A stretch of 63,608 bases of DNA, counting the filler, from Dimorphilus gyrociliatus (lineage: Eukaryota; Animalia; Annelida): NCBI GenBank assembly GCA_904063045.1. It is 4 parts of 4 records of this genome, joined end to end, with 100 filler letters (N's around TTAATTAATTAA, not from the genome) between each part and the next. Parts side by side here need not be neighbours in the genome. Positions count along the whole stretch, not along the records: positions 32,887 to 55,648 come from CAJFCJ010000254.1; 3 more parts are not named here. One strand, written 5' to 3'. The position numbers and the translations under genes are program-made. Below are positions 1-63,608 of the stretch, piece by piece. The notes under the pieces were generated by a model. That model did not search any database, was not told where the DNA came from, and saw nothing but the letters and a program-made list of their open reading frames with translations. Positions within the stretch are counted from its first letter, which is position 1; every line of letters begins with the position of its first letter.

Positions 1-765
1 GAGTATTAGAAACCTGATTGGAATGACACAGCCTGGGAAGATAACAATTGATTTTGAGATGGGTTTGTGGAGAGCTGTATCAAAAATCTATCCACAATCA
101 CAAATTCATGGATGTATATTCCATTTCACACAGGCAATGTATAGAAAACTTCAGGTAAAATATTCATTCTAAATTTAATCTTTGAAATTTTTCTTAACAA
201 TGAATGTTATTTCAAGTCTCTTGGCTACTGTGGGAAGTATATGGAGAAAGGAGAGGACTGCAGAGACATGAGAAAGCTGATAGCTTTACCTTTGCTGCCT
301 ATTAATAACAGTGTGGAGGGATGATACAATAGAATGAATAGTAAAGTACCATCTAAAGGATCATTCTATTGGCTGGTCGATGAACTGAAGAGAGAAACAG
401 ATTTAGTTATTATCTATGAAAAGCTTATGTCTGAGAAGAAGATTACTAAGTACCAAAAAAAGCAGTATACTGAAATAGAGAAAAAAATATTTGAAATTTG
501 GGAAAATTATAGACTTGGAGGGCTTTTGGCTGATGAACTATTAGTTCAAACATCATATATTTATGCTCCATAATATTCTTTTCTTAAATGCTTTTATTTC
601 ACTTGCTTCATTTTTTTTATCTTTTATCATTAAATGTTTTTTAATATCATTTTCTTTGTATTTTATATGCTTTTTTTAGTATTAATAAATAAAATGTTTA
701 GAATTTCAAGGGTACGGTTTCACCCGGTATGGATACGGTATTACTCAGGCACGGTTTCACTTTAA
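1..765 (+). mobile_element. Mutator/MULE transposase 3' remnant with subterminal repeats
   Basis: Translates as HGCIFHFTQAMYRKLQ|intron|SLGY...LIALPLLP and SFYWLVDELKRE...IFEIWENY, homologous to the transposase at 18116-20240; repeated ACGGTTTCAC near 714-760. Confidence 0.75.
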
Positions 766-810
766 TCATATTTTTGCTTGAAATATATTACTATAAACAA
801 CTTATAACAA

Positions 811-1000
811 TCTAACCTTCACAGGAAAACACAATAAGATTTAATCAAATTATATTTCAATGAATCATTCTGAAGTTTCAACTTTTATAGATGAGGTGTG
901 GTCAAGTTATAATGTAATTGACACTCTTGTGATGTGGCTCAGTTATATTTCTAATGGTCCACCTAAGTGTTAGACCTTGTAACATATTTCTACCTGCGGA
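811..1000 (+). repeat. Interspersed repeat family R1, partial copy
   Basis: GGAAAACACAATAAGATTT and GGTGTGG(T/C)CAAGTTATAAT shared with the copies at 30.26 kb and 32.2 kb. Confidence 0.6.
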
Positions 1001-2624
1001 AACTTTGGTGGAAGTTACTCAACATTAAGAAGACTCAGAAGTTTATATGGTAATTTATTAGTATCAGTTGTTTTTGTACTTTATAGTATTGTTGTATTGA
1101 GTATCCTGAGATTTTATATCTAAGCAAGCTAAGAACTGTTAAATTAAATTTTAAATAATTAATGAACTCTCCATTGTTTGATCTTAATTTACTTAGTTTA
1201 TTTAATTAATTGCCTGATTCTTATTAAGGAAACAATTTTCGACATTTAGATTACGCAAAGAGTTTGTTGATTGTTTTCGCTCATGACAAATAACTATAAA
1301 TCCATTTTTCATTATTTTGTTGTTTGATAAACTCAATTTAATGAGATTCTTACAATTTTTTAAAAGTGTTTCTTAGGATTCAACTTGATCTCCAGTCAAA
1401 TTGCAGAAATCTAAATTTATATGTTGAAAATTTAGAGGAGGGTTATGATTTAAATTATATAGTAACTGTTGTATATTATCAGTCAAGTTATGCATATTTT
1501 TTAACTTGATGTCATCTATAGAAGACAGTGGCTTAGTTATGTGCATAAAACGAAAGAAATCTGATTTTGATGTTACTTTTAGGTAAGACAGATTTAATAT
1601 TTTTAGAGAACTAAAATGCTGAACTCTTAAGTGAATTATTAGATCAATTATTCTTTTGGTATCAGAGTAATATCCTGTTTAAGTGTAAAGATTGAAAAGA
1701 ATTTGCCAAGTTTCACGAAAGTAGTAATTTATAAATCAATTTATGTTTACACATAAATTTTATCAACAAATTTTTATTGAATAAATGAAAACTGTCAAAA
1801 TTGGCAAGATAAAATCAAACTTTTCTTCATTTTCTTTCTCTTTAAAAGCAATTGTTCTGATAAGAAAATGATGTTATTGATAGAGCCACCAAATGCTAAT
1901 ACAGGCTCTACTACCTCCTGACCAGACAAAAGGAATGCATGATACTTACTATATCGTAGATGTGTTGGACAGAAGTAGTAGTGAATAACAATATAATGTA
2001 AAATTAGCTTCTACTGTTCTGTGTGTAAGAAAATTGGAAAAAAGACTTTCCTCAGCTATTATCCCAAAAATTGGCAAATACAAACATTAACAGTCTAGCT
2101 GTAATGGCAAAAAGAGAAGTCATATTTCAACCCTTATGAACATGATTTCTTTGTGTGATTAAATTTGACAAAATCTCAAAATATTTTGAATTCAATACCA
2201 GTTTATTTCTATTTAAAAAATAATTGGTATTTGATTACTACTCATATCTCATTCTTGGAAAAAAACAGCAAAAAGATCAGTTGTTTGGTTCAAAAAACTG
2301 TTGACAACAGTTTTTCTTTGCTAACAATTGATTTCAAATTTCAAACATATTGAAGATGTAAAAATCGAAAAGAAGATGTGACAAAAGTTTTTCCGTTAAT
2401 CGTCTAGAAAAGAGATCTATATTTAAACAAACTATAAAATACAAGACTCTAATATTGGGACATGAAAAAATTGCAACAATGAATGGTAAATTGCCTTAGA
2501 ATTTTCATTTGAAAATATAGTAGAACTGTTCTCTATGGATGACAACCTGCTGAAAACTCATAAAAAAAGATATTCATATTGTACAATTTTGGCTATATTC
2601 TATGCTTAAATTATATTACTTTAT

Positions 2625-3070
2625 GCAACAATTGATACATGTACCTCTTAAAGAACCTACGCAAGAAAATACAATAACATTTGGCCAAACATAGACTTGG
2701 TTAGTCATCCTTAAGGTTCATCTTTAATTGCCAGTTAAGATTTAGCCAAGTTATAATTTAATTAACTTGCCTAAAGTTTGGCCAAGTTACAATTAAATTT
2801 GCCTTCCTAAGTGTTGAACCTTTTAACATATGTTTCTAAAGATAAACATGAACTAGACAGTTCAGCAACTGTAAAGTGACGATTGGATATAAGAGGCAAT
2901 CCTCAAAGTGAATCAACCCTCACTGTTTTCATTCAAATCATGACATCCCAGCCAAACCATCCTAGAAGATATCTTCTAGAAACAACCTTCACAGGAAAAA
3001 GCCTTCTACTCCTCAACATAGGAAGACAGTTTGGTGATTTGGCAACCTGCTATTACAAACTATCTGCTCT
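2625..3070 (+). repeat. Interspersed repeat family R1
   Basis: Collinear with 32200-32650, with GGCCAAGTTATAATT subrepeats and the AACATxGGAAGACAGTTTGGT..GGCAACCTGCTATTACAAACTATCT block. Confidence 0.8.
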
Positions 3071-3166
3071 GCCAATTAGTAAAATTAAGAAGTTTTGCAG
3101 TAAAAATCAGTTAATTGAGACGTCAACAAAGGCTTAATTATAGATAATTTTGTTTTGTTGTGAAAA

Positions 3167-4042
3167 ATGAAGAGAGATATTGATTTGAAAAGTTCCAAAA
3201 GATTGGAAAGTATTACTGTTGGACTTGCCAAATCAGTCAACACTTTGAAACATGTCAATTTTACATATTGTAACATTTCGGAAGAAGGTCATCAATTGAT
3301 TGAAGAACTCTTTAGACTTTGTTCCAAATTGGAGAAAATCAATCTTGGAGGTAATAACTTTATTGAAAAAGGATTAGAGAATATTTTATGCGGACTAGTT
3401 CCATCATCAAATACTTTAAAACATCTGAATTTCAAATCGTATAATTTAAATAAAGAAATGTGTCAAAAAATTGGAAAGTTTTTAGAAGGTTGTTCCCACA
3501 TTCAATCAATAAATCTTGGACAGAATTTTCAAACAGAAAATGGATTGGCTTATATTTGCGAAGGACTTATTCACTCAAAAGAAAGTTTGAACAATGTGAA
3601 CTTTGAACGTTGCTATTTAACAGAAGCTGATTGTAAGAGTTTAGCTAATCTTTTTCAACAGTGTTCCAAAATAGAAGTAATTAATATTTCTTATAACAAT
3701 CACATTGGTTGTGGATTATTATACATTTGCAAAGCACTTTTGCAATCTGTAAATAGTTTAAGGAGTCTAAATTTTGAATATTGTAATATTAATGAACAAG
3801 AATGTGGCGAAATTGGTAGTCTATTGAAAGAATGTTCCAAAATAGAGAGTATTAATCTGGCAGAAAATTTTAATATTGCAGTTAGATTTTCAGATATTTT
3901 CACGGGGCTTAAACATTCAACAGGCACTCTAAAGCATATCAATGTTCAGAATTGTAATCTTGCAGAAAGTGAATACAAGGAGTTAAGAAATCTTTTATCT
4001 AGCAATTCAGAAATTGAAATAATTGGAATGAGCAAAACATAA
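3167..4042 (+). CDS. Ribonuclease-inhibitor-type LRR region, probably the C-terminal part of an NLR-like gene
   Basis: 291-aa ORF of alternating 28-aa LRRs (LxxLNFxxCNL / IExINLxxNxxI); similar LRR text follows the NACHT remnant at 10.1-10.5 kb. Confidence 0.8.
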   Translation: MKRDIDLKSSKRLESITVGLAKSVNTLKHVNFTYCNISEEGHQLIEELFRLCSKLEKINLGGNNFIEKGLENILCGLVPSSNTLKHLNFKSYNLNKEMCQKIGKFLEGCSHIQSINLGQNFQTENGLAYICEGLIHSKESLNNVNFERCYLTEADCKSLANLFQQCSKIEVINISYNNHIGCGLLYICKALLQSVNSLRSLNFEYCNINEQECGEIGSLLKECSKIESINLAENFNIAVRFSDIFTGLKHSTGTLKHINVQNCNLAESEYKELRNLLSSNSEIEIIGMSKT

Positions 4043-4891
4043 ACAAGTATAGTCAATTTCCAAGGGTTAATATATGAAGAAAAAAAATGGGATTATCATG
4101 CGATATATTCAGTATGGACCAACTATTTATAAGTCACCTTGGAAAATTTAGAAAGATTGGTGTTTTAAATATTATTATGTTACTGAATAATATTTTTAAA
4201 CTTAGTTTTAGTAGTCAAATCTCGACAAAAAGGTATCAATCCAAATGCGTTACTTGCTATTTTATTAAAATTTATATCACTAAACTATCTAGGAGTGGCG
4301 CCTAAAGAATTGGGAAAGAATATGAGCAAACACGGTACAATTTGAGAATTTGTCAAAGATTTGTCACAACACCCAAATTAGGTCAGTAAATGATAAAAGT
4401 CTTAGCAGCATCTGATTTTGGATCAGTGATGATATCTCTTTTCATCTGTAAGAGCAAAACAAATGTTACCTCTCTCTCTCTCTTTCCCTCTTTTATTCCT
4501 TGGCTGTTCATGTTATGCTCAGGACACAAAAATATAATTGAAATAATGAAAAAACTTCACTAGAAAACATGTTTCAAGATAGAAATCATCAAACTTGGAA
4601 AGAATTGCAGTATTGTACTTGAATATTTAATATTAATATTATTTCTAAGTGTTCATCAACGTTTGTTTGGCGTCAACCTTTCTTTGTGCAGATATTTTAT
4701 CAATCTTTTAATTGAAAACATATATAAGTTTTTGAAGCATTTGCTTCTTAATTTGTTTATCATTAAAAAAAGTGGTCTCTGCCTTGTATTCCAAATTTTC
4801 TATTTGCAATAACCATTTTTCTTAAGTGAAATAAACTGTTAAAAAATTTAATTTTGTTTTCTGTGAATAGTTTTTGAAACTGAACAATACA

Positions 4892-5939
4892 TCAATGAAT
4901 TCTGTAATACTTGGAAGAATACATTATAGTAATTTGAGAAAAATATCCAAACAAATTGCCAAAAATGTTTGCTCTGCAACAAACTTTTGGAGAAATAGCT
5001 TTACTTTTCACAATGATAAATTTGTTTCCAATTTGTATCTTCTTTATATTTGTTAAAACTGTTAAATCTAAAACATCCTCAAATAAAAAGTCTTCTTTAT
5101 GTAATATCCCATTGGTATCAAAATTTTCTTGATCTCTCACTTCCAAAGATTGCAATTTTTTACAATGTACACAACAGTATTTAAATAATATATGCAAATT
5201 AACAGATGTGTCTACCAGTATAACATTTTCTAAAGTTTTACCAAATTTATTTAAAATAATGTTAAGGATGTCATTGCTTAACATTTCTTTCTTTATTTCC
5301 AATATATTTTCTTCTTCTAAACTTTCTTCTAAAAGTTTTCTTATGTTATCACTGAAGTGAAGCATGTTTCTTGCAATTTTAGAATGTAGGAGAATTCTTT
5401 CGAAGAAATCCATGTGTTTTTGTTTTACAAATTCCATAACATTAAAAATATTAATATTATTCAGTTTTTTAAAAATCTCATCAAGGTCATTCTTCTTTGG
5501 TGTGAAGAAGTTAGGCAATTTTAATCTTCGTTTTTTGTTTTTGCTTTCAAGTTTTCCATTTAAAAATTTGGCTGCAAGAAACTCTTGAAAGGATAAATGA
5601 TAAAACTGTATTTCAACTTTGTTTGTTGTCATTGGAATAATTTGAATTATACTTTTTAAATTTGACTCAATGAATTCAACTTGATTTTTATCATCTTCCA
5701 AAATAACTTTACTCTCTGATAGACTTGTAAGGCAAGTAGTGTAGTAGTGTACTCTGCCAATGATTATTTATTACTCTATGTGATACTAGTTTTGTTGAAA
5801 ATGCATCAAAGAATGATTGTATTTTTAGTTTTTCTTCTATATCTTCCTTGTAATAATTAAGGCATAGTTTCTCTGCAGTGCTTAGTCTATTTAAATTCAT
5901 ATTTATTATAAATAATTTGTGGGTAGGGCACCTGAACAA
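4892..5939 (-). pseudogene. NACHT winged-helix/HD2 fragment of an NLR-like gene
   Basis: IQFYHLSFQEFLAAKFL motif; no Walker A/B seen upstream; frame break near 5705. Confidence 0.65.
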
Positions 5940-6194
5940 TTTCTTCCAAGACTATGGCCTATCTTGGTATAAATATATCTTTATTGAAATTTTGTAGTGT
6001 ACTAAAATGCCTTAAAAAAACAGTATAATGAGATACATACAACAAATTGGGGTTATTCAACTGACAAATGGCTACTATATTACTTCTGCTTGTTTGCATT
6101 TTATATGAAAACACAATGTTACAGCCACATCCACAATATGATATATCGATGTTTTCGGTTATAAAGCTGAGGTTGAGACATTTCCATATTAGTG

Positions 6195-7208
6195 TCATTG
6201 TTGTATTCGCTTTTGTGAATTAGATGAAATTGAACTCTCTTTCGGAAGATGATTTTTGCAAAGGATGAGTTTATAGAATTCATTTTTAAAATTTCCACCA
6301 TTGAGACAATAGAATATAAAATTAACCATGTTATTTGTATGACCAATTAAAGGCAAGACATTCCCAAATACGATTCCGAGCGTATTTGAAATGATGATTG
6401 GATCAATTATATAAATCATAGCATGTATAGCAGAGGAAAAGGTTGTTACCACAAAAACAATTGAAAGTGATAGAGTTAAATAAATCAGTTTTATTGCTGA
6501 TGCTTTCATCTTTTTTTCATGATCTTTACTGCTAATCTTGCTCATTTTTTTTATGTGTCGATTCAGAAAGATGATGATTAAAACGTTTAGTAGTCCCATG
6601 CAAATACATGGAAAGATACTAGACATTACTTTTAAAAATATGACATATTGGGTAATGTATGATAAATTAAAATCTAGGGTACAGTCAAACATTTCAGGAG
6701 AAATTCTAAAAACTCCATTCACCATCCAAAATAGAGGTATAGCTGTCAATATGCAAAATAGGGCTACAAACAGAATGATACAATTACAAACTTTATTGGT
6801 TGACCAAATTTTAGATTTTGTTGGAAAAGCTATACATAAAAGTCGATCGAATGTAACAAAGATCAGGCATAGAGACGATGATATAGAAAATACATGGGAT
6901 AGATAAGTATAGAATCTACATGCTAACCAAAAATACGCTGTTTCACCAATAGACCGTATTGAGATCTGACTACCTGCTTGTATTATCAGACTGATACAAA
7001 CCATCAGATCAGAGACTGTCACAGCAAGAAGATATCTAAAAACAGTCGTTTTCATTAAGTTACCTTTTATAATTGTTACCATGGAGAGGAAATTAAATGG
7101 AATACCAATTACTGATGCGAGTACCAATGACGTAATTGGAACAAGATCAGTGAGAATCCATCTGATTGAATGTGGATAAATATCACTAAAATCCAGTGAG
7201 GCATTCAT
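6195..7208 (-). CDS. Intronless rhodopsin-class GPCR (orphan, peptide-receptor-like)
   Basis: 337 aa with seven hydrophobic segments, YLLAVTVSD in TM2, FDRLLCIAFP (DRY-like) and NFIFYCL in TM7. Confidence 0.9.
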   Translation of the reverse strand: MNASLDFSDIYPHSIRWILTDLVPITSLVLASVIGIPFNFLSMVTIIKGNLMKTTVFRYLLAVTVSDLMVCISLIIQAGSQISIRSIGETAYFWLACRFYTYLSHVFSISSSLCLIFVTFDRLLCIAFPTKSKIWSTNKVCNCIILFVALFCILTAIPLFWMVNGVFRISPEMFDCTLDFNLSYITQYVIFLKVMSSIFPCICMGLLNVLIIIFLNRHIKKMSKISSKDHEKKMKASAIKLIYLTLSLSIVFVVTTFSSAIHAMIYIIDPIIISNTLGIVFGNVLPLIGHTNNMVNFIFYCLNGGNFKNEFYKLILCKNHLPKESSISSNSQKRIQQ

Positions 7209-7624
7209 ATTTTCTTCTTTAAACTAAAAGTCCCAAGAATCTTATTTCTGTAATATTTTTAATATGATGAGTCGTATCACTTTTATATTATTTTTTCTTT
7301 TTAATTGCAAACTTAATTTAAAATGCAATTAAAGAGTGAAATTTTTAACCAGACAAAAGTGCCTTTGTTGTAATTATACAGTGCATAATACACTCTTTAG
7401 TACTTTTATAAAATTAATTCATTAAAAAGACAACATTAACACCAAAACCATTTTTAATTAGTAAAGCCGTAATCTAAATCTTGAAGATATTTTGTCAAAG
7501 TCATAATTGTACACATGTATTTGTCAGCTATACTCTACAATAGATAAGTAGTATTGTACTGTGCACATAACACTGTTGGAGATAAGCAGTATTGACCTAG
7601 TTTCGCGTAGGGCAATTATGTAAA

Positions 7625-7831
7625 GGGGCCGACAGAAAACGTCCCCAAATGAGATTTTTGAAAGCAACATTTCGGATTGAAAAATGGTTAGGAGGGGTAA
7701 AGTAGCTTTTGATTTATAGTTAGGGGGGTTCCATCTAAGGGTTAGGAGCAATCAAACAGGTTATGGAGCGACAAGGGCTAGGTTAGGGTTAGGGTTAAAT
7801 CATGAATTTGGGGACGTTTTCTGTCATATCC
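7625..7831. mobile_element. 207-bp MITE of the Mutator family
   Basis: TIRs GGGGCCGACAGAAAACGTCCCCAAAT / GGATATGACAGAAAACGTCCCCAAAT; 9-bp TSD TTATGTAAA/TTATGCAAA; ends resemble the MULE at 17962-20780. Confidence 0.85.
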
Positions 7832-7989
7832 TTATGCAAATAATATGTAAACGAGGAGAGGTAGAGAGTATCTGAAAACTACTCATAAAACTAGACAAAA
7901 TTTCCTACAATTTAGTCAATATTTTTTAATACAAGGCCATTGATTACCCTTCAACATAGCCCTTAGAAAAAAATAGTCCATCAAATGAA

Positions 7990-9900
7990 AAATTTCTTTC
8001 ACCGCTGTATGTCAAATAGGATATGCTTCAAGGCTTAATACTACTTGTATATTATGTAAAGAAGCTTCTGATTGTGCAGATTGTTATTTAGAAGACATAA
8101 ATAGATTCTCTGATTATGCTACAGGAAGAATTTTGGAGAAATGCGAAGTTTGCCCTTCATTGCAAGGGTGCGTGCTGTGTGATCCAAAAAAACAGTTATA
8201 GTTGTTTGATTTGTCAACCAAGACATTTTGTAAATTCTGCTGCCATAGGAAAGGCATGTATTCCATGTGAACCAGCTATAAATTGTTTCTCTTGTACCAG
8301 TTCAAGCATTAAATGTGAAGTAGGGAAAGGTTGAGTTTCAGAACCATGCTTTACCTGCACAGTTCTTAAGTGCTCAAAGTGAGATGGTGATAACACTAAA
8401 TGCCAAGAAGGCATTGATTCTGATAAATCTGTAACAAAAGATGGAACTGCTTGTAAGATTTGTCAAGTGAAAAACTGTCAAAAGTCTTCTGGAATTGATA
8501 GTTCCAAATTTAATCCATCAAAATAATATTTGCCATATGTGTCCTACAAAATGTGACACTTGTACACATACCGGAAGTATTATTAATGAATGCAAGACAT
8601 GTAAATCAAACTATATTTTGGCTGTTAATAAAAAATATTGCGAAATTTGTCCTACAAATTGTGAAGTTAGTGAGTACATTGATATAAATTTACTACCAGT
8701 TAAACAATGTTTAAAATGCAATATTGGATACATCCCTCAACATGACAAGACAGAAAGCCTGGCTTGTATGGACAATTGATTAAGTTGTACACTGGAAGCT
8801 TCATCATTGAACATATTAGCAACATGCCAAACTTGTGCAGATAATTATTCTCTCAGTCTTAATAAAAATAAATGTATTTTCTGTGGTCATGGTTGTGGAA
8901 AGTGCTCAAAAATAGATGAAGATGTTGTAGATAAATGTTTATTTTGTAATAGTGGTTATGTTCTTCAATTAAATTCTAAGAAGACATGTCTAAAATGTCC
9001 TGATAATTATCAAAAATGTAGGTCAAAGAGCAATACTGAATCATTACGTTTACAATATTTTTGTACCAGAACTTACGGTTTAGGTGACAGCAGTTACAAA
9101 TGTGTGCAATGTCCTAACAACTCCGAAAAATGTTTCCAAGACAATACTGGAGTAAAGAAATGTCTGGAATATTCCATTAGATTTGCAGTTGATACTTTAG
9201 ATTATCATTGTAAGGCTTGTCCTTTAAATTGTGAAAAATGGTATTTCTATGTAATACTAGTCATAAGTTATACTCTTCTGGAAACAAATGAATTCCTTGT
9301 AGTAGTCCTTGTTCATCTTGTAACATTGATTCCAAGGGATCTACAAATTTTGCAACATGTATTATTGTTTATGCAACGTCAAATACCAATAGAAAACATT
9401 TAGGTAAGTTCAATTAAAAATTGAAATTCTAAATATTTTGAATAAACTCTACCTACAGCTTGCGAAAGAAGTTGCAAAACTTGTAAGTTGAATGACAAAA
9501 AAACTGGTACGCTTTGTAACAAATGCTTATCAAGATTAACTTCGAACTCCAATACTGGAGAATGTGAAGGTAAGTTTAAAAATATTCTATTCTGAACTCA
9601 ATGAATTGATTTTTAATTAATTGATAAAAAAAACTGTTCAGCTTGTCCAAATCACTGTAGTAAGTGCTCATACAAAAATGATGCCATTGGTTGTGATGTT
9701 GGATATGGGAGAAAAATTTTGGATCGAAAATGCTACACTTGTCTAAATCAGTGTTGGCTGCTTTCTGTGAGGAAATATCCATTCTAAAGATTTCATTCTT
9801 CTTATCCTGGTTGGTGTTTTCTGCAGGAATATTGTAGAAAACGGCCAGAGCCTTGTTTGGAAATGGCCAAAGACCTAGTTTTATATAAAAAATAATAATA
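7990..9900 (+). pseudogene. CxxC-repeat (furin-like/PCSK5-like) cysteine-rich protein, decayed
   Basis: Many CxxC...CxxC repeats spread across frames with stops and frameshifts; GT-AG intron candidates near 9404-9459 and 9569-9620. Confidence 0.7.
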
Positions 9901-10099
9901 ATAAATAAAGAATAATATTGATCACTATAAATGATAAGAATAGTGTGAAGATATTTATTTAATGAAAATGAAAGAACATAAAAACAAATATAAAAAAGAG
10001 TAATTGTATACAATGATTAGATGATTGGAGTGAATTGGCGATGATGTATATTGTCTAATTATGCTTTTTAACATTCAATCATCACTTTACAGTTGGTGA

Positions 10100-11320
10100 A
10101 CTATTTCACTGTTTTTTCTTACATAGGTTTTTAAAATCAGATTTTTTAAATTTTAAGTGTTAAATAAAATCAAAGTTGTACATTAAAAGTTTTTAAAAAT
10201 TATAGAAATTCATCCCTCAATGATATTTTAAATGTTCAGAGATATCTTTTAAATTCATTATCATTACGGAGGATCTTTTATTTTGGATCTTTGCAAATCA
10301 TTTTGAATCCATCTCCCATATTATCATTTTCCTTTAAATTAATACTCTCTAATGATGAACATTGTTTAAGCAGTTTTCCTAGCATTGTTGCGTTTTCAAT
10401 GTTTAAGTTACAACTCATATCAATTAATTTTATAGTTTTGGAAGATCTGGTTATACTCTACCTTACTTAAAAATTCATCTAGTGTTATTTTAACATTGTT
10501 GTAAAATCCAAATTTTCAGGTTTTGCTCATCATATTTGACATGAATTCTTTTATTAGAAATTTAGCAGAAAAAAGGTAAATGATAGTATTGTAACTCTCT
10601 ATTGTTGAATTTTGAAGGGAAAACATTTATGATACCTTTCAAACTGTCTTCCCAAAGTTTTCGTGACATTTCACCACCTTTAAGTATAATTTTACTTTCA
10701 GAAAGAAGGAGACAGCATAGTCTACAAAATTCATTTATGTCATATTGCTCTTTTTTTAAATCAGGTAAATTATGTTTTTGAATAACATCAACGAAGTCAT
10801 CATATATATCATAAAGCGTCTTTTTGAAAATATCTCCTTTCACTTTCCAGATATAAAAGAGAATCATTGCTAGAAGTGGATCTTTACACAATCTTTTCAA
10901 GAAATTCCTTAGCTTCCGTTTTACTATTGAAAGAAAACATTTGAGAATTATTCAATCCAGTTAATTCAAAAATGGCATCACATGTGCACATAATTTCTTT
11001 TGTTTTCCATTTTCTAGACCAAATTGCAGTTGGAATGTCACATTTGGCATTGTTAATCACATCATTAAGTTGATTTTCTGGAATGTGAAACTCCTCTGCT
11101 CCATCTAACAACAATCTTATATCTTTTTTCTTGTCTTTGAAAAAGATTTGAATGATTTAATTTCTCTCCTTCCTCGTTTCGATAATAAGCATTTTCCAAA
11201 CATAATCTGTTTTGATTATGTAAAAGCAAGACCTTTAGATTTGAAATAGTCAATATTCTGAATAAAATATTATCAATAGCATATTGTACACAAGACAATA
11301 CAACTATTAAAAAAAAAAAA
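10100..11320 (-). pseudogene. NACHT-LRR (NLR-like) pseudogene
   Basis: LLLDGAEEF (Walker B), LCKDPLLAMI, TLYDIYDDF and QYYHLPF, then LGKLLKQCSSLESINLKEN LRR text; several frameshifts. Confidence 0.75.
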
Positions 11321-11760
11321 GTTATTGAAGACTTGCTCAGATCTAGTCACTAAATCAGCAGAGAAACTGTTATGTTCAGTTTTCAGGGATCGTTTGGGAA
11401 AATCTACCCAAATTTTTGGGGTATGGTGAAATAATCAACTTCAAAATATTTATTGGATATCTGAAAAGGTTAAGAAAAAAGTTACCCTAAATTCTACTAG
11501 ATCAAGAGATAATAGTGCAGTATGATAATGCCAGATAAGCTACTAAATATCTTTCAACAACTTGATGGGTAATATTACACCATCAGGCCTATAGCCCAGA
11601 TCTTGCTCCTCAGACTAGTACCTTTTCTGAAATTAAAGGACCATTTCTGTGGTCAAACATATCGAAATATTTTAGGTCCAACTGCCTGAATACTTCGCCA
11701 AAGGGATTGATCAAGTTTCTGCTAAGTGGCAAACATGCATTGACGATAATATAGGAAATA
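11320..11760 (+). mobile_element. mariner transposase remnant
   Basis: Degenerate DNAR, HxxYSPDLAP and KGIDQVSAKWQTCID motifs. Confidence 0.7.
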
Positions 11761-12171
11761 TAAAGCTTTATGGACATACCAAGTTGAGAATTATATCCCA
11801 GTAAGATAATTTGAAAAAATTTGATTTCAAGTCAACTTGTATAAAAACCTTCAAGAACAAATTTAGTTTTACTTTGAAGATGATATTTCTAGTTCCTATA
11901 AAATCTTTGCTGCTGTCAACCTTTCCTTGTTTCTTTTGAGTTTCTGTATAAACCTTTTCATTTTGCCTATTATTGAATATTTGCAAAGGATTTAAAACAC
12001 AATGTTCTAAATCAAGATAATTCAAAATATTTGATGACAAGACAAGAAAGAATTATATTTTATTCAAAGAATATTTATTGAGAAATATTATCTTCTTGTT
12101 CTAAATTGGCAAGTTTAAACAATAGGCTGTTAGAGGAAATGAAAACCAGAAGATATTTTTTATTCAGATAT

Positions 12172-12573
12172 TTATTCCACATCAAAATCAAAAAATGTGG
12201 ATGGATATGGTTCATCTTTTAAAGTATAATGCCACCATTCCTTGTCGTATGGGACAAAACCATGTTGCATCATCATTTGCTTGAGTAAATTACGGTTCAA
12301 AGTTTCCTCTTTTGTAACCAAAGGAGAGTCGTGATGAGAAATAGGACCAAAAAAGTCCCATGGAGATCCCATATCAAGCTCTTCTTTGTTACTGGTATGA
12401 ACCAAAGTGAGGTCTATTGTACTTCCTCTCGAATGTCCTGATTTTTTTGCCACATAACCTTTTTCAAACACCATAGATTTATCAATATTAGGATAGTATT
12501 TTGCCTTTGTCAAAGTGTCAAACTCATCTTTTCCCCATGCGGGAAGTTTCTCTTTGCCAGCGTACGCATACAT
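12172..12573 (-). pseudogene. ddpX: Bacterial-type D-Ala-D-Ala dipeptidase (VanX/DdpX, peptidase M15D), N-terminally truncated
   Basis: SGHSRGSTID and EWWH zinc/catalytic motifs and a C-terminal EPYPxTFFDFDV; the upstream YRP motif is missing or decayed. Confidence 0.85.
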
Positions 12574-13409
12574 TCCTCTGCTCTAATCTGTTATAGACGA
12601 ATTGTATTGAATTAATATTGCTCTGTACTGATTTATACTGATGCAGATAAGCAGTGTTAAGCAGTGTTGACCTACTTCCTTGCAGTATGCGGCAAATATT
12701 TTATACTCACCAATTCAAAGCTATTGTGAGGATTTGTATAATAAAAAGTATACTCTTTTATGAAACTCACAATGGTGACTCTTAATTTAGTTTGTCAAAA
12801 GATTTTCATTTTTTAATCTGTAGAATATGAAATTTTTTTGTACAACTTAAAAAACCACACTAAACATAAAGTGGTGAGAGAAAGCAAAAATGTTCCTCTT
12901 TTTCACACATAATCCAAACCATCTCTTTGTGAGATATTCATGGCAATCATGCCATTATTGCTTTAGTACTTTTTTGCCAGATGTTAAATGAATTTTGACA
13001 AGTAGTTTGGATAGCACAAATTTTGAGTGATAATAGGGGTTGTTGTCATTTATTTCCTTCTTGAGTATGGCTTGTCAAAAACATCATAACTAATATATTT
13101 TATACAAATACTCATCATACAATCCATTGCAGTTCACCTATATAATCAATATACAGCTACTATGCATATCTATATTTTTTTATGCTCAATATGCAGATTT
13201 AAACATTCTATGCCCCTAAGATCTATTGATAAGTTCACTTGTAAATATCTACAATTAGCTGTAGAAAAGTAAGATTAAGAAGGTTGGAAAATCTTCAAAC
13301 ACCCTGAACATCTTTATATGAAAGTACATTTACCAATTTGCCAAACCGCTCACGCAAATAGAACCTCCAGTACAAAATCCTAACCTTAATAATGAGTTCA
13401 GTTTGAAAA

Positions 13410-13640
13410 GATATGTCTTAAAACCTATGTAAGAAAATGCAATAACATTTCGCAAAACATAGATCTTAGTTAGTCATTTTGAAGATTTGTCTTTCATTAT
13501 CAGTTGAGGTTTGGCCAAGTTATAATTTAATTAGTCCTCCTGAAGGTTTTATTCCAAACATAATATCTTTATCTAATCATCTGAGAAGACGATCTGGAAA
13601 CAACCTTCACTGGAACAAGCCTTCTAATCCTCAATTATAT
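13410..13640 (+). repeat. Interspersed repeat family R1, partial copy
   Basis: TTGGCCAAGTTATAATTTAATT and GGAAACAACCTTCACTGGAACAAG blocks. Confidence 0.7.
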
Positions 13641-13819
13641 ATCCTAAATTATTCTGATCACTTTATATATTTCTGGGGGATTTCCCCCAGTTCTTCTAAA
13701 CGCTATTGTTAGTCTTAATTTTGAATGAATTATTTAATATAAATTATTTGTTGAATGATTTGAATAGAAAAAGTACTGTTATAATTCTGCAGTTCTTTCA
13801 CTACAGAAATGTATTAGTT

Positions 13820-13935
13820 ATCATCAAGCTCTTCTTTGTTACTGGTATGAACCAAAGTGAGGTCTATTGTACTTCCTTTCGAATGTCCTGATATTTTTGC
13901 CACATAACCTTTTCCAAACACCATAGATTTATCAT
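13820..13935 (-). pseudogene. ddpX: Second, partial ddpX/vanX copy
   Basis: Near-identical to 12372-12484 (GHS.GSTIDLTLVHTSNKEELD) with a few substitutions. Confidence 0.8.
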
Positions 13936-13944
13936 CAGATGATG

Positions 13945-14830
13945 TGGAAGAAAAGGTAGGTCAAGAAGTTTTTTTTAGATATTTCCATACTTCCTTCTTC
14001 TCATTAAATTTTGTTGTATAACCAAGAATATGTTTTTTTAAATTTTACTATTTAAATTTATATAAACATGTTGAAATTTATACTTACATTTTTCTGAACA
14101 CTGATTGAGACTAATGAAATGCACATCCCTGGATTTTACCATCTGGTAAAACTTCTTTAATTGCTCTCCAAAGGCCTTTTCCAAAATCTAGAACAATCTT
14201 CCTTGGAGTAGAATCATTTGTTAATTGCAAAATTTCCTGAAAATATTTTCATTAATATCAGGTAAGTATAAAATTTTAATGAAATACCAAGAGTGCTTTT
14301 TTATATGCCCTTTTCTACTTTGATGCCATTATTATAAAATCTAAAGGAATTTATTTCAATTATATCAATTTTGCTTAAAGTTTTAACATCCAATTTTGCT
14401 TGTAAATGAACTTGTAAATTCGGTTTTTTGGTATGACAATGATTTTTCTCTACAACAATAAAAAACTGCTCCTTTTTGAAAAATTCTTGCTCTGCATTTG
14501 AACTTTTTAGATCTTATACTGCATAATCATACTGTTTTGATTTTCTCCAGCAGATTTGGAATTATATGAAGAGCCTTGATGAAGATAATGGTTTTCCTCT
14601 ACTGCTTCCATTCTCCATTATATAGAAGGAATCATTTCAAAAGAGCATTCTCTTATTTCCTTCTTCAAGTAAAAAACAATTAAAATAAAGTTTTCAATTT
14701 GACCAACAGTAACAAACATTATGATTTTCATCTAGTAATTGTCCACTATTACTTCTATCGTCACCAAGATTTTCTTCTGATGTGTCAAAGGAAAATGATA
14801 ATCTTAACTGTAATAATCAAAACATTTATT
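13945..14830 (-). mobile_element. Internally deleted MULE transposase remnant
   Basis: PRKIVLDFGKGLWRAIKEVLPDGKIQGCAFH*SQSVFRK and LLDLPFLP, plus a FLYWCH-like ...KNHCH. Confidence 0.75.
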
Positions 14831-14999
14831 TGAGAAAATACAAAACTTACTGATGTATAAATATATTGAAAAAGCAATTAAGCACAATGTAAACTTACCT
14901 CATCTTTACAATTATTATTTATTGGCTAAAATAATAAAAGAGTCAATAAAATGAGTTTCATTAAATTTATTTAACAAACAACCTCAGTTATATCATCTG

Positions 15000-15450
15000 T
15001 TGAACATAACAGATATTGTTCTTAAATTATTTATATCAGAGGACTCTTTTAATTTGAAGAGTCGTAGTCTTGGACTATACTACTTTGTGTCAAATACCTG
15101 TGGATCATTTTATCCTATGTTTTATGATAATTCTAACCAGTCCGAAAGCAAAATGAATTATTCTGGAGCCTGCATTTTTATGTGTGATTTACTCAACCTT
15201 GGTAGCGACAATTCAAACTGTCACGCAATCAACAAACCAATGTTAAAACACAATGAATTATATAGAATATGTTCGAATTTTGGTTTCAATTATGGTACAA
15301 TTATTCTGAGAAACAATTTGGCTAGATCAGAGAAAATTTTACTCTATAAAACATTAAACTGTCCAAATAATTACAATTCATTTTCAAGTTGCAGATTGGG
15401 TTCTGTTGTTCTGTAAAAATGCAGCGTGCCTCTTTTTCATTGCTAATCTT
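15000..15450 (+). pseudogene. Possible SRCR-domain fragment
   Basis: ICSNFGFNYG...TLNCPNNYNSFSSC cysteine spacing resembles an SRCR domain. Confidence 0.4.
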
Positions 15451-15934
15451 TTTCCTTGTTTATATTTTCACAGAGGATATCCAGTATTCATTGAATGTTC
15501 TAACAAAGAGAGAGAAAAGTGCATAGGGAATTCTTTCATATCGATTTTTGATACTTGCTACGTGCTAGAAAAACGGTTAAAAAAATGTCAGTTTGGGAAA
15601 AGTTGCATATCTGTAAGGTACATAATTTGACTTTAGCCGACTATCCTACATTTTCAAAACAATTCCTGAAAGCTATACATGAGCCAAAAAAATGTGAATA
15701 ATATTGGATCTTTTAGTTAGTGTAATCTTTAAAAAAAATTGTCTATTCACCAACAAAATAATATTTTTGCAGTTATAATGCAAAAAACCGATGCTAAAAT
15801 TAGAAAAGTGTATGTAACACAAAATGGATTAACTATTGATATACCTATCATCAATTTTAAAATTGTAAGATTTTTGGAATTCTTGAAATACACATATTGT
15901 AGTAAAAGTTTCTTGAAAATATTTCAAATAGACA

Positions 15935-16033
15935 NNNNNNNNNNNNNNNNNNNNNNNNNNNNNNNNNNNNNNNNNNNNTTAATTAATTAANNNNNNNNNN
16001 NNNNNNNNNNNNNNNNNNNNNNNNNNNNNNNNN
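15935..16033. other. Artificial contig-concatenation spacer
   Basis: N-run + TTAATTAATTAA (stops in all six frames) + N-run. Confidence 0.95.
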
Positions 16034-17259
16034 NGAAATAATACACTGATAAATCTGGTTTGATTTGATAATCAATTGATTTCTCTCATGTCTCATTGTT
16101 TGGGAATGAAAATAAATGAAATTCAGTTTTTCCTAATCCTAAATAAGCCCCAGATCATTGTTAAACTTAAAGCTTTCAATGAAAACATTTTTTTAATACA
16201 GGAATAATGGCTTTAAGAGGATTGAAATTATGGTTATGATAAGATATGCAAGACATATATACAAGAAATGGTTTTAATAACTGGAGGTTTGAGGAACAGT
16301 TTTAACTTGGAAACTAGAGAAGAACTTTCATATAGCCTTTTTGAGTATGGGAAAAGTTGGCCCAGGAGTGGGAAAAGGCATGCTAGTGCTAGGAAAAATT
16401 GTCTCTCAACTCTAAATAAATCTATATGTATTACTTTTCTAGATTTTTGGTTTTCAATTCTAAATTTCTAGTCATAAACAATTGAAATATTTGTTAATTA
16501 CTTTTACTACTGTTTTTTAAGTATAACTGATATTCTTTAGATATCGTAAAACTACATCTCTAAAAAATGAATTAATGATTTTTTTCATTTATTTTGTCAT
16601 CTTTTCACACTGTAAAATAATAATCTTTTGTAAAATTTTTCTTAAAAGTAGACCAAATGAAATTATGTCCTTAATTTCATTAGCCTTTGTTTTATGTGTT
16701 GGATGTTGCAATAGAATGTAAAATGTTTTATTATTATCATCTTTAGGCTAAAGAAACAATTGATTAATGAATAAGTTGTCAATAAAAAGAAAAAAAATAT
16801 ACAAACATTTCAAAGAAGTGTCATATTGAGTTTTCTCAATTATGGTAATTCTTTTTGTGTATTAAATTTAAATCATTTTATTAAAGGAGTAGAAATTTAC
16901 CTATCAAGAGCCTTTTTCAGACTTTTATTAGATTTATACTTGATATACTGTTTCACTAAGAATATCATTGAGTTTTGTTCTAAACTGGCTTGTTTAGAAC
17001 TAGAAACTCATTTTGCTCAATACATATTCTTTGGACAAAATACTCGTGTTTTGTTGATTCATTTCTACCAAAATTATATTTGTTGAACTACTTGTGGACG
17101 AACTTTAAAGGTTCTATTTGTGTGAGTACTTTGGTAAATTGGTAAATGATTGGAAAGGTCAATTACAGTTGTGACAAACCAGAAATTCCTACAATTACAA
17201 TACAACAAAGTTGTACAGTATATTAATATTTTTAGAGAAATTACCTGCAACTTGATTAA

Positions 17260-17783
17260 AACAAAATTTCTCATCAGATTTATCAGGGCAATCCAACCTA
17301 TAATTGCACACCCAATGCAAAAATATTTCAACCTGTAGGAAACTGCCAGTTATCCTTATAGTATTTAAAATTTTTCAGCAAGTCTTTAGTAGTATATAGA
17401 TGTGAAGAGAAAAAAGCAGTTTCCAAAAATCTGGCTTCATCTTGCCCTGTTATTCCCAATAGTCTCTTGTTTTTTGACAAGCACAACTGTTTAGCATCAA
17501 AAAAGTTAATTGTTGTTGAGGCTTTAAATAAGTAGTAGCAGCTGTTCAAGTATTTGAATATTGCTATTGTTCCATTTGATTGTTGTTCACACTGTGCACT
17601 AGCTTGGCAACAATAAGTGCTTAAGGTTAATAAATCAGTAAGGGCTGGATCCATAAAATTCTCTAATGTGCAATTTTCAAGAAACTTGGCTAAACTTGAA
17701 CATTTTAGATATTTTATTGGAAAATTGTTATTTCCTATATCTTCTTGAAAATCAACAGTGCCACTTGTAAAATTGAAATACAT
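17260..17783 (-). pseudogene. C-type lectin-like plus LDLa fragment
   Basis: CYYLF...FFDAKQLCLSKNKRLLGI (CTLD start); HWVCNYRLDCPDKSDEKFC (LDLa) in a shifted frame. Confidence 0.55.
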
Positions 17784-17961
17784 ACAGATAACATTTATGC
17801 CTTTATGATTGAGTTAAGATGAGCTACATTATACCAATAGTGTTTGTATTATATTTGTAATTTTCCACTAAAGAATTCATAATTGAAAGAATTATTACAG
17901 AATAAATGAGAATTTTTAGAAGTTAATCTAAAGGATGAAGCTGTAAACAAAAAAAAATTCA

Positions 17962-20780
17962 GGGGTCAACAGAAAATGTCTATGAAAGAAAACATCCATA
18001 AACTGAAAGAAAACGTCCATTAAAATAAATTTCATTTAAATATAAATATATGTTGAAAAAGTAAACCTTTGGTAAAAGAATATGTTAAACATATACTTAA
18101 TAAATGAAATTATTTTCAATAATATAATTCTGAGCAAAGCTGCAGAAGCTGGTTTGCATTAATTTCACCTGTTTTAAAATTTTCCCAAATTAAGAAAAGA
18201 TCTTTTTGAATTTGGCTATAAGTCTTCCTTTGAAGTCTAATTATCTTTCTCTCACTTAAAAGCTTTTTGTACAGATTTATCATGTCTGCTTCCCTCTTTA
18301 ACTCATCAATCACTTAATAAAAAGAAACATTTTCTCCAACAATTTTATTGAGCCTTTGATGATAACCTTCCAGATCATTATTTGTCCTTATGCTTTGATC
18401 AAAAACAGACCAAGTCTCTGGAGACCAAAATGTATTTTTTATCCAACTATTAGACACATAGTCCAACAAATCAGACAGTTTATTTTCTTTTGTCAGTTGA
18501 TTTTGAATTTTAGTGAATTGATTTTCAATCATGCCATGAGGCAAATATGGCAAAGACATAATCATTCTCATGGATTCCCAAGCTCCCTCTTTTTTTCTAA
18601 ATTCCCTGCTATAACCAAGTTCCTTAAACAAAAAAAATATTAATTGGATTGTTAAAAATTTTAGAAATCAATAAACCTGAATTTTTCTAAATATTGCCTG
18701 AGACCAGTGAAATGAACATCCAGTCAAGACAGCATCAGGCCATATATTTTGTAAAGTTTTCCAAACAGCCTTTTCATAGTCTAAGACTATTTTCTTAGGA
18801 GCACAATTTTCAGCTAAATCCTTCACAGCCTTAAAAATTTAACATGATTGCTTATTAGTAAGTATATTTATGAAATGTAATTCTTACCTGGAAAAGTAGT
18901 TTATATGCTCTCTTTTTTTTAGAAGACAGAAAAGAAAAAAGCAAAGGAACTTGCTTAAGCTGTCCATTTTTTTTCAAAAATACATGAATAGAGTACATTT
19001 GAATGAAAGGTTCATTGGCAATCTTAAAAGTACCATCAAGGTACCAAATTTTCCCCTTTGACAAAAGCTCCAATTGATGATTTGTTGCAAAGATAATGAT
19101 CCTCTCATTATTCATATTTATATCCTTCTTTAAAAATTCGGGAGGAATGAATGTCATATTCAGCTCAAAGTTTTTATCATTGGGTACAATAGGCCTGTTC
19201 TTCCTTCTATTCCAATTTGCCACTTCTTTACAATTAATTATATTTGGTAAGTTTGAAGCACTAGAATACTTGACAAGAACATTTTCAGCAATTCTTTTAC
19301 CTGAAGAATTTATATCACTAGAACAATTGTCTTTGATTTCATTTCTTATACGAATCCTGGTTTCTAAATTTTTTATTGATGAATGACAATGAATGTTTGT
19401 CCCAATTGCAAAATTGCTTCCTTTTTGATTGATGCTTGCTTTACATTTTCTTTTTTTGCTTCTGACAGAACAAGTCCATACAGTAGTTGTTTTTGTTTTT
19501 AATTTAATAGTATATGAAAAACCTTTGTGAAAAAGTAAGTCTTTGCCTTTTTGACTTCCATGTGGCAGAATTTTAAAATGAAAATCGTCAGAAGAATTTT
19601 CTTTGGCAGATGTTTCACTTTCAAAAGATTCTTCCTCAATTTTTTCAGATTCTATATATGCATTTTGAATTGTTTCAAAATTTTCAACTTCAATTTCATT
19701 ATCATATTCAATATCACTTCCATTAATGATATTTCCTTTGTCAACCTTTGTGTTTATACTTTCATCATTATTGTCATTGCTACTCCATGATATAGATAAC
19801 CTCAATTCTTCTGTGAACTCTTCAGTACTCTTTTCTTGTCCTTGATTATTGTCTCCTTTCTCATCAATTTTTAATTTTTCCTCAGTCATGCTGTTGTTCT
19901 CCTCAATATTCTTTTCTGGATATTCAACAATTGCTTCTTCCTTCTCATAAAGTTTTGCAGTAGAATTACTTTTTATTGGTACACTTTCCCTGCATTTTTT
20001 TGGTTCATCAATTCTCTTTAACATCACAAAACAGGTTTTTTTAGTTATTTTATAACAAATAAAACAGAGTGGTGATGCTGTTGATGAATCTGGAAGAAAA
20101 AAAAACAGTAAATGTTTTTGAAATAGAAGATAGTACAAACCATGCAGACATTTTAAATGACAAATATGCAGGCACAATGAGCATTGGCCTTTTATTTGCC
20201 TACCAACAAATTTATCATTGCAAATAGAACACTTGTCCATTATTCAATATTTTTTCTAAAATATTGGAGAAAAAGAAGAGCTAAACTAAAATTAATAAAT
20301 GAATTTGTCATATCATTATTATGATTATTTATGTAACAATTAGTATTTTGACAATAACATTGAAAAAAAACTTCATTAACAAATAAAATTGCTAAATTTA
20401 TGTTGGATTGATTATTAATAAAATAATCAATAAGTTTTTAATCACAGAGATTATTAAGAACAAAAAAAACCTCTAAAAATTAAAAATTTCATATTACCTC
20501 AAGAGAGTGAAAATAGAAGAGGAAGTTGATATTTTGTATCTCTTTTCCTGAAGATTTCTTCATTTCTACCAGTTTTTTTAAAGTTTTGTGTTAATTTGTT
20601 TTTCAACATATATTTATATTTAAATGAATATTTCTTTATTTTATGTGTTCTTTTGATTCATGGATGTTTTCTTTCAGTTTATGGACATTTTCTTTCACTT
20701 TATGGACGTTTCTTTCAGTTCATGGATGTTTTCTTTCAGTTTATGGACGTTTTCTTTCATGGACGTTTTCTGTCGCATCC
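17962..20780 (-). mobile_element. Near-complete Mutator/Phantom-like DNA transposon
   Basis: TIRs GGGGTCAACAGAAAATGTC / GGATGCGACAGAAAACGTC with subterminal tandem repeats; flanks AAATTCA/TAATTCA may be a TSD; encodes a transposase. Confidence 0.88.
18116..20240 (-). pseudogene. PHD-FLYWCH-MULE transposase, spliced, with one in-frame TAA
   Basis: WYLDGTFK, IVLDYEKA, GCSFHWSQ and TNNDLEGYH; introns at 20090-20140, 18830-18887 and 18623-18676; stop at 18314-18316. Confidence 0.8.
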
Positions 20781-20791
20781 TAATTCAAACC

Positions 20792-21824
20792 TTACAGCAG
20801 AATATAAAAGTTTTTCAATACTCTTATGGAACATGAAAAATCCAACAGGCATTCTGACATACCAAGACTCACTAATCCATAAACTTGCCATTTTTCATCA
20901 ATAAAACAAGATAAAGGTCTGCCAGAATCACCCTAAAAAAATTTTTAAATTTCTTTTAGAATCTGATGAAATTCAACTGAAATTTACTTACATAACAGTT
21001 ATTTCTCTGTAGGCCTTTTGAATCACTTACACATAAATGCATTGGATATTTAGGTTTTTGGTCATTTGACATATTGAGAAATTTAAATTTGCTTTCTTGT
21101 TCAGTTAGTATTCTTACTTCAATTTTGTATAACTCCTTTTCTGATTCAAATGCTGTTAGTAGATCATTTATAGAACACTTAAAAAATATTTTACATAATA
21201 CCAAAAGGATATGATCTGAATCCAAAGCCAGAAGCTGTGTATTGAGAATCAGAACTGTTTTTAACATTGTACAATTTGGGTAAACATATTGGTTGGATTT
21301 TTTCATTAAATTCTAAACGGGATTTTAATTTAAGAATGGCAATATCATTCTCGACAGATGTTTTTTTGAATAAAGGATGTACAATGTATTGTTCTACAGA
21401 ATGAGATTTGGAACTCTTATCACTTTCATTTAAATTTCCAACTTTGACACTAAACCTTTGAGTGTATCTGATAATTAAGATCCATAGAATTGAATAGATT
21501 AAAAATTTAAAAATAAAATGGAATAGTGAACCTATTAATACCATGAGCTGCAGTCAATAGATATTGGTTATGAATTATAACTGCACCACAAAGGAAATTA
21601 GCTTCATATGACAAACTTGCCTTTTAAAAAAAACAAACATGAATTAATGTTAAAATAGATATCACTTCAGTTAATGAATGACAAGCTACCTGCCATGGTA
21701 TTTCTCCTAATTTTGCCTTTTCTCCATCCAAAATAAATGATTCTGAATTATCAATCCTTCCACACGATTGTTGAAAAAAAACATCATACAAAATTTCTGA
21801 TTGAAAACAAACTATTACAAACAT
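20792..21824 (-). CDS. Trypsin-like serine protease, multi-exon
   Basis: ILDG...GEIPWQ, CGAVII...LLTAAH, NDIAILKL and GDSGRP in exons joined by short GT-AG introns; TAAHG and GDSGRP deviate from consensus, so it may be degenerate. Confidence 0.75.
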
Positions 21825-21949
21825 CTGCTTTGTTTTTTTTATTACCTGATTTTTGGCAATCAGTGATTTGTATACTCCTGATTAAAAGTTGGTGGTGATC
21901 ATTTGAATTTGTATTGATAGTAAACTATAGTGCAGTAGATTAATAAATA

Positions 21950-22488
21950 TATATGTGACAATAAAAAGTACCAAAGAAGAAAAAGTACCTGTTCTAAACC
22001 ATTTTGAACAGAAATTATTAAGTGAGAAAAAGATATGTAGACAACAGAGAAAGCCTTATCAGAAAATTCAAAGTCAGATCTTTGGCTTATGGGAGCAATT
22101 TGAGGTCAGATTAATATCTGCATCAGATTTATTGGAAAAGGCAGCCAGCATTTATATTGCATCATAACTCATTCATTTAGCTTGTTACCATGTCATAAAC
22201 TTAGTCTTTTATAATTTTTTTGCAGTTTGTTTTGTAGTTTTTAGTTTTTGTTTTCAACATATCAAAATATCATAAATACAAATTATATATTTATTCTCTC
22301 AATTTTCCTTTTCATCTTAATCTCCAAAGGTTTTAAAAAAAAAAATTCTCTTTCACTATGGACATTTTCTCCTCAGTTGTGGATGTTTTCTCCTGTGAAC
22401 GTTTTTTTCTTGTGGACGTTTTCTCCTGTGGACATTTTCTCTTGTGGACGTTTTCTCCTCAGTTGTGGACGTTTTCTCCTGCACCCAA
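21950..22488 (+). mobile_element. MULE 3' fragment with repeated TIR
   Basis: C-terminus QKLLSEKKICRQQRKPYQKIQSQIFGLWEQF resembles 18116-18313; TGGACGTTTTCTCC repeats at 22358-22487. Confidence 0.7.
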
Positions 22489-22489
22489 A

Positions 22490-25400
22490 AAATATTCATC
22501 AGGCAAAAAACAAAATTTGTTAATATTTACGATAGAGCTTTGAAATTTGGTACATAAACTAATATTTGTGCGCCAATCTCAAATCTTTTTACAGAATTCA
22601 ATTATCTCTTATAGTTCTTGAGCTGTGGTGCATTAAAGTTTAATACTTTTCCTTATACCATTAATTATATTACTTAATATTTTCAAATGGGAAATCTTGA
22701 ATTAATGCAATGAATATGTTTCTAATTGTGAATATCTTTTTTCTGTTACTTGTTTTAGTTGGAATTTGATGAAAAATCATCCCAGTGGTTGTTAAGATAT
22801 GGTAAAACAAAATATTTTCTTATTATTCAATGTAGAGCTGTGATAATATTTAGATAAGTTTGTGATAAGTTCTCACAGACACATAATGTTTTGCAAACAA
22901 TATCACTTTTTTTCTTTTTAATAAAAAGAGCTTTACAATTTCAATTCATTGTAATTTAATATAGTCTCATTCTGCCATTAATTTTACTTCAAATTTCATC
23001 AAAATTGGCCAAGTAGTTGCTGAGATATGGATTATTATGAACATTATCTTTAAACTCAGTTGTATGACATAACAATAAAATATTCGTGAAAAAAAAACTA
23101 AATTTGTTATTAATTATGATAGAGCTTTCAAATTTTGCACATTAACTAATATCGATGTGCTCATTCCAAATCTTTTTACAGAATTCAATTATCTCTTATG
23201 GTTTCCTAGCTAGATTACCTTGAAGTTTAGTGCATCTTCCTTTTATAATTCATTGTATAAATTTTTATTTTTTAAATGGAAAATATTGTGTGTTGTGTAA
23301 CTAATATATTTCTAATTATCCATGTCATCTTCTGCCAATAATTTTACTTCAAATTTCATCAAAATCAGCCAAGTAGTTACTGAGATATGGATTCTTATGA
23401 ATGTTATGTTTAAACTCAGCTGTATAACATAAACATAAATTATTTGTCAAAAATAAAGTAAATTTGTTGTTAATTGTGATAGAGCTTTCAAATTTCATAC
23501 ATATACTAATATTGATATTCTATTTTCAAATCTTTTTACAGAATTTAGTTATCTCTTACAGTTTTTCAGCTACGTTGCCTTGAAGTTTAGTACATCTCCC
23601 TTATGTAATTTGTTAAATAATTTATTTTTTTTCAAGTAGGATATATTGAATTAATATACCAAACAAATTTCAAATTTGTAATATTTTTTTTGACAAAAAT
23701 ATCTCATTCTTATGGATATTTGATTCCAAGTTCTCAATAACTTAACAATCTCTAACCTTTTCTTATTATTTAATTTAGAGCTGTGATAATATTTAGATAA
23801 GTTTGTGAAAAGTTCTCACAGACACTTAATGTTTTACAAATTTGAATTCAAAATATCATTGGAATCTAATAAAGGCTCATTCTATCAATAATTTTGGTTC
23901 AAGTTTGATCAAAATCAGTGCAGTAGTTGCTGAGCTACGATTTTCTTTGAATGTTATATATTAACTGTGTTATTGATATATATACAAAAAAATATTTGTC
24001 AAAAAAACACTTTTTTCTAATTATTTAAGATAGACCTTTCAAATTTGGCGTATATACTAATATGAGTATGCAGATCCCAAATCCTTTTACAGAATTCAGT
24101 TATCTCTTACTGTTCCATAGTTATGGTGCCATCAAATTATGCTTGTTATTTCTTACATCTAAGCCTATAGAAAATATTTGTCAGTGCTGGACTAGCACTG
24201 TTATTAACTAGGATACATCTTTGTTATTCTGTATATACAATAATATTACCATGCTGATCATAAATCTTTTTACAGAATTCAATTACCTTAGTTAGATTAT
24301 CAGTTTTCTCACAGTTAACTAATTTCATGTTTCTACAGGTTAGCTGCCATTATATAATTTTATCTATAGTTGATAAGTTTATGCCATGTTCTCACAGAAA
24401 CATTTATATGTCTTGTATATATTGCATATTTCTTTTATTTATAGTTATGCACATTTTCACTATAAATTATGTTTTTCTTAATATTTTTAAATGAGAAATA
24501 TGTAAATAATATAATGAATATAATTCTAATTGTACATACCTTTTTCTGACAATGATTAATTTTGGTTCAAATTTCATAAAAATTGGCCAAGTAGTTGCTT
24601 AGCTATGGATTCTAAGGAAAATTATATATAAACTCTGTAGTAATCCTTAAAATATTTGTCAGAAAAAACCTAAATTTCTTATTAATAGTCACAGAGTTTT
24701 GAAATTTTGTACATAGGCTAATATCGATTTGCTGATTCTAAATCTTTTTACAGAATTCAATTATCTCTTGTAGTTTGGGAGCTATGCTGACTTAGAGTTT
24801 AATGCTTTTTCCTTATATAATCCATTATAATAATTAATATTTTTTAAATGACAAGTACTTAATTGATGTACCAAATGTCTTTCTAAATGTCCATATTTTT
24901 TTTTACAATAATTTTACTTCAAATTTGATCAAAATCAGCCAAGTAGTTGCTGAGATTTGGAATCTTTTGAATGTTGTACTTTAACACTGTTACAGGCTAA
25001 TATAGATAAAAAAAATATTCCTCAGAAAAAAATACCAAATTTGTTAATATTTAAGATAGAGCTTTCAAATTTGGTACATAAACCAATAGTCTAATGCTGA
25101 TCTCAAATCTTGTTACAGAATTCAATTATCTCTTATAGTTTGGGAGCTACATTGACTTAATATTTAATGCATATTCCTTATATAATTCATTATAATAATT
25201 AATATTTTTAAATGAATTGTACATATTTTTTTCTGACAATAATAAACCATAAAGAAAAAAATATCAGAAAAAAACAAAATTTGTTAATATTTAAGATAGA
25301 GTTTTGAAATTTGGTACAAAAACTAATTTTCATACACAGATCTCAAATCTTTTTACAGAATTCAATTATCTCTTATAGTTTTTGAGCTGTGGTGTGTTAC

Positions 25401-25700
25401 AGTTTGATACTTTTCCTTATATAATTTATTTTAAAAGCTATTATATTTTAAATGGGAAATATTGTATTCATGTAATTAATATATTTCTAATTATTCATGT
25501 CTACTTCTGCCAATAATTGTATTTCAAATTTCATCAAAATCAGCCAAGTAGTTACTGAGATATGGATTCTTATGAATGTTATGTTTAAACTTTGTTTTAA
25601 ACATTAAAGTATTGGTCATTAAAAGACCAAATTTGTTATTAATTATCATAGATCTTTCAATTTTCTATTGCATTGAAATATTATAAAAAGTTGCCACAGA
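22490..25700. repeat. Degenerate tandem repeat array (~360-bp core with insertions)
   Basis: AAATCTTTTTACAGAATTCAATTATCTCTT about 8 times and CAAATTTCATCAAAAT..GCCAAGTAGTT.CTGAG about 6 times. Confidence 0.8.
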
Positions 25701-26096
25701 CAGACATAGTTAAATTATCAGTTTTCTCACAGTTTACTAATTTCATGTTCCCACAGATTTGTTGGCATTATATAATTTTATCTACAGTTGATTAGCTTGT
25801 GGCATGTTCCCACAGGAATTGCCATGTGTCTTATATATATTATAAATTTCTTTCACAGAAATCATTTATAGTTTGAAGATTAAGGAGTCAACATTGCAAT
25901 AAAAATAGCTGGTCTAATGATCAACTTCTACAATTCCTTTCACAATATACATTCTTCAATAATACAATGGTATGTATATATGTCATTAAACATTATCATT
26001 TTAAGTAGCACTTTTGGTATGATATATATTAAATAAACCTGAAGAAGAGAATTCCCTATTGGAAAGCTTCAACCTCTCTGTAGGTGTAGGTTAGTA

Positions 26097-26153
26097 GACC
26101 CTGATGAGTCCTTGGTAATAAAAATAGAGAGGAGGACGAAACCGTGGTAGGTC
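26097..26153 (+). ncRNA. Type I hammerhead ribozyme motif
   Basis: GACC-CTGATGA-GTCCT(loop)AGGAC-GAAA-CC-GT-GG-TA-GGTC: full core, three stems and a GUA cleavage triplet. Confidence 0.8.
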
Positions 26154-27059
26154 AAGTAGGTAGGAAATAATAAAAAATTTCAGAAAAAAATTTTTTGAAA
26201 ATTTTTTGAAAAAATCTTTTCTTTTGGAAATTGTTTTAAACATCGATTTTGGTGTATTTTTTCTTTGACTGCTTCCCAATTTCCATTGGGACTCTTGAAA
26301 TATTAGAATTCTGTTTCTCTTTTTTGATTAAATCAAAAAAAAACCTTTCCAAACCCCAACAAGTAAAGAGAATGTGGGATGAGAGGAACTAATACATAAG
26401 CCTTAATCAATGGCTAAAAAACAACACTTTTTCCATGAGATTAACTTTTTTCAATTGAAAATTACAGTTTTTGAGTAAAACATTCAAAAATATTTCTTTT
26501 TCTTGAAAGGGATAAAGATTCTTATACATTTGACTGTTAATTAATCTAAAATTTTTGGTAAAATGTTTGAGTTTGTTTTGTTGATAATTTGTTGTTGTTA
26601 AAACCAAATGATGAAATTCTAAAGTATTATTGAAAATATATTGTAAATGTCTTTATCTTGGTGATTTTGAATTTTCTGATGGTTAAAGTCAGTGTTTAAG
26701 TTTAAGGTTCAGGTTTAAGTTTAACTTGAAGTTGAAGTTGAAGTTTAAATTAAAGTTTCAGTTTAAGTTTGTGTTTAATTTTGATATTAAGTTTGTTTTA
26801 ATTTGTTGTAATTTTGGTTAGTACCTGGTATATTCTTTTTGATCTTTTTAAATGTTTAAAGTTTTGCCAAATCTTTTACAATTCTAAAATGTATAAAAAT
26901 TACCCTTTTTTTATATATTTGGTAAGTTTATAAAATTTTGTGATGAATATTTTTTATATTTTCCACAATTAAGTTTTTTATTCTTAAGCTGAAATTAAAA
27001 GTTACTTTATTTATCAATCAACTTTCAATATAAACTTCACCATATTTTACAATAAAGCA

Positions 27060-27945
27060 TTTCATCAATATTAATAACACACCTAAGTCAACATCTCACT
27101 TATAATCTCTTAAATTTCTCCAATCCATTCTTTACCCAAAACAAACTATCTGGGATTAACTTTTGATGATAAATTTTTCAAAAGTATTCTAAGTCCAAAC
27201 TGGAGGTGAAATCACCCCTTATCTTAGATTCAGTTATATTTCATGGTGTGGTAATGAATAGGGCTCTGGACTGCCCCATGCAAATAGGATTGGTCATATA
27301 TGTACACAGGAAGGAACATAGAATTGAATCTAGGTCTTCTTCTGTTACATTTTATGAAAAGTGACTTACCTGATTGTTATACCTGCGATTTTTGAAAGGT
27401 TACCCTCTAATTACTATAGAACATAGGGTCGAGATACTGGTGATAGAGTTCTAAGGCTGCCAGTCAGCCATCCTCACCTACCACCGTTAACTTCAAAGCT
27501 CCATAGCTCCTCAACTGCTGCGCCAATTTCATTCAAATATTGCACAGTTGCTCAGTTCAATTAGATCTAGCACTGTGAAAAATTTCATAACGATAGGAGC
27601 AAGTTGAAATTTCAACATTCATCAGTGGTTGACTTGCTTTACTGACCACCAAGTAGGTGATTTGTAGAGAAAAAAGTGTGGGATTGAACCAGTACCTATC
27701 CTAAGGTATAGTAAGCTACTCAAGATAGCAACTCCTCAATAGCTACACCAACCCTTAGCCAAAGCTTGGTTATAAGTGTGTGTGCACTTTTGGGATTACC
27801 AGTCTAACCCCAAGACCTAACCCTGAGACTAACCATATCCTAAACTAGGAGTACAGAGAGCCTTGATACTATACACAAGGGGTCTTATGTTAATAGTTCT
27901 GTGAGTGGCCTAACCCCAACCAAAACAAAACCTAACTAACCTTGT
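27060..27945 (+). mobile_element. Decayed retroelement remnant ending in a telomere-like tail
   Basis: KTNYLGLTFDDK (RT thumb-like) near 27140; tail AGTTCTGTGAGTGGCCTAACCC matches the 3' end of the telomeric PLE. Confidence 0.4.
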
Positions 27946-28010
27946 CTTAAAAACCAAACTCATTTTTTCCATGTCAAATTTTAATTGTATTTATTAAAAG
28001 ACTAAAAGCT

Positions 28011-29298
28011 TTAAAGAACATATTCAGATAATTTTCTGGGATAGAGTAACTCTTGAATAGGTAAGAGAATACAATCATTCGTTAATCTTTTGGAAATTTT
28101 CCCTTCAATATTAACATTGTCAACTTGAACATTTCTGAAATTGCCTTGAACAGCTTCATTTACAGCATAATTTTTTTTCCCAATATCGCCCAGCAAACCA
28201 TTGTACCTTTTGTAAAATAGGTCAATATTCTTAAATGAAATATTCATAAAAAAGCCACTATATTGTTTATGTTGTTTTTCAACAATTGTTATTAGATTGA
28301 AATCTTTATTTTGAGTTTCAATGTAAACGTTTTCCCTCAATACTTGAATGTTTATGAAAGGAAATTTGTACTCAGTTCCAGTCATCCACTGAAATTCTTG
28401 CCCATTTACTATGATGGATGATTCATTGACAATTACAAGACCACCTCTGTTCTTAATGATAATTTTATGCATATAATAATCATCTTTAAGAAGGCCTTTA
28501 ACAGCAGTATTTGTTGAATTATCAACAAGTATTGAAATCATTTGACCAGCTCTACCAGTTATGTCATAACAGATGTTTACACCACTTTTGGTGTTTTTAT
28601 CAATAATTCTTTGGGAAAAGTGAGGATCACCTCCTGCACTTGGATTGGCTGGAATAGACAGTACATTAATAATGCCTTATTAAAAGTATGATATTTTTTT
28701 ACCTGGACAATCATTTACCTGGCCAAATGTTGGAGTCCTGATAGACCAGGCATTTGGAGAGTTTTGATCATTCGTAGAACATCTGGAAAAAGTGCCATGG
28801 GATAAATGATTTATTACCTTGCCATTCCATTGGGGTAGTTTGCTACTGAAGATATTATTATCATTATCAATGTTTGACATGACAACTGAATCAACGATCA
28901 CATTTTGATCAAGATTAGCAAAGGAAGGAAATGAATCGCCATTTGCAGCTAAAATTTTAAATATATAGATATTTAATTATTGTACATAATTTAAATATAT
29001 AGCAGGCCTGCTTACTATCATAAAGAACAATCAAAAATTGTTTATCAGTTGGAAAGTCTCCAAAGTATAGTGTACCAATATCTCCAGGCGATAGTCCTGC
29101 AGAAAGGCCACCACCAGTATCAACCCTATAATTACCATCATCACGAAAATCCATTCTTGATATTACATAATCGGAATAACCATTTTCAAGAATCAAAAAT
29201 TCAACCGATTTAGCTGCAAAATTAATTTCATTTAATATCGCTTTGGCTGAAAAACAACCTAAAACCAATTTCAAAAATAGCAAGTAGTTGAAAAGCAT
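28011..29298 (-). CDS. Secreted protein with an uncharacterised N-terminal domain and an ITIH C-terminal-like (GDPHF) domain; three exons
   Basis: Signal peptide, LNEINF, ...TPTFGQVNDCP and GGDPHFSQ; two GT-AG introns restore one reading frame. Confidence 0.7.
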
Positions 29299-30239
29299 TG
29301 CAAATTTTTAAATAAATTATGAGATTTACATCCCATATATATAGGCAATATCTTATTTTACATTTGAAAGGAGAAGAGCATATCCTCTATTCATTGTTAA
29401 AACTTATTGTACCAACCCTTTTATCAGTGATACTAGCCTGAAATAGTAATTTGAATAGATATTTTGAAAAAAATTGAAAGAAGCCTAACTTGGTTTCATT
29501 TGAATTACATTATTTATTAGAAAAACTCTTTAGCATAAAACAATTCTAAAAGAGTTGTATACTGCCTCTGGAATATGTTATACAAATTTAGATTTCTTAC
29601 ATGAAAAAAATGTTCAATGTCATCAAATGAAACATCAATTCTAAGAAAGTAAGCTTATTACACCAAACTTGTTTATATATATATAGATCAAACTAACAGC
29701 TAAAAGACTGAGATCACCTTGATCTTGATATATTAATAATATCATTGTGTGGGTGATGTGGGTGAGGTAGGCACAAATAAATTTAGTATTATTTAGAGAG
29801 CTATATTAGGGTGAGTTCAACAAAAAAGCTCATTTACTTTCCAAAACTTCATTCAGCTCAAACTTTAGATTAAATTTTTAGCAACAAAAGATCTTTTCTG
29901 TTGACCCCTATCACTAACCAAATGGTAGCACTTTCAACATTACTCACCTACTCCATCTACTGAACTCATTTGGCATGAAGTTATCAGTTCAATAAACTAT
30001 AGGTCAATGGTACATTTTTGAAAGTAGAGACAAGGTTAACACGAAGCTAACTGTAACAAAATGTGATACATATTGTACTTTGTTGTATCGCAATTGTAGG
30101 AATTTCGTTCTCGTCCCAACCGTATTCGTCTGTACCGCTCATTTAATATTACACCAACGTACTGGTCCAAATTACATGTATAAGTTGTATGTAACAGTGT
30201 AAAACTTTTACTATATTTTATGCTTAAACTATATTACTG

Positions 30240-30910
30240 TACAATTCGGAACAATGTGACTGTCTAACCTATGCAGGAAAACACAATAAGATTTCATCTA
30301 ATTGTATTTCAATTAGTCATTCTAGATGGGATGCAACAGAAAACGTCCACAAATCAGTGCTTTTACCCTAACCATAACCCAGCCCTTAGCTGTATCTAAC
30401 CTTTTCCATTAGCCCTAACCCTTAGAGGAGACCCTCCTTAGTACAAATCCGTTGCTGTCTTCTTCTTCCTAACCATTTCTCAATCCATAATCAAGCCTTG
30501 AAATTTCTCATTTGAGGGCATTTTCTCTCAACCCCATAATTCATTAGCCTTCCTAAGGTGTGGCCCAGTTATAATTCAATTAGCCCACCTAATTGTTGGA
30601 CCTTGCAACATCCTATTACTAAAAATAAATGTGAATGTAAAGTGATGATTAGCTGTAAGAGGCAAACCTCAAAGTATTTAAACATTCACTGTTTTACCCT
30701 TGCGGTGTCATCCCAATTAAACCATTACCAAATATCACCTGGAAACAACCTTCACTGGAACAAGTCTTCTACTCCTTAATGCTAGATGCTAGTTTGTTTA
30801 AGTATTTTACTTTGAACAAACCATTTAAATTTAAACATTTCTTTAAAGGTTGAGGTAGAACCAGTACTGTTGTAACTTGCAAACTCGAAAGTTGACCAAG
30901 AAAGACCTGT
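30240..30910 (+). repeat. R1 copy interrupted by a MITE
   Basis: Matches 811-1000 and 32350-32780 on either side of the MITE. Confidence 0.7.
30329..30535. mobile_element. Second 207-bp Mutator MITE, opposite orientation
   Basis: Its reverse complement aligns end to end with 7625-7831; same GGAT/GGGG termini. Confidence 0.8.
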
Positions 30911-31414
30911 ACAATAACATAGTATAAGCATAAAATATAATGACAGTTGTACAACTTCTTCTTTCTGAGGATGAGTCCCTTCATCTTGGTTTAATTAAAA
31001 TCAAGGAAGACTGTTCCTGCTTCTCAGATTGATCTTCTTCAAAGCTACAACTTTCTGCGTTTAATATTGGCTGCTATAAGCAGTCATCTTCAACCTTATT
31101 GATAGTTATTTCTTTAGGTGTTTTTATATTTTATGTCTGGGATGAAGAAACCATCACAAACTGTTACCAATTTCCTTATTCCTGCAACAACTGATGCAAT
31201 TGGAATGATATTGTATTGGATAAAAATGAAAGGAATACATAAAAATTTAACACAAAGAATACTGAACAGATTCAGAAAAACAAATGATATCAAATCCTTT
31301 GAGGAAGGCCAACCCTTGAGAGTTGACAGTAGCAGGAAAGGTCAAACCATCTGTTGGAGAACTTCCCAGATCTCGAGGGATTTTATGTACTATTTCGGTT
31401 GGGGGCGATATATA

Positions 31415-32150
31415 CGGTCCGCGACAGAAAGATCCATATATGAAAAAAAAATAATTTTTTGGCAAAAGAGCTTTTTTTTTATTTCTAAGATGAATTTTTT
31501 AGTTTTTTTTTTTAAATTTTTGTTGAAGAATATGTCTGAAATTGAAATTTGGATTCGGTTTGCTTAAAGAAATAGTTTTTTACTAAAAAAAAATTTTTTT
31601 TTACTTAATGTTTAATAATCTTAAAAAAGAACAGAAAAATAGTTTGTCAAAAATTTCCATATATCATCAATTAACTAGTTTGTCTTCATTTTTTTTGTTA
31701 CGTTTCTATATTTTGTATTAATAAAGGAGCTATTTTCCTATACTGTCACCTTTGTTGGTAATAACTTGCCAAATTCTTCCTCCTATTCCTTCACACAAAT
31801 GTTGTACATAGCCTCTGCTGTTTCTATTTATTTTTTCTGTTTCAGCTTGTATTTTGTCCCATAAATGGTCAAGGGTTTGGGGCCTAATTATTTCATAAAC
31901 ATTTTGTTTTAAATAACCCCATAAATTTTCTATGGGGTTGAGGTCTGGTGAATATGGAGGCCAATCCAGCACTTGGATTCTGTTCTCCTCCAGTGTATCA
32001 ATTGTTACCCTGGCAGTGTGTGGAGGTGCATTATCATGTTGCCAGATGAAGTCTTCACCAAATTTTTGGAAGGAAGCTGATCCCTTGAGAGTCTTGGCCT
32101 ATCATCTAGTTGTCAAGTTAGTAGGTGATCTGGACCATGTAGGGCAAACC
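31415..32150 (-). mobile_element. Tc1-like transposon 3' fragment
   Basis: FIWQHDNAPPH...LDWPPYSPDLNPIENLW; candidate terminus TA|CGGTCCGCGACAG at 31413-31427. Confidence 0.8.
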
Positions 32151-32153
32151 TAG

Positions 32154-32786
32154 TGTACAACTTTGGTTATATTTTACATGCTTGAACTCTATTATTTTAT
32201 GCAACATATACATGTACATCTTAAAACCTACGCAAGAAAATGCTAAAACATTGGCCAAACATAAGTCTGATTAGTCAGCTTGAAGGTTCATCTTTAATTA
32301 CCAATAAAGGTTTGGCCAAGTTATAATTTAATTAACTTGCCTAGGGTGTGGCCAAGTTATAATTCAATTAACCTTCCTAAATGTTGAACCTTGTAACATC
32401 CTGTTACTAAAGATAAATATGAACTACACATTTTGGCAACTGTAAAGTGATGATTGGATGTCAGAGACAAACCTCAAAGTATATAAATCCTTATTATTCT
32501 CATTTGGCATGCAGCTTCCATCTGGACCCAAGGACCTGGGAAAATCATCTGGAAACAACCTCCACTGGAACCATCCATCTACTCCTCAACATTGGAAGAC
32601 AGTTTGGTAATTTGGCAACCTGCTATTACAAACTATCTACTCTGCTATTGAACTCTCATATTGTTACTTGCTTAAGTATTATTATTGCGAATAAACCATT
32701 TTAATTTAAACATTTGTTTAAAGGTTCGAGTAGAACCAGTATTGTTATAACTTGCAAACGCATAGATTTTGCCAGCAAGAGCAGTA
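32154..32786 (+). repeat. R1, longest copy
   Basis: 36-bp tandem subrepeat GGCCAAGTTATAATTTAATTAACTTGCCTAGGGTGT; near-identical to the reverse complement of 53641-54016. Confidence 0.85.
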
Positions 32787-32886
32787 NNNNNNNNNNNNNN
32801 NNNNNNNNNNNNNNNNNNNNNNNNNNNNNNTTAATTAATTAANNNNNNNNNNNNNNNNNNNNNNNNNNNNNNNNNNNNNNNNNNNN
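32787..32886. other. Artificial spacer
   Basis: N44-TTAATTAATTAA-N44. Confidence 0.95.
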
Positions 32887-33816
32887 GTTAATTGTCACTG
32901 GCTCTATTTTGAATTTTTCCACAGTATCCTGTTCTGGAAGTGGGAAGAACTTGATGAAGCCCTTCCTTAATAGGAAGAGCTTTTGACCAGTCCATTCATT
33001 GCTATTTGGAGTTCTTTGTTCAGTTTTCTCTAGTTCCAGTAGGAGCTCTCTGTTTCTCTTATTGGCTTCCTCTAATTTATTATTAGCTTCCTGTAATTTA
33101 TTACTAGCTTCCTCCAGCTTACTGGAGCTTGCTTTGATTGTACTTTCTAGCTCTACCACTTTGTTCCTAAGGTCTAGATTATCTTTTCGTAGGTTATTCA
33201 ATGTGGGTCTACTCAGACCCACATAAGAGTATTTATTGTTACAGAGAACTGAGTTCTCATATTGCTCATGAGCTAACTCCTTAGGCAGAGGTGTATTAAA
33301 ATTCTCCAAGAGCTCCAGGGTAACCCCTTGGATACTAACTATTGTTGGTCTGGTACTACAAGGGAACTCATTCGGGTTTGTCCCTCTAATGTCTGGGTTA
33401 CTTTTCTTAAACTTAGCTATTTCTACCCAGTCAGCATTATATAGTAATTGCAACAATGTACTCACTTTCTTGACATGGAAGTGTTCTGTCTCTGGTTGGA
33501 CCATGATAGGAAGGATTCTTATGTTGGTAGTGTTGCAGGTCCTCATATGAAGAGCCAGAGCTCCAACATTGTCTTTGCTTGTTTTTGATTTTTTTAATGA
33601 AAATCCATACATTCTATGTAGTGGAGATATGGTGAAACTAGCCATAGCCCAGTTGCACTTTTTGCAATCAGCAATGAAGAACAAGTGGTCTGAATTACAA
33701 TTGAGGTCTCCCTCAATCTTTTTAGTAATACGGCCATCTCTGGAGCTCCAGGACCCTCCCTGTATTAGGGCTGGGCAAAGTTTGCACTTATTTGTCATGC
33801 ATCTAGAAGCTGGCAT
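32887..33816 (-). CDS. PLE ORF3, partial (cut by contig end)
   Basis: Same as 37870-39075 apart from indels near the contig end. Confidence 0.85.
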
Positions 33817-33944
33817 CTTTAGGAAGTACTTGTTAACACTGTCAAGTGAAGAGGATGACTGAGGTTCTGCACCAGTATATATAGTGGTATAGTTGAGTAC
33901 TGTCAGAGGTGTTGAGTACTAAGTTGTAAGAACTGTTGAAGCTC

Positions 33945-34215
33945 ACTTGAGCTCTTGGAGCTCTATTGAGTTCTTGGAGCTCTACTGAGCTCTTAGAGCT
34001 CTTGGAGCTCTACTGAGATCTTAGAGCTCTTGGAGCTCTACTGAGCTCTTAGAGCTCTTGGAGCTCTACTGAGTTCTTGGAGCTCTACTGAGCTCTTCAA
34101 GGTCTCCTGTGGTATTGGAGCTCAACTGAGCTACTGTAGCTCCTTGGAGCTCTTGGACCTTATTGTGGCTAACTGTAGCTTTTGGAGTTCATTGTAGCTT
34201 GTAGAGCTTGTTGTA
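33945..34215. repeat. GAGCTC palindrome-rich tandem repeats between the RT stop and ORF3
   Basis: GAGCTCTTGGAGCTCTACT / GAGCTCTTA units, repeated at 39204-39474, about 44340-44610 and about 49560-49830. Confidence 0.9.
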
Positions 34216-34229
34216 GCTGCTGAAATTCA

Positions 34230-36506
34230 TTACAGTTCTTGGAGTTCACTTTGGCTTTTCTGGAGTAGAATTTTTTCTATGTGTTTTTCCATCATCTCAT
34301 CAACTTTCTTATTGATAAGCCAGTGTCTGGTAGTAGTTGGGATCCTAAAGGCAGTTATTGACTTATACATTTGGAAGTGAGAACTGTTAGGGGCTAGCTG
34401 GTGGATTGTTCTCTTGACTTTCTCAGCTATTAGTTGGGCTCCATTGTGTTGTGGTATGAGGAGTGGTACCATTTCCTTGGTGGTAAAACCTTCATGTTTA
34501 TTAAGACCATGTGGGAACAGTGTATCCAAATGGTTGATGATTTCAGTTTCTTTTCTCATTAACCAAACTATTACTGAGCTCTCTGTGAGTTCCTTAGGAG
34601 CTACAGCAGCTATGTAGATCTTGAACTTCTTGATATCATGTGTTGCCATATGGTTATATAGTGGTCTATCTATCTTGTTTTTGAAGCCCAAATTATGGGT
34701 ACCCCATCTACACTTGATAGTATCTGTAGTCATACCCACATATGCTAACCCACACATAGAGCATTGTAGGATATAGACACAACCCTTGGTGTTACAGTTA
34801 ATGCTTTGGGTTAAGCTCCAAGAGTTGACCTGGTATAGGTCAAATACCTCATCTCTGGAGTCCAGTCTGAGGCAAGTATCACATCTAGTGTTACAACATT
34901 TATTGACTTTATACCTCAGTGCCTTTTTTTCTTCAGCTCTGGTGTTGAATTTTTTAATGGTGTCCCTCCCCATTCTCCAGGTGTAGCCATTGACTTTATT
35001 GATTCTAATGAGATCTTTGAACTGTGAGATAGCCATTTTGGGATCTTTGCAGTTTCTCATATATCTAGTTAGCTGGCTCATTAGGATACCTCTGAATGTG
35101 TGTGGTGGATGATTGGATTTGGTGTGTAGCAGTATTCTGGAGTCAGTAGCCTTAAAATGGGTTTCCCAGGAAAGAGAGTTCCCTAGTATATGTAGGTCCA
35201 GGTCCAGAAAAGTACTTGATTTAGGGTTCTGGGACCAAGTGAGCTTGATATCTGGATTTCTGTTGTTTAGTCTTGTCTTGAACTCCATGATGTCCCTGTC
35301 TGGTTTAGTGACCAAAATGATATCATCAATGTACCTGCCATAGTACTCAATGTCCTCTGTAAAATCTGTGACCAATTCGTGTTCCCAGGTGTGTAACACT
35401 ATGTTTGCATATGCTGGACTAAATGGAGCTCCCATAGCTGTGCCCTTTATTTGCAGGAACCTGTGGTTCCCAAAGGTGAAATCATTGTTGTTGAGACAAA
35501 TCCAAAGGAGTTCCAAGATTAGTTCATCAGGTCTACCTTCATGGTAGTGGGTTAACATGAACTCTTTAACAGCTTTTATGCCCCATTGAGGGTTAATGCT
35601 TGGGTATAGAGCTTCTACATCTGCTGTGAAGATCCCTCTGTTTTGCCAATTATGTATCATAGATAGTTTGCCAATGCAATGTTGGGTGTTTTTAACATAG
35701 CTAGTGGTACTTTTTGCCATTTTGACCAGATAGTGATCAACAAATTTAGATATTTTATATAGATCAGAGCCTACATAGCTCACCACTGGTCTCCCCTTGG
35801 GGATCCTATATGGTACTCTCCATTGGGAGCTGTGTTTATGAATTTTAGGTAGGAGGTAAAACTTTCTATCTCCTGGGCTATTCTGTGGAGCCATCAGAGT
35901 TGCTGTAGATTTGGTAATAATTTTCATTGTAACCAATTCATTAAGGATTTCATTTAACCGGGTCCATTGGGTAGAGCTTATTTTATTGCTGACCTGTTTG
36001 TAGGTTGTTCTGTCACAGAGCTGTGTCATGGCTTCAAAGACATAGTCCTCTTTGTCCATTAAGACAATCCTTCTTCCTTTATCAGCTGGTTTAATGATAA
36101 TGTTAGGATGATTGTTGAGGAAGTTTTTCATTAGGCCTTGATTTTCAAAACCCTTCTGGGCTCTATTAATTTTTTCAGAGCCCTTTATAATGTTATATAT
36201 CCTGTCTGTGATATGGTTAATTTCTGGAATATGACTAGAGGGCATGTAATTTAACTCCCTCATTAGTTCAGGTAGAGATGGTGCTTGTATGTCAAGAAGT
36301 TTTTTCTTTAGTGGATTATTTCGAAATCTTGGTGTACCATTTTTCTCAATGATCTTTAGCCATTTTAATGTATAATCCAAGATCCCTGTGAAGTGCAAGT
36401 TTATAAATTTGTTTGGGGCCCAAGTCCAGGCAAAGCCTAGACCTTGTGCCATAGTGTTCAGGCAAGAACTCTTGATGTTAGAGTTCCTACATAGGTTAAA
36501 AACCAT
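34230..36506 (-). CDS. PLE reverse transcriptase with C-terminal GIY-YIG endonuclease (Neptune/Naiad-like Cys linker)
   Basis: KPADKG, TADVEALYPSI, GTAMGAPFSPAYAN and RYIDD; CCNTRCDTC linker; VYILQCSMCGLAYVG...R...H...E...GLN; reading frame open upstream to about 36605. Confidence 0.97.
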   Translation of the reverse strand: MVFNLCRNSNIKSSCLNTMAQGLGFAWTWAPNKFINLHFTGILDYTLKWLKIIEKNGTPRFRNNPLKKKLLDIQAPSLPELMRELNYMPSSHIPEINHITDRIYNIIKGSEKINRAQKGFENQGLMKNFLNNHPNIIIKPADKGRRIVLMDKEDYVFEAMTQLCDRTTYKQVSNKISSTQWTRLNEILNELVTMKIITKSTATLMAPQNSPGDRKFYLLPKIHKHSSQWRVPYRIPKGRPVVSYVGSDLYKISKFVDHYLVKMAKSTTSYVKNTQHCIGKLSMIHNWQNRGIFTADVEALYPSINPQWGIKAVKEFMLTHYHEGRPDELILELLWICLNNNDFTFGNHRFLQIKGTAMGAPFSPAYANIVLHTWEHELVTDFTEDIEYYGRYIDDIILVTKPDRDIMEFKTRLNNRNPDIKLTWSQNPKSSTFLDLDLHILGNSLSWETHFKATDSRILLHTKSNHPPHTFRGILMSQLTRYMRNCKDPKMAISQFKDLIRINKVNGYTWRMGRDTIKKFNTRAEEKKALRYKVNKCCNTRCDTCLRLDSRDEVFDLYQVNSWSLTQSINCNTKGCVYILQCSMCGLAYVGMTTDTIKCRWGTHNLGFKNKIDRPLYNHMATHDIKKFKIYIAAVAPKELTESSVIVWLMRKETEIINHLDTLFPHGLNKHEGFTTKEMVPLLIPQHNGAQLIAEKVKRTIHQLAPNSSHFQMYKSITAFRIPTTTRHWLINKKVDEMMEKHIEKILLQKSQSELQEL

Positions 36507-36577
36507 ACTTGGTTCTGTTTTATTGATAAAAACATGTTTAAAAACATTATAATTGTTATGCTGTTGTGCTTGAAGAG

Positions 36578-37360
36578 TTAGGAGTTTCCCTGGTCCATAG
36601 TCTCCTCATCAGCACTCATTTTCTCTGTAATTCCTTTAAATAAGACAGTCATGATTGCCAATTCCTTTCTTAGTTCTGAGATTTCATCCTTAGAGTTCTT
36701 GTAAGGTTCTTTGTGTCTGGTTTTGTCTGCTGGTTTCTTGGATCTCTGTATGGTAGGGAGCTCTTTGAAATTTTCATGGAGCTCTCTATTGAAAGAGTCA
36801 TCTAAGGGAGCTTTTAGATTTTTGGTAACCAAGTATACACTTTCTTTAAGTTGGGCCCAATTAATCTTTTTGCCATATTTTTGTATCGATCTGGTTTTAG
36901 CTACTTCAATAGCTTTCTTAACCTCTGATTGATTGTAATTTTGCTGATCATTTTTTATCTTGTCCCTCATTTTAGAGAGCCTCTCATTGAGCTCCTCCAG
37001 CACCACTCTATTTGTTTCTCTAGCACAAGTATTGGCTATTTCATGTAGTTGGTTGAGTCTTTCCCCAGTAATGGGACCTCCTGTGATTCTAATTGAGTCC
37101 ATCATATCCATGGCCTTTTTGGTCCAAGGGTTATATTCCTTAAGTCTCTCAATCTGGTGAATAGAACTGTAAGTTTTACTCATAGCTCTAGTCAGGGCTT
37201 TTTCCTTGTCACTTAGAGAACCTTTAAAACCATTTGCATCAGGTGCAGTCTGGCTCTTTGTGACTTGTACCCATCTGGGTTTGTCTGGAGCTCTGGAGTA
37301 GGGTGTCTTTCTTCCTGTTTTTTTTGTTCTTCTAGGAGCTTGGTTTTGTTTAGGGTCCAT
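36578..37360 (-). CDS. PLE ORF1, a basic coiled-coil protein (260 aa from MDPKQ)
   Basis: First ATG at 37360; helical heptad-rich segments; lies directly upstream of the RT. Confidence 0.85.
   Translation of the reverse strand: MDPKQNQAPRRTKKTGRKTPYSRAPDKPRWVQVTKSQTAPDANGFKGSLSDKEKALTRAMSKTYSSIHQIERLKEYNPWTKKAMDMMDSIRITGGPITGERLNQLHEIANTCARETNRVVLEELNERLSKMRDKIKNDQQNYNQSEVKKAIEVAKTRSIQKYGKKINWAQLKESVYLVTKNLKAPLDDSFNRELHENFKELPTIQRSKKPADKTRHKEPYKNSKDEISELRKELAIMTVLFKGITEKMSADEETMDQGNS
36584..36590 (-). promoter_or_regulatory. -1 ribosomal frameshift slippery heptamer G GGA AAC
   Basis: XXXYYYZ in the correct ORF1 phase, one codon before the stop; the -1 frame is open into the RT; also at 41843-41849 and 47205-47211. 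Confidence 0.75.
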
Positions 37361-37721
37361 TGCCAAAGTCTGTACTGGGTAGGTTAGGGTTTGGTAAGGG
37401 TTATGGGTTAGGCCACTCACACAACTCTGGTAATGTTTTTGGGAACTGGTTAGCTAGTGTTCCAGTGTAATACCTAACTTTTACTCAATGTTAGGTAGGG
37501 GTTCTCCTTGGTCAGGATTATAGATCTGGGCTCCCAGTCTTAGTCAGGTTTTGGGAACTGGTTAGTTGGTGTTCCAGGGTTCTACCAATTTTCCAATAGG
37601 TAGGAGTTCTCTATGTCTGAGCTCCTTTGTGCTTCAGTGCTCTGTCAAACTCTTAGTCTTATTCAATAACAATTAAATTTTTTCTTTTTCATCAACTTTT
37701 TATTTTAAACTTTAAAACATA

Positions 37722-37766
37722 TTACAACAATATTTCGCCTCTACTTGAGGCTTCATCAGGTTGTAA
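37722..37766 (-). ncRNA. Minimal type I hammerhead ribozyme of the PLE
   Basis: TTACAAC-CTGATGA-A-GCCTC(AAGTA)GAGGC-GAAA-TA-TT-GTTGTAA. Confidence 0.85.
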
Positions 37767-37869
37767 GTTAAACTGAACACAAACATAAGTATTTATACCA
37801 TCACCACAAAAAATTTATATATAAAAAACATGAAAACAAGATGGCTGCCCTTGCACTAGCGCCACCTAA

Positions 37870-39075
37870 CTACATTTTTCTTTGTTTCTTTGAAGGTACT
37901 ACTTCAAATTCATCACCTGATCTTTTGATTAGGAGTCTTTGTTGTATTCCAATATTGCTATTCTCTTTTGGAGTGCTTTCATATTGATACTCACCATCTT
38001 CCATATCATCATAGTTGTCATCATCTTCTTCCTCCTCAGTCTGTTCCTTGGTAGGGACCATTTCTTTGTCTGGAGTTTGTTGAGCTCCTCTGTCTATAGT
38101 TTGTTGAGCTCCTGGTGTAGAGTTGGAGTCAAGATCCTCAAGGTTAATTGTCACTGGCTCTATTTTGAATTTTTCCACAGTATCCTGTTCTGGAAGTGGG
38201 AAGAACTTGATGAAGCCCCTTCCCTTAATAGGAAGAGCTTTTGACCAGTCCCATTCATTGCTATTTGGAGTTCTTTGTTCAGTTTTCTCTAGTTCCAGTA
38301 GGAGCTCTCTGTTTCTCTTATTGGCTTCCTCTAATTTATTATTAGCTTCCTGTAATTTATTACTAGCTTCCTCCAGCTTACTGGAGCTTGCTTTGATTGT
38401 ACTTTCTAGCTCTACCACTTTGTTCCTAAGGTCTAGATTATCTTTTCGTAGGTTATTCAATGTGGGTCTACTCAGACCCACATAAGAGTATTTATTGTTA
38501 CAGAGAACTGAGTTCTCATATTGCTCATGAGCTAACTCCTTAGGCAGAGGTGTATTAAAATTCTCCAAGAGCTCCAGGGTAACCCCTTGGATACTAACTA
38601 TTGTTGGTCTGGTACTACAAGGGAACTCATTCGGGTTTGTCCCTCTAATGTCTGGGTTACTTTTCTTAAACTTAGCTATTTCTACCCAGTCAGCATTATA
38701 TAGTAATTGCAACAATGTACTCACTTTCTTGACATGGAAGTGTTCTGTCTCTGGTTGGACCATGATAGGAAGGATTCTTATGTTGGTAGTGTTGCAGGTC
38801 CTCATATGAAGAGCCAGAGCTCCAACATTGTCTTTGCTTGTTTTTGATTTTTTTAATGAAAATCCATACATTCTATGTAGTGGAGATATGGTGAAACTAG
38901 CCATAGCCCAGTTGCACTTTTTGCAATCAGCAATGAAGAACAAGTGGTCTGAATTACAATTGAGGTCTCCCTCAATCTTTTTAGTAATACGGCCATCTCT
39001 GGAGCTCCAGGACCCTCCCTGTATTAGGGCTGGGCAAAGTTTGCACTTATTTGTCATGCATCTAGAAGCTGGCAT
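37870..39075 (-). CDS. PLE ORF3 (401 aa): degenerate GIY-YIG-like N-terminus, coiled coil, acidic tract and C-terminal NLS-like motif
   Basis: CxxxxCxxC...NC...CxxC spacing mirrors the RT's EN; KLEEASN/KLQEANN/KLEEANK heptads; EEEDDDNYDD; PSKKQRKM. Confidence 0.85.
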   Translation of the reverse strand: MPASRCMTNKCKLCPALIQGGSWSSRDGRITKKIEGDLNCNSDHLFFIADCKKCNWAMASFTISPLHRMYGFSLKKSKTSKDNVGALALHMRTCNTTNIRILPIMVQPETEHFHVKKVSTLLQLLYNADWVEIAKFKKSNPDIRGTNPNEFPCSTRPTIVSIQGVTLELLENFNTPLPKELAHEQYENSVLCNNKYSYVGLSRPTLNNLRKDNLDLRNKVVELESTIKASSSKLEEASNKLQEANNKLEEANKRNRELLLELEKTEQRTPNSNEWDWSKALPIKGRGFIKFFPLPEQDTVEKFKIEPVTINLEDLDSNSTPGAQQTIDRGAQQTPDKEMVPTKEQTEEEEDDDNYDDMEDGEYQYESTPKENSNIGIQQRLLIKRSGDEFEVVPSKKQRKM

Positions 39076-39488
39076 CTTTAGGAAGTACTTGTTAACACTG
39101 TCAAGTGAAGAGGATGACTGAGGTTCTGCACCAGTATATATAGTGGTATAGTTGAGTACTGTCAGAGGTGTTGAGTACTAAGTTGTAAGAACTGTTGAAG
39201 CTCACTTGAGCTCTTGGAGCTCTATTGAGTTCTTGGAGCTCTACTGAGCTCTTAGAGCTCTTGGAGCTCTACTGAGATCTTAGAGCTCTTGGAGCTCTAC
39301 TGAGCTCTTAGAGCTCTTGGAGCTCTACTGAGTTCTTGGAGCTCTACTGAGCTCTTCAAGGTCTCCTGTGGTATTGGAGCTCAACTGAGCTACTGTAGCT
39401 CCTTGGAGCTCTTGGACCTTATTGTGGCTAACTGTAGCTTTTGGAGTTCATTGTAGCTTGTAGAGCTTGTTGTAGCTGCTGAAATTCA

Positions 39489-41765
39489 TTACAGTTCTTG
39501 GAGTTCACTTTGGCTTTTCTGGAGTAGAATTTTTTCTATGTGTTTTTCCATCATCTCATCAACTTTCTTATTGATAAGCCAGTGTCTGGTAGTAGTTGGG
39601 ATCCTAAAGGCAGTTATTGACTTATACATTTGGAAGTGAGAACTGTTAGGGGCTAGCTGGTGGATTGTTCTCTTGACTTTCTCAGCTATTAGTTGGGCTC
39701 CATTGTGTTGTGGTATGAGGAGTGGTACCATTTCCTTGGTGGTAAAACCTTCATGTTTATTAAGACCATGTGGGAACAGTGTATCCAAATGGTTGATGAT
39801 TTCAGTTTCTTTTCTCATTAACCAAACTATTACTGAGCTCTCTGTGAGTTCCTTAGGAGCTACAGCAGCTATGTAGATCTTGAACTTCTTGATATCATGT
39901 GTTGCCATATGGTTATATAGTGGTCTATCTATCTTGTTTTTGAAGCCCAAATTATGGGTACCCCATCTACACTTGATAGTATCTGTAGTCATACCCACAT
40001 ATGCTAACCCACACATAGAGCATTGTAGGATATAGACACAACCCTTGGTGTTACAGTTAATGCTTTGGGTTAAGCTCCAAGAGTTGACCTGGTATAGGTC
40101 AAATACCTCATCTCTGGAGTCCAGTCTGAGGCAAGTATCACATCTAGTGTTACAACATTTATTGACTTTATACCTCAGTGCCTTTTTTTCTTCAGCTCTG
40201 GTGTTGAATTTTTTAATGGTGTCCCTCCCCATTCTCCAGGTGTAGCCATTGACTTTATTGATTCTAATGAGATCTTTGAACTGTGAGATAGCCATTTTGG
40301 GATCTTTGCAGTTTCTCATATATCTAGTTAGCTGGCTCATTAGGATACCTCTGAATGTGTGTGGTGGATGATTGGATTTGGTGTGTAGCAGTATTCTGGA
40401 GTCAGTAGCCTTAAAATGGGTTTCCCAGGAAAGAGAGTTCCCTAGTATATGTAGGTCCAGGTCCAGAAAAGTACTTGATTTAGGGTTCTGGGACCAAGTG
40501 AGCTTGATATCTGGATTTCTGTTGTTTAGTCTTGTCTTGAACTCCATGATGTCCCTGTCTGGTTTAGTGACCAAAATGATATCATCAATGTACCTGCCAT
40601 AGTACTCAATGTCCTCTGTAAAATCTGTGACCAATTCGTGTTCCCAGGTGTGTAACACTATGTTTGCATATGCTGGACTAAATGGAGCTCCCATAGCTGT
40701 GCCCTTTATTTGCAGGAACCTGTGGTTCCCAAAGGTGAAATCATTGTTGTTGAGACAAATCCAAAGGAGTTCCAAGATTAGTTCATCAGGTCTACCTTCA
40801 TGGTAGTGGGTTAACATGAACTCTTTAACAGCTTTTATGCCCCATTGAGGGTTAATGCTTGGGTATAGAGCTTCTACATCTGCTGTGAAGATCCCTCTGT
40901 TTTGCCAATTATGTATCATAGATAGTTTGCCAATGCAATGTTGGGTGTTTTTAACATAGCTAGTGGTACTTTTTGCCATTTTGACCAGATAGTGATCAAC
41001 AAATTTAGATATTTTATATAGATCAGAGCCTACATAGCTCACCACTGGTCTCCCCTTGGGGATCCTATATGGTACTCTCCATTGGGAGCTGTGTTTATGA
41101 ATTTTAGGTAGGAGGTAAAACTTTCTATCTCCTGGGCTATTCTGTGGAGCCATCAGAGTTGCTGTAGATTTGGTAATAATTTTCATTGTAACCAATTCAT
41201 TAAGGATTTCATTTAACCGGGTCCATTGGGTAGAGCTTATTTTATTGCTGACCTGTTTGTAGGTTGTTCTGTCACAGAGCTGTGTCATGGCTTCAAAGAC
41301 ATAGTCCTCTTTGTCCATTAAGACAATCCTTCTTCCTTTATCAGCTGGTTTAATGATAATGTTAGGATGATTGTTGAGGAAGTTTTTCATTAGGCCTTGA
41401 TTTTCAAAACCCTTCTGGGCTCTATTAATTTTTTCAGAGCCCTTTATAATGTTATATATCCTGTCTGTGATATGGTTAATTTCTGGAATATGACTAGAGG
41501 GCATGTAATTTAACTCCCTCATTAGTTCAGGTAGAGATGGTGCTTGTATGTCAAGAAGTTTTTTCTTTAGTGGATTATTTCGAAATCTTGGTGTACCATT
41601 TTTCTCAATGATCTTTAGCCATTTTAATGTATAATCCAAGATCCCTGTGAAGTGCAAGTTTATAAATTTGTTTGGGGCCCAAGTCCAGGCAAAGCCTAGA
41701 CCTTGTGCCATAGTGTTCAGGCAAGAACTCTTGATGTTAGAGTTCCTACATAGGTTAAAAACCAT
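39489..41765 (-). CDS. PLE RT-GIY-YIG, second copy
   Basis: Translation identical to 34230-36506. Confidence 0.97.
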   Translation of the reverse strand: MVFNLCRNSNIKSSCLNTMAQGLGFAWTWAPNKFINLHFTGILDYTLKWLKIIEKNGTPRFRNNPLKKKLLDIQAPSLPELMRELNYMPSSHIPEINHITDRIYNIIKGSEKINRAQKGFENQGLMKNFLNNHPNIIIKPADKGRRIVLMDKEDYVFEAMTQLCDRTTYKQVSNKISSTQWTRLNEILNELVTMKIITKSTATLMAPQNSPGDRKFYLLPKIHKHSSQWRVPYRIPKGRPVVSYVGSDLYKISKFVDHYLVKMAKSTTSYVKNTQHCIGKLSMIHNWQNRGIFTADVEALYPSINPQWGIKAVKEFMLTHYHEGRPDELILELLWICLNNNDFTFGNHRFLQIKGTAMGAPFSPAYANIVLHTWEHELVTDFTEDIEYYGRYIDDIILVTKPDRDIMEFKTRLNNRNPDIKLTWSQNPKSSTFLDLDLHILGNSLSWETHFKATDSRILLHTKSNHPPHTFRGILMSQLTRYMRNCKDPKMAISQFKDLIRINKVNGYTWRMGRDTIKKFNTRAEEKKALRYKVNKCCNTRCDTCLRLDSRDEVFDLYQVNSWSLTQSINCNTKGCVYILQCSMCGLAYVGMTTDTIKCRWGTHNLGFKNKIDRPLYNHMATHDIKKFKIYIAAVAPKELTESSVIVWLMRKETEIINHLDTLFPHGLNKHEGFTTKEMVPLLIPQHNGAQLIAEKVKRTIHQLAPNSSHFQMYKSITAFRIPTTTRHWLINKKVDEMMEKHIEKILLQKSQSELQEL

Positions 41766-41836
41766 ACTTGGTTCTGTTTTATTGATAAAAACATGTTTAA
41801 AAACATTATAATTGTTATGCTGTTGTGCTTGAAGAG

Positions 41837-42033
41837 TTAGGAGTTTCCCTGGTCCATAGTCTCCTCATCAGCACTCATTTTCTCTGTAATTCCTTTAAAT
41901 AAGACAGTCATGATTGCCAATTCCTTTCTTAGTTCTGAGATTTCATCCTTAGAGTTCTTGTAAGGTTCTTTGTGTCTGGTTTTGTCTGCTGGTTTCTTGG
42001 ATCTCTGTATGGTAGGGAGCTCTTTGAAATTTT
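41837..42033 (-). pseudogene. 5'-truncated ORF1 fused to the telomere
   Basis: Matches 36578-36774, then switches to TTAGG(G)n. Confidence 0.9.
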
Positions 42034-42640
42034 AGGTTAGGGGTTAGGGTTAGGTTAGGGTTAGGGTTAGGTTAGGGTTAGGGTTAGGTTTAGGGTTAGG
42101 GTTAGGGTTAGGGTTAGGTTAGGGTTAGGGTTAGGGTTAGGGTTAGGGTTAGGTTAGGTTAGGGTTAGGGTTAGGGTTAGGGTTAGGTTAGGTTAGGTTA
42201 GGGTTAGGTTAGGTTAGGGTTAGGGTTAGGGTTAGGTTAGGGTTAGGGTTAGGGTTAGGGTTAGGTTAGGGTTAGGGTTAGGGTTAGGTTAGGGTTAGGG
42301 TTAGGTTAGGGTTAGGTTAGGGTTAGGGTTAGGGTTAGGTTAGGGTTAGGTTAGGGTTAGGGTTAGGGTTAGGGTTAGGGTTAGGTTAGGGTTAGGGTTA
42401 GGGTTAGGGTTAGGTTAGGGTTAGGGTTAGGGTTAGGGTTAGGGTTAGGGTTAGGGTTAGGGTTTAGGTTAGGGTTAGGTTAGGGTTAGGGTTAGGGTTA
42501 GGGTTAGGGTTAGGGTTAGGGTTAGGGTTAGGGTTAGGGTTAGGGTTAGGTTAGGTTAGGGTTAGGTTAGGGTTAGGGTTAGGTTAGGGTTAGGTTAGGG
42601 TTAGGGTTAGGTTAGGGTTAGGGTTAGGGTTAGGGTTAGG
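42032..42640 (+). repeat. Telomeric repeat tract, (TTAGGG)n mixed with TTAGG
   Basis: About 610 bp running into the gap. Confidence 0.97.
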
Positions 42641-43307
42641 NNNNNNNNNNNNNNNNNNNNNNNNNNNNNNNNNNNNNNNNNNNNNNNNNNNNNNNNNNNN
42701 NNNNNNNNNNNNNNNNNNNNNNNNNNNNNNNNNNNNNNNNNNNNNNNNNNNNNNNNNNNNNNNNNNNNNNNNNNNNNNNNNNNNNNNNNNNNNNNNNNNN
42801 NNNNNNNNNNNNNNNNNNNNNNNNNNNNNNNNNNNNNNNNNNNNNNNNNNNNNNNNNNNNNNNNNNNNNNNNNNNNNNNNNNNNNNNNNNNNNNNNNNNN
42901 NNNNNNNNNNNNNNNNNNNNNNNNNNNNNNNNNNNNNNNNNNNNNNNNNNNNNNNNNNNNNNNNNNNNNNNNNNNNNNNNNNNNNNNNNNNNNNNNNNNN
43001 NNNNNNNNNNNNNNNNNNNNNNNNNNNNNNNNNNNNNNNNNNNNNNNNNNNNNNNNNNNNNNNNNNNNNNNNNNNNNNNNNNNNNNNNNNNNNNNNNNNN
43101 NNNNNNNNNNNNNNNNNNNNNNNNNNNNNNNNNNNNNNNNNNNNNNNNNNNNNNNNNNNNNNNNNNNNNNNNNNNNNNNNNNNNNNNNNNNNNNNNNNNN
43201 NNNNNNNNNNNNNNNNNNNNNNNNNNNNNNNNNNNNNNNNNNNNNNNNNNNNNNNNNNNNNNNNNNNNNNNNNNNNNNNNNNNNNNNNNNNNNNNNNNNN
43301 NNNNNNG
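42641..43307. other. Scaffold gap
   Basis: N-run without the linker. Confidence 0.95.
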
Positions 43308-46044
43308 ATATCAAGCTCACTTGGTCCCAGAACCCTAAATCAAGTACTTTTCTGGACCTGGACCTACATATACTAGGGAACTCTTTTCCTGGGAAACCAT
43401 TTTAAGGCTACTGACTCCAGAATACTGCTACACACCAAATCCAATCATCCACCACACACATTCAGAGGTATCCTAATGAGCCAGCTAACTAGATATATGA
43501 GAAACTGCAAAGATCCCAAATGGCTATCTCACAGTTCAAAGATCTCATTAGAATCAATAAAGTCAATGGCTACACCTGGAGAATGGGGAGGGACACCATT
43601 AAAAAATTCAACACCAGAGCTGAAGAAAAAAGGCACTGAGGTATAAAGTCAATAAATGTTGTAACACTAGATGTGATACTTGCCTCAGACTGGACTCCAG
43701 AGATGAGGTATTTGACCTATACCAGGTCAACTCTTGGAGCTTAACCCAAAGCATTAACTGTAACACCAAGGGTTGTGTCTATATCCTACAATGCTCTATG
43801 TGTGGGTTAGCATATGTGGGTATGACTACAGATACTATCAAGTGTAGATGGGGTACCCATAATTTGGGCTTCAAAAACAAGATAGATAGACCACTATATA
43901 ACCATATGGCAACACATGATATCAAGAAGTTCAAGATCTACATAGCTGCTGTAGCTCCTAAGGAACTCACAGAGAGCTCAGTAATAGTTTGGTTAATGAG
44001 AAAAGAAACTGAAATCATCAACCATTTGGATACACTGTTCCCACATGGTCTTAATAAACATGAAGGTTTTACCACCAAGGAAATGGTACCACTCCTCATA
44101 CCACAACACAATGGAGCCCAACTAATAGCTGAGAAAGTCAAGAGAACAATCCACCAGCTAGCCCCTAACAGTTCTCACTTCCAAATGTATAAGTCAATAA
44201 CTGCCTTTAGGATCCCAACTACTACCAGACACTGGCTTATCAATAAGAAAGTTGATGAGATGATGGAAAAACACATAGAAAAAATTCTACTCCAGAAAAG
44301 CCAAAGTGAACTCCAAGAACTGTAATGAATTTCAGCAGCTACAACAAGCTCTACAAGCTACAATGAACTCCAAAAGCTACAGTTAGCCACAATAAGGTCC
44401 AAGAGCTCCAAGGAGCTACAGTAGCTCAGTTGAGCTCCAATACCACAGGAGACCTTGAAGAGCTCAGTAGAGCTCCAAGAACTCAGTAGAGCTCCAAGAG
44501 CTCTAAGAGCTCAGTAGAGCTCCAAGAGCTCTAAGATCTCAGTAGAGCTCCAAGAGCTCTAAGAGCTCAGTAGAGCTCCAAGAACTCAATAGAGCTCCAA
44601 GAGCTCAAGTGAGCTTCAACAGTTCTTACAACTTAGTACTCAACACCTCTGACAGTACTCAACTATACCACTATATATACTGGTGCAGAACCTCAGTCAT
44701 CCTCTTCACTTGACAGTGTTAACAAGTACTTCCTAAAGATGCCAGCTTCTAGATGCATGACAAATAAGTGCAAACTTTGCCCAGCCCTAATACAGGGAGG
44801 GTCCTGGAGCTCCAGAGATGGCCGTATTACTAAAAAGATTGAGGGAGACCTCAATTGTAATTCAGACCACTTGTTCTTCATTGCTGATTGCAAAAAGTGC
44901 AACTGGGCTATGGCTAGTTTCACCATATCTCCACTACATAGAATGTATGGATTTTCATTAAAAAAATCAAAAACAAGCAAAGACAATGTTGGAGCTCTGG
45001 CTCTTCATATGAGGACCTGCAACACTACCAACATAAGAATCCTTCCTATCATGGTCCAACCAGAGACAGAACACTTCCATGTCAAGAAAGTGAGTACATT
45101 GTTGCAATTACTATATAATGCTGACTGGGTAGAAATAGCTAAGTTTAAGAAAAGTAACCCAGACATTAGAGGGACAAACCCGAATGAGTTCCCTTGTAGT
45201 ACCAGACCAACAATAGTTAGTATCCAAGGGGTTACCCTGGAGCTCTTGGAGAATTTTAATACACCTCTGGCCTAAGGAGTTAGCTCATGAGCAATATGAG
45301 AACTCAGTTCTCTGTAACAATAAATACTCTTATGTGGGTTGAGTAGACCACATTGGAATAACCTACCGAAAAGATAATCTAGACCTTAGGAACAAAGTGG
45401 TAGAGCTAGAAAGTACAATCAAAGCAAGCTCCAGTAAGCTGGAGGAAGCTAGTAATAAATTACAGGAAGCTAATAATAAATTAGAGGAAGCCAATAAGAG
45501 AAACAGAGAGCTCCTACTGGAACTAGAGAAACTGAACAAAGAACTCCAAATAGCAATGAATGGGACTGGTCAAAAGCTCTTCCTATTAAGGGAAGGGGCT
45601 TCATCAGTTCTTCCCACTTCCAGAACAGGATACTGTGGAAAAATTCAAAATAGAGCCAGTGACAATTAACCTTGAGGATCTTGATCCCAACCTACACCAG
45701 GAGCTCAACAAACTATAGACAGAGGAGCTCAACAAACTCCAGACAAAGAAATGGTCCCTACCAAGGAACAGACTGAGGAGGAAGAAGATGATGACACTAT
45801 GATGATATGGAAGATGGTGAGTATCAATATGAAAGACTCCAAAAGAGAATAGCAATATTGGAATCAACAAAGACTCCTAATCAAAAGATCAGGTGATGAA
45901 TTTGAAGTAGTACCTTCAAAGAAACAAAGAAAATGTAGTTAGGGTGGCGCTAGTGCAAGGGCAGCCATCTTGTTTTCCATGTTTTTTATATATAAATTTT
46001 TTGTGGTGATGGTATAAATACTTATGTTTGTGTTCAGTTTTAAC

Positions 46045-46089
46045 TTACAACCTGATGAAGCCTCAAGTAGAGGCGAAATATTGTTGTAA
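46045..46089 (+). ncRNA. PLE hammerhead ribozyme copy
   Basis: Same motif as 37722-37766. Confidence 0.85.
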
Positions 46090-49000
46090 TATGTTTTAAA
46101 GTTTAAAAAAAAAGTTGATGAAAAAGAAAAAATTTAATTGTTATTGAATAAGACTAAGAGTTTGACAGAGACTGAAGCACAAAGGAGCTCAGACATAGAG
46201 AACTCCTACCTATTGGAAATTGGTAGAACCCTGGAACACCAACTAACCAGTTCCCAAAACCTGACTAAGACTGGGAGCCCAGATCTTATAATCCTGACCA
46301 AGGAGAACCCTACCTAACATTGAGTAAAAGTTAGGTATTACACTGGAACACTAGCTAACCAGTTCCAAAAACATTACCAGAGTTGTGTGAGTGGCCTAAC
46401 CCATAACCCTTACCAAACCTAACCTACCCAGTACAGACTTTGCAATGGACCCTAAACAAAACCAAGCTCCTAGAAGAACAAAAAAAACAGGAAGAAAGAC
46501 ACCCTAGCTCCAGAGCTCCAGACAAACCCAGATGGGTACAAGTCACAAAGAGCCAGACTGGCACCTGATGCAAATGGTTTTAAAGGTTCTCTAAGTGACA
46601 AGGAAAAAGCCCTGACTAGAGTATGAGTAAAACTTCAGTTCTATTCACCAGATTGAGAGACTTAAGGAATATAACCTTGGACCAAAAGGCCATGGATATG
46701 ATGGACTCAATTAGAATCACAGGAGGTCCCATTACTGGGGAAGACTCAACCAACTACATGAATAGCCAATACTTGTGCTAGAGAAACAAATAGAGTGGTG
46801 CTGGAGGAGCTCAATGAGAGGCTCTCTAAAATGAGGGACAAGATAAAAATGATCAGCAAAATTACAATCAATCAGAGGTTAAGAAAGCTATTGAAGTAGC
46901 TAAAACCAGATCGATACAAAATATGGCAAAAGATTAATTGGGCCCACTTAAAGAAGTGTATACTTGGTTACCAAAATCTAAAAGCTCCCTTAGATGACTC
47001 TTTCAATAGAGAGCTCCATGAAAATTTCAAAGAGCTCCCTACCATACAGAGATCCAAGAAACCAGCAGACAAAACCAGACACAAAGAACCTTACAAGAAC
47101 TCTAAGGATGAAATCTCAGAACTAAGAAAGGAATTGGCAATCATGACTGTCTTATTTAAAGGAATTACAGAGAAAATGAGTGCTGATGAGGAGACTATGG
47201 ACCAGGGAAACTCCTAACTCTTCAAGCACAACAGCATAACAATTATAATGTTTTAAACATGTTTTTATCAATAAAACAGAACCAAGTATGGTTTTTAACC
47301 TATGTAGGAACTCTAACATCAAGAGTTCTTGCCTGAACACTATGGCACAAGGTCTAGGCTTTGCCTGGACTTGGGCCCCAAACAAATTTATAAACTTGCA
47401 CTTCACAGGGATCTTGGATTATACATTAAAATGGCTAAAGATCATTGAGAAAATGGTACACCAAATTTCGAAATAATCCACTAAGAAAAACTTCTTGACA
47501 TACAAGCACCATCTCTACCTGAACTAATGAGGGAGTTAAATTACATGCCCTCTAGTCATATTCCAGAAATTAACCATATCACAGACAGGATATATAACAT
47601 TATAAAGGGCTCTGAAAAAATTAATAGAGCCCAGAAGGGTTTTGAAAATCAAGGCCTAATGAAAAACTTCCTCAACAATCATCCTAACATTATCATTAAA
47701 CCAGCTGATAAGGAAGAAGGATTGTCTTAATGGACAAGAGGACTATGTCTTTGAAGCCATGACACAGCTCTGTGACAGAACAACCTACAAACAGGTCAGC
47801 AATAAAATAAGCTCTACCCAATGGACCCGGTTAAATGAAATCCTTAATGAATTGGTTACAATGAAAATTATTACCAAATCTACAGCAACTCTGATGGCTC
47901 CACAGAATAGCCCAGGAGATAGAAAGTTTTACCTCCTACCTAAAATTCATAAACACAGCTCCCAATGGAGAGTACCATATAGGATCCCCAAGGGGAGACC
48001 AGTGGTGAGCTATGTAGGCTCTGATCTATATAAAATATCTAAATTTGTTGATCACTATCTGGTCAAAATGGCAAAAAGTACCACTAGCTATGTTAAAAAC
48101 ACCCAACATTGCATTGGCAAACTATCTATGATACATAATTGGCAAAACAGAGGGATCTTCACAGCAGATGTAGAAGCTCTATACCCAAGCATTAACCCTC
48201 AATGGGGCATAAAAGCTGTTAAAGAGTTCATGTTAACCCACTACCATGAAGGTAGACCTGATGAACTAATCTTGGAACTCCTTTGGATTTGTCTCAACAA
48301 CAATGATTTCACCTTTGGGAACCACAGGTTCCTGCAAATAAAGGGCACAGCTATGGGAGCTCCATTTAGTCCAGCATATGCAAACATAGTGTTACACACC
48401 TGGGAACACGAATTGGTCACAGATTTTACAGAGGACATTGAGTACTATGGCAGGTACATTGATGATATCATTTTGGTCACTAAACCAGACAGGGACATCA
48501 TGGAGTTCAAGACAAGACTAAACAACAGAAATCCAGATATCAAGCTCACTTGGTCCCAGAACCCTAAATCAAGTACTTTTCTGGACCTGGACCTACATAT
48601 ACTAGGGAACTCTCTTTCCTGGGAAACCCATTTTAAGGCTACTGACTCCAGAATACTGCTACACACCAAATCCAATCATCCACCACACACATTCAGAGGT
48701 ATCCTAATGAGCCAGCTAACTAGATATATGAAACTGCAAAGATCCCAAAATGGCTATCTCACAGTTCAAAGATCTCATTAGAATCAATAAAGTCAATGGC
48801 TACACCTGGAGAATGGGAGGGACACCATTAAAAAATTCAACACCAGAGCTGAAGAAAAAAGGCACTGAGGTATAAAGTCAATAAATGTTGTAACACTAGA
48901 TGTATACTTGCCTCAGACTGGACTCCAGAGATGAGGTATTGACCTATACCAGGTCAACTCTTGGAGCTTAACCCAAAGCATTAACTGTAACACCAAGGGT

Positions 49001-51271
49001 TGTGTCTATATCCTACAATGCTCTATGTGTGGGTTAGCATATGTGGGTATGACTACAGATACTATCAAGTGTAGATGGGGTACCCATAATTTGGGCTTCA
49101 AAAACAAGATAGATAGACCACTATATAACCATATGGCAACACATGATATCAAGAAGTTCAAGATCTACATAGCTGCTGTAGCTCCTAAGGAACTCACAGA
49201 GAGCTCAGTAATAGTTTGGTTAATGAGAAAAGAAACTGAAATCATCAACCATTTGGATACACTGTTCCCACATGGTCTTAATAAACATGAAGGTTTTACC
49301 ACCAAGGAAATGGTACCACTCCTCATACCACAACACAATGGAGCCCAACTAATAGCTGAGAAAGTCAAGAGAACAATCCACCAGCTAGCCCCTAACAGTT
49401 CTCACTTCCAAATGTATAAGTCAATAACTGCCTTTAGGATCCCAACTACTACCAGACACTGCTTATCAATAAGAAAGTTGATGAGATGATGGAAAAACAC
49501 ATAGAAAAAATTCTACTCCAGAAAAGCCAAAGTGAACTCCAAGAACTGTAATGAATTTCAGCAGCTACAACAAGCTCTACAAGCTACAATGAACTCCAAA
49601 AGCTACAGTTAGCCACAATAAGGTCCAAGAGCTCCAAGGAGCTACAGTAGCTCAGTTGAGCTCCAATACCACAGGAGACCTTGAAGAGCTCAGTAGAGCT
49701 CCAAGAACTCAGTAGAGCTCCAAGAGCTCTAAGAGCTCAGTAGAGCTCCAAGAGCTCTAAGATCTCAGTAGAGCTCCAAGAGCTCTAAGAGCTCAGTAGA
49801 GCTCCAAGAACTCAATAGAGCTCCAAGAGCTCAAGTGAGCTTCAACAGTTCTTACAACTTAGTACTCAACACCTCTGACAGTACTCAACTATACCACTAT
49901 ATATACTGGTGCAGAACCTCAGTCATCCTCTTCACTTGACAGTGTTAACAAGTACTTCCTAAAGATGCCAGCTTCTAGATGCATGACAAATAAGTGCAAA
50001 CTTTGCCCAGCCCTAATACAGGGAGGGTCCTGGAGCTCCAGAGATGGCCGTATTACTAAAAAGATTGAGGAGACCTCAATTGTAATTCAGACCACTTGTT
50101 CTTCATTGCTGATTGCAAAAAGTGCAACTGGGCTATGGCTAGTTTCACCATATCTCCACTACATAGAATGTATGGATTTTCATTAAAAAAATCAAAAACA
50201 AGCAAAGACAATGTTGGAGCTCTGGCTCTTCATATGAGGACCTGCAACACTACCAACATAAGAATCCTTCCTATCATGGTCCAACCAGAGACAGAACACT
50301 TCCATGTCAAGAAAGTGAGTACATTGTTGCAATTACTATATAATGCTGACTGGGTAGAAATAGCTAAGTTTAAGAAAAGTAACCCAGACATTAGAGGGAC
50401 AAACCCGAATGAGTTCCCTTGTAGTACCAGACCAACAATAGTTAGTATCCAAGGGTTACCCTGGAGCTCTTGGAGAATTTTAATACACCTCTGCCTAAGG
50501 AGTTAGCTCATGAGCAATATGAGAACTCAGTTCTCTGTAACAATAAATACTCTTATGTGGGTCTGAGTAGACCCACATTGAATAACCTACGAAAAGATAA
50601 TCTAGACCTTAGGAACAAAGTGGTAGAGCTAGAAAGTACAATCAAAGCAAGCTCCAGTAAGCTGGAGGAAGCTAGTAATAAATTACAGGAAGCTAATAAT
50701 AAATTAGAGGAAGCCAATAAGAGAAACAGAGAGCTCCTACTGGAACTAGAGAAAACTGAACAAAGAACTCCAAATAGCAATGAATGGGACTGGTCAAAAG
50801 CTCTTCCTATTAAGGGAAGGGGCTTCATCAAGTTCTTCCCACTTCCAGAACAGGATACTGTGGAAAAATTCAAAATAGAGCCAGTGACAATTAACCTTGA
50901 GGATCTTGACTCCAACTCTACACCAGGAGCTCAACAAACTATAGACAGAGGAGCTCAACAAACTCCAGACAAAGAAATGGTCCCTACCAAGGAACAGACT
51001 GAGGAGGAAGAAGATGATGACAACTATGATGATATGGAAGATGGTGAGTATCAATATGAAAGCACTCCAAAAGAGAATAGCAATATTGGAATACAACAAA
51101 GACTCCTAATCAAAAGATCAGGTGATGAATTTGAAGTAGTACCTTCAAAGAAACAAAGAAAAATGTAGTTAGGTGGCGCTAGTGCAAGGGCAGCCATCTT
51201 GTTTTCATGTTTTTTATATATAAATTTTTTGTGGTGATGGTATAAATACTTATGTTTGTGTTCAGTTTAAC

Positions 51272-51316
51272 TTACAACCTGATGAAGCCTCAAGTAGAGG
51301 CGAAATATTGTTGTAA
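51272..51316 (+). ncRNA. PLE hammerhead ribozyme copy
   Basis: Same motif as 37722-37766. Confidence 0.85.
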
Positions 51317-51645
51317 TATGTTTTAAAGTTAAAATAAAAAGTTGATGAAAAAGAAAAAATTTAATTGTTATTGAATAAGACTAAGAGTTTGACAGAGCAC
51401 TGAAGCACCAAGGAGCTCAGACATAGAGAACTCCTACCTATTGGAAAATTGGTAGAACCCTGGAACACCAACTAACCAGTTCCCAAAACCTGACTAAGAC
51501 TGGGAGCCCAGATCTATAATCCTGACCAAGGAGAACCCCTACCTAACATTGAGTAAAAGTTAGGTATTACACTGGAACACTAGCTAACCAGTTCCCAAAA
51601 ACATTACCAGAGTTGTGTGAGTGGCCTAACCCATAACCCTTACCA

Positions 51646-51714
51646 AACCCTAACCCTAACCCTAACCCTAACCTAACCCTAACCCTAACCCTAACCCTAA
51701 CCCTAACCCTAACC
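51646..51714 (-). repeat. About 11 telomeric repeats at the proximal junction of the PLE array
   Basis: (CCCTAA)n on the + strand, between the element's 3' end and unique DNA. Confidence 0.95.
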
Positions 51715-53640
51715 AGTACTTTGGTGTGTTAATAATGAGCAGGAAGGAATAGGTGAGAATTTGAATATTTAAAATGTATTTGTTACTAGTCATGAACAAT
51801 TGAAAATAACTTCTTTGATTATACAAAAATTTTTTTGAAAAAACGAGGATTAATATTTAAATTTTTAACTCCTTTCTTTATTATAGTTCCAAAATCATTC
51901 ATATTTAATTTTTCACTTTCTGTAGACTTTCACAGTATGAGTTATGATATCTGTATCATATTACCAAGGGTGTGTTTTTGCTTTCTGGATGCTTTCTGGG
52001 TCTATTATTGATTAAAAGTCGTACACTCTGTGATATTTAGACTTTAGATATTATAGAATTTTAGAAAGGCTTTTATTTTGTAGCAATTATAATGGGGGAA
52101 TTATAGAATCACTTTTATGTCATACAAATTATAATTGTGGAGCTTTAGAAAGACTTTTAATTAGTAGAATTAGATTCTAGAACTTTAGAAACACCTTTAT
52201 TTTGCAGGAAATAGATTCTTTGACCATAACAGATGGTGCCATTATGGAATTAACAAACAATATAGATAAAATGCATATTAAACTTGTTACATCTTATTCA
52301 AAAACAGATGAGGAACAGGCAGGCTTGTTTTTGCACTGCCACATGTTAGCCATAAGTGATGTAATAGTTTTTTTTGTTTTTGTTATATGTGCATTATGAG
52401 ACTGTTACATTTCAACTTTGTAATCCTGTGCACTAAGATATAATGATATATGAATGCTTAGACTTTAGATATTAGGGTACCTTAGAAAGACTTCTATTTT
52501 ATAGGAATTAGAATGGTGCAACTATAGAAATACTACTATTTTGTATGAATTATAATGGTGGAACTTTTGAAAGACTTTTATTTTGTAGAGTTAACTTTAG
52601 CACTTTAAAAAGAAATGTGTCAAAGTTGTTTTTCTTAACTATTATCAGATGTTAATGGGACAGATGTGTTATGTGGCAACATGTGCTGACTATATAGCCT
52701 TTGTTTAGGGATTATGTTTTTGTGACATATGCAATCTTTTGATAAATTGAACCCAAGCTTTGGGAAATGTATAAAAGAAAATACATTTCACCAATTTGGC
52801 AGTTCAGTTCTTAACTGTTAACTGATTGTTTAAACTTATTTGTTTAGAACTAGAAACTCATTTACTCAATAGATATTCTTTAAATGAAATACTGGTATTT
52901 TGTTGAATTATTTCTACCGAAATTACATTTATTAAGACTATTTGTGGATGAACTTGAAAAGTTCTATTTGTTTGAGTACTTTGGTGCATTGATAAATGAT
53001 TGGAAAGGACGAGTACTGCTCTGAAGAAGCAGAAATTCCTACAATTATAATACAACAAAGTACAAATCCTTTGACCAAGTAAATCTAAGCTTTGGTAAAA
53101 ATCTTTTGTATAGTAAAAAATGGTAGAATTTGACTAGAATTAGTTTTTCAATTGAGTAAATATTTTACTTTTCCTTCCATTGATTGTTAACAATGGAAAA
53201 GGCAAGTAATAAGTTATTGATGACAGATATAAGATATGTTGATTTTTTCTCCAATGTGTTGAGCATGTTTTGTATCATATTTCCAAAATAAAAATTTATG
53301 GCTCTTGAAATTGTATAATGATTTTTCATAAATCATTCTGGTCAGGTAATAATGCAACAGTAGATATTATCCCTTTGTATTTATTAATGAATAAATACTG
53401 AACTTGCATGCAAAACTTTAAGTCTATAGATAGGAATATATCAAGTATTAAAATCTTTATTTCCTTCTTGTGTTTTTGGTTAGGATTTTTGAGTTGTGTT
53501 AGTTGTAATGAATCGACACTGATAAATCAAGTATAATTTTTTTATCTTTGTATGTGCCCAAACTCTTTTTCCATGCATTCCCAAAACTCTTGCCATCACC
53601 CTTAATTTCCCAATATCCTTCTATTTTATAACTATTGTAC

Positions 53641-54016
53641 TGCTCTTGCTTGGCAAAATCTATGCGCTTGAAAGTTATAACAATACTGGTTCTACTCGAA
53701 CCTTTAAACAAATGTTTAAATTAAAACGGTTTATTCGCAATAATAATACTTAAGCAAGTAACAATATGAGAGTTCAATAGCAGAGTTAGGTTAGGACTTG
53801 GGGTTAGGGTTAGGCCACACCCTAGGCAAGTTAATTAAATTATAACTTGACCAAACCTTTATTGGTAATTAAAGATGAGCCTTCAAGCTGACTAATGAAA
53901 CCTCTCTTTGGCCAATGTTATAGCATTTTCTTGCATAGATTTTTAAGATGTACATGTATAAGTTGCATAAAATAATAGAGTTCAAGCATGTTAAATATAA
54001 CCAATGTTGTACACAT
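53641..54016 (-). repeat. R1 copy whose internal ~290 bp is replaced by a telomere-like patch
   Basis: Its reverse complement matches 32154-32353 and 32640-32786, joined through TAGGTTAGGACTTGGGGTTAGGGTTA. Confidence 0.85.
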
Positions 54017-54641
54017 GTACTATGATATCTCAATTATATTCTGTAATTAATTGATGACTATTTTCTATAAAACTTTAAACAAACTACTTTAAAGGGGACA
54101 ACCAATTTTGACTGTTTATTGAAAGTTGGTCTTGCAAAATTTACTGTGTCCAATTTTTCCTGCCATTTCCTTTATGGTTTCTCTCTATATTCTGATGTTT
54201 AACTTGTTAACTGAAGCAATTCATTATTATTAAATATTAATAATTAAGAATGCTGTATGTTTTGAGAGTGTTTTCTGATCTTAAGTGAATGCTTTTTATC
54301 TCAACCCAAAAATACCATATATTCTACTTGCTGTGTTTAAATCAATACAAGAGAACAAAGAAAAGAAACACTCATTGATTAATATTCCATATGTATTCCT
54401 GTTGAAAGAATGTTTTTTATATTTCTGACATTTTAGAAATAAGGAACAAAAAATGAACTGAGGAAGCCCTATGAATTTTTCATAAATTGAATGAAGACAT
54501 ATTCAATCGAAAGATTGATTATTAATCTTTCTAAACAAAATTTTGAACTTTTATATTAATAATTCATAGAAATATTTCCTATATAACCACATAATGTTTT
54601 CTTATACATCTCAAATACGCTTTAGATTTTCCAAAAAAATA

Positions 54642-55530
54642 ATGAATATTTTAATTTTTCAATTAATAACAATATTTCTTTTGACAATAAGAAATAATGA
54701 TTGTGCAAGTAAAAATTATGATTTTTATATTTATTCATATTTCTCCTTATCTTTTATTAATATACAGTTTGCGATTTCTTTCATCAAGAAGATAAACAGT
54801 TAGCAACAAGCACATATGTTGTTATTTATAATATAGATGATAGAGGAGTAGACTATTGTAAAAAGTTATGCTATTATCTTGAACTTTGCAAGTATGTTTA
54901 TAGAAAGAGAGAGAGGGAGAGTAAAATCTACACATTTTTTCCACTTTAGGAGTTTCTATGTTGATAAACAGGATAACAACAAATGTTATCTTTCAACTGA
55001 CCATGCAGGATTAGGAGGAAGTCAGTTACCTCAAGTCATTGGTTATGATTATTATGAAAAACCAGATGTTTGTGGTAATTAAAAAGTGTTAGATTTTTTT
55101 GTAAAATAAAAGTATAAATAATTTCTTTTTCAGATACTCCACAATTTGGAGACACAAGTAAATAACTAAATGCAATAAAAGCAAAGTACATAAATATATT
55201 AATAACATTTCTTTGTTTTTGTCTGTCTCCTTCCCCTTTAAAGTTACCTATAAAAGTTATCCTGATCAGCTTGGCGGATTTACTTATCATACAGTTTTTA
55301 ATACAGGTGAAGCTGACTGCAAAAAACTTTGTAGCATGCTCAGTGATTGCAAGTTAGTTATAAAATATAATAAATGTCTTATAATTTTATCATTTCTTTT
55401 TTACAGTACAATTAGTATTGTAACTTCAAATCAGATATGTCACATTTTCAAAGCAACCTTTGATGAACTTACAGATCGTCGTCAATCAGTAGGGGATACT
55501 ACATTTTCAAAAATTGGGTGTAACAATTGA
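54642..55530 (+). CDS. Secreted protein with two PAN/apple-like domains; six exons
   Basis: Signal peptide MNILIFQLITIFLL; two CKKLC...C...KCY/IC modules; five short GT-AG introns splice in frame to the TGA at 55530. Confidence 0.75.
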
Positions 55531-55648
55531 ACCTTCATTGGATCCAGGTAAAGAATGTTTGTTTATTTTCAAACCCAAATCAATTAAATAGTTATCTTCA
55601 TTTAATCATTTAACATATAACAACATGCCACAACATTAAAACTGCATG

Positions 55649-55748
55649 NNNNNNNNNNNNNNNNNNNNNNNNNNNNNNNNNNNNNNNNNNNNTTAATTAA
55701 TTAANNNNNNNNNNNNNNNNNNNNNNNNNNNNNNNNNNNNNNNNNNNN
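55649..55748. other. Artificial spacer
   Basis: N44-TTAATTAATTAA-N44. Confidence 0.95.
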
Positions 55749-56486
55749 GGGCATCCTGTAACACATAGAAGTTGGACTAAAATACTTGTTATAGTAGAAG
55801 GACTATACTCTATGGAAGGAACGCTTTGTAACATTCCAAAGCTAATTGAACTCAAAAGAAAGTATAAATTCTATATTTTCTTAGATGAAGCACATTCAAT
55901 TGGTGCATTAGGAGATAATGGAAGAGGAGTAGTAGAACTATTTAATCAAGATTTTTCTATGGTTGATGTTTTTATGGGAACTTTTACAAAAAGTTTTGGT
56001 GGCTCCGGTGGTTATATAGCAGGAAAGAAGAACTTTATAGACTTTCTTAGGTTTTATTCAGACTTTTCTTTATTTGGAGAACAATTATCACCTGTTATTT
56101 CTGCACATGTTTTAGATGCTCTTAGAGTCATGCAAAGAAGACCACAAATACGGAAAAGGTTGAAAGAAAATGTTCAATACTTTAGAAAATCTTTAATTGA
56201 CAACGGATTTGTTGTGTTCGGTCAGGATGGCTCCCCTATAATTCCTGTTTTGATATATAATCCTGGAAAGATAAGTGAGTTCTCAAGAATGTGTATGGAA
56301 AGAGGGCTTGCTATTGTAGTAGTTGGTTATCCAGCAACGCCTGTTATAAGCTCAAGAGCAAGAGTTTGTATATCATCGAGACATACAATGGAAGAGATAA
56401 AATATGCTATAGAAGTCATTAAAGAAGTAGGATTCTTACTTGGAATGAATGTATTAAAACCTAAAAATGAATTAACTCTTAAATAA
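55749..56486 (+). CDS. LCB2: Serine palmitoyltransferase subunit 2, 5'-partial (microsporidian-like contig)
   Basis: KILVIVEGLYSMEG, DEAHSIG and GTFTKSFG (PLP lysine); intronless. Confidence 0.92.
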   Translation, partial: GHPVTHRSWTKILVIVEGLYSMEGTLCNIPKLIELKRKYKFYIFLDEAHSIGALGDNGRGVVELFNQDFSMVDVFMGTFTKSFGGSGGYIAGKKNFIDFLRFYSDFSLFGEQLSPVISAHVLDALRVMQRRPQIRKRLKENVQYFRKSLIDNGFVVFGQDGSPIIPVLIYNPGKISEFSRMCMERGLAIVVVGYPATPVISSRARVCISSRHTMEEIKYAIEVIKEVGFLLGMNVLKPKNELTLK

Positions 56487-56643
56487 AATGGTTTATTTGA
56501 ATTTTAAACATTATTATATTACAAAATAAGTAAATAAAAAATAATACAAAGATTGTTGAATGCTATTTTCTGTAGTAAGTTCGATAATTATTTAATTTTC
56601 TCATAATAGTAATTTTTTTATTTTTAAACCCCTCAAACATAAT

Positions 56644-57960
56644 ATGGAAGAAAAAATTATGAATGACCAACCAACATTAAACATAGGAACGATTGGACAT
56701 GTAGCACATGGAAAGTCTACATTAGTCAGTGCGATAACCAAAGTCAAAACAATTAAATTTAGATCAGAACTTGAAAGAAATATCACAATTAAATTAGGAT
56801 ATGCAAATGCAAAAATTTATAAGTGTAATAAATGCCCAAGACCCCAATGTTACCAGGCCTTTAATAGTACCTCACCTAAAACCATGGAATGTAAGTGTTT
56901 AGGAACTCTAACTCTGGTTAAACATGTTTCATTCGTTGACTGTCCAGGACACGATGTTTTAATGGCTACCATGTTGAATGGTACTGCTATTATGGATGCA
57001 GCCATCCTTTTAATTGCTGCTAATGAGCCTTGTCCTCAACCTCAAACACAAGAGCACTTGTTTGCTGTAGAAATTATGCAGTTAAACAGATTTATCATTA
57101 TTCAGAATAAAATAGACCTTGTTACAAGAGAGCAGGCCTTGGAACAATATGATTCTATCCAAGAGTTTCTTCAGACTACTACTGCCAATAAAAGTCCAGT
57201 TGTACCAACTTCTAGTCAACTTGGTGTAAATATTTCAGCGGTTTTAGATTTTATAGTAAATTATATTCCAACGCCTGTTAGGTCACTTAAAGAAAGACTT
57301 AAAATGGTTATAATTAGATCTTTTGATACCAATAAACCAGGTACTCCAATTTCTGAGATAAAAGGTGGTGTTATTGGAGGCTCTTTAGTATCAGGAAAGC
57401 TTAATTTAGGAGATAAAATAGAAATAAGACCCGGATTTATTTACAAAACAAAAGAGAGAATAATTTGTAAGCCATATGTTACTGTTGTATGCCAACTTAA
57501 ATCTGAGAATAATAAATTAGAAGAAGCTTACCCAGGAGGGTTAATTGGTGTAGAAACACAGCTTGATCCTTCATTATGTAAATCTAATAAGTTAGTAGGT
57601 CAGGTAATGGGAAAGTTTGGAGAACTACCACACATTTATTCTGCAGTTATAATAGACTTTACACTATTTCAGAAAATTGTTGTTCAAAGTAAGGAATGTA
57701 TTGTAGAGCCTCTTAAGTTGAAAGAAAAATTATTTTTGAATATAGGAAGTGCTAATACAGGAGCAATCATAACAAGTTTAGAAGGAAGTCGTGTTAATTT
57801 CAAACTTTTCTATCCAGCATGTTGTGATAAAAATGAAAGAATAGCTATTAGTAGAAAACTTGGAGGGAATTGGAGATTAATAGGTTATGGTACGGTGTTT
57901 GATGGGAAACCAATCATTCCAGATTATAATTATGTCATAAGTGAGACTCCAGAGAAATAA
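56644..57960 (+). CDS. EIF2S3: Translation initiation factor eIF2 gamma (microsporidian-like)
   Basis: NIGTIGHVAHGKST, DCPGHDVLMATMLNG and QNKIDL; short N-terminus, intronless, CCCC motif upstream of the ATG. Confidence 0.97.
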   Translation: MEEKIMNDQPTLNIGTIGHVAHGKSTLVSAITKVKTIKFRSELERNITIKLGYANAKIYKCNKCPRPQCYQAFNSTSPKTMECKCLGTLTLVKHVSFVDCPGHDVLMATMLNGTAIMDAAILLIAANEPCPQPQTQEHLFAVEIMQLNRFIIIQNKIDLVTREQALEQYDSIQEFLQTTTANKSPVVPTSSQLGVNISAVLDFIVNYIPTPVRSLKERLKMVIIRSFDTNKPGTPISEIKGGVIGGSLVSGKLNLGDKIEIRPGFIYKTKERIICKPYVTVVCQLKSENNKLEEAYPGGLIGVETQLDPSLCKSNKLVGQVMGKFGELPHIYSAVIIDFTLFQKIVVQSKECIVEPLKLKEKLFLNIGSANTGAIITSLEGSRVNFKLFYPACCDKNERIAISRKLGGNWRLIGYGTVFDGKPIIPDYNYVISETPEK

Positions 57961-58163
57961 ATAATTTATTAAGAAATAGTTTTTATTCTTATAAAGGTTT
58001 ACTAATCATGACGTAATTTTTATTTACTACACTACAAATTTGAGTATAATTTAAGATAAACAAAAAAATAATTCACAAAATTGATCTTTGGTAAAAAGCC
58101 TTTAAACAAGCTTATTACAAAGTTTTGAGTGATTATTAAAAAAAAGGAAATTCTATCAATTTA

Positions 58164-59069
58164 CTAAAACTTAAATACTAATTTTTGATCAAAAGTGGAA
58201 AAATAATTCTCCTCCCTATCCTCCCCCTCGGAAAATACAGGTACTTGCTCACCTGGAATTATTGGTGGTCTTATTTCATTCCTTTTGTATCTTGTAAACC
58301 AGCTTGTAGTGGTAAAAATTGGCATATTTTTAAGTTTCTTGATATCTGTTAAGCGTTTTTCAGGTTGTTTAATTAATAGCCCTTCAACGACTTTTTTAAT
58401 TCTCCTGTCACAATTAATCTTCACTTCTTTGTATAGAATTTGGTGATATAGGAAAGGGATTTCTCCTACGAATGGATATTCTCTCTTTGTCATAAAGTAA
58501 AGAAGCACTCCTAAACACCAAAAGTCAATTTCAAAGCCAAAAGGTCTTTTTAGAATTTTCTCAGGTGCTAAATATTCAGGAGTCCCAGCAGAGTTCTGAC
58601 AGTTTCCATTGAAAAAAGTAGCAAATCCAAAATCAGTTATTTTAATATGACCTTTACTAGTCAAAATTATATTTTCTGGCTTCAAGTCACAAAATATTAT
58701 ATTTTTACTGTGAAGATTTTCAAGTGCTAATAAAATTTCCCCAAAATAAAAAGTTATCATTTCTGTAGAAAAAGAATATCTAGAAACCCAGAAAAAGAGT
58801 TCTGCACCTTTCACGTATTCCATTATCATATATAACTTAGACTTAGTCTCAAGAACATCGAATAATTTTGTAATATATTTACAGTGTCTCATTGATCTCA
58901 TAGTGTCTATTTCATTCCTAAAGTTATTACACTGCCTTAGAAAGACCATCTGCTCGCGTGATAGCACTTTTATAGCATATTTTTTATCTCTATAAACAGT
59001 TGAATATACTCTACCAAACGAACCAGATGCTATAAACTGTTTATTCTTAAAATCAGATAACTTGAACAT
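58164..59069 (-). CDS. AGC-family (PKA-like) Ser/Thr kinase
   Basis: ASGSFGRV, CDLKPEN, DFG and GTPEYLAPE; CCC immediately before the ATG. Confidence 0.9.
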   Translation of the reverse strand: MFKLSDFKNKQFIASGSFGRVYSTVYRDKKYAIKVLSREQMVFLRQCNNFRNEIDTMRSMRHCKYITKLFDVLETKSKLYMIMEYVKGAELFFWVSRYSFSTEMITFYFGEILLALENLHSKNIIFCDLKPENIILTSKGHIKITDFGFATFFNGNCQNSAGTPEYLAPEKILKRPFGFEIDFWCLGVLLYFMTKREYPFVGEIPFLYHQILYKEVKINCDRRIKKVVEGLLIKQPEKRLTDIKKLKNMPIFTTTSWFTRYKRNEIRPPIIPGEQVPVFSEGEDREENYFSTFDQKLVFKF

Positions 59070-59410
59070 AGGGTTATGTTTTAATTGGAATTGGTGTTTT
59101 TATAGTAAATTTTATTAGATATTATGATTTAAGATAATACAACTGAACTTCTGTAAACTTACTTTCTATATGTATTTTATGAAATTGATTTTTTAGAGCT
59201 TACAAAATTTTTTTATTTCAAATTAATTGAGTCAGAATTTTTTTTTCTTAGAAAATGTTTTAAATTGTAATTTTTATAAAAATTTGAAATTAAACAGAAA
59301 TTTGTAATTTTAAAAATAAGAGTTTTTTTTGAGTTAATGAGTTCAATTCTTTTGAATCAACTTTTTTTACAAATACGTACAAAGTTTCCCAATTTGATTT
59401 TATAAATTAA

Positions 59411-62400
59411 CTAGTAAGCTTAGCACCCGTTTTAAAAACAGGTGGTTGAATAAATAAATTATTAACTATATAAACAATTTTTCTTCTTTATAATAGCTCT
59501 TTGTAAACAACATTTTCTATAAATACTTTCCCCTTTTCGGTGGGTTGTGCCTCCTTTTCAATAAAAATTTTTAAATTATTGTTATCTTTTACTCTAGAAA
59601 GAGCTACATATAATTGACCATGTGCAAAAACAGGCTGTGGTAAATAAAGACCAACTTTATCAAATGACTGTCCTTGTGCTTTATGGATAGTCATTGCAAA
59701 CGCTGGTATTATTGGGAATTGTCTCCTTTTTAATACGAAAGGCAGCTGTGTTTCACTGGGTGCTATATCAATCCTCGGTATAACACAAACACTTCCTTTA
59801 TTATTACCTTTAAGTATTTCACATTTAATTATATGGTCATGCATTTCCTGTATAATCATTCTAGTCCCATTTAAAAGTCCATTTTTTGGATCTATATTTC
59901 TTATTAACATTACAATAGATCCTATTTTAAGTCTTAGTTCATGAGGAGGCATTCCAGAAGGCTGTTGTTTGTTAATAAATTCAGTGGTATAATTATTTTT
60001 TAAATCTTCATCATCTGAAACCACTGAATCAGAGCTTAAGTAAACTCTTTCATCTCCACTAATTAAATTTGTTATATCATTGTTTATTTTATTCGAGAAC
60101 TCATTTTTGGTTGTAAGTATTACTCTGTTGGCTATATCATTATTATTGTTATCTATTTTAGTACCAAATATTTGTTTTATTAAATTTTTGTTTTCGATAT
60201 ATTTTTTTGGTATCTCTATTAAGTTTGTCTTCCCATTTCCAACTTTCATTAACCACTTATTAAATTTTATTTGTTTGATGGCTCTCATATTTTCTTTTAA
60301 TTTAATGATACAAACATATTTCCATAGAGGAGAGCTTTTTACTGAGTTCTCAATTATATCATTTTTACTACCATTAACAACAATATTGGCAGTCTGTCTG
60401 AAATCACCACCGAGTAATATAAATTTATTGCCAAACAGCTTATTATTTTTACAAATTCTCTTCAATAAATCATCAATGGCATGTAAAGCATGTTTTGACA
60501 TCATGCTAACCTCATCTATAATGATTAGTGATGCTTCTTTTAAAATTTCTGCGTGCTTTGAATTAATATCCATTGATGATCTACTGTTTTCATATAACGG
60601 TATAGGCAGTTTGAATGTGGAATGGAGTGTTCTGCCATTTTCGAAAATATCTGCAGCTATTCCTGTTGTTGCAGATATTATCACTGATTTATCGCTGCCT
60701 TCTAAGTAGTTGATCAGTGTTTCATATAGGAAAGACTTTCCTGAGCCACCTGGTCCGTCAAGGAACATAAAACGCTTATCATCTCCTGTTTCAAGTCTTT
60801 TGATGATTTTATCAAAAGCACTCCTCTGTTCCCATTAAATAAGTTATAATTTGATAAATATTTTTCTATTTTTTTATCTTTGTTTATTATTTTTGGTGGA
60901 TTATATTTGGTAGGAGATGGTAAACCAAGTATATTACAATTTAGACTGTGTAATTTAAATATGTTTTCAATTTCAATTAATGCTTGATTTTCAGCATCGT
61001 CTTGAAAGTCCTCTGTCATGTCTTCTATGAAATCATAGAAGAGTTTTTTGGTATTATGAGGTCTATTAAATACACAGATATAAGCAAATACTTGTCTTAT
61101 TTGCCGAGGCTTTAATGTCATACATGCCTCTTCCATGCACCTATACCACTCACTATCAGTAGATAGTAATCCCAATGCCTCTGCTGCTTCCTCAAATGAT
61201 TTATGCTTAATTTTATTAACTGTTAATAAGTCATTGAGTGACATAGCACCTTTTACATGTAATAGTATCATTCTTAGATAGAATCTTTCTCTATCATTAG
61301 GTGTGACTGTATACATTCGAGGAATAATGTTTGTTAAATTCCTCTGTCTTTTCTTCCAGAGGCCCTTTTCGAATGTATAGTACAGAGGAATTTCGGTATA
61401 TAAATATTTATTGGCATCTTTATCCACCGTATTTAATTCAAACCATGCCATTAATTTAGAGGAAATTTTAGTTTTATTTTTTATTTCTTCCTTTGTGAAG
61501 TCCTCATTAAATATTATATTTTGTTGTTCAGGAAGATGAACAGGTAGTCTTCTTATAGCATGGGACTTATCATGCATTTTATATTCAAGAACCTCCACAT
61601 TGCTTCTGGTGCACTCATATATCTGGTGCTGAGATACTGCTCAATCTCATTACCATTAAATAACTTTATATTTGCACAGTCATAACCTTTATATACATAT
61701 TTAAATATATACTTTACTGATTTTATGCTCGAGCAGATTTCAACATTAATATGACAATTGTATTTCAGTAATAAGTATTTGTTGTATGGAACAACATTTC
61801 TATTGTCGACTGTGTATTTTTTATATTTATATACATGGCCCTTTCTTCTCATGTAAGTTGGATAACAATTGTCTCCAACTTTAGTATCCTCACAGTATTG
61901 CTTAGGATACTCCTTAGTACATTCACCATTTTCCATGCATGGTGAGTTTGAGTTTGTCTCCCCACAGGGACCATGTATCATATGTTTGAGTACTCTAGAT
62001 TGCAATGCTTTATCATCATCTGGTATCTCTGCAGATACCACCTTATTTATTTGCTCAACTGTTTCTATTTTATTTTTTTTATCCAGAATAATTAATATGT
62101 GAGCATGTGGGAGGCCTCTTTTCTGGAACTCAATGGTATATATAAAAGCCTCTATCTTACCAAATATTTTATTTTTAATTAAGTCTTTTTTAAGCTCGTA
62201 TAGTTTTAATTTAAATACTCGAGCTACTAAATCTGGCCTGTCAGATGCTGTTTGGCCATCAAAGAGGTTTTCTTTTATTTCCTTCCAGTTGGGATTACAT
62301 GTCATTGTTATGAAAAGTCTGGCTTTCCATACTTCCCAACTATTGCCATCGCGTCGTTATATCTTCTCTCATGTTACGCGGAGAGCCTTGGAATGTTGAT

Positions 62401-63608
62401 GGTAATATAATAGGATGGCCTATATCCTCTGTATCATTGTTTAGACTATCCATTAATCCTCTATATTTTTCTACTCTCAATTTTTTTTGATTGAGTCTTA
62501 TATAGTTTAAATTATTGGCTTCTACCTGTAGATAAGAGTCTATGATCCATTGCTGGAATAGTCTTGAGCCATATAATAGAGGATTAAATTCATTTAGTCT
62601 GACTGCAGTCTGTGATACTTTGTGCTGCAGCATAGATATCTTTTTACCACCATTTGTTAGACTTGTACTCCATCCTTTTTCACCATATGGATAAAATAAT
62701 GAGTATACCATTGGATCGAGATTATCACTTAGTATATCTATTTTTTCACTAAATATATTTTCTTTTGGATACACTTTTATATCTCGATCCATTGGTGGTT
62801 CTCCATTAGAGTCATTAAATACCATTGCTATTCGTCCGCCTTTTTGGTACTGAATCTCTTCTTAAGCAGTCCTTTTTGCCTGCTATCATCTACCAGCTCC
62901 ATATTGAGATGGCCTGTCGATGTTTCTTTTTCGATCTGAGAGATATTTTTATAACTTTTAGCAAATGGATTTGACTCTCTCATTAAATTATCTAAGTTTT
63001 GTAAAATGTTTTTTTGACACCTGCATTTGCTTTATTATTTAATCTTATATTAGTTGCCATTTCATTATCGACAACATATAGCTGCGCATATTTCTTTTGA
63101 CTGTCTCCATTAGATAAGGGATGGTAACTGTGATGGTAAGTTTGGCCATGTATCTTCAGACAATATGGACCACTACTATGCTTATTAGTCTTAGCACCAA
63201 ATGAAGCAAAAGATACGGCACTGTTATAAGATCTAATATATTTTTTGAAGTTTTTGTGGTCTTTATTTTTTTTATTTGTTAACAGATCTTTTAGATATAC
63301 GGGATAATCTGTCTTACTTTGAATGTTTACTTTACCACCATGGCAACAGCTTTTGAATATTTTGTTAGTAGTTCTTTCATCTTTAAAGTTTAAAGAATTA
63401 CAGAAACTACATATTTTGTCCATTCTTCCACAATAGTGTTCTTGGACTTTATTCTCAGTCTCATTAATCACATTTTCAGTGATTTTTTTAATTTTAAAAA
63501 TAACTTTAAGAGGTGATGATTTGCTATCATTCATGCATAAAAGCACGGATCAGCCTCTTTTTTGATAAAAAGATTATTTTTAAAAATGACTTTATTTTTG
63601 TTATAGAA
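59411..63608 (-). mobile_element. Helitron with a frameshifted Rep-PIF1 helicase and an intact 3' terminus
   Basis: EFQKRGLPHAHIL, HINVE and KYIFKYVYKG (HUH Rep); GPGGSGKS and FAMTIHKAQGQSF (PIF1); hairpin 59424-59444, then CTAG|T at 59411. Confidence 0.93.

What the first reader, a model, noticed from the sequence alone, without database searches (positions are those of the whole stretch)
32887..51714. Endonuclease-bearing, three-ORF Penelope-like element forming telomere-attached tandem arrays
Seen: 5,259-bp head-to-tail units with identical RT ORFs. The distal end is 5'-truncated and capped by (TTAGGG)n; the proximal end joins unique DNA through about 11 telomeric repeats. Polarity is that expected if cDNA were primed from the G-rich telomeric 3' end. 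Known: telomere-restricted PLEs (Athena, Coprina, bdelloid terminons) lack an RT-fused endonuclease and use coiled-coil ORF1s, whereas EN+ PLEs are usually single-ORF and dispersed. This element combines an intact RT-GIY-YIG with terminon-like architecture (coiled-coil ORF1, extra ORF3, ribozyme, telomeric tail). Inference: an undescribed telomeric retroelement that may co-maintain chromosome ends alongside telomerase, or an evolutionary intermediate between EN+ and EN- PLEs.
Basis: partly seen in the sequence, partly recalled or inferred. Interest (0 to 1): 0.95.

Follow-up and report, generated by a model that had tools for sequence, protein, structure and literature searches.

The report
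Telomere-targeting, endonuclease-bearing three-ORF Penelope-like retroelement
In the tiny annelid Dimorphilus gyrociliatus, a telomerase-related retrotransposon family that keeps its own endonuclease is found, wherever its 3' end could be read, attached to telomere repeats, which blurs the textbook split between endonuclease-free telomeric relatives and endonuclease-bearing dispersed ones.

Summary
The piece holds two arrays of one 5.26-kb Penelope-like element (PLE) in opposite orientation. They are separated by about 105 TTAGGG repeats plus the N gap, which is not continuous. Each arm alone obeys the polarity rule: the 3' end faces C-strand repeats and then flank, and a 5'-truncated copy is capped by G-strand repeats.

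Each unit encodes ORF1 (a helical protein), an intact RT-GIY-YIG ORF with a Neptune-type cysteine linker, and ORF3. ORF3 is an inactivated endonuclease paralogue followed by a coiled coil. The 3' UTR carries a minimal PLE-type hammerhead that Rfam missed; five families show covariation for it. Every unit ends in a templated 31-nt degenerate CCCTAA tract.

Other scaffolds of the same genome show nested, telomere-separated additions of related families, including a 65-nt stub. Relatives with 38-43% RT identity from other samples share ORF1, the hammerhead and the tract, and one of them also has ORF3.

Best reading: an undescribed endonuclease-bearing PLE clade that reverse-transcribes onto telomeric G-strand 3' ends. 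A role in telomere maintenance and the "evolutionary intermediate" status remain untested. I rate it a new variant of a known kind.

The parts
37382..42033 (-). Left-arm distal unit, 5'-truncated by about 600 nt and joined directly to the G-strand telomere tract
   Evidence: Self-BLAST: 37382-42033 matches 51655-47021 at 99.6%. Junction read.
32887..37381 (-). Left-arm second unit. It has a full-length 5' start (TACCCAGTAC...) at 37381 and is cut by the edge of the piece.
   Evidence: 5,259-bp period, 99.9% identity. Junction sequence.
36578..37360 (-). ORF1 (260 aa from the ATG): a disordered basic N-terminus followed by a conserved helical bundle
   Evidence: Homologous to the ORF1s of L002, L003 and L004. 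AF2 pLDDT 78-91 over residues 51-200. 100% match to DgyrCDS14471.
34230..36506 (-). ORF2: reverse transcriptase fused to an intact C-terminal GIY-YIG endonuclease with a CX4CxxC linker and the CCHH motif. An identical second copy lies at 39489..41765.
   Evidence: Pfam RVT_1 1.3e-10 and GIY-YIG 3.2e-06. Motif alignment. 604 PLE-type homologues.
33936..34259 (.). GAGCTC-rich 19/28-bp tandem repeats between ORF2 and ORF3. Also at 39195-39518, 44337-44619 and 49563-49845.
   Evidence: TRF. The deletion in the delta-ORF3 variant starts here.
37870..39075 (-). ORF3 (401 aa): an N-terminal paralogue of the linker + GIY-YIG domain that keeps the zinc-binding Cys/His but has lost the catalytic residues, then a long helix (residues 203-268) and an acidic tail
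   Evidence: BLASTP to the EN regions of RT ORFs. Alignment. A profile search hits more than 400 PLE EN domains. AF2.
37722..37766 (-). Minimal type-I hammerhead ribozyme motif in the 3' UTR, with predicted cleavage between 37729 and 37728. Copies at 46045-46089 (+) and 51272-51316 (+).
   Evidence: Motif scan, <=1 of 2000 shuffles. 8 of 9 pairs covary across 5 families, 0 of 500 shuffles. Matches the published PLE min-HHR description.
37382..37412 (-). Templated 31-nt degenerate C-strand telomere-like tract that ends every unit. Also at 46394-46424 (+) and 51625-51655 (+).
   Evidence: The same sequence occurs at internal unit junctions and at the flank junction.
42035..42640 (+). (TTAGGG)n cap of about 105 units, ending at the contig end next to the gap
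   Evidence: TRF, sequence, unit count.
42641..43306 (.). Scaffolding gap (N). The two sides are not continuous and have opposite element polarity.
   Evidence: The assembly was scaffolded with SSPACE-LongRead.
43307..46424 (+). Right-arm partial unit: the 3' 3.1 kb, with frameshifted ORFs
46425..51655 (+). Right-arm full-length unit. All three ORFs are interrupted by single-base indels.
51656..51714 (+). C-strand telomeric repeats between the element's 3' end and the flank
51715..55648 (.). AT-rich flank. It is not unique DNA but a mosaic of dispersed repeats that also lie next to PLE copies on other scaffolds. It begins with CCAGTAC-like bases that resemble an element 5' start.

Best explanation
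This is an active or very recently active family ('A') of a distinct clade of endonuclease-bearing Penelope-like retrotransposons in Dimorphilus gyrociliatus. The clade integrates specifically at (TTAGGG)n.

Proposed mechanism:
1. The element RNA carries a built-in degenerate CCCUAA tract at the end of the unit.
2. That tract base-pairs with a G-strand 3'-OH. The 3'-OH most likely comes from a nick made in telomeric duplex by the element's own intact GIY-YIG endonuclease, whose cysteine linker is thought to direct related PLEs to microsatellites. A natural overhang could also serve.
3. The RT extends the G strand, so the sense strand always runs 5'->3' towards the centromere on the C strand.
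4. Synthesis either reaches the CCAGTAC 5' start or aborts, leaving 5'-truncated copies.
5. Telomerase then re-caps the new end.
6. Uniform head-to-tail junctions arise from template jumping or read-through multimeric RNA, as in other PLEs, and possibly from recombination.
7. ORF1 (basic tail plus helical bundle) and ORF3 (dead-endonuclease zinc module plus coiled coil) are probably RNP or DNA-binding accessory proteins.
8. The dimer-type hammerhead processes array transcripts.

Shown: the anatomy, the polarity, the independent telomere-flanked junctions, the intact EN motifs, hammerhead covariation, and conservation across the clade.
Inferred: which 3'-OH is used, how arrays form, and what ORF1 and ORF3 do.
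For: 1. Every 3' end I could read abuts telomeric repeats in the predicted polarity:
- window 51655;
- L005 2766, family A added onto family B, and L005 ~370, family B onto flank;
- L008 13520, plus a 65-nt 3'-end stub with telomeric repeats on both sides;
- family C in L007, and a C-like end in L009.

2. 5'-truncated copies are followed directly by G-strand repeats: window 42033 and family B in L005.

3. The degenerate C-strand tract is templated. It is identical at all internal A-A junctions. Comparable tracts occur in families B and C and in the relatives L002 and L003 from other samples.

4. The EN catalytic motifs and the CX4CxxC linker are intact in A, L002, L003, L004 and C.

5. Together with P0005 these form a group with SH-aLRT 100, separate from 69 other PLE hits.

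6. The elements sit at or near scaffold ends in two further scaffolds.

7. The hammerhead is conserved, with compensatory changes.

8. Published background: EN- PLEs use reverse-complement telomeric repeats to attach to G overhangs, and the Neptune/Naiad linker is proposed to target microsatellites.
Against: - No experiment or read-level data back this up. The assembly in these regions is noisy: there are indels and scaffold palindromes around N gaps.
- Only a handful of loci could be reached, and only through annotated proteins, so this is not a genome-wide census.
- One interstitial 1.67-kb 5' fragment lacks any telomeric repeat (L001).
- Family C sits inside an 86-kb scaffold, flanked only by short telomere-like tracts.
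- The hammerhead lies 110-590 nt upstream of the tract, not adjacent to it as in terminons, so how the RNA 3' end is formed is unexplained.
- Nothing distinguishes an EN nick from priming at a natural end.
- A delta-ORF3 variant also forms arrays, so ORF3 is not needed in cis, or arrays grow by recombination.
Confidence: 0.6

Rival explanations
1. Athena/Coprina-like, endonuclease-independent end addition. The C-rich RNA tract anneals to the natural G overhang or to a deprotected end. The fused EN is irrelevant to telomeric addition: it is either a relic or serves only rare interstitial moves.
For: The polarity, the capped 5' truncations, the nested additions separated by telomerase repeats and the 65-nt stub are exactly what is described for EN- PLEs. 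Arrays lie at scaffold ends.
Against: The EN catalytic residues and linker are conserved across families that are only 35-43% identical in the RT, which argues for selection on EN function. Family C is flanked by short telomere-like tracts inside a scaffold, which fits insertion into internal repeats better than end addition.
Confidence: 0.27
2. An ordinary dispersed EN+ PLE that landed in subtelomeric DNA and was amplified there by unequal recombination or break-induced replication, with no sequence targeting.
For: The units are nearly identical and the internal junctions are uniform. PLEs generally form tandem and inverted structures. A delta-ORF3 deletion variant is also arrayed.
Against: At least seven independent 3' junctions from three or four families all abut telomeric repeats with the same polarity. 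The telomere-like tract is part of the element and is conserved in relatives from other samples. The truncation points differ between junctions.
Confidence: 0.06
3. Assembly artefact. The arrays, the inversions and the telomere junctions are chimeras produced by noisy PacBio reads, haplotig merging and SSPACE-LongRead scaffolding.
For: The two arms are inverted around N gaps, both here and in CAJFCJ010000107.1, where the same A/B junction appears in both orientations. One arm is rich in indels. The pipeline is described.
Against: This explains the inverted joins but not the within-contig junctions. Those recur with different flanks, different truncation points and different families on at least four scaffolds, and comparable tracts occur in independently assembled short-read contigs of relatives.
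Confidence: 0.05

Closest known systems
Athena and Coprina EN-deficient PLEs and bdelloid Terminons
   Same: - PLE-type RT.
- Reverse-complement telomeric repeats at the 3' end of the unit.
- A hammerhead motif.
- An upstream ORF1 and extra ORFs. Stand-alone GIY-YIG-like ORFs are reported in Terminons (abstract of the Terminon paper recalled from memory).
- 5'-truncated copies capped by telomeric repeats.
- Chains of units separated by short telomere tracts.
- The same polarity.
   Different: - The RT here is fused to an intact GIY-YIG endonuclease with CCHH and a CX4CxxC linker.
- The hammerhead is the metazoan dimer-type minimal form and lies 110-590 nt upstream of the tract, not adjacent to it.
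- Units are compact (5.3 kb).
- The host is an annelid.
Neptune-type (and Naiad) EN+ PLEs that insert into microsatellites
   Same: A C-terminal GIY-YIG with CCHH, the cysteine linker upstream of the EN, tandem (pseudo-LTR) organisation, a min-HHR, and a biased choice of simple-repeat targets.
   Different: - Described members have a single ORF and are dispersed, typically in (TA)n.
- Here there are three ORFs, the target is the telomeric repeat, and the element carries its own copy of the target's complement.
- Placement relative to named Neptune references was not tested. In my tree the clade is separate from all 69 other hits, including other linker-bearing ones.
TRAS/SART (Bombyx) telomere-repeat-specific non-LTR retrotransposons
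   Same: Endonuclease-bearing retrotransposons that insert specifically into telomeric repeats alongside telomerase-type repeats (listed; mechanism from established literature, recalled from memory).
   Different: A different class of RT and of endonuclease (APE-type) and no hammerhead. They are not homologous beyond the RT fold.
HeT-A/TART/TAHRE of Drosophila and MoTeR of Magnaporthe
   Same: Head-to-tail terminal arrays with fixed polarity. There may also be reliance on the upstream unit for transcription; this last point is an analogy only.
   Different: Those replace or destabilise telomerase repeats and are non-LTR elements. Here a telomerase-type cap of about 600 bp persists.

Membership tests
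Penelope-like elements, canonical C-terminal EN+ type | PLE-type reverse transcriptase | tested here: met
   Pfam RVT_1. 604 homologues carry the PLE-associated Pfam set PF00078/PF28514/PF26215/PF01541.
Penelope-like elements, canonical C-terminal EN+ type | C-terminal GIY-YIG endonuclease with the two Cys between GIY and YIG and the two His (CCHH) | tested here: met
   Pfam GIY-YIG at residues 574-659. GIY, CxxC, YVG, R, H, H..H, E and N are all present.
Penelope-like elements, canonical C-terminal EN+ type | Minimal hammerhead ribozyme in the terminal repeat or 3' region | tested here: met
   A motif with a bulged base 5' of helix II and a palindromic helix III. Covariation in 8 of 9 pairs. 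Rfam models did not detect it.
Penelope-like elements, canonical C-terminal EN+ type | Single ORF | tested here: not met
   There are three conserved ORFs: ORF1, RT-EN and ORF3.
Penelope-like elements, canonical C-terminal EN+ type | Tandem or inverted (pseudo-LTR) copy organisation | tested here: met
   Head-to-tail units. The inverted arms occur only across N gaps, so that part is unverified.
Neptune clade | CX2-5CxxC zinc-finger-like linker between RT and EN | tested here: met
   CX4CxxC is present in A, L002, L003 and L004 and absent from the fish Poseidon-like hits.
Neptune clade | RT groups with named Neptune references | not testable with these tools
   No named reference sequences were obtainable. 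Among 75 database hits the clade stands apart with SH-aLRT 100.
Athena / Coprina / Terminons (EN- telomeric PLEs) | No endonuclease fused to the RT | tested here: not met
   An intact fused GIY-YIG is present.
Athena / Coprina / Terminons (EN- telomeric PLEs) | Short reverse-complement telomeric repeats at the 3' end of the unit | tested here: met
   A 31-nt degenerate CCCTAA tract ends every unit. Analogous tracts occur in B, C, L002 and L003.
Athena / Coprina / Terminons (EN- telomeric PLEs) | Hammerhead immediately adjacent to the telomeric tract | tested here: not met
   The hammerhead lies about 320 nt (A), about 590 nt (B), about 270 nt (C) and about 110 nt (L003) upstream of the tract.
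Athena / Coprina / Terminons (EN- telomeric PLEs) | Terminal location, fixed polarity, and 5'-truncated copies capped by telomeric repeats | tested here: met
   This holds for the loci reachable here, not for a whole-genome census.
Athena / Coprina / Terminons (EN- telomeric PLEs) | RT groups with Athena or Coprina references | not testable with these tools
   No reference sequences were available.

The most novel reading that the evidence does not exclude
This clade is a living link between dispersed EN+ PLEs and telomere-bound EN- PLEs. Its members are endonuclease-bearing elements that have specialised on telomeric repeats, using a telomerase-like internal template tract. They have duplicated and inactivated their endonuclease into a telomere-DNA-binding accessory protein (ORF3). 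Solitary ORF3-like genes sitting next to host genes suggest that copies of it have been domesticated by the host. The arrays would form a regular, regulated subterminal layer of annelid chromosome ends that works together with telomerase.
Probability: 0.2. Interest if true: 0.88.

Novelty: new variant of a known kind. Interest (0 to 1): 0.72.

Why it matters
PLE reverse transcriptases are the closest retroelement relatives of telomerase. The field currently divides PLEs into two kinds: endonuclease-free elements confined to chromosome ends, and endonuclease-bearing, single-ORF elements that insert throughout the genome.

A clade that combines an intact fused endonuclease with the full set of terminon-like telomere-attachment hallmarks would show that telomere specialisation does not require loss of the endonuclease. 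This clade also has two extra conserved ORFs, one of them a dead copy of the endonuclease.

It would also provide a compact 5.3-kb, apparently young model for testing how a PLE RNA pairs with the G strand. And it offers a concrete scenario for transitions between the EN+ and EN- lifestyles near the root of telomerase evolution.

There is a practical point as well. These arrays cause palindromic mis-scaffolding at the chromosome ends of the published D. gyrociliatus assembly.

Tried and rejected
- Rfam scans of the whole piece (E<=1), of one unit (E<=10) and of three related loci (E<=10) gave no hammerhead. They returned only chance snoRNA hits and a weak mir-1756 hit caused by the palindromic GAGCTC repeats. 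The ribozyme was found only with a hand-written descriptor.
- A CUGAUGAG...GAAAC string at the end of ORF1 (36612, 41871) has no helices and was rejected as a ribozyme.
- An exact-sequence look-up of the RT ORF found nothing on record.
- The AF2 model of ORF3 was poor (pLDDT 46) and Foldseek against the PDB gave nothing significant. A GIY-YIG-family NMR entry appeared only at E=3.8, so the fold is not demonstrated; the homology rests on sequence.
- The ORF1 model was decent (pLDDT 70) but matched only generic helical bundles. Pfam gave nothing for ORF1, and only sub-threshold coiled-coil-type hits for ORF3.
- tblastn of all element proteins against the flank 51715-55648 found no coding remnants.
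- I considered whether the two arms are one locus or two. They differ by only 2 substitutions, so this cannot be decided.
- Gladyshev and Arkhipova 2007 was not held in the library.
- A phylogeny against named Penelope, Neptune, Nematis, Athena, Coprina and Hydra references could not be built, because no tool returned those sequences.
- Solitary ORF3-like genes (L010-L013) had no adjacent RT or telomeric tract.
Full report
**Layout of the piece.**
ORF listing, TRF and self-comparison show that 32887-55648 is not one array.
- The left arm (32887-42033) carries the element on the minus strand with a 5,259-bp period and 99.9% identity between units.
- The right arm (43307-51655) carries the same element on the plus strand.
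- The arms are about 99% identical, and the differences are almost all single-base indels: 59 gaps against 2 substitutions in 7.6 kb.
- As a result the left arm has intact ORFs, while every ORF in the right arm is frameshifted. I read this as uneven polishing of long-read sequence, not as decay.

**The gap (tested first, as asked).**
- The left flank of the N run 42641-43306 is a 606-bp G-strand telomere tract, made of 75 TTAGGG and 29 TTAGG units.
- The right flank is the middle of the RT ORF on the opposite strand.
- The two sides are therefore neither continuous nor in frame. The 'ORF' 42607..43320 is an artefact.
- The host assembly (see below) was scaffolded with SSPACE-LongRead after HaploMerger2.
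- The simplest reading is that a short terminal contig ending at a true chromosome end was joined, probably in the wrong orientation, to the contig that carries the proximal part of an array.
- Whether both arms belong to the same chromosome end cannot be decided from the sequence.

**Anatomy of one unit (sense strand; left-arm coordinates).**
- The unit starts at 37381 (TACCCAGTAC...). ORF1 follows 21 nt later, at 37360..36578 (260 aa).
- After 71 nt comes ORF2, at 36506..34230 (758 aa). It has Pfam RVT_1 and GIY-YIG hits.
- In ORF2 the GIY, CxxC, YVG, Arg, His, H..H, Glu and Asn positions are all intact, and a CX4CxxC linker lies upstream of the EN.
- Next come GAGCTC-rich 19/28-bp tandem repeats.
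- ORF3 follows (39075..37870 in the upstream unit; 401 aa).
- A 490-nt 3' UTR comes last. The unit ends in a 31-nt degenerate C-strand telomere-like tract at 37412..37382.
- The tract is the same sequence at internal unit junctions in both arms, at the flank junction and at all junctions of another array. It is therefore templated by the element, not added by telomerase.

**Ribozyme.**
- Rfam found no hammerhead at E<=10.
- A descriptor search found one sense-strand motif per unit at 37766..37722. It consists of a 7-bp helix I, the CUGAUGA core, a bulged A, a 5-bp helix II, GAAA, and a palindromic AUAU in place of helix III.
- At most 1 of 2000 shuffles of a whole unit gives such a hit.
- The same architecture occurs in family B, in L003 and, with the U3-A8 core covariation, in family C and L004.
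- On a five-sequence alignment, 8 of 9 helix pairs show compensatory changes. No shuffle out of 500 reaches the observed values, and the values collapse when the partners are slid.
- The features match the published description of metazoan PLE min-HHRs: a bulged base 5' of helix II, a palindromic or absent helix III that implies action as a dimer, and the U3-A8 variant.

**ORF1 and ORF3.**
- ORF1 has a disordered basic N-terminus and a confidently predicted helical bundle. Its conserved core is shared with the upstream ORFs of L002, L003, L004 and family D. Neither Pfam nor Foldseek assigns it to a family.
- The first ~110 residues of ORF3 are homologous to the linker + GIY-YIG region of PLE RT-EN proteins. 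A profile of three ORF3s hits more than 400 such EN domains.
- ORF3 keeps the CX4CxxC, the CxxC and the H..H/C positions but has replaced both tyrosines, the Arg, the His, the Glu and the Asn. It is most likely a catalytically dead, zinc-binding nucleic-acid-binding module.
- That module is followed by a helix of about 65 residues (pLDDT 74-84) and an acidic tail.

**Host and other loci.**
- The closest named proteins are from Dimorphilus gyrociliatus, and scaffolds of GCA_904063045.1 carry the same element at 97-100% identity.
- CAJFCJ010000107.1 reads: flank, about 15 TTAGGG, a 5'-truncated antisense element of a related family B (with an ORF3 homologue), about 5 TTAGGG, then antisense family A. 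After an N gap come three sense A units, about 4 CCCTAA, and B with the same truncation junction. This is nested terminal addition. It is also a second palindromic scaffold around a gap.
- In CAJFCJ010000041.1 an array of at least 3.3 units of a 4.1-kb delta-ORF3 variant runs to the end of the scaffold. Proximally it ends in about 19 CCCTAA, then a 65-nt stub of the element's 3' end, then about 5 CCCTAA, then flank.
- CAJFCJ010000045.1 has a family D (58% identity) within 3.6 kb of a scaffold end.
- CAJFCJ010000067.1 has a family C copy (RT 39% identical, frameshifted, no ORF1 or ORF3 seen). Short telomere-like tracts bound it on both sides, and it starts with CCAGTAC as A does.
- The only copy without telomeric repeats is a 1.67-kb 5' fragment in CAJFCJ010000046.1.
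- The genome paper mentions neither PLEs nor telomeres.

**Relatives elsewhere.**
- L002 (a Logan contig; RT 43% identical) has the same ORF1 / RT-EN / ORF3 order and begins with a degenerate CCCTAA-like tract.
- L003 (RT 38%) has ORF1, RT-EN, the hammerhead and a degenerate tract between the hammerhead and ORF1.
- L004 (RT 36%) has ORF1, RT-EN and the hammerhead.
- In an RT-EN tree of 75 hits, A, L002, L003, P0005, L004 and C form a group with SH-aLRT 100, separate from all others. All of them carry the linker and the EN.

**Mechanism.**
- The polarity is constant. The truncation points differ between copies. Telomerase-type repeats lie between successive additions, and there is the 65-nt stub. 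Together these show repeated reverse transcription primed on telomeric G-strand 3' ends that are paired with the element's own C-rich tract.
- This is the mode described for EN- PLEs.
- The EN is conserved across deeply diverged members, and its linker is the one proposed to steer Neptune and Naiad elements to microsatellites. I therefore favour EN nicking of telomeric duplex as the usual source of the 3'-OH (confidence about 0.5-0.6). EN-independent priming at natural ends is the main rival.
- Uniform internal junctions suggest template jumps or multimeric templates, or recombination, rather than separate additions.
- The 600-bp TTAGGG cap argues that telomerase still does the capping. A maintenance role for the element is untested.

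**Comparison and novelty.**
- The element works like Athena/Coprina/Terminons but fails their defining lack of an EN and the hammerhead-next-to-tract arrangement.
- It has the Neptune-type EN and linker but fails the single-ORF, dispersed pattern.
- Functionally it parallels TRAS/SART.
- Literature searches, including a 2023 list of telomeric retrotransposons, found no EN+ telomeric PLE. The library is incomplete and Repbase could not be consulted.
- I rate it a new variant of a known kind.

Noticed in passing
window 42641-43306; L005 6555-6607 (CAJFCJ010000107.1): In both scaffolds the element arrays flip orientation exactly at an N gap. In CAJFCJ010000107.1 the same unique A/B truncation junction appears in both orientations. 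This looks like palindromic mis-scaffolding or duplicated haplotigs at chromosome ends of the published assembly.
   Followed up: partly
L008 522-12799 (CAJFCJ010000041.1, scaffold end): A 4.1-kb deletion variant of family A lacks ORF3 residues 1-335, with the breakpoint in the GAGCTC tandem repeats. It forms its own array of at least 3 units and carries real substitutions relative to the window copies.
   Followed up: partly
L013 10001-10846 (CAJFCJ010000016.1); L010 4985-6097, L011, L012 (Logan SRR233722xx): Solitary ORF3-like genes (281 and 370 aa) occur without an adjacent RT, ORF1 or telomeric tract. In L010 the gene lies beside ordinary host genes, and the same gene is seen in several samples. 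They may be domesticated copies or the source of ORF3.
   Followed up: partly
window 51713-51730: Right after the telomeric repeats the flank begins with CCAGTAC...TTTGG. This resembles the conserved 5' start of families A and C and hints at a degraded further element. No coding remnant was found.
   Followed up: partly
window 52031-54013: The supposedly unique flank is a mosaic of dispersed repeats, including 42-bp tandem repeats at 52056-52588. At 75-96% identity the same repeats lie next to PLE copies in L001 and L007. This fits a subtelomere-type repeat island.
   Followed up: partly
window 33936-34259 and equivalents: GAGCTC-rich 19/28-bp tandem repeats lie between ORF2 and ORF3. They overlap the last codons of ORF2, and their palindromic nature produces the weak Rfam mir-1756 hit. 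Their function is unknown; an internal promoter or a translation signal for ORF3 is possible.
   Followed up: no
L007 15061-15100; L004 394-434: The hammerheads of family C and L004, which are sister groups in the RT tree, use the U3-A8 core covariation instead of C3-G8.
   Followed up: yes
L001 9136-10801 (CAJFCJ010000046.1): An interstitial 1.67-kb fragment of family A (ORF1 plus the 5' part of the RT; 97% identical) has no 3' end and no telomeric repeat. It is embedded among the same dispersed repeats as the window flank, so it is a relic or a rearrangement rather than a normal insertion.
   Followed up: partly
window 42035-42640: About 28% of the telomeric units read TTAGG instead of TTAGGG. 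This is probably homopolymer drop-out in long reads, but genuine variant repeats cannot be excluded.
   Followed up: no

Follow-up and report, generated by a model that had tools for sequence, protein, structure and literature searches.

A probable pseudo-endonuclease accessory gene in a telomere-associated Penelope-like element of the annelid Dimorphilus gyrociliatus

INTRODUCTION

What does the third gene of a Penelope-like element (PLE) encode when that element already carries a reverse transcriptase (RT) with its own endonuclease (EN), and from what did the gene arise? The question is raised by a retroelement that lies next to telomeric repeats in the genome of Dimorphilus gyrociliatus. 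Among retroelements, PLEs are the nearest kin of telomerase. Members that possess an EN (EN+) insert throughout the genome, whereas EN-minus PLEs attach to chromosome ends (PMC8557442). The EN-minus telomeric elements Athena and Coprina, and the multi-ORF Terminons, are characterized by reverse-complement telomeric repeats, a hammerhead-like motif, and a location at chromosome ends (PMC8557442). In EN+ elements of the Neptune and Nematis type, the EN (cd10442) contains an internal CCHH motif and is preceded by a CX2-5CxxC linker, which has been defined as zinc-finger-like (PMC8557442). Our search of the literature found no pseudo-EN ORF described for PLEs.

Here, we analyze a stretch of 63,608 nucleotides (the window), within which the gene, ORF3, lies on the piece taken from CAJFCJ010000254.1 (positions 32887-55648). 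An earlier note on this DNA had proposed that ORF3 begins with an apparently inactive paralogue of the element's own EN. Our results support a PLE-type EN origin for the protein, and they point to an accessory gene that is considerably older than a recent duplication would imply.

RESULTS

The element that carries ORF3 is organized in units of ~5.26 kb, each made up of ORF1, RT-EN, ORF3, a 3' UTR with a hammerhead-like motif, and a telomere-like terminus. It therefore has three ORFs, rather than a single ORF or ORF1 and RT-EN only. Units are repeated head to tail with a period of ~5259 bp, inverted arrays also occur, and the arrays are joined to TTAGGG telomeric repeats. The features of the element are as follows.

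39489..41765, minus strand: RT-EN gene of the unit that carries ORF3, 758 aa (Pfam RVT_1, 1.3e-10; GIY-YIG, 3.2e-6)
34431..34922, minus strand: EN module of RT-EN, residues 529-692, in which no family-invariant catalytic residue is missing
36578..37360, minus strand: ORF1 of the next unit, with its ATG at 37360
39195..39416, strand not assigned: tandem repeats of 19/28 nt, located in the spacer that separates the stop of RT-EN from the start of ORF3, from repeat analysis
37870..39075, minus strand: ORF3, intact, 401 aa, third gene of the element
37723..37767, minus strand: minimal hammerhead-ribozyme-like motif in the 3' UTR (CUGAUGA, helix II, GAAA, helix I)
37382..37420, minus strand: 3' terminus of the unit, with GTGAGTGGCC and then degenerate CCCTAA-like repeats, adjoining the next unit
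42035..42640, plus strand: (TTAGGG)n array that caps the minus-strand array at its outermost, 5'-truncated unit
51625..51714, plus strand: (CCTAAC)15, placed after the 3' end of the final unit in the plus-strand array, with AT-rich unique DNA beyond

The RT-EN protein, of which an identical copy is encoded at 34230-36506, has 608 homologues of PLE type, among which the Pfam families DUF8422, RVT_1, HTH_animal, and GIY-YIG are found. [quoted passage not shown] Its tandem and inverted (pseudo-LTR) organization and its hammerhead-like motif close to the 3' end also fit this class. ORF3 starts 413 nt 3' of the RT-EN stop, and the equivalent spacer of a sister element in L001 contains an analogous 21-nt repeat (3368-3444). 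The hammerhead-like pattern was found in all three copies of the 3' UTR, with none expected by chance and a fold z-score of -3.96. In a second family, located on the public D. gyrociliatus contig L013, helices I and II differ in sequence while their pairing is preserved. Rfam, searched at E <= 1, did not report a hammerhead; its one match, to mir-1756 on the GAGCTC repeats, is spurious.

Truncated copies indicate how far the mobile unit extends. The outermost unit of the minus-strand array, which is truncated in ORF1 at 42033, still has ORF3, and the second family on L013 is truncated in the RT with ORF3 kept. Because 5'-truncated copies retain ORF3, the gene is part of the retrotransposed unit. 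The plus-strand array, for its part, stops just before ORF1.

The reading frame at 37870-39075 had been described as intact, and it is so on the minus strand; read on the plus strand, the same interval is full of stops and was ruled out. An identical ORF3 protein is encoded at 7736-8938 of L013. The peptides quoted in the earlier note (CMTNKCKLC, DLNCNSDHLFFIADCKKCNWAMASFT, and LALHMRT for ORF3; CCNTRCDTC, SINCNTKGCVYILQCSMCGLAYVGMT, and LYNHMAT for the RT tail) are all present in the respective translations. So are the heptad coiled coil, acidic tract, and PSKKQRK motif that it had placed behind the N-terminal domain. The parts of the protein, all on the minus strand, are as follows.

38740..39072, minus strand: pseudo-endonuclease, residues 2-112, with homology to the zinc linker and GIY-YIG EN (hhalign, 98.3 %; EN HMM, 37 bits)
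39034..39060, minus strand: linker C-x4-C-x2-C, residues 6-14, matching the CX2-5CxxC of PLE ENs
38689..38949, minus strand: GIY-YIG-like core (beta-beta-alpha-alpha-beta-alpha), residues 43-129, from the AlphaFold model, VIA-align, and the residue table
38551..38658, minus strand: extra beta-hairpin region past the core, residues 140-175 (model strands at 144-146, 155-162, and 165-172)
38269..38463, minus strand: heptad-repeat (coiled-coil-like) region, residues 205-269, from a crude heptad script
37978..38046, minus strand: acidic tract, residues 344-366, from the translation
37876..37896, minus strand: PSKKQRK, residues 394-400, a basic NLS-like C-terminus, from the translation

The heptad region was called with our own crude script, which is not a calibrated coiled-coil predictor; Pfam coiled-coil matches at residues 205-268 are weak and below threshold, and five of the seven relatives of ORF3 have an equivalent segment. 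Basic clusters close to the C-terminus also occur in several relatives.

Our analyses show that the first ~112-130 residues of ORF3 descend from a PLE EN module, comprising the zinc linker and a GIY-YIG domain with its internal CCHH. Pairwise BLASTP placed residues 3-90 of ORF3 against residues 534-623 of RT-EN (22 % identity, E 0.011), which is borderline when taken alone. An HMM built from 31 PLE EN domains matched ORF3 with a score of 37 bits and, counted as a single comparison, an E of 1e-13. In the reverse direction, an HMM of the ORF3 family matched the EN of ORF3's own element at E ~1e-6, and for other PLEs the EN domains were matched at E 7e-9 to 3e-8. Furthermore, hhalign aligned the ORF3 family (A1) with the EN family (A2) at 98.3 % (E 1.8e-14) over 109 columns, which run through beta1, beta2, alpha1, alpha2, and beta3 and beyond the Cys positions. 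Finally, when residues 1-200 of ORF3 were searched with phmmer in a set of 1.84 billion proteins, the C-termini of PLE RT-EN proteins were recovered at E 1e-6 to 6e-4. As judged from these sequence profiles, the resemblance to the EN lies beyond chance. The same phmmer search matched a protein of 2314 aa (P0127) that is an ankyrin-repeat protein, and we discarded it as a false positive. A search of PDB sequences with the ORF3-family profile gave only noise, and a word search with RT-EN residues 520-758 gave no match.

The predicted structure leads in the same direction. An AlphaFold model made from ORF3 relatives alone has GIY-YIG topology (pLDDT 77.6), with secondary-structure elements in the same order as in the model of the true EN from RT-EN (pLDDT 92.6). 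Among 48,161 PDB chains, the best three matches to the ORF3 model were I-TevI, T4 EndoII, and Hpy188I, all of them GIY-YIG nucleases, although the similarity is weak (Z 4.3-3.9). VIA-align matched residues 43-129 of the model with I-TevI at Z 4.3, compared with Z 11.5 for the EN model, and the two best PDB matches (1ln0_A and 2wsh_A) are common to both. A comparison of the ORF3 N-terminus with GIY-YIG folds, which had been suggested as a check on the proposed homology, thus recovers the topology with weak similarity to PDB structures. The nearest neighbors of the ORF3 model in the ESM Atlas are proteins of PLE type, with 125-144 residues aligned at TM 0.48-0.55 by query. Of six rows, five have Pfam families of the PLE type (GIY-YIG, DUF8422, or RVT_1) and the sixth has HTH_animal only; a feature search of the Atlas scored 0.93 to GIY-YIG clusters. 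By homology, and leaving activity aside, ORF3 belongs to the GIY-YIG fold. The beta-hairpin at residues 140-175 has no counterpart in the EN profile, and both the HMM and the hhalign alignments stop before it.

An argument can be made that the element simply captured an unrelated zinc-finger and coiled-coil protein, and that the resemblance is confined to a Cys-rich zinc knuckle. The Cys pattern does dominate the pairwise alignment with its E of 0.011, Pfam matched no GIY-YIG domain on ORF3 (only weak coiled-coil noise), and Foldseek found nothing in the PDB at E <= 0.001. Yet a knuckle would not account for an alignment of 109 columns that extends past the Cys positions, nor for an independent model with the secondary-structure order of the EN, nor for best PDB matches that ORF3 and the true EN have in common, nor for closest Atlas structures that are of PLE type. 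We regard such a capture as very improbable.

Given descent from an EN, the retained and replaced residues bear on function. As the earlier note had claimed, the putative zinc ligands are kept, at every Cys and His position (C6, C11, and C14; C51, C54, H90, and C94), with the second His present as Cys. C6-x4-C11-x2-C14 aligns with C9, C14, and C17 of the EN family, and these linker columns are Cys in the EN family as well as in the seven ORF3-family members that span the segment. Within the domain, C51, C54, and H90 of the internal CCHH, which has two Cys between GIY and YIG, are invariant in the ORF3 family. The second His is Cys (C94) in seven of the eight members, so the internal site reads CCHC. 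Two further positions, W23 and P103, are invariant in the ORF3 family and new relative to the EN.

The catalytic positions have a different history. Six residues are invariant in 31 active-looking EN domains (Tyr50, Tyr61, Gly63, His76, Glu125, and Asn141 in A2 numbering), and all are replaced in ORF3. GIY reads LFF and YVG reads MAS, which agrees in the residue table with the changes (VY to FF, YVG to MAS) that had been noticed by eye. The GIY Tyr is F47 in ORF3 and is F, L, A, or I in six of the eight members, with Tyr only in P0126 and P0128. No member keeps the Tyr and Gly of YIG, and the His of helix 1 has been lost throughout the family. The Arg of helix 1 aligns with R68 (hmmalign) or M69 (hhalign), an ambiguous placement at a position that is not conserved across the family. 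In helix 3, where the alignment is less certain, the metal-binding Glu is Gln in ORF3 and Glu only in P0126 and P0128, and the GLN motif with its structural Asn is missing.

Because the EN-invariant residues are replaced, a noncutting protein is the reasonable reading. Alternatively, ORF3p could be an active nuclease with a modified catalytic set, for example one acting on the second strand or on particular structures alongside RT-EN. In favor of this, the protein still has the fold and the zinc sites, the invariant Arg of the EN can be paired with an Arg in ORF3, P0124, and P0128, and both the GIY Tyr and the Glu are present in P0126 and P0128; since R68 may also be retained, residual or altered catalysis is possible in some members. 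Against an active enzyme, five or six of seven EN-invariant positions are replaced in ORF3 (Tyr by Phe, Tyr by Met, Gly by Ser, and Glu by Gln, with His and Asn lost), and not one catalytic position is conserved across the eight members. We consider an active nuclease improbable, and a protein that has lost cutting remains our preferred reading.

The ORF3 family comprises eight proteins from only two organisms among the 1.84 billion proteins searched with phmmer. They share an architecture of pseudo-EN, heptad region, and charged tails, and they form an old, single clade apart from all EN domains (tree support 100/100). Three of them sit 3' of PLE RT-EN genes. The EN of ORF3's element groups with that of the L001 sister element (99/97) rather than with its own ORF3, and on these groupings the duplication is older than the divergence of elements that have RTs of just 43-44 % identity. 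The proposal that ORF3 is a duplicated EN turned noncutting therefore stands with respect to its PLE-type origin, kept ligands, and replaced catalytic residues, but the tree rejects a recent duplication of the element's own EN.

The L001 element has the same order of ORF1, RT-EN, and ORF3, with both RT (42-44 % identity) and ORF3 (27 % identity) intact. ORF1 is 23 % identical between the two elements in a global codon alignment, and ORF3 has diverged about as much, not faster.

Two members, P0129 and P0134, are syntenic stand-alone host genes in two species and are 35 % identical to each other. Behind each lies a convergent gene, orthologous between the two (51 % identity, E 7e-128), and no RT was found within 10 kb on either side of P0129 (L008) or across the whole 6.7-kb contig of P0134 (L009). 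It appears that these stand-alone relatives have been retained by the host.

This distribution can be set against the idea that an internal duplication left ORF3 behind as a relic without function, of no use to the element and open only because its copies are young. The piece holds three more copies (32887-33816, which is cut by the edge of the piece; 44739-45938; and 49965-51168), whose differences from ORF3 at 37870-39075 are almost all single-base indels that break the frame. Copies in the piece are ~99-100 % identical and thus carry no selection signal, and three of four bear such indels, as a relic might. We read the indels by preference as assembly noise, with real ones possible. However, intact ORFs of 281-478 aa with the ORF3 architecture persist in distant elements and in the second family, the Cys and His ligands, W23, and P103 do not vary, the proteins form one old, monophyletic clade, divergence is on a par with that of ORF1, and the syntenic host pair retains the ORF at 35 % identity. 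A relic is, in our estimation, even a little less probable than an active nuclease. Formal dN/dS could not be used because dS is saturated: between elements and species it is saturated or incomputable, the window copies differ only by indels, and the NG86 estimate of ~0.39 for P0129 and P0134 is rough only.

DISCUSSION

Our results make it probable that ORF3p is the product of a pseudo-endonuclease accessory gene in a telomere-associated PLE, with a presumed role in binding nucleic acid. As a zinc-stabilized pseudo-endonuclease, it would have lost cutting while its retained zinc modules might still bind nucleic acid. The protein may oligomerize through its heptad region, and its basic C-terminus would be compatible with entry into the nucleus. 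There, it could serve as an accessory factor that holds the RNP or its target, whether telomeric DNA or the element's own 3' end. Alternatively, its task may be to modulate the intact EN of the RT-EN protein.

A more specific scenario can be imagined, although we think it rather unlikely. ORF3p would bind the telomere end or its repeats and partner with RT-EN, by forming a heterodimer or masking the EN, such that an EN+ PLE would integrate by attaching to chromosome ends, in the manner of its EN-minus counterparts. The annelid would then have co-opted the stand-alone copies (P0129/P0134, and possibly P0123/P0124) for telomere maintenance or for defense against the element.

Comparison with known systems helps to place the protein. 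Like the EN of canonical EN+ PLEs, ORF3 has the linker Cys triplet, the GIY-YIG Cys pair, and the first His, with homology over ~110 residues and an equal order of predicted secondary structure. Unlike that EN, which is the C-terminus of the RT, its domain is N-terminal on a separate protein. It also lacks the GIY and YIG tyrosines, Gly, His, Glu, and Asn, has Cys for the second His, and has gained the invariant W23 and P103, and it is extended by a beta-hairpin, a heptad region, and tails that are charged. I-TevI (catalytic domain, 1ln0) and T4 EndoII (2wsh) are the best structural neighbors of both the ORF3 and EN models, yet ORF3 scores lower (Z 4.3 and 4.1, versus 11.5 and 7.5 for the EN) at 6-7 % identity and without the catalytic residues.

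The host element resembles Athena and Coprina in its location at chromosome ends, its 3' reverse-complement telomeric repeats, its adjacent hammerhead-like motif, and its possession of more than one ORF, but it differs from them in that its RT keeps a complete and, from its residues, apparently active EN. Accessory proteins are familiar from non-LTR retrotransposons, among them L1 ORF1p and HeT-A Gag, the latter of which targets telomeres in Drosophila. As in those proteins, a small module that putatively binds nucleic acid is combined with a coiled coil in a gene that sits beside the RT and evolves faster than it. Unlike them, ORF3 shows no sequence relation to either, its module derives from the nuclease family to which the element's own EN belongs, and relative to the RT the gene is placed 3', not 5'.

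With an intact EN, a telomeric site, a 3' terminus in the style of EN-minus elements, and an extra pseudo-EN gene, this PLE lineage of D. gyrociliatus blurs the division between EN+ and EN-minus elements. It also offers a natural case of pseudoenzyme evolution within a mobile element, in which the element's own type of nuclease has apparently given rise to a noncatalytic partner, one that the host seems to have received and conserved as a gene. No in vitro system has been established for the integration of PLEs (PMC8557442). Because a putative binding scaffold would be present without catalysis, ORF3 provides a concrete handle on target recognition by PLE ENs.

The element and its arrays

A single repeated Penelope-like element (PLE) makes up nearly all of the piece at 32887-55648 (CAJFCJ010000254.1), and each of its units encodes three proteins in the sense direction. 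Its main features are as follows.

32887-42033, minus strand: head-to-tail array, unit of about 5259 bp
43307-51625, plus strand: inverted array, unit of about 5226 bp
ATG at 37360, stop at 36578, minus strand: ORF1
[quoted passage not shown]
39075-37870, minus strand: ORF3, 401 aa
42035-42640: (TTAGGG)n cap at the end of the minus-strand array that is truncated at 42033
51625-51714: (CCTAAC)15 at the 3' end of the plus-strand array, with AT-rich unique DNA beyond it

Homologues of the RT-EN protein number 608 and carry the PLE domain set DUF8422, RVT_1, HTH_animal and GIY-YIG. Since the plus-strand array terminates at about 51625, equivalent to about 37412 and just upstream of ORF1, the order of the unit is ORF1, RT-EN, ORF3 and 3' UTR. 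A plus-strand reading of 37870-39075 was rejected, as its translation is full of stops; ORF3 lies on the minus strand. The 5' truncation of the outermost minus-strand unit falls within ORF1, at 42033, and about 600 bp of TTAGGG caps the unit. The 3' ends of the elements are directed away from this cap, as expected if priming is from the chromosome end. An N gap (42642-43306) separates the two arrays, which face each other and may be two telomeres scaffolded together. Flanking the plus-strand array, 51715-55648 is AT-rich (25-29 % GC), contains 42-nt tandem repeats at 52056-52172 and 52483-52588, and is probably subtelomeric.

Telomeric repeats in reverse complement at the 3' end, with an adjacent hammerhead, characterise Athena and Coprina, which are EN-minus clades (Craig et al. 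2021, PMC8557442). Unlike Athena and Coprina, the window element contains an EN, yet it is telomere-attached and behaves like the EN-minus telomeric PLEs.

ORF3 as part of the retrotransposed unit

Canonical EN+ PLEs have a single ORF, sometimes plus ORF1 (PMC8557442). Several observations place ORF3 within the mobile unit. Another public contig, CAJFCJ010000107.1 (L013), encodes an identical ORF3 at 7736-8938, along with a second, different PLE family that is truncated inside the RT; its RT tail (9464-9616) remains, along with P0125 (10001-10930), an ORF3-like gene of that family's own. Loss of the 5' part with ORF3 spared is the outcome expected if one RNA is copied by target-primed reverse transcription. 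Furthermore, a Logan contig from another organism (L001, run SRR23372230) has the same three-gene order, with an RT that is 42-44 % identical and an ORF3 of 413 aa (BLASTP E 6e-18 to window ORF3). Other ORF3 copies in the window (32887-33816, 44739-45938 and 49965-51168) carry single-base indels and essentially no substitutions. Single-base indels, often in short homopolymers, likewise account for almost all differences between the plus-strand RT-EN copies and the intact ones, a pattern more likely to reflect long-read assembly noise than decay.

The top database match of ORF3 is DgyrCDS14951 from the annelid Dimorphilus gyrociliatus. The public models DgyrCDS14951 and DgyrCDS14952 (P0001 and P0002) splice ORF3 to the ORF1 of the next unit; P0001 comprises ORF3 residues 1-108 and then later ORF1 sequence. 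The public annotation misrepresents the three ORFs of the element.

Origin of ORF3 from the endonuclease

ORF3 descends from the PLE EN module; it has retained the zinc sites and lost the catalytic residues, and it has a conserved architecture and a linkage to telomere-attached PLEs. The earlier note had aligned the ORF3 N-terminus by eye with the EN. Pairwise, this alignment is borderline (BLASTP, ORF3 residues 3-90 versus RT-EN residues 534-623, 22 % identity, E 0.011), but profile methods settled the descent. Scored with an HMM of EN modules from 31 PLEs, ORF3 reached 37 bits (E 1e-13, one comparison) and the L001 ORF3 35 bits, while a full-length PLE HMM matched every ORF3-like ORF within its EN region (E 7e-11 to 1e-7). 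Conversely, an ORF3-family HMM matched the EN of L002 (7e-9), of L001 (3e-8) and of the window element (about 1e-6). Aligned with hhalign, the ORF3 family (8 sequences) and the EN family (31 sequences) matched over 109 columns at 98.3 % and E 1.8e-14. When ORF3 residues 1-200 were searched with phmmer against 1.84 billion representatives, 14 proteins were returned. Eight were ORF3-like, counting P0001, and five were C-termini or fragments of PLE RT-ENs (E 1e-6 to 6e-4), with Pfam GIY-YIG confirmed in all four that were scanned and P0132 assigned from sequence only. The remaining match was rejected as an ankyrin false positive.

To call ORF3 a paralogue of the element's own EN is correct only at the level of the family. 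An unrooted maximum-likelihood tree of 8 ORF3 domains and 31 ENs places the ORF3 domains, from two organisms only, in a single clade (100/100) with a long branch, and groups the window EN with the L001 EN (99/97), apart from its own ORF3. It follows that the duplication came before these elements split. Between the window element and L001, where dS is saturated, amino-acid identity is 44 % for RT-EN, 27 % for ORF3 (31 % over residues 1-135) and 23 % for ORF1; ORF3 thus evolves like the other accessory gene, ORF1, and remains open.

Residues kept and lost

Columns that are invariant or nearly so in the 31 ENs are three linker cysteines (C9, C14, C17), three further cysteines (C43, C54, C57), the motif positions Y50 (GIY), Y61 and G63 (YIG), and T65, R72, H76, H91, E125, G139 and N141. 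Neptune and Nematis typically have the CX2-5CxxC linker, and all PLE ENs share the CCHH site (PMC8557442). As the earlier note had read it, the putative zinc ligands are kept in ORF3, with all cysteines (C6, C11, C14, C40, C51, C54) and the first histidine (H90) present; the second, less strictly conserved histidine of the CCHH site is a cysteine (C94) in 7/8 family members. The catalytic set is lost, as was also proposed: Y50 is F47, Y61 is M58, G63 is S60 and H76 is missing. In addition, Gln occupies the Glu position and the GLN motif is absent. R68 may be the counterpart of EN R72, though two aligners disagree. No EN catalytic position is conserved across the ORF3 family, and the Glu and the GIY Tyr survive only in P0126 and P0128. 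Every ORF3 family member has W23 and P103, which are not invariant in the ENs, and this points to new constraint rather than simple decay.

Residues 205-269 are heptad-rich according to our own crude script, which is not a calibrated coiled-coil predictor, and 5/7 relatives have an equivalent at about the same place. The acidic tract (344-366) and the NLS-like C-terminal PSKKQRK (394-400) were likewise found, and several relatives have basic clusters near their C-termini.

Predicted fold

An AlphaFold model of ORF3, made from the alignment of eight ORF3-like sequences alone with no EN included, had a mean pLDDT of 77.6. Its order of elements (E45-51, E57-62, H66-71, H86-94, E99-106, H115-127) can be set beside that of the true EN model (E46-54, E60-68, H69-81, H87-95, E100-107, H114-132); extra beta hairpins are predicted at residues 140-175. 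Foldseek against the PDB gave no match. In an exhaustive VIA-align search of 48,161 chains, the top three were GIY-YIG nucleases, all at low Z: I-TevI (Z 4.3 over 79 aligned residues), T4 EndoII (Z 4.1) and Hpy188I (Z 3.9). The true EN model, as a control, scored Z 11.5 with I-TevI and 7.5 with EndoII, so the ORF3 fold is GIY-YIG-like yet clearly diverged or less well modelled. The closest ESM Atlas structures were PLE-type proteins (TM 0.48-0.55 by query, over 125-144 aligned residues that take in the linker), five of six with GIY-YIG, DUF8422 or RVT_1 and one with HTH_animal only. An Atlas feature search linked ORF3 to GIY-YIG clusters with a score of 0.93, as a lead only.

Possible function

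The ORF3 protein (ORF3p) is very probably a pseudo-endonuclease, and we give about even chances to a binding, targeting or regulatory role. ORF3p would no longer cut and would keep the nucleic-acid-binding scaffold of the EN; it would also multimerise, be nuclear and serve the element as an accessory factor. As candidate roles, it might bind the target or an end, bind RNA, or modulate the intact EN. Full-text literature searches on an ORF3 in PLEs, on a pseudo-nuclease and on Dimorphilus PLEs returned nothing relevant; a pseudo-EN ORF3 is undescribed within the literature searched, though it may be mentioned elsewhere.

Stand-alone copies

Some ORF3-like genes stand alone. P0129 (286 aa; L008 10001-10861) is located about 2.46 Mb into a D. 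gyrociliatus contig of 4.5 Mb (CAJFCJ010000005.1), and the 10 kb to each side of it contain no RT. P0134 (290 aa; L009 3477-4349), from the second organism, is 35 % identical to it. Both are directly followed by a convergent gene, and these neighbours are 51 % identical (E 7e-128), which amounts to conserved synteny of a host locus. P0129/P0134 looks like a host gene derived from a PLE ORF3. Both proteins are without a strong heptad segment and have a Tyr/Phe/His-rich C-terminus in common; their NG86 dN/dS of about 0.39 is unreliable because dS is saturated.

No adjacent RT was found in the sequence available for P0124 (D. gyrociliatus, L012 9740-10846) or for P0123 (L003 4985-6097) and P0126 (L006 382-1818) from the second organism. 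These three could be either truncated insertions or co-opted genes. P0124 may be an old truncated insertion; a degenerate CCCTAA tract lies about 250 bp upstream of it, and it is 12-32 kb from a contig end. P0123 adjoins an IBR-domain gene and a beta-lactamase-like gene.

Noncoding features

Three kinds of noncoding feature accompany the genes.

39195-39416, 33936-34157, 44398-44619 and 49624-49845: repeats in the spacer from RT-EN stop to ORF3 start, 19/28-nt units rich in the GAGCTC palindrome
37723-37767 (minus), 46052-46084 (plus) and 51279-51311 (plus): hammerhead-ribozyme-like minimal motif in the 3' UTR, about 100 nt past the ORF3 stop
L013 9391-9440 and 11812-11940, window 37382-37420: shared 3' terminus GTGAGTGGCC

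An unrelated 21-nt repeat occupies this spacer in the sister element (L001 3368-3444). The tandem repeats might serve as internal promoter, translation signal or binding array. Weak Rfam matches to mir-1756 sit on the GAGCTC-rich spacer repeats and were rejected as spurious. The hammerhead-like motif runs CUGAUGA, 5-bp helix II, GAAA, palindromic AUAU, U and 7-bp helix I; Rfam at E <= 1 reported no match for it. The second family (L013 about 11191-11230) has the same core with a differing helix I, helix II and palindrome (ACGU), pairing still being kept. Finally, the 3' terminus, followed by degenerate and then perfect CCCTAA repeats, is common to the two D. gyrociliatus PLE families, which suggests a conserved terminal signal.

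Follow-up and report, generated by a model that had tools for sequence, protein, structure and literature searches.

The window analyzed here (63,608 nt of Dimorphilus gyrociliatus DNA, assembly GCA_904063045.1) contains the proximal (inner) end of a head-to-tail array of Penelope-like elements (PLEs) at a TTAGGG chromosome end, where the 3′ tail of a unit, a short tract of CCCTAA repeats, and chromosomal flank follow one another. The locus raises the question of how such an array became attached to the chromosome end and, in particular, whether the tract served as a primer or was synthesized by the reverse transcriptase (RT) of the element. The accepted division of PLEs, in which endonuclease-bearing (EN+) elements integrate genome-wide and endonuclease-lacking (EN−) elements attach to chromosome ends via a telomere-complementary 3′ stretch (PMC8557442), is touched by the answer.

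Organization of the terminal array

The piece under study is a scaffold joining two contigs across an N gap (42641 to 43306), and the features of both contigs are listed in Table 1. As the first-pass annotation had described, the junction is the proximal one of a terminal array of head-to-tail units whose tails point inward. The left contig terminates in GGTTAG repeats that span at least 606 bp and adjoin a 5′-truncated copy, with no tail beyond this tract within the contig; the array in L005 also lies at a contig end with its tails directed inward. Units in contigs 107 and 41 of the assembly are 97.5 to 100% identical, and the k-mer depth of the element, roughly estimated, is 14 to 24 times that of the flank. 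The right contig has single-base indel errors that were mended with short-read contigs (for instance, +C behind 46417 and +G behind 46441); the ORFs of its full-length unit are broken by these long-read errors, and the intact copies are those on the minus strand of the left contig. The short-read check covered the sequence outside the repeat stretch 51634 to 51722, within which the tract length stands as assembled. One short-read contig begins 11 nt before 51723 and extends into the flank. It is compatible with the tract-flank joint as assembled, though its first 11 letters fall within 51634 to 51722. Both scaffolds are palindromic around their N gaps; part of the large-scale arrangement, as well as the head-to-head order of copies around the gaps, may be an assembly artifact.

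Table 1. Features of the terminal array and its proximal flank (positions in the window)
Feature	Position	Strand	Basis or remark
Next unit inward in the left contig, running off the contig	32887..37381	−	
ORF1 (100% identical to DgyrCDS14471) and second ORF2 copy, in unit 32887..37381	36578-37363; 34230-36506	−	
Distal-most unit of the left contig, 5′ truncated at about unit position 597, with telomeric-repeat cap	37382..42033	−	
Intact ORF2 and intact ORF3, in unit 37382..42033	39489-41765; 37870-39075	−	
Terminal telomere, about 105 GGTTAG repeats, G-strand 3′ end toward the contig end, then scaffold gap	42035..42640	+	
Upstream (distal) partial unit, truncated by the scaffold gap, head to tail with the full unit	43307..46424	+	
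Full-length PLE unit	46425..51655	+	about 5.25 kb after indel correction; self-BLAST, repeat comparison, short-read contigs
Unit 5′ start, TACCCAGTACAGACTTTG(G), then ORF1 ATG	46425..46443	+	conserved: TGCCCAGGACAGAC in family 2, GGTCCAGGTAGA in family 3
Hammerhead ribozyme, type I, PLE kind	51272..51316	+	motif search and family comparison; cleavage predicted after 51309
3′ tail made up of about five degenerate telomeric repeats (reverse complement), perfect 10-mer AACCCTAACC (51646-51655) last	51625..51655	+	
Interstitial telomeric tract continuing the tail in phase (about 10 CCCTAA repeats)	51656..51714	.	as assembled
CCAGTACTTTGG, where the proximal flank starts, like the unit 5′ start minus AGAC	51713..51724	+	gapless match to LTR-like repeat
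Proximal flank, low copy, without PLE protein homology	51715..52030	.	depth 418 versus 5700-9900 for the element
Second, ungapped AGTACTTTGGTG	52975..52986	+	inside LTR-like repeat 52730-53078; no tail or tract upstream

The unit and its endonuclease

Judged by its sequence, the repeated unit is a PLE, in agreement with the original assignment; it consists of ORF1, an ORF2 encoding RT and GIY-YIG domains, a coiled-coil ORF3, a hammerhead ribozyme, and a telomere-like tail. Both Pfam matches in ORF2 are above the cutoff (RVT_1, E = 1.3e-10; GIY-YIG, E = 3.2e-6), and the RT is joined, as is typical of PLEs, to a C-terminal GIY-YIG domain with the CCHH motif, including the two Cys residues between GIY and YIG. 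All of the invariant GIY-YIG/CCHH residues are kept, together with a CX4CxxC linker; the positions invariant in comparison with PLE homologues are Y57, C61, C64, Y68, G70, R79, H83, H98, E132, and N148. To judge from these residues, the endonuclease is apparently intact, and the catalytic and CCHH residues are conserved in every close relative examined. The linker motif points to Neptune/Nematis-like EN+ elements and not to Athena/Coprina. Partial tandem (pLTR-like) copies, a further PLE trait, are present, and head-to-tail units occur in the window, in L003/L004, and in L005.

The hammerhead ribozyme is composed of helix I (UUACAAC/GUUGUAA), the core CUGAUGA, a bulged A, helix II (GCCUC/GAGGC), GAA, and a helix III formed by palindromic AUAU. 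[quoted passage not shown] The same architecture with compensatory changes in helices I and II is found in family 2 and L007, and such changes span four families (the window element, family 2, L007, and L006); in L006 (family 3), the core and the helices are kept, the bulged nucleotide is missing, and the palindrome is imperfect. An Rfam E-value scan of 43307 to 55648 returned no hammerhead, its only match being a chance miRNA. The predicted cleavage site and the start of the tail are about 315 nt apart, and the corresponding gap in L007 is about 120 nt. Further PLE copies in short-read contigs are truncated at 51249 and 51274, with CCCTAA repeats in front of each; neither truncation point falls on the predicted hammerhead cleavage site at 51309.

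At unit-unit joints, the 3′ end of the unit reads …GTGAGTGGCC and then about five degenerate telomeric repeats, which close with the 10-mer AACCCTAACC; the next unit begins with TACCCAGTACAGACTTTGGCAATGG. Two such joints lie in the window (46424/46425 on the plus strand, 37382/37381 on the minus strand), and the tail recurs at seven unit-unit joints across three arrays. The first-pass annotation had likened the terminal 10-mer to a telomerase template; it is indeed the last 10 nt of the unit, and the perfect 10- to 11-mer, about 1.7 repeats, is of template size. The tail corresponds to the telomeric stretch of Athena/Coprina-type elements; analogous tails are present in family 2, family 3, L002, and L007, and at least L002, L007, and L009 have either telomere-like tails or CCCTAA tracts downstream. 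An isolated tail-like 26-mer is located in an LTR-like repeat of the window (53787 to 53812) in the opposite orientation.

Junctions between tails, telomeric tracts, and flanking DNA

In the window, the tail is continued directly, without a change of phase, by 59 nt of CCCTAA repeats with one CCTAA variant, about 11.5 repeats when the 10 nt of the tail are counted, just as had been noted earlier; Tandem Repeats Finder (TRF) reports 15.2 copies at 88% for 51625 to 51714. After these repeats comes the flank. Four further tail-tract junctions were recovered from the public assembly. In L004 (16093), the tail and about 4 to 5 repeats are followed by a 5′-truncated family 2 element; in L003 (reverse complement, about 352), a family 2 tail and about 15 repeats lead into unrelated DNA; in L005, the tail is followed by about 19 repeats and a 66-nt 5′-truncated copy at 13528 and by about 5 repeats and unrelated DNA at about 13700.

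The anatomy of these junctions probably reflects priming by the tail on the telomeric G-strand, which would have placed the proximal end of an EN-bearing PLE array at a TTAGGG chromosome end. An element RNA, whose 5′ and 3′ ends we infer, would carry, close to its 3′ end, about five degenerate repeats of the CCCUAA type, with the final 7 to 11 nt perfect; where a telomere is short or has just been healed, the tail would pair with its G-rich strand, at a 3′ overhang or a nick, and reverse transcription would be primed by the chromosomal 3′-OH, the cDNA becoming the new chromosome end. The cDNA would frequently be 5′ truncated and would then be capped with TTAGGG repeats by telomerase. The roughly 10 repeats of the window tract would represent the preexisting short telomere that acted as primer and would not have been made by the RT of the element. 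Full units share an invariant joint (tail, TACC, CAGTAC) and would most likely have propagated as multimers, either by unequal exchange or, in the manner of pLTR-type PLE insertions, via RNA that is multimeric or stems from read-through. The simple reading offered in the first-pass annotation, in which cDNA synthesis is primed where the RNA tail has annealed to a short telomere, fits every junction examined. Two observations sit less easily with it: the hammerhead lies about 315 nt from the tail, whereas that of Athena immediately adjoins it (the RNA may be longer and primed internally), and an apparently intact endonuclease is surprising for simple end attachment.

The endonuclease could instead have been used for telomere-repeat-specific insertion by a PLE in the manner of TRAS/SART elements, with GIY-YIG nicking the G-strand within a tract, the tail pairing with the nick, and the flanking tract on both sides being preexisting. 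TRAS1 and SART1 of Bombyx mori are EN-bearing non-LTR retrotransposons that lie in fixed orientation within telomeric repeats; they belong to a different RT class, have an AP-type endonuclease and poly(A) tails, and the mechanism of their target choice has been shown biochemically, whereas that considered for the Dimorphilus PLE is deduced from sequence. The conservation of the catalytic and CCHH residues, which extends to every close relative examined, would be in keeping with such a route, as would the isolated 26-mer, and the retention of telomere-like tails or CCCTAA tracts together with the endonuclease in L002, L007, and L009 suggests that the enzyme is in use. The anatomy, however, fits end attachment equally well, and the six trapped tracts are all short (about 20 to 115 bp) compared with the terminal tract of at least 606 bp, whereas random nicks in long telomeres would be expected to trap longer ones; we therefore consider EN-dependent insertion unlikely.

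The tract could also stem from 3′ transduction, if a telomeric donor copy was transcribed through its tail into CCCTAA and the extended RNA was primed at any 3′ end terminating in GG. By eye, neither a terminator nor a poly(A) signal is seen from tail to tract, tract lengths differ among copies, and the bottom strand of the flank ends in …TACTGG at the joint, offering possible pairing with a CC end. Yet tracts in front of 5′-truncated copies are explained no better by transduction than by telomerase capping, and the present data fit tail priming equally; transduction is a very unlikely source.

Origin of the motif behind the tract

Immediately after the tract, CCAGTAC (51713 to 51719) is followed by TTTGG (51720 to 51724), which is like the post-tail sequence at unit-unit joints minus 4 nt. 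This resemblance, on which the first-pass annotation had built the idea of telomerase-like reiterative copying, is real; the CC could just as well be the end of the last telomeric repeat, which leaves AGTAC plus TTTGG, with a 4-nt gap, as the independent match. In an anchored test on non-element Dimorphilus DNA, an AGTAC start with TTTGG within 9 nt was found at 3 of 51,557 background positions, which are not independent because all three lie in LTR-type repeat copies. Pure chance is thus an unlikely origin of the resemblance (of the order of 1e-4 per junction, and more when the reader's freedom of choice is allowed for), and a 12-nt match too good for chance counts against tail priming on a preexisting telomere. 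Unanchored, lenient local alignment does not discriminate, with 2.8% of background 20-mers scoring as well.

Under the reiterative reading, the RT was primed on read-through RNA at UUUGG, copied CCAGUAC, then copied the CCCUAACC template repeatedly, and finally proceeded into the element, so that tract and motif alike would be element-made. Besides the improbable position of the motif right at the end of the tract, the template-sized stretch in the tail and the relationship of PLE RTs to telomerase reverse transcriptase (TERT), of which they are the sister group, and hold the place of closest relatives of telomerase (PMC8557442), lend this idea its appeal. The junction series speaks otherwise: CCAGTAC…TTTGG or other element-like sequence follows the tract at none of the four further tail-tract junctions of the public assembly, where truncated elements or unrelated DNA occur instead. 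Similar tracts also cap 5′-truncated ends, and the terminus consists of 606 bp or more of repeats beyond which the contig contains no tail. Reiteration would also have to be combined with three additional events: AGAC and TACCC would both have been lost, and synthesis would have been primed on read-through RNA. In addition, the motif is found without a gap in an LTR-like repeat. Reiterative copying is accordingly extremely improbable, and the junction test that had been proposed for it went against it.

The LTR-like repeats provide a closer match. An ungapped AGTACTTTGGTG lies 1.26 kb deeper in the same flank (Table 1), and CCAGTACTTTGGCAAG in L005 is likewise within an LTR-like repeat; the gapless alignment of the flank motif to this repeat is better than its gapped alignment to the element. 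As far as sequence comparison goes, the homology of the flank to the repeat is restricted to 12 to 14 nt, because Smith-Waterman alignment of the flank past the 12-mer with three LTR-like repeat copies was no better than with shuffled sequences. We think it most likely that CCAGTACTTTGG belongs to the flank and is a short motif that also occurs in LTR-like repeats and is similar to the 5′ leader of the element; this attribution is drawn from a 12- to 14-nt match, and the origin of the resemblance is not certain. A segment termed Y that ends in CAGTACA was rejected as PLE related, being an LTR end followed by the PBS-like TGGTGCAGTCGAC and a Gag/PNMA-like ORF. A spliced-leader origin of AGTAC…TTTGG was also rejected: the leaders differ among the three PLE families, and no evidence of trans-splicing was found (PMC3846280 does not mention it).

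The flank might alternatively start with a complete 5′ end derived from an older retro-copied RNA. This RNA would have shared the short 5′ leader or initiator motif of the element (AGTAC…TTTGG), and telomerase would have capped the end before the present array was added. Three PLE families begin with a related motif, (C)CCAG(T/G)(A/T)…, straight after the tail, the flank begins precisely at the A of CAGT-type motifs, and initiator-like motifs occur in the pLTRs of other PLEs (PMC3846280). Against this, the flank shows no PLE protein homology (tblastn with the PLE ORFs of three families gave no match below E = 0.03, a result on which the idea of a decayed PLE was rejected as well), it has neither a hammerhead nor a tail in the plus orientation, and past the motif it is low copy; a dispersed repeat family begins only at about 52031, with loose ends at 52031 to 52035. 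An older RNA of this kind is distinctly unlikely, and tail priming on a short telomere next to a flank that by itself carries the motif is the reading retained here.

Comparison with other telomere-associated elements

Athena and the Terminons of bdelloid rotifers are characterized by a reverse-complement telomeric stretch and a hammerhead, 5′ truncation with short telomeric caps, and head-to-tail arrays (PMC6431247, PMC8557442, PMC3846280). The Dimorphilus PLE shares with them the 3′ reverse-complement telomeric stretch, a hammerhead in the 3′ region, the centromere-facing tail, telomere-capped 5′-truncated copies, and extra coiled-coil ORFs, and, as in Athena/Coprina, its site is terminal and head-to-tail arrays are interspersed. 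It differs from them in several respects: Athena and Coprina lack an endonuclease domain, whereas the Dimorphilus RT has a canonical C-terminal GIY-YIG with CCHH and the CX4CxxC linker; the Athena hammerhead is immediately upstream of the telomeric stretch, whereas here the two are well separated; and the host is an annelid with a TTAGGG repeat, the 5.25-kb unit is not a giant element, and full units share an invariant joint without a tract in between.

With the EN+ Neptune/Nematis elements, the Dimorphilus PLE has in common the RT, the Zn-finger-like linker, and GIY-YIG, as well as the hammerhead and the tandem pLTR-like layout (PMC8557442). Canonical EN+ PLEs, however, have a single ORF and insert genome-wide with a bias for microsatellites such as (TA)n, and telomeric reverse-complement stretches have been described only for EN− clades (PMC8557442); the Dimorphilus element comprises three ORFs and a telomeric tail and is located terminally. 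Association with chromosome ends is also known for the EN− Coprina elements of fungi, protists, and plants and for MjPLE01 of kuruma shrimp, a Neptune-like element that abandoned normal integration (PMC8557442); both lack the endonuclease that the Dimorphilus PLE keeps. Telomerase, a sister RT lineage, resembles the element in the template-sized perfect stretch of about 1.7 repeats, but in the PLE this stretch belongs to a 5-kb coding RNA, close to its 3′ end, synthesis after priming would proceed into the element, and the signature of repeated template copying is absent at all four further junctions. As regards telomerase-like reiteration, the value of the locus is thus mostly negative.

A limited literature search found no work on Dimorphilus PLEs or Dimorphilus telomeres. 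What appears new is that Athena-style telomere attachment is found among PLEs with an endonuclease and three ORFs, both in an annelid and in related elements of other organisms. EN-bearing three-ORF PLEs with a telomere-complementary tail, a hammerhead, and terminal arrays may represent an undescribed clade present in the annelid and other organisms, a proposal that we make tentatively. If it is correct, telomere attachment would be possible without loss of the endonuclease, and these elements would stand between the genome-wide EN+ PLEs and the telomere-bound, telomerase-adjacent EN− PLEs, either as an intermediate or by convergence. The combination of a telomere attachment tail and an apparently functional GIY-YIG domain, as predicted from its residues, in one element blurs the EN+/EN− division. 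Because the element sits at the canonical TTAGGG telomeres of a small, well-assembled, and laboratory-culturable annelid, D. gyrociliatus offers a tractable system in which priming by the RNA stretch, the role of the endonuclease, and the contribution of the arrays to chromosome end protection can be addressed.

The element and its arrays

Judged from its sequence, the unit is a Penelope-like element (PLE) of the GIY-YIG endonuclease-bearing (EN+) kind with two extra ORFs, as indicated by its ORF content, kept endonuclease residues, and hammerhead ribozyme. The ORF2 endonuclease keeps all residues invariant among PLE endonucleases (two Cys between GIY and YIG, Arg, two His, Glu, and Asn), with a CX4CxxC linker upstream of them. 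ORF1 (~261 aa; 100% identical to DgyrCDS14471) and ORF3 (401 aa, coiled-coil-like) received no assignment in the family search. Counterparts of the hammerhead, with compensatory helix I and II changes, occur in the 64%-identical family 2, in family 3 (a looser variant), and in one distant relative. Abundant GAGCTC palindromes and a chance miRNA-like Rfam match (E 0.07) lie in the tandem repeat block found once per unit.

The piece under study (32887-55648, CAJFCJ010000254.1) is a scaffold of two contigs with 666 N between them (42641-43306), and self-comparison finds the ~5.25-kb unit in four copies. The truncated copy of the left contig is directly capped by ~105 GGTTAG repeats (42035-42640), read as a chromosome end because their G-rich strand runs 3'-outward; within the contig, no tail lies beyond this terminal tract. 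The right contig holds many single-base indels (one falls within the tail, another in TTTG(G)); they account for the broken appearance of its ORFs, in contrast to the intact ORFs of the left contig, and were corrected by same-species short-read contigs. A head-to-head palindrome surrounds the N gap in both scaffolds examined (window 32887-51655; L003, from contig 107, 2766-6554/gap/6608 onward, with identical contig 107 flanks on either side); this reflects either an artefact of assembly or scaffolding or an inverted arrangement of the type known for PLEs (PMC3846280).

In the Dimorphilus gyrociliatus assembly (GCA_904063045.1), units 97.5 to 100% identical to that of the window occur on contigs 107 and 41. 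Rough k-mer depth is ~5700 to 6700 over the body, 9900 in the tail region, and 420 in the unique flank, which suggests ~14 to 24 element copies per flank copy, a rough guide, contig depth not being copy number; over-representation of 3' parts is expected from 5' truncation. At the end of contig 41 (CAJFCJ010000041.1; L005, 1-13528), a family-1 derivative forms three full tandem units with partial units on either side, and since each lacks unit positions 3458-4569, most of ORF3, this ORF seems not to be needed in cis for membership in an array. Family 3 (ORF1 59% identical) was found at the end of CAJFCJ010000045.1 (L006, 8904-9182 and 9880-9910) with its own hammerhead, tail TAACCCTAACCCCAAGACCTAACC..., and unit start GGTCCAGGTAGA; its orientation, toward the contig end, is the reverse of that in the other arrays, and a 4.8-kb N gap lies nearby. 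For window 46100-52099, run X5 (2017) gave a high-depth contig joining the tail through CTAACCCTAACCCTAACCTA to a copy starting at 51274, identical to the window across 51274-51633 and with a depth of 423 versus 2 to 30 over the ORFs. This suggests abundant mini-units (hammerhead plus tail, ~380 nt) with 3 to 4 telomeric repeats between them, which could be retrozyme-like derivatives or, if run X5 is RNA, abundant 3' transcripts.

Features of the arrays, junctions, and neighboring repeats (window coordinates unless a locus is named)
Feature	Location	Strand	Remarks
PLE unit, contig-edge copy	32887-37381	-	left contig, runs off contig
PLE unit, 5'-truncated at ~unit position 597	37382-42033	-	left contig, self-comparison
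Partial PLE unit	43307-46424	+	right contig
Full PLE unit	46425-51655	+	right contig; then tract, then 3.9 kb flank
19/28-bp tandem repeat block	33936-34259, 39195-39518, 44337-44619, 49563-49845		one per unit, near ORF2/ORF3 boundary
Hammerhead ribozyme	51272-51316	+	motif and comparison across families
Junction B	L004 16093, mirrored at L003 2766		family-1 tail; ~4-5 repeats; then 5'-truncated family-2 element starting GGAACATT...
Junction C	L003 near 352	reverse	family-2 tail; ~15 repeats; then unrelated TGTCTTAATTTTGG...
Junction D	L005 13528		family-1 tail; ~19 repeats; then family-1 copy cut to last 66 nt
Junction E	L005 near 13700		tail of 66-nt copy; ~5 repeats; then unrelated TTCTTTTGTTG...
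LTR-like repeats ending ...AGTACA	52730-53078, 53633-54013; L001 1-620, 8517-9154, 10930-11009, 19843-20180; L005 15565-15832		
Isolated tail-like 26-mer TAACCCTAACCCCAAGTCCTAACCTA	53787-53812	-	within LTR-like repeat 53633-54013, opposite to array orientation

Unit-unit joints and tail-to-tract junctions

At unit-unit joints, a unit ends in ...GTGAGTGGCC plus about five degenerate CCCTAA-like repeats (last 10 nt, AACCCTAACC), and the following unit begins with TACCCAGTACAGACTTTGGCAATGG, where the ATG is the ORF1 start. All seven family-1 joints, spread over three arrays of which one is the ORF3-deleted derivative (97.5% identity), have the identical tail/TACC/CAGTAC arrangement without a tract. 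The counterparts are tail/TGCC/CAGGACAGAC in family 2 and tail/GGTC/CAGGTAGA in family 3, and the kind of tail is conserved, all ending in CCTAACC. Conservation across the families thus marks the sequence past the tail as belonging to the element, as its 5' leader. The full units evidently propagate in multimeric form, not by independent end additions; this would happen through RNA that is multimeric or reads through, as with insertions of the pLTR type, or through unequal exchange.

At 51655, the tail continues without a phase shift as 59 nt of CCCTAA repeats (length as assembled), after which come CCAGTAC TTTGG and unrelated sequence. The 10-nt tail end, the in-phase tract, and the resemblance of CCAGTAC TTTGG to the leader minus 4 nt, all described in the first-pass annotation, were confirmed. 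It had also hinted that the reverse transcriptase recopied its template as telomerase does, and had named a lack of leader past other tracts as refuting this. Five tail-to-tract junctions were examined, the window's and four recovered ones (B to E); the leader follows the tract at none of these four, nor at two copies in short-read contigs, truncated at 51249 and 51274 and immediately preceded by CCCTAA repeats.

Origin of the motif past the tract

The CC of CCAGTAC may belong to the last telomeric repeat, the independent match being AGTAC and TTTGG with a 4-nt gap. Pure chance is an unlikely source of this resemblance, as only 3 of 51,557 background positions in non-element DNA of this genome have an AGTAC start with TTTGG within 9 nt, yet the element is not the only place where the motif occurs, and all three positions fall in LTR-type repeat copies. 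The post-tract motif reads CCAGTACTTTGG. A second, ungapped copy of the 12-mer AGTACTTTGGTG lies at 52975 of this flank, and L005 has CCAGTACTTTGGCAAG; both are inside a dispersed repeat. That repeat terminates ~87 nt further on, in ...AGTACA, taken as an LTR end because PBS-like TGGTGCAGTCGAC and a Gag/PNMA-like ORF come next in other copies.

Since the element match needs a 4-nt gap, the flank motif fits the host-genome repeat better, and it is most likely flank-borne. Past 12 to 14 nt, the flank has no significant similarity to the LTR-like repeat, and no PLE protein homology was found in it. That the flank starts at the capped 5' end of an older retro-copy sharing a short initiator-like leader is improbable. 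Far less probable still is that telomerase-like reiteration made both tract and motif; besides the leaderless junctions and the ungapped motif in an LTR-like repeat, it requires, in addition to the reiteration, that AGAC and TACCC were both lost and that priming took place on read-through RNA, so the earlier hint is left unsupported.

PBS-like TGG(T/C)GCAGTC(G/A)AC follows the LTR-like end at L001:599, L001:11001, and L005:15824, with the Gag/PNMA-like ORF next at L001:599 (a below-cutoff Pfam PNMA match, E 3e-4). In L001, a PLE fragment covering unit positions 64-1712 adjoins one LTR end, and CCTAACCC stands before another copy. The isolated 26-mer is close to the family-3 tail of L006 9150-9182 and replaces ~285 bp present in the L001 repeat copies; it may mark an internal PLE insertion that aborted or was extremely 5'-truncated.

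Proposed attachment to chromosome ends and relation to known PLEs

The tail is oriented toward the chromosome interior and fused in phase with tracts, and truncated copies are capped by repeats. The RNA tail would pair with the G-strand of a short telomere, cDNA synthesis would be primed by the chromosomal 3'-OH, and the new end would be re-capped by telomerase; a longer RNA may be primed internally, because the hammerhead lies ~315 nt upstream of the tail. Trapped tracts are all short, ~20 to 115 bp versus at least 606 bp at the terminus, which fits attachment to ends that are short or freshly healed better than random nicks within long telomeres. This speaks against an endonuclease-dependent, telomere-repeat-specific variant of insertion, a rather unlikely alternative from the sequences at hand, whose main argument is that the endonuclease is retained in every relative examined; three such relatives (L002, L007, and L009) also have telomere-like tails or downstream CCCTAA tracts.

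These three, from Logan SRR23372230 (L002) and ENA metagenome scaffolds (L007, L009), are relatives at 33 to 43% RT identity, and all keep the GIY-YIG residues. L002 has the three-ORF layout of the Dimorphilus element and a telomere-like tail at a unit joint; L007 combines an upstream ORF with a telomere-like tail and a hammerhead ~120 nt before that tail; in L009, ~600 bp of sense-oriented CCCTAA repeats, both perfect and degenerate, come after the element.

The Dimorphilus junction series shows the pattern reported for arrays of Athena/Terminons, telomeric PLEs of bdelloid rotifers that attach via a reverse-complement telomeric stretch adjoining a hammerhead (PMC6431247). The Dimorphilus element would work alike, but the defining feature of Athena is the lack of an endonuclease, which the Dimorphilus element has. 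Compared by features, Neptune/Nematis-type EN+ PLEs look similar, and the Dimorphilus element differs from them by its three ORFs, telomeric tail, and terminal habitat. Because the 2021 PLE diversity survey credits only EN- clades with telomeric reverse-complement stretches (PMC8557442), and nothing on Dimorphilus PLEs or telomeres was found in the literature searched, we take the element as a new variation on PLEs: an endonuclease-bearing, three-ORF PLE with an Athena-like telomeric tail would be a new combination within a known PLE type.
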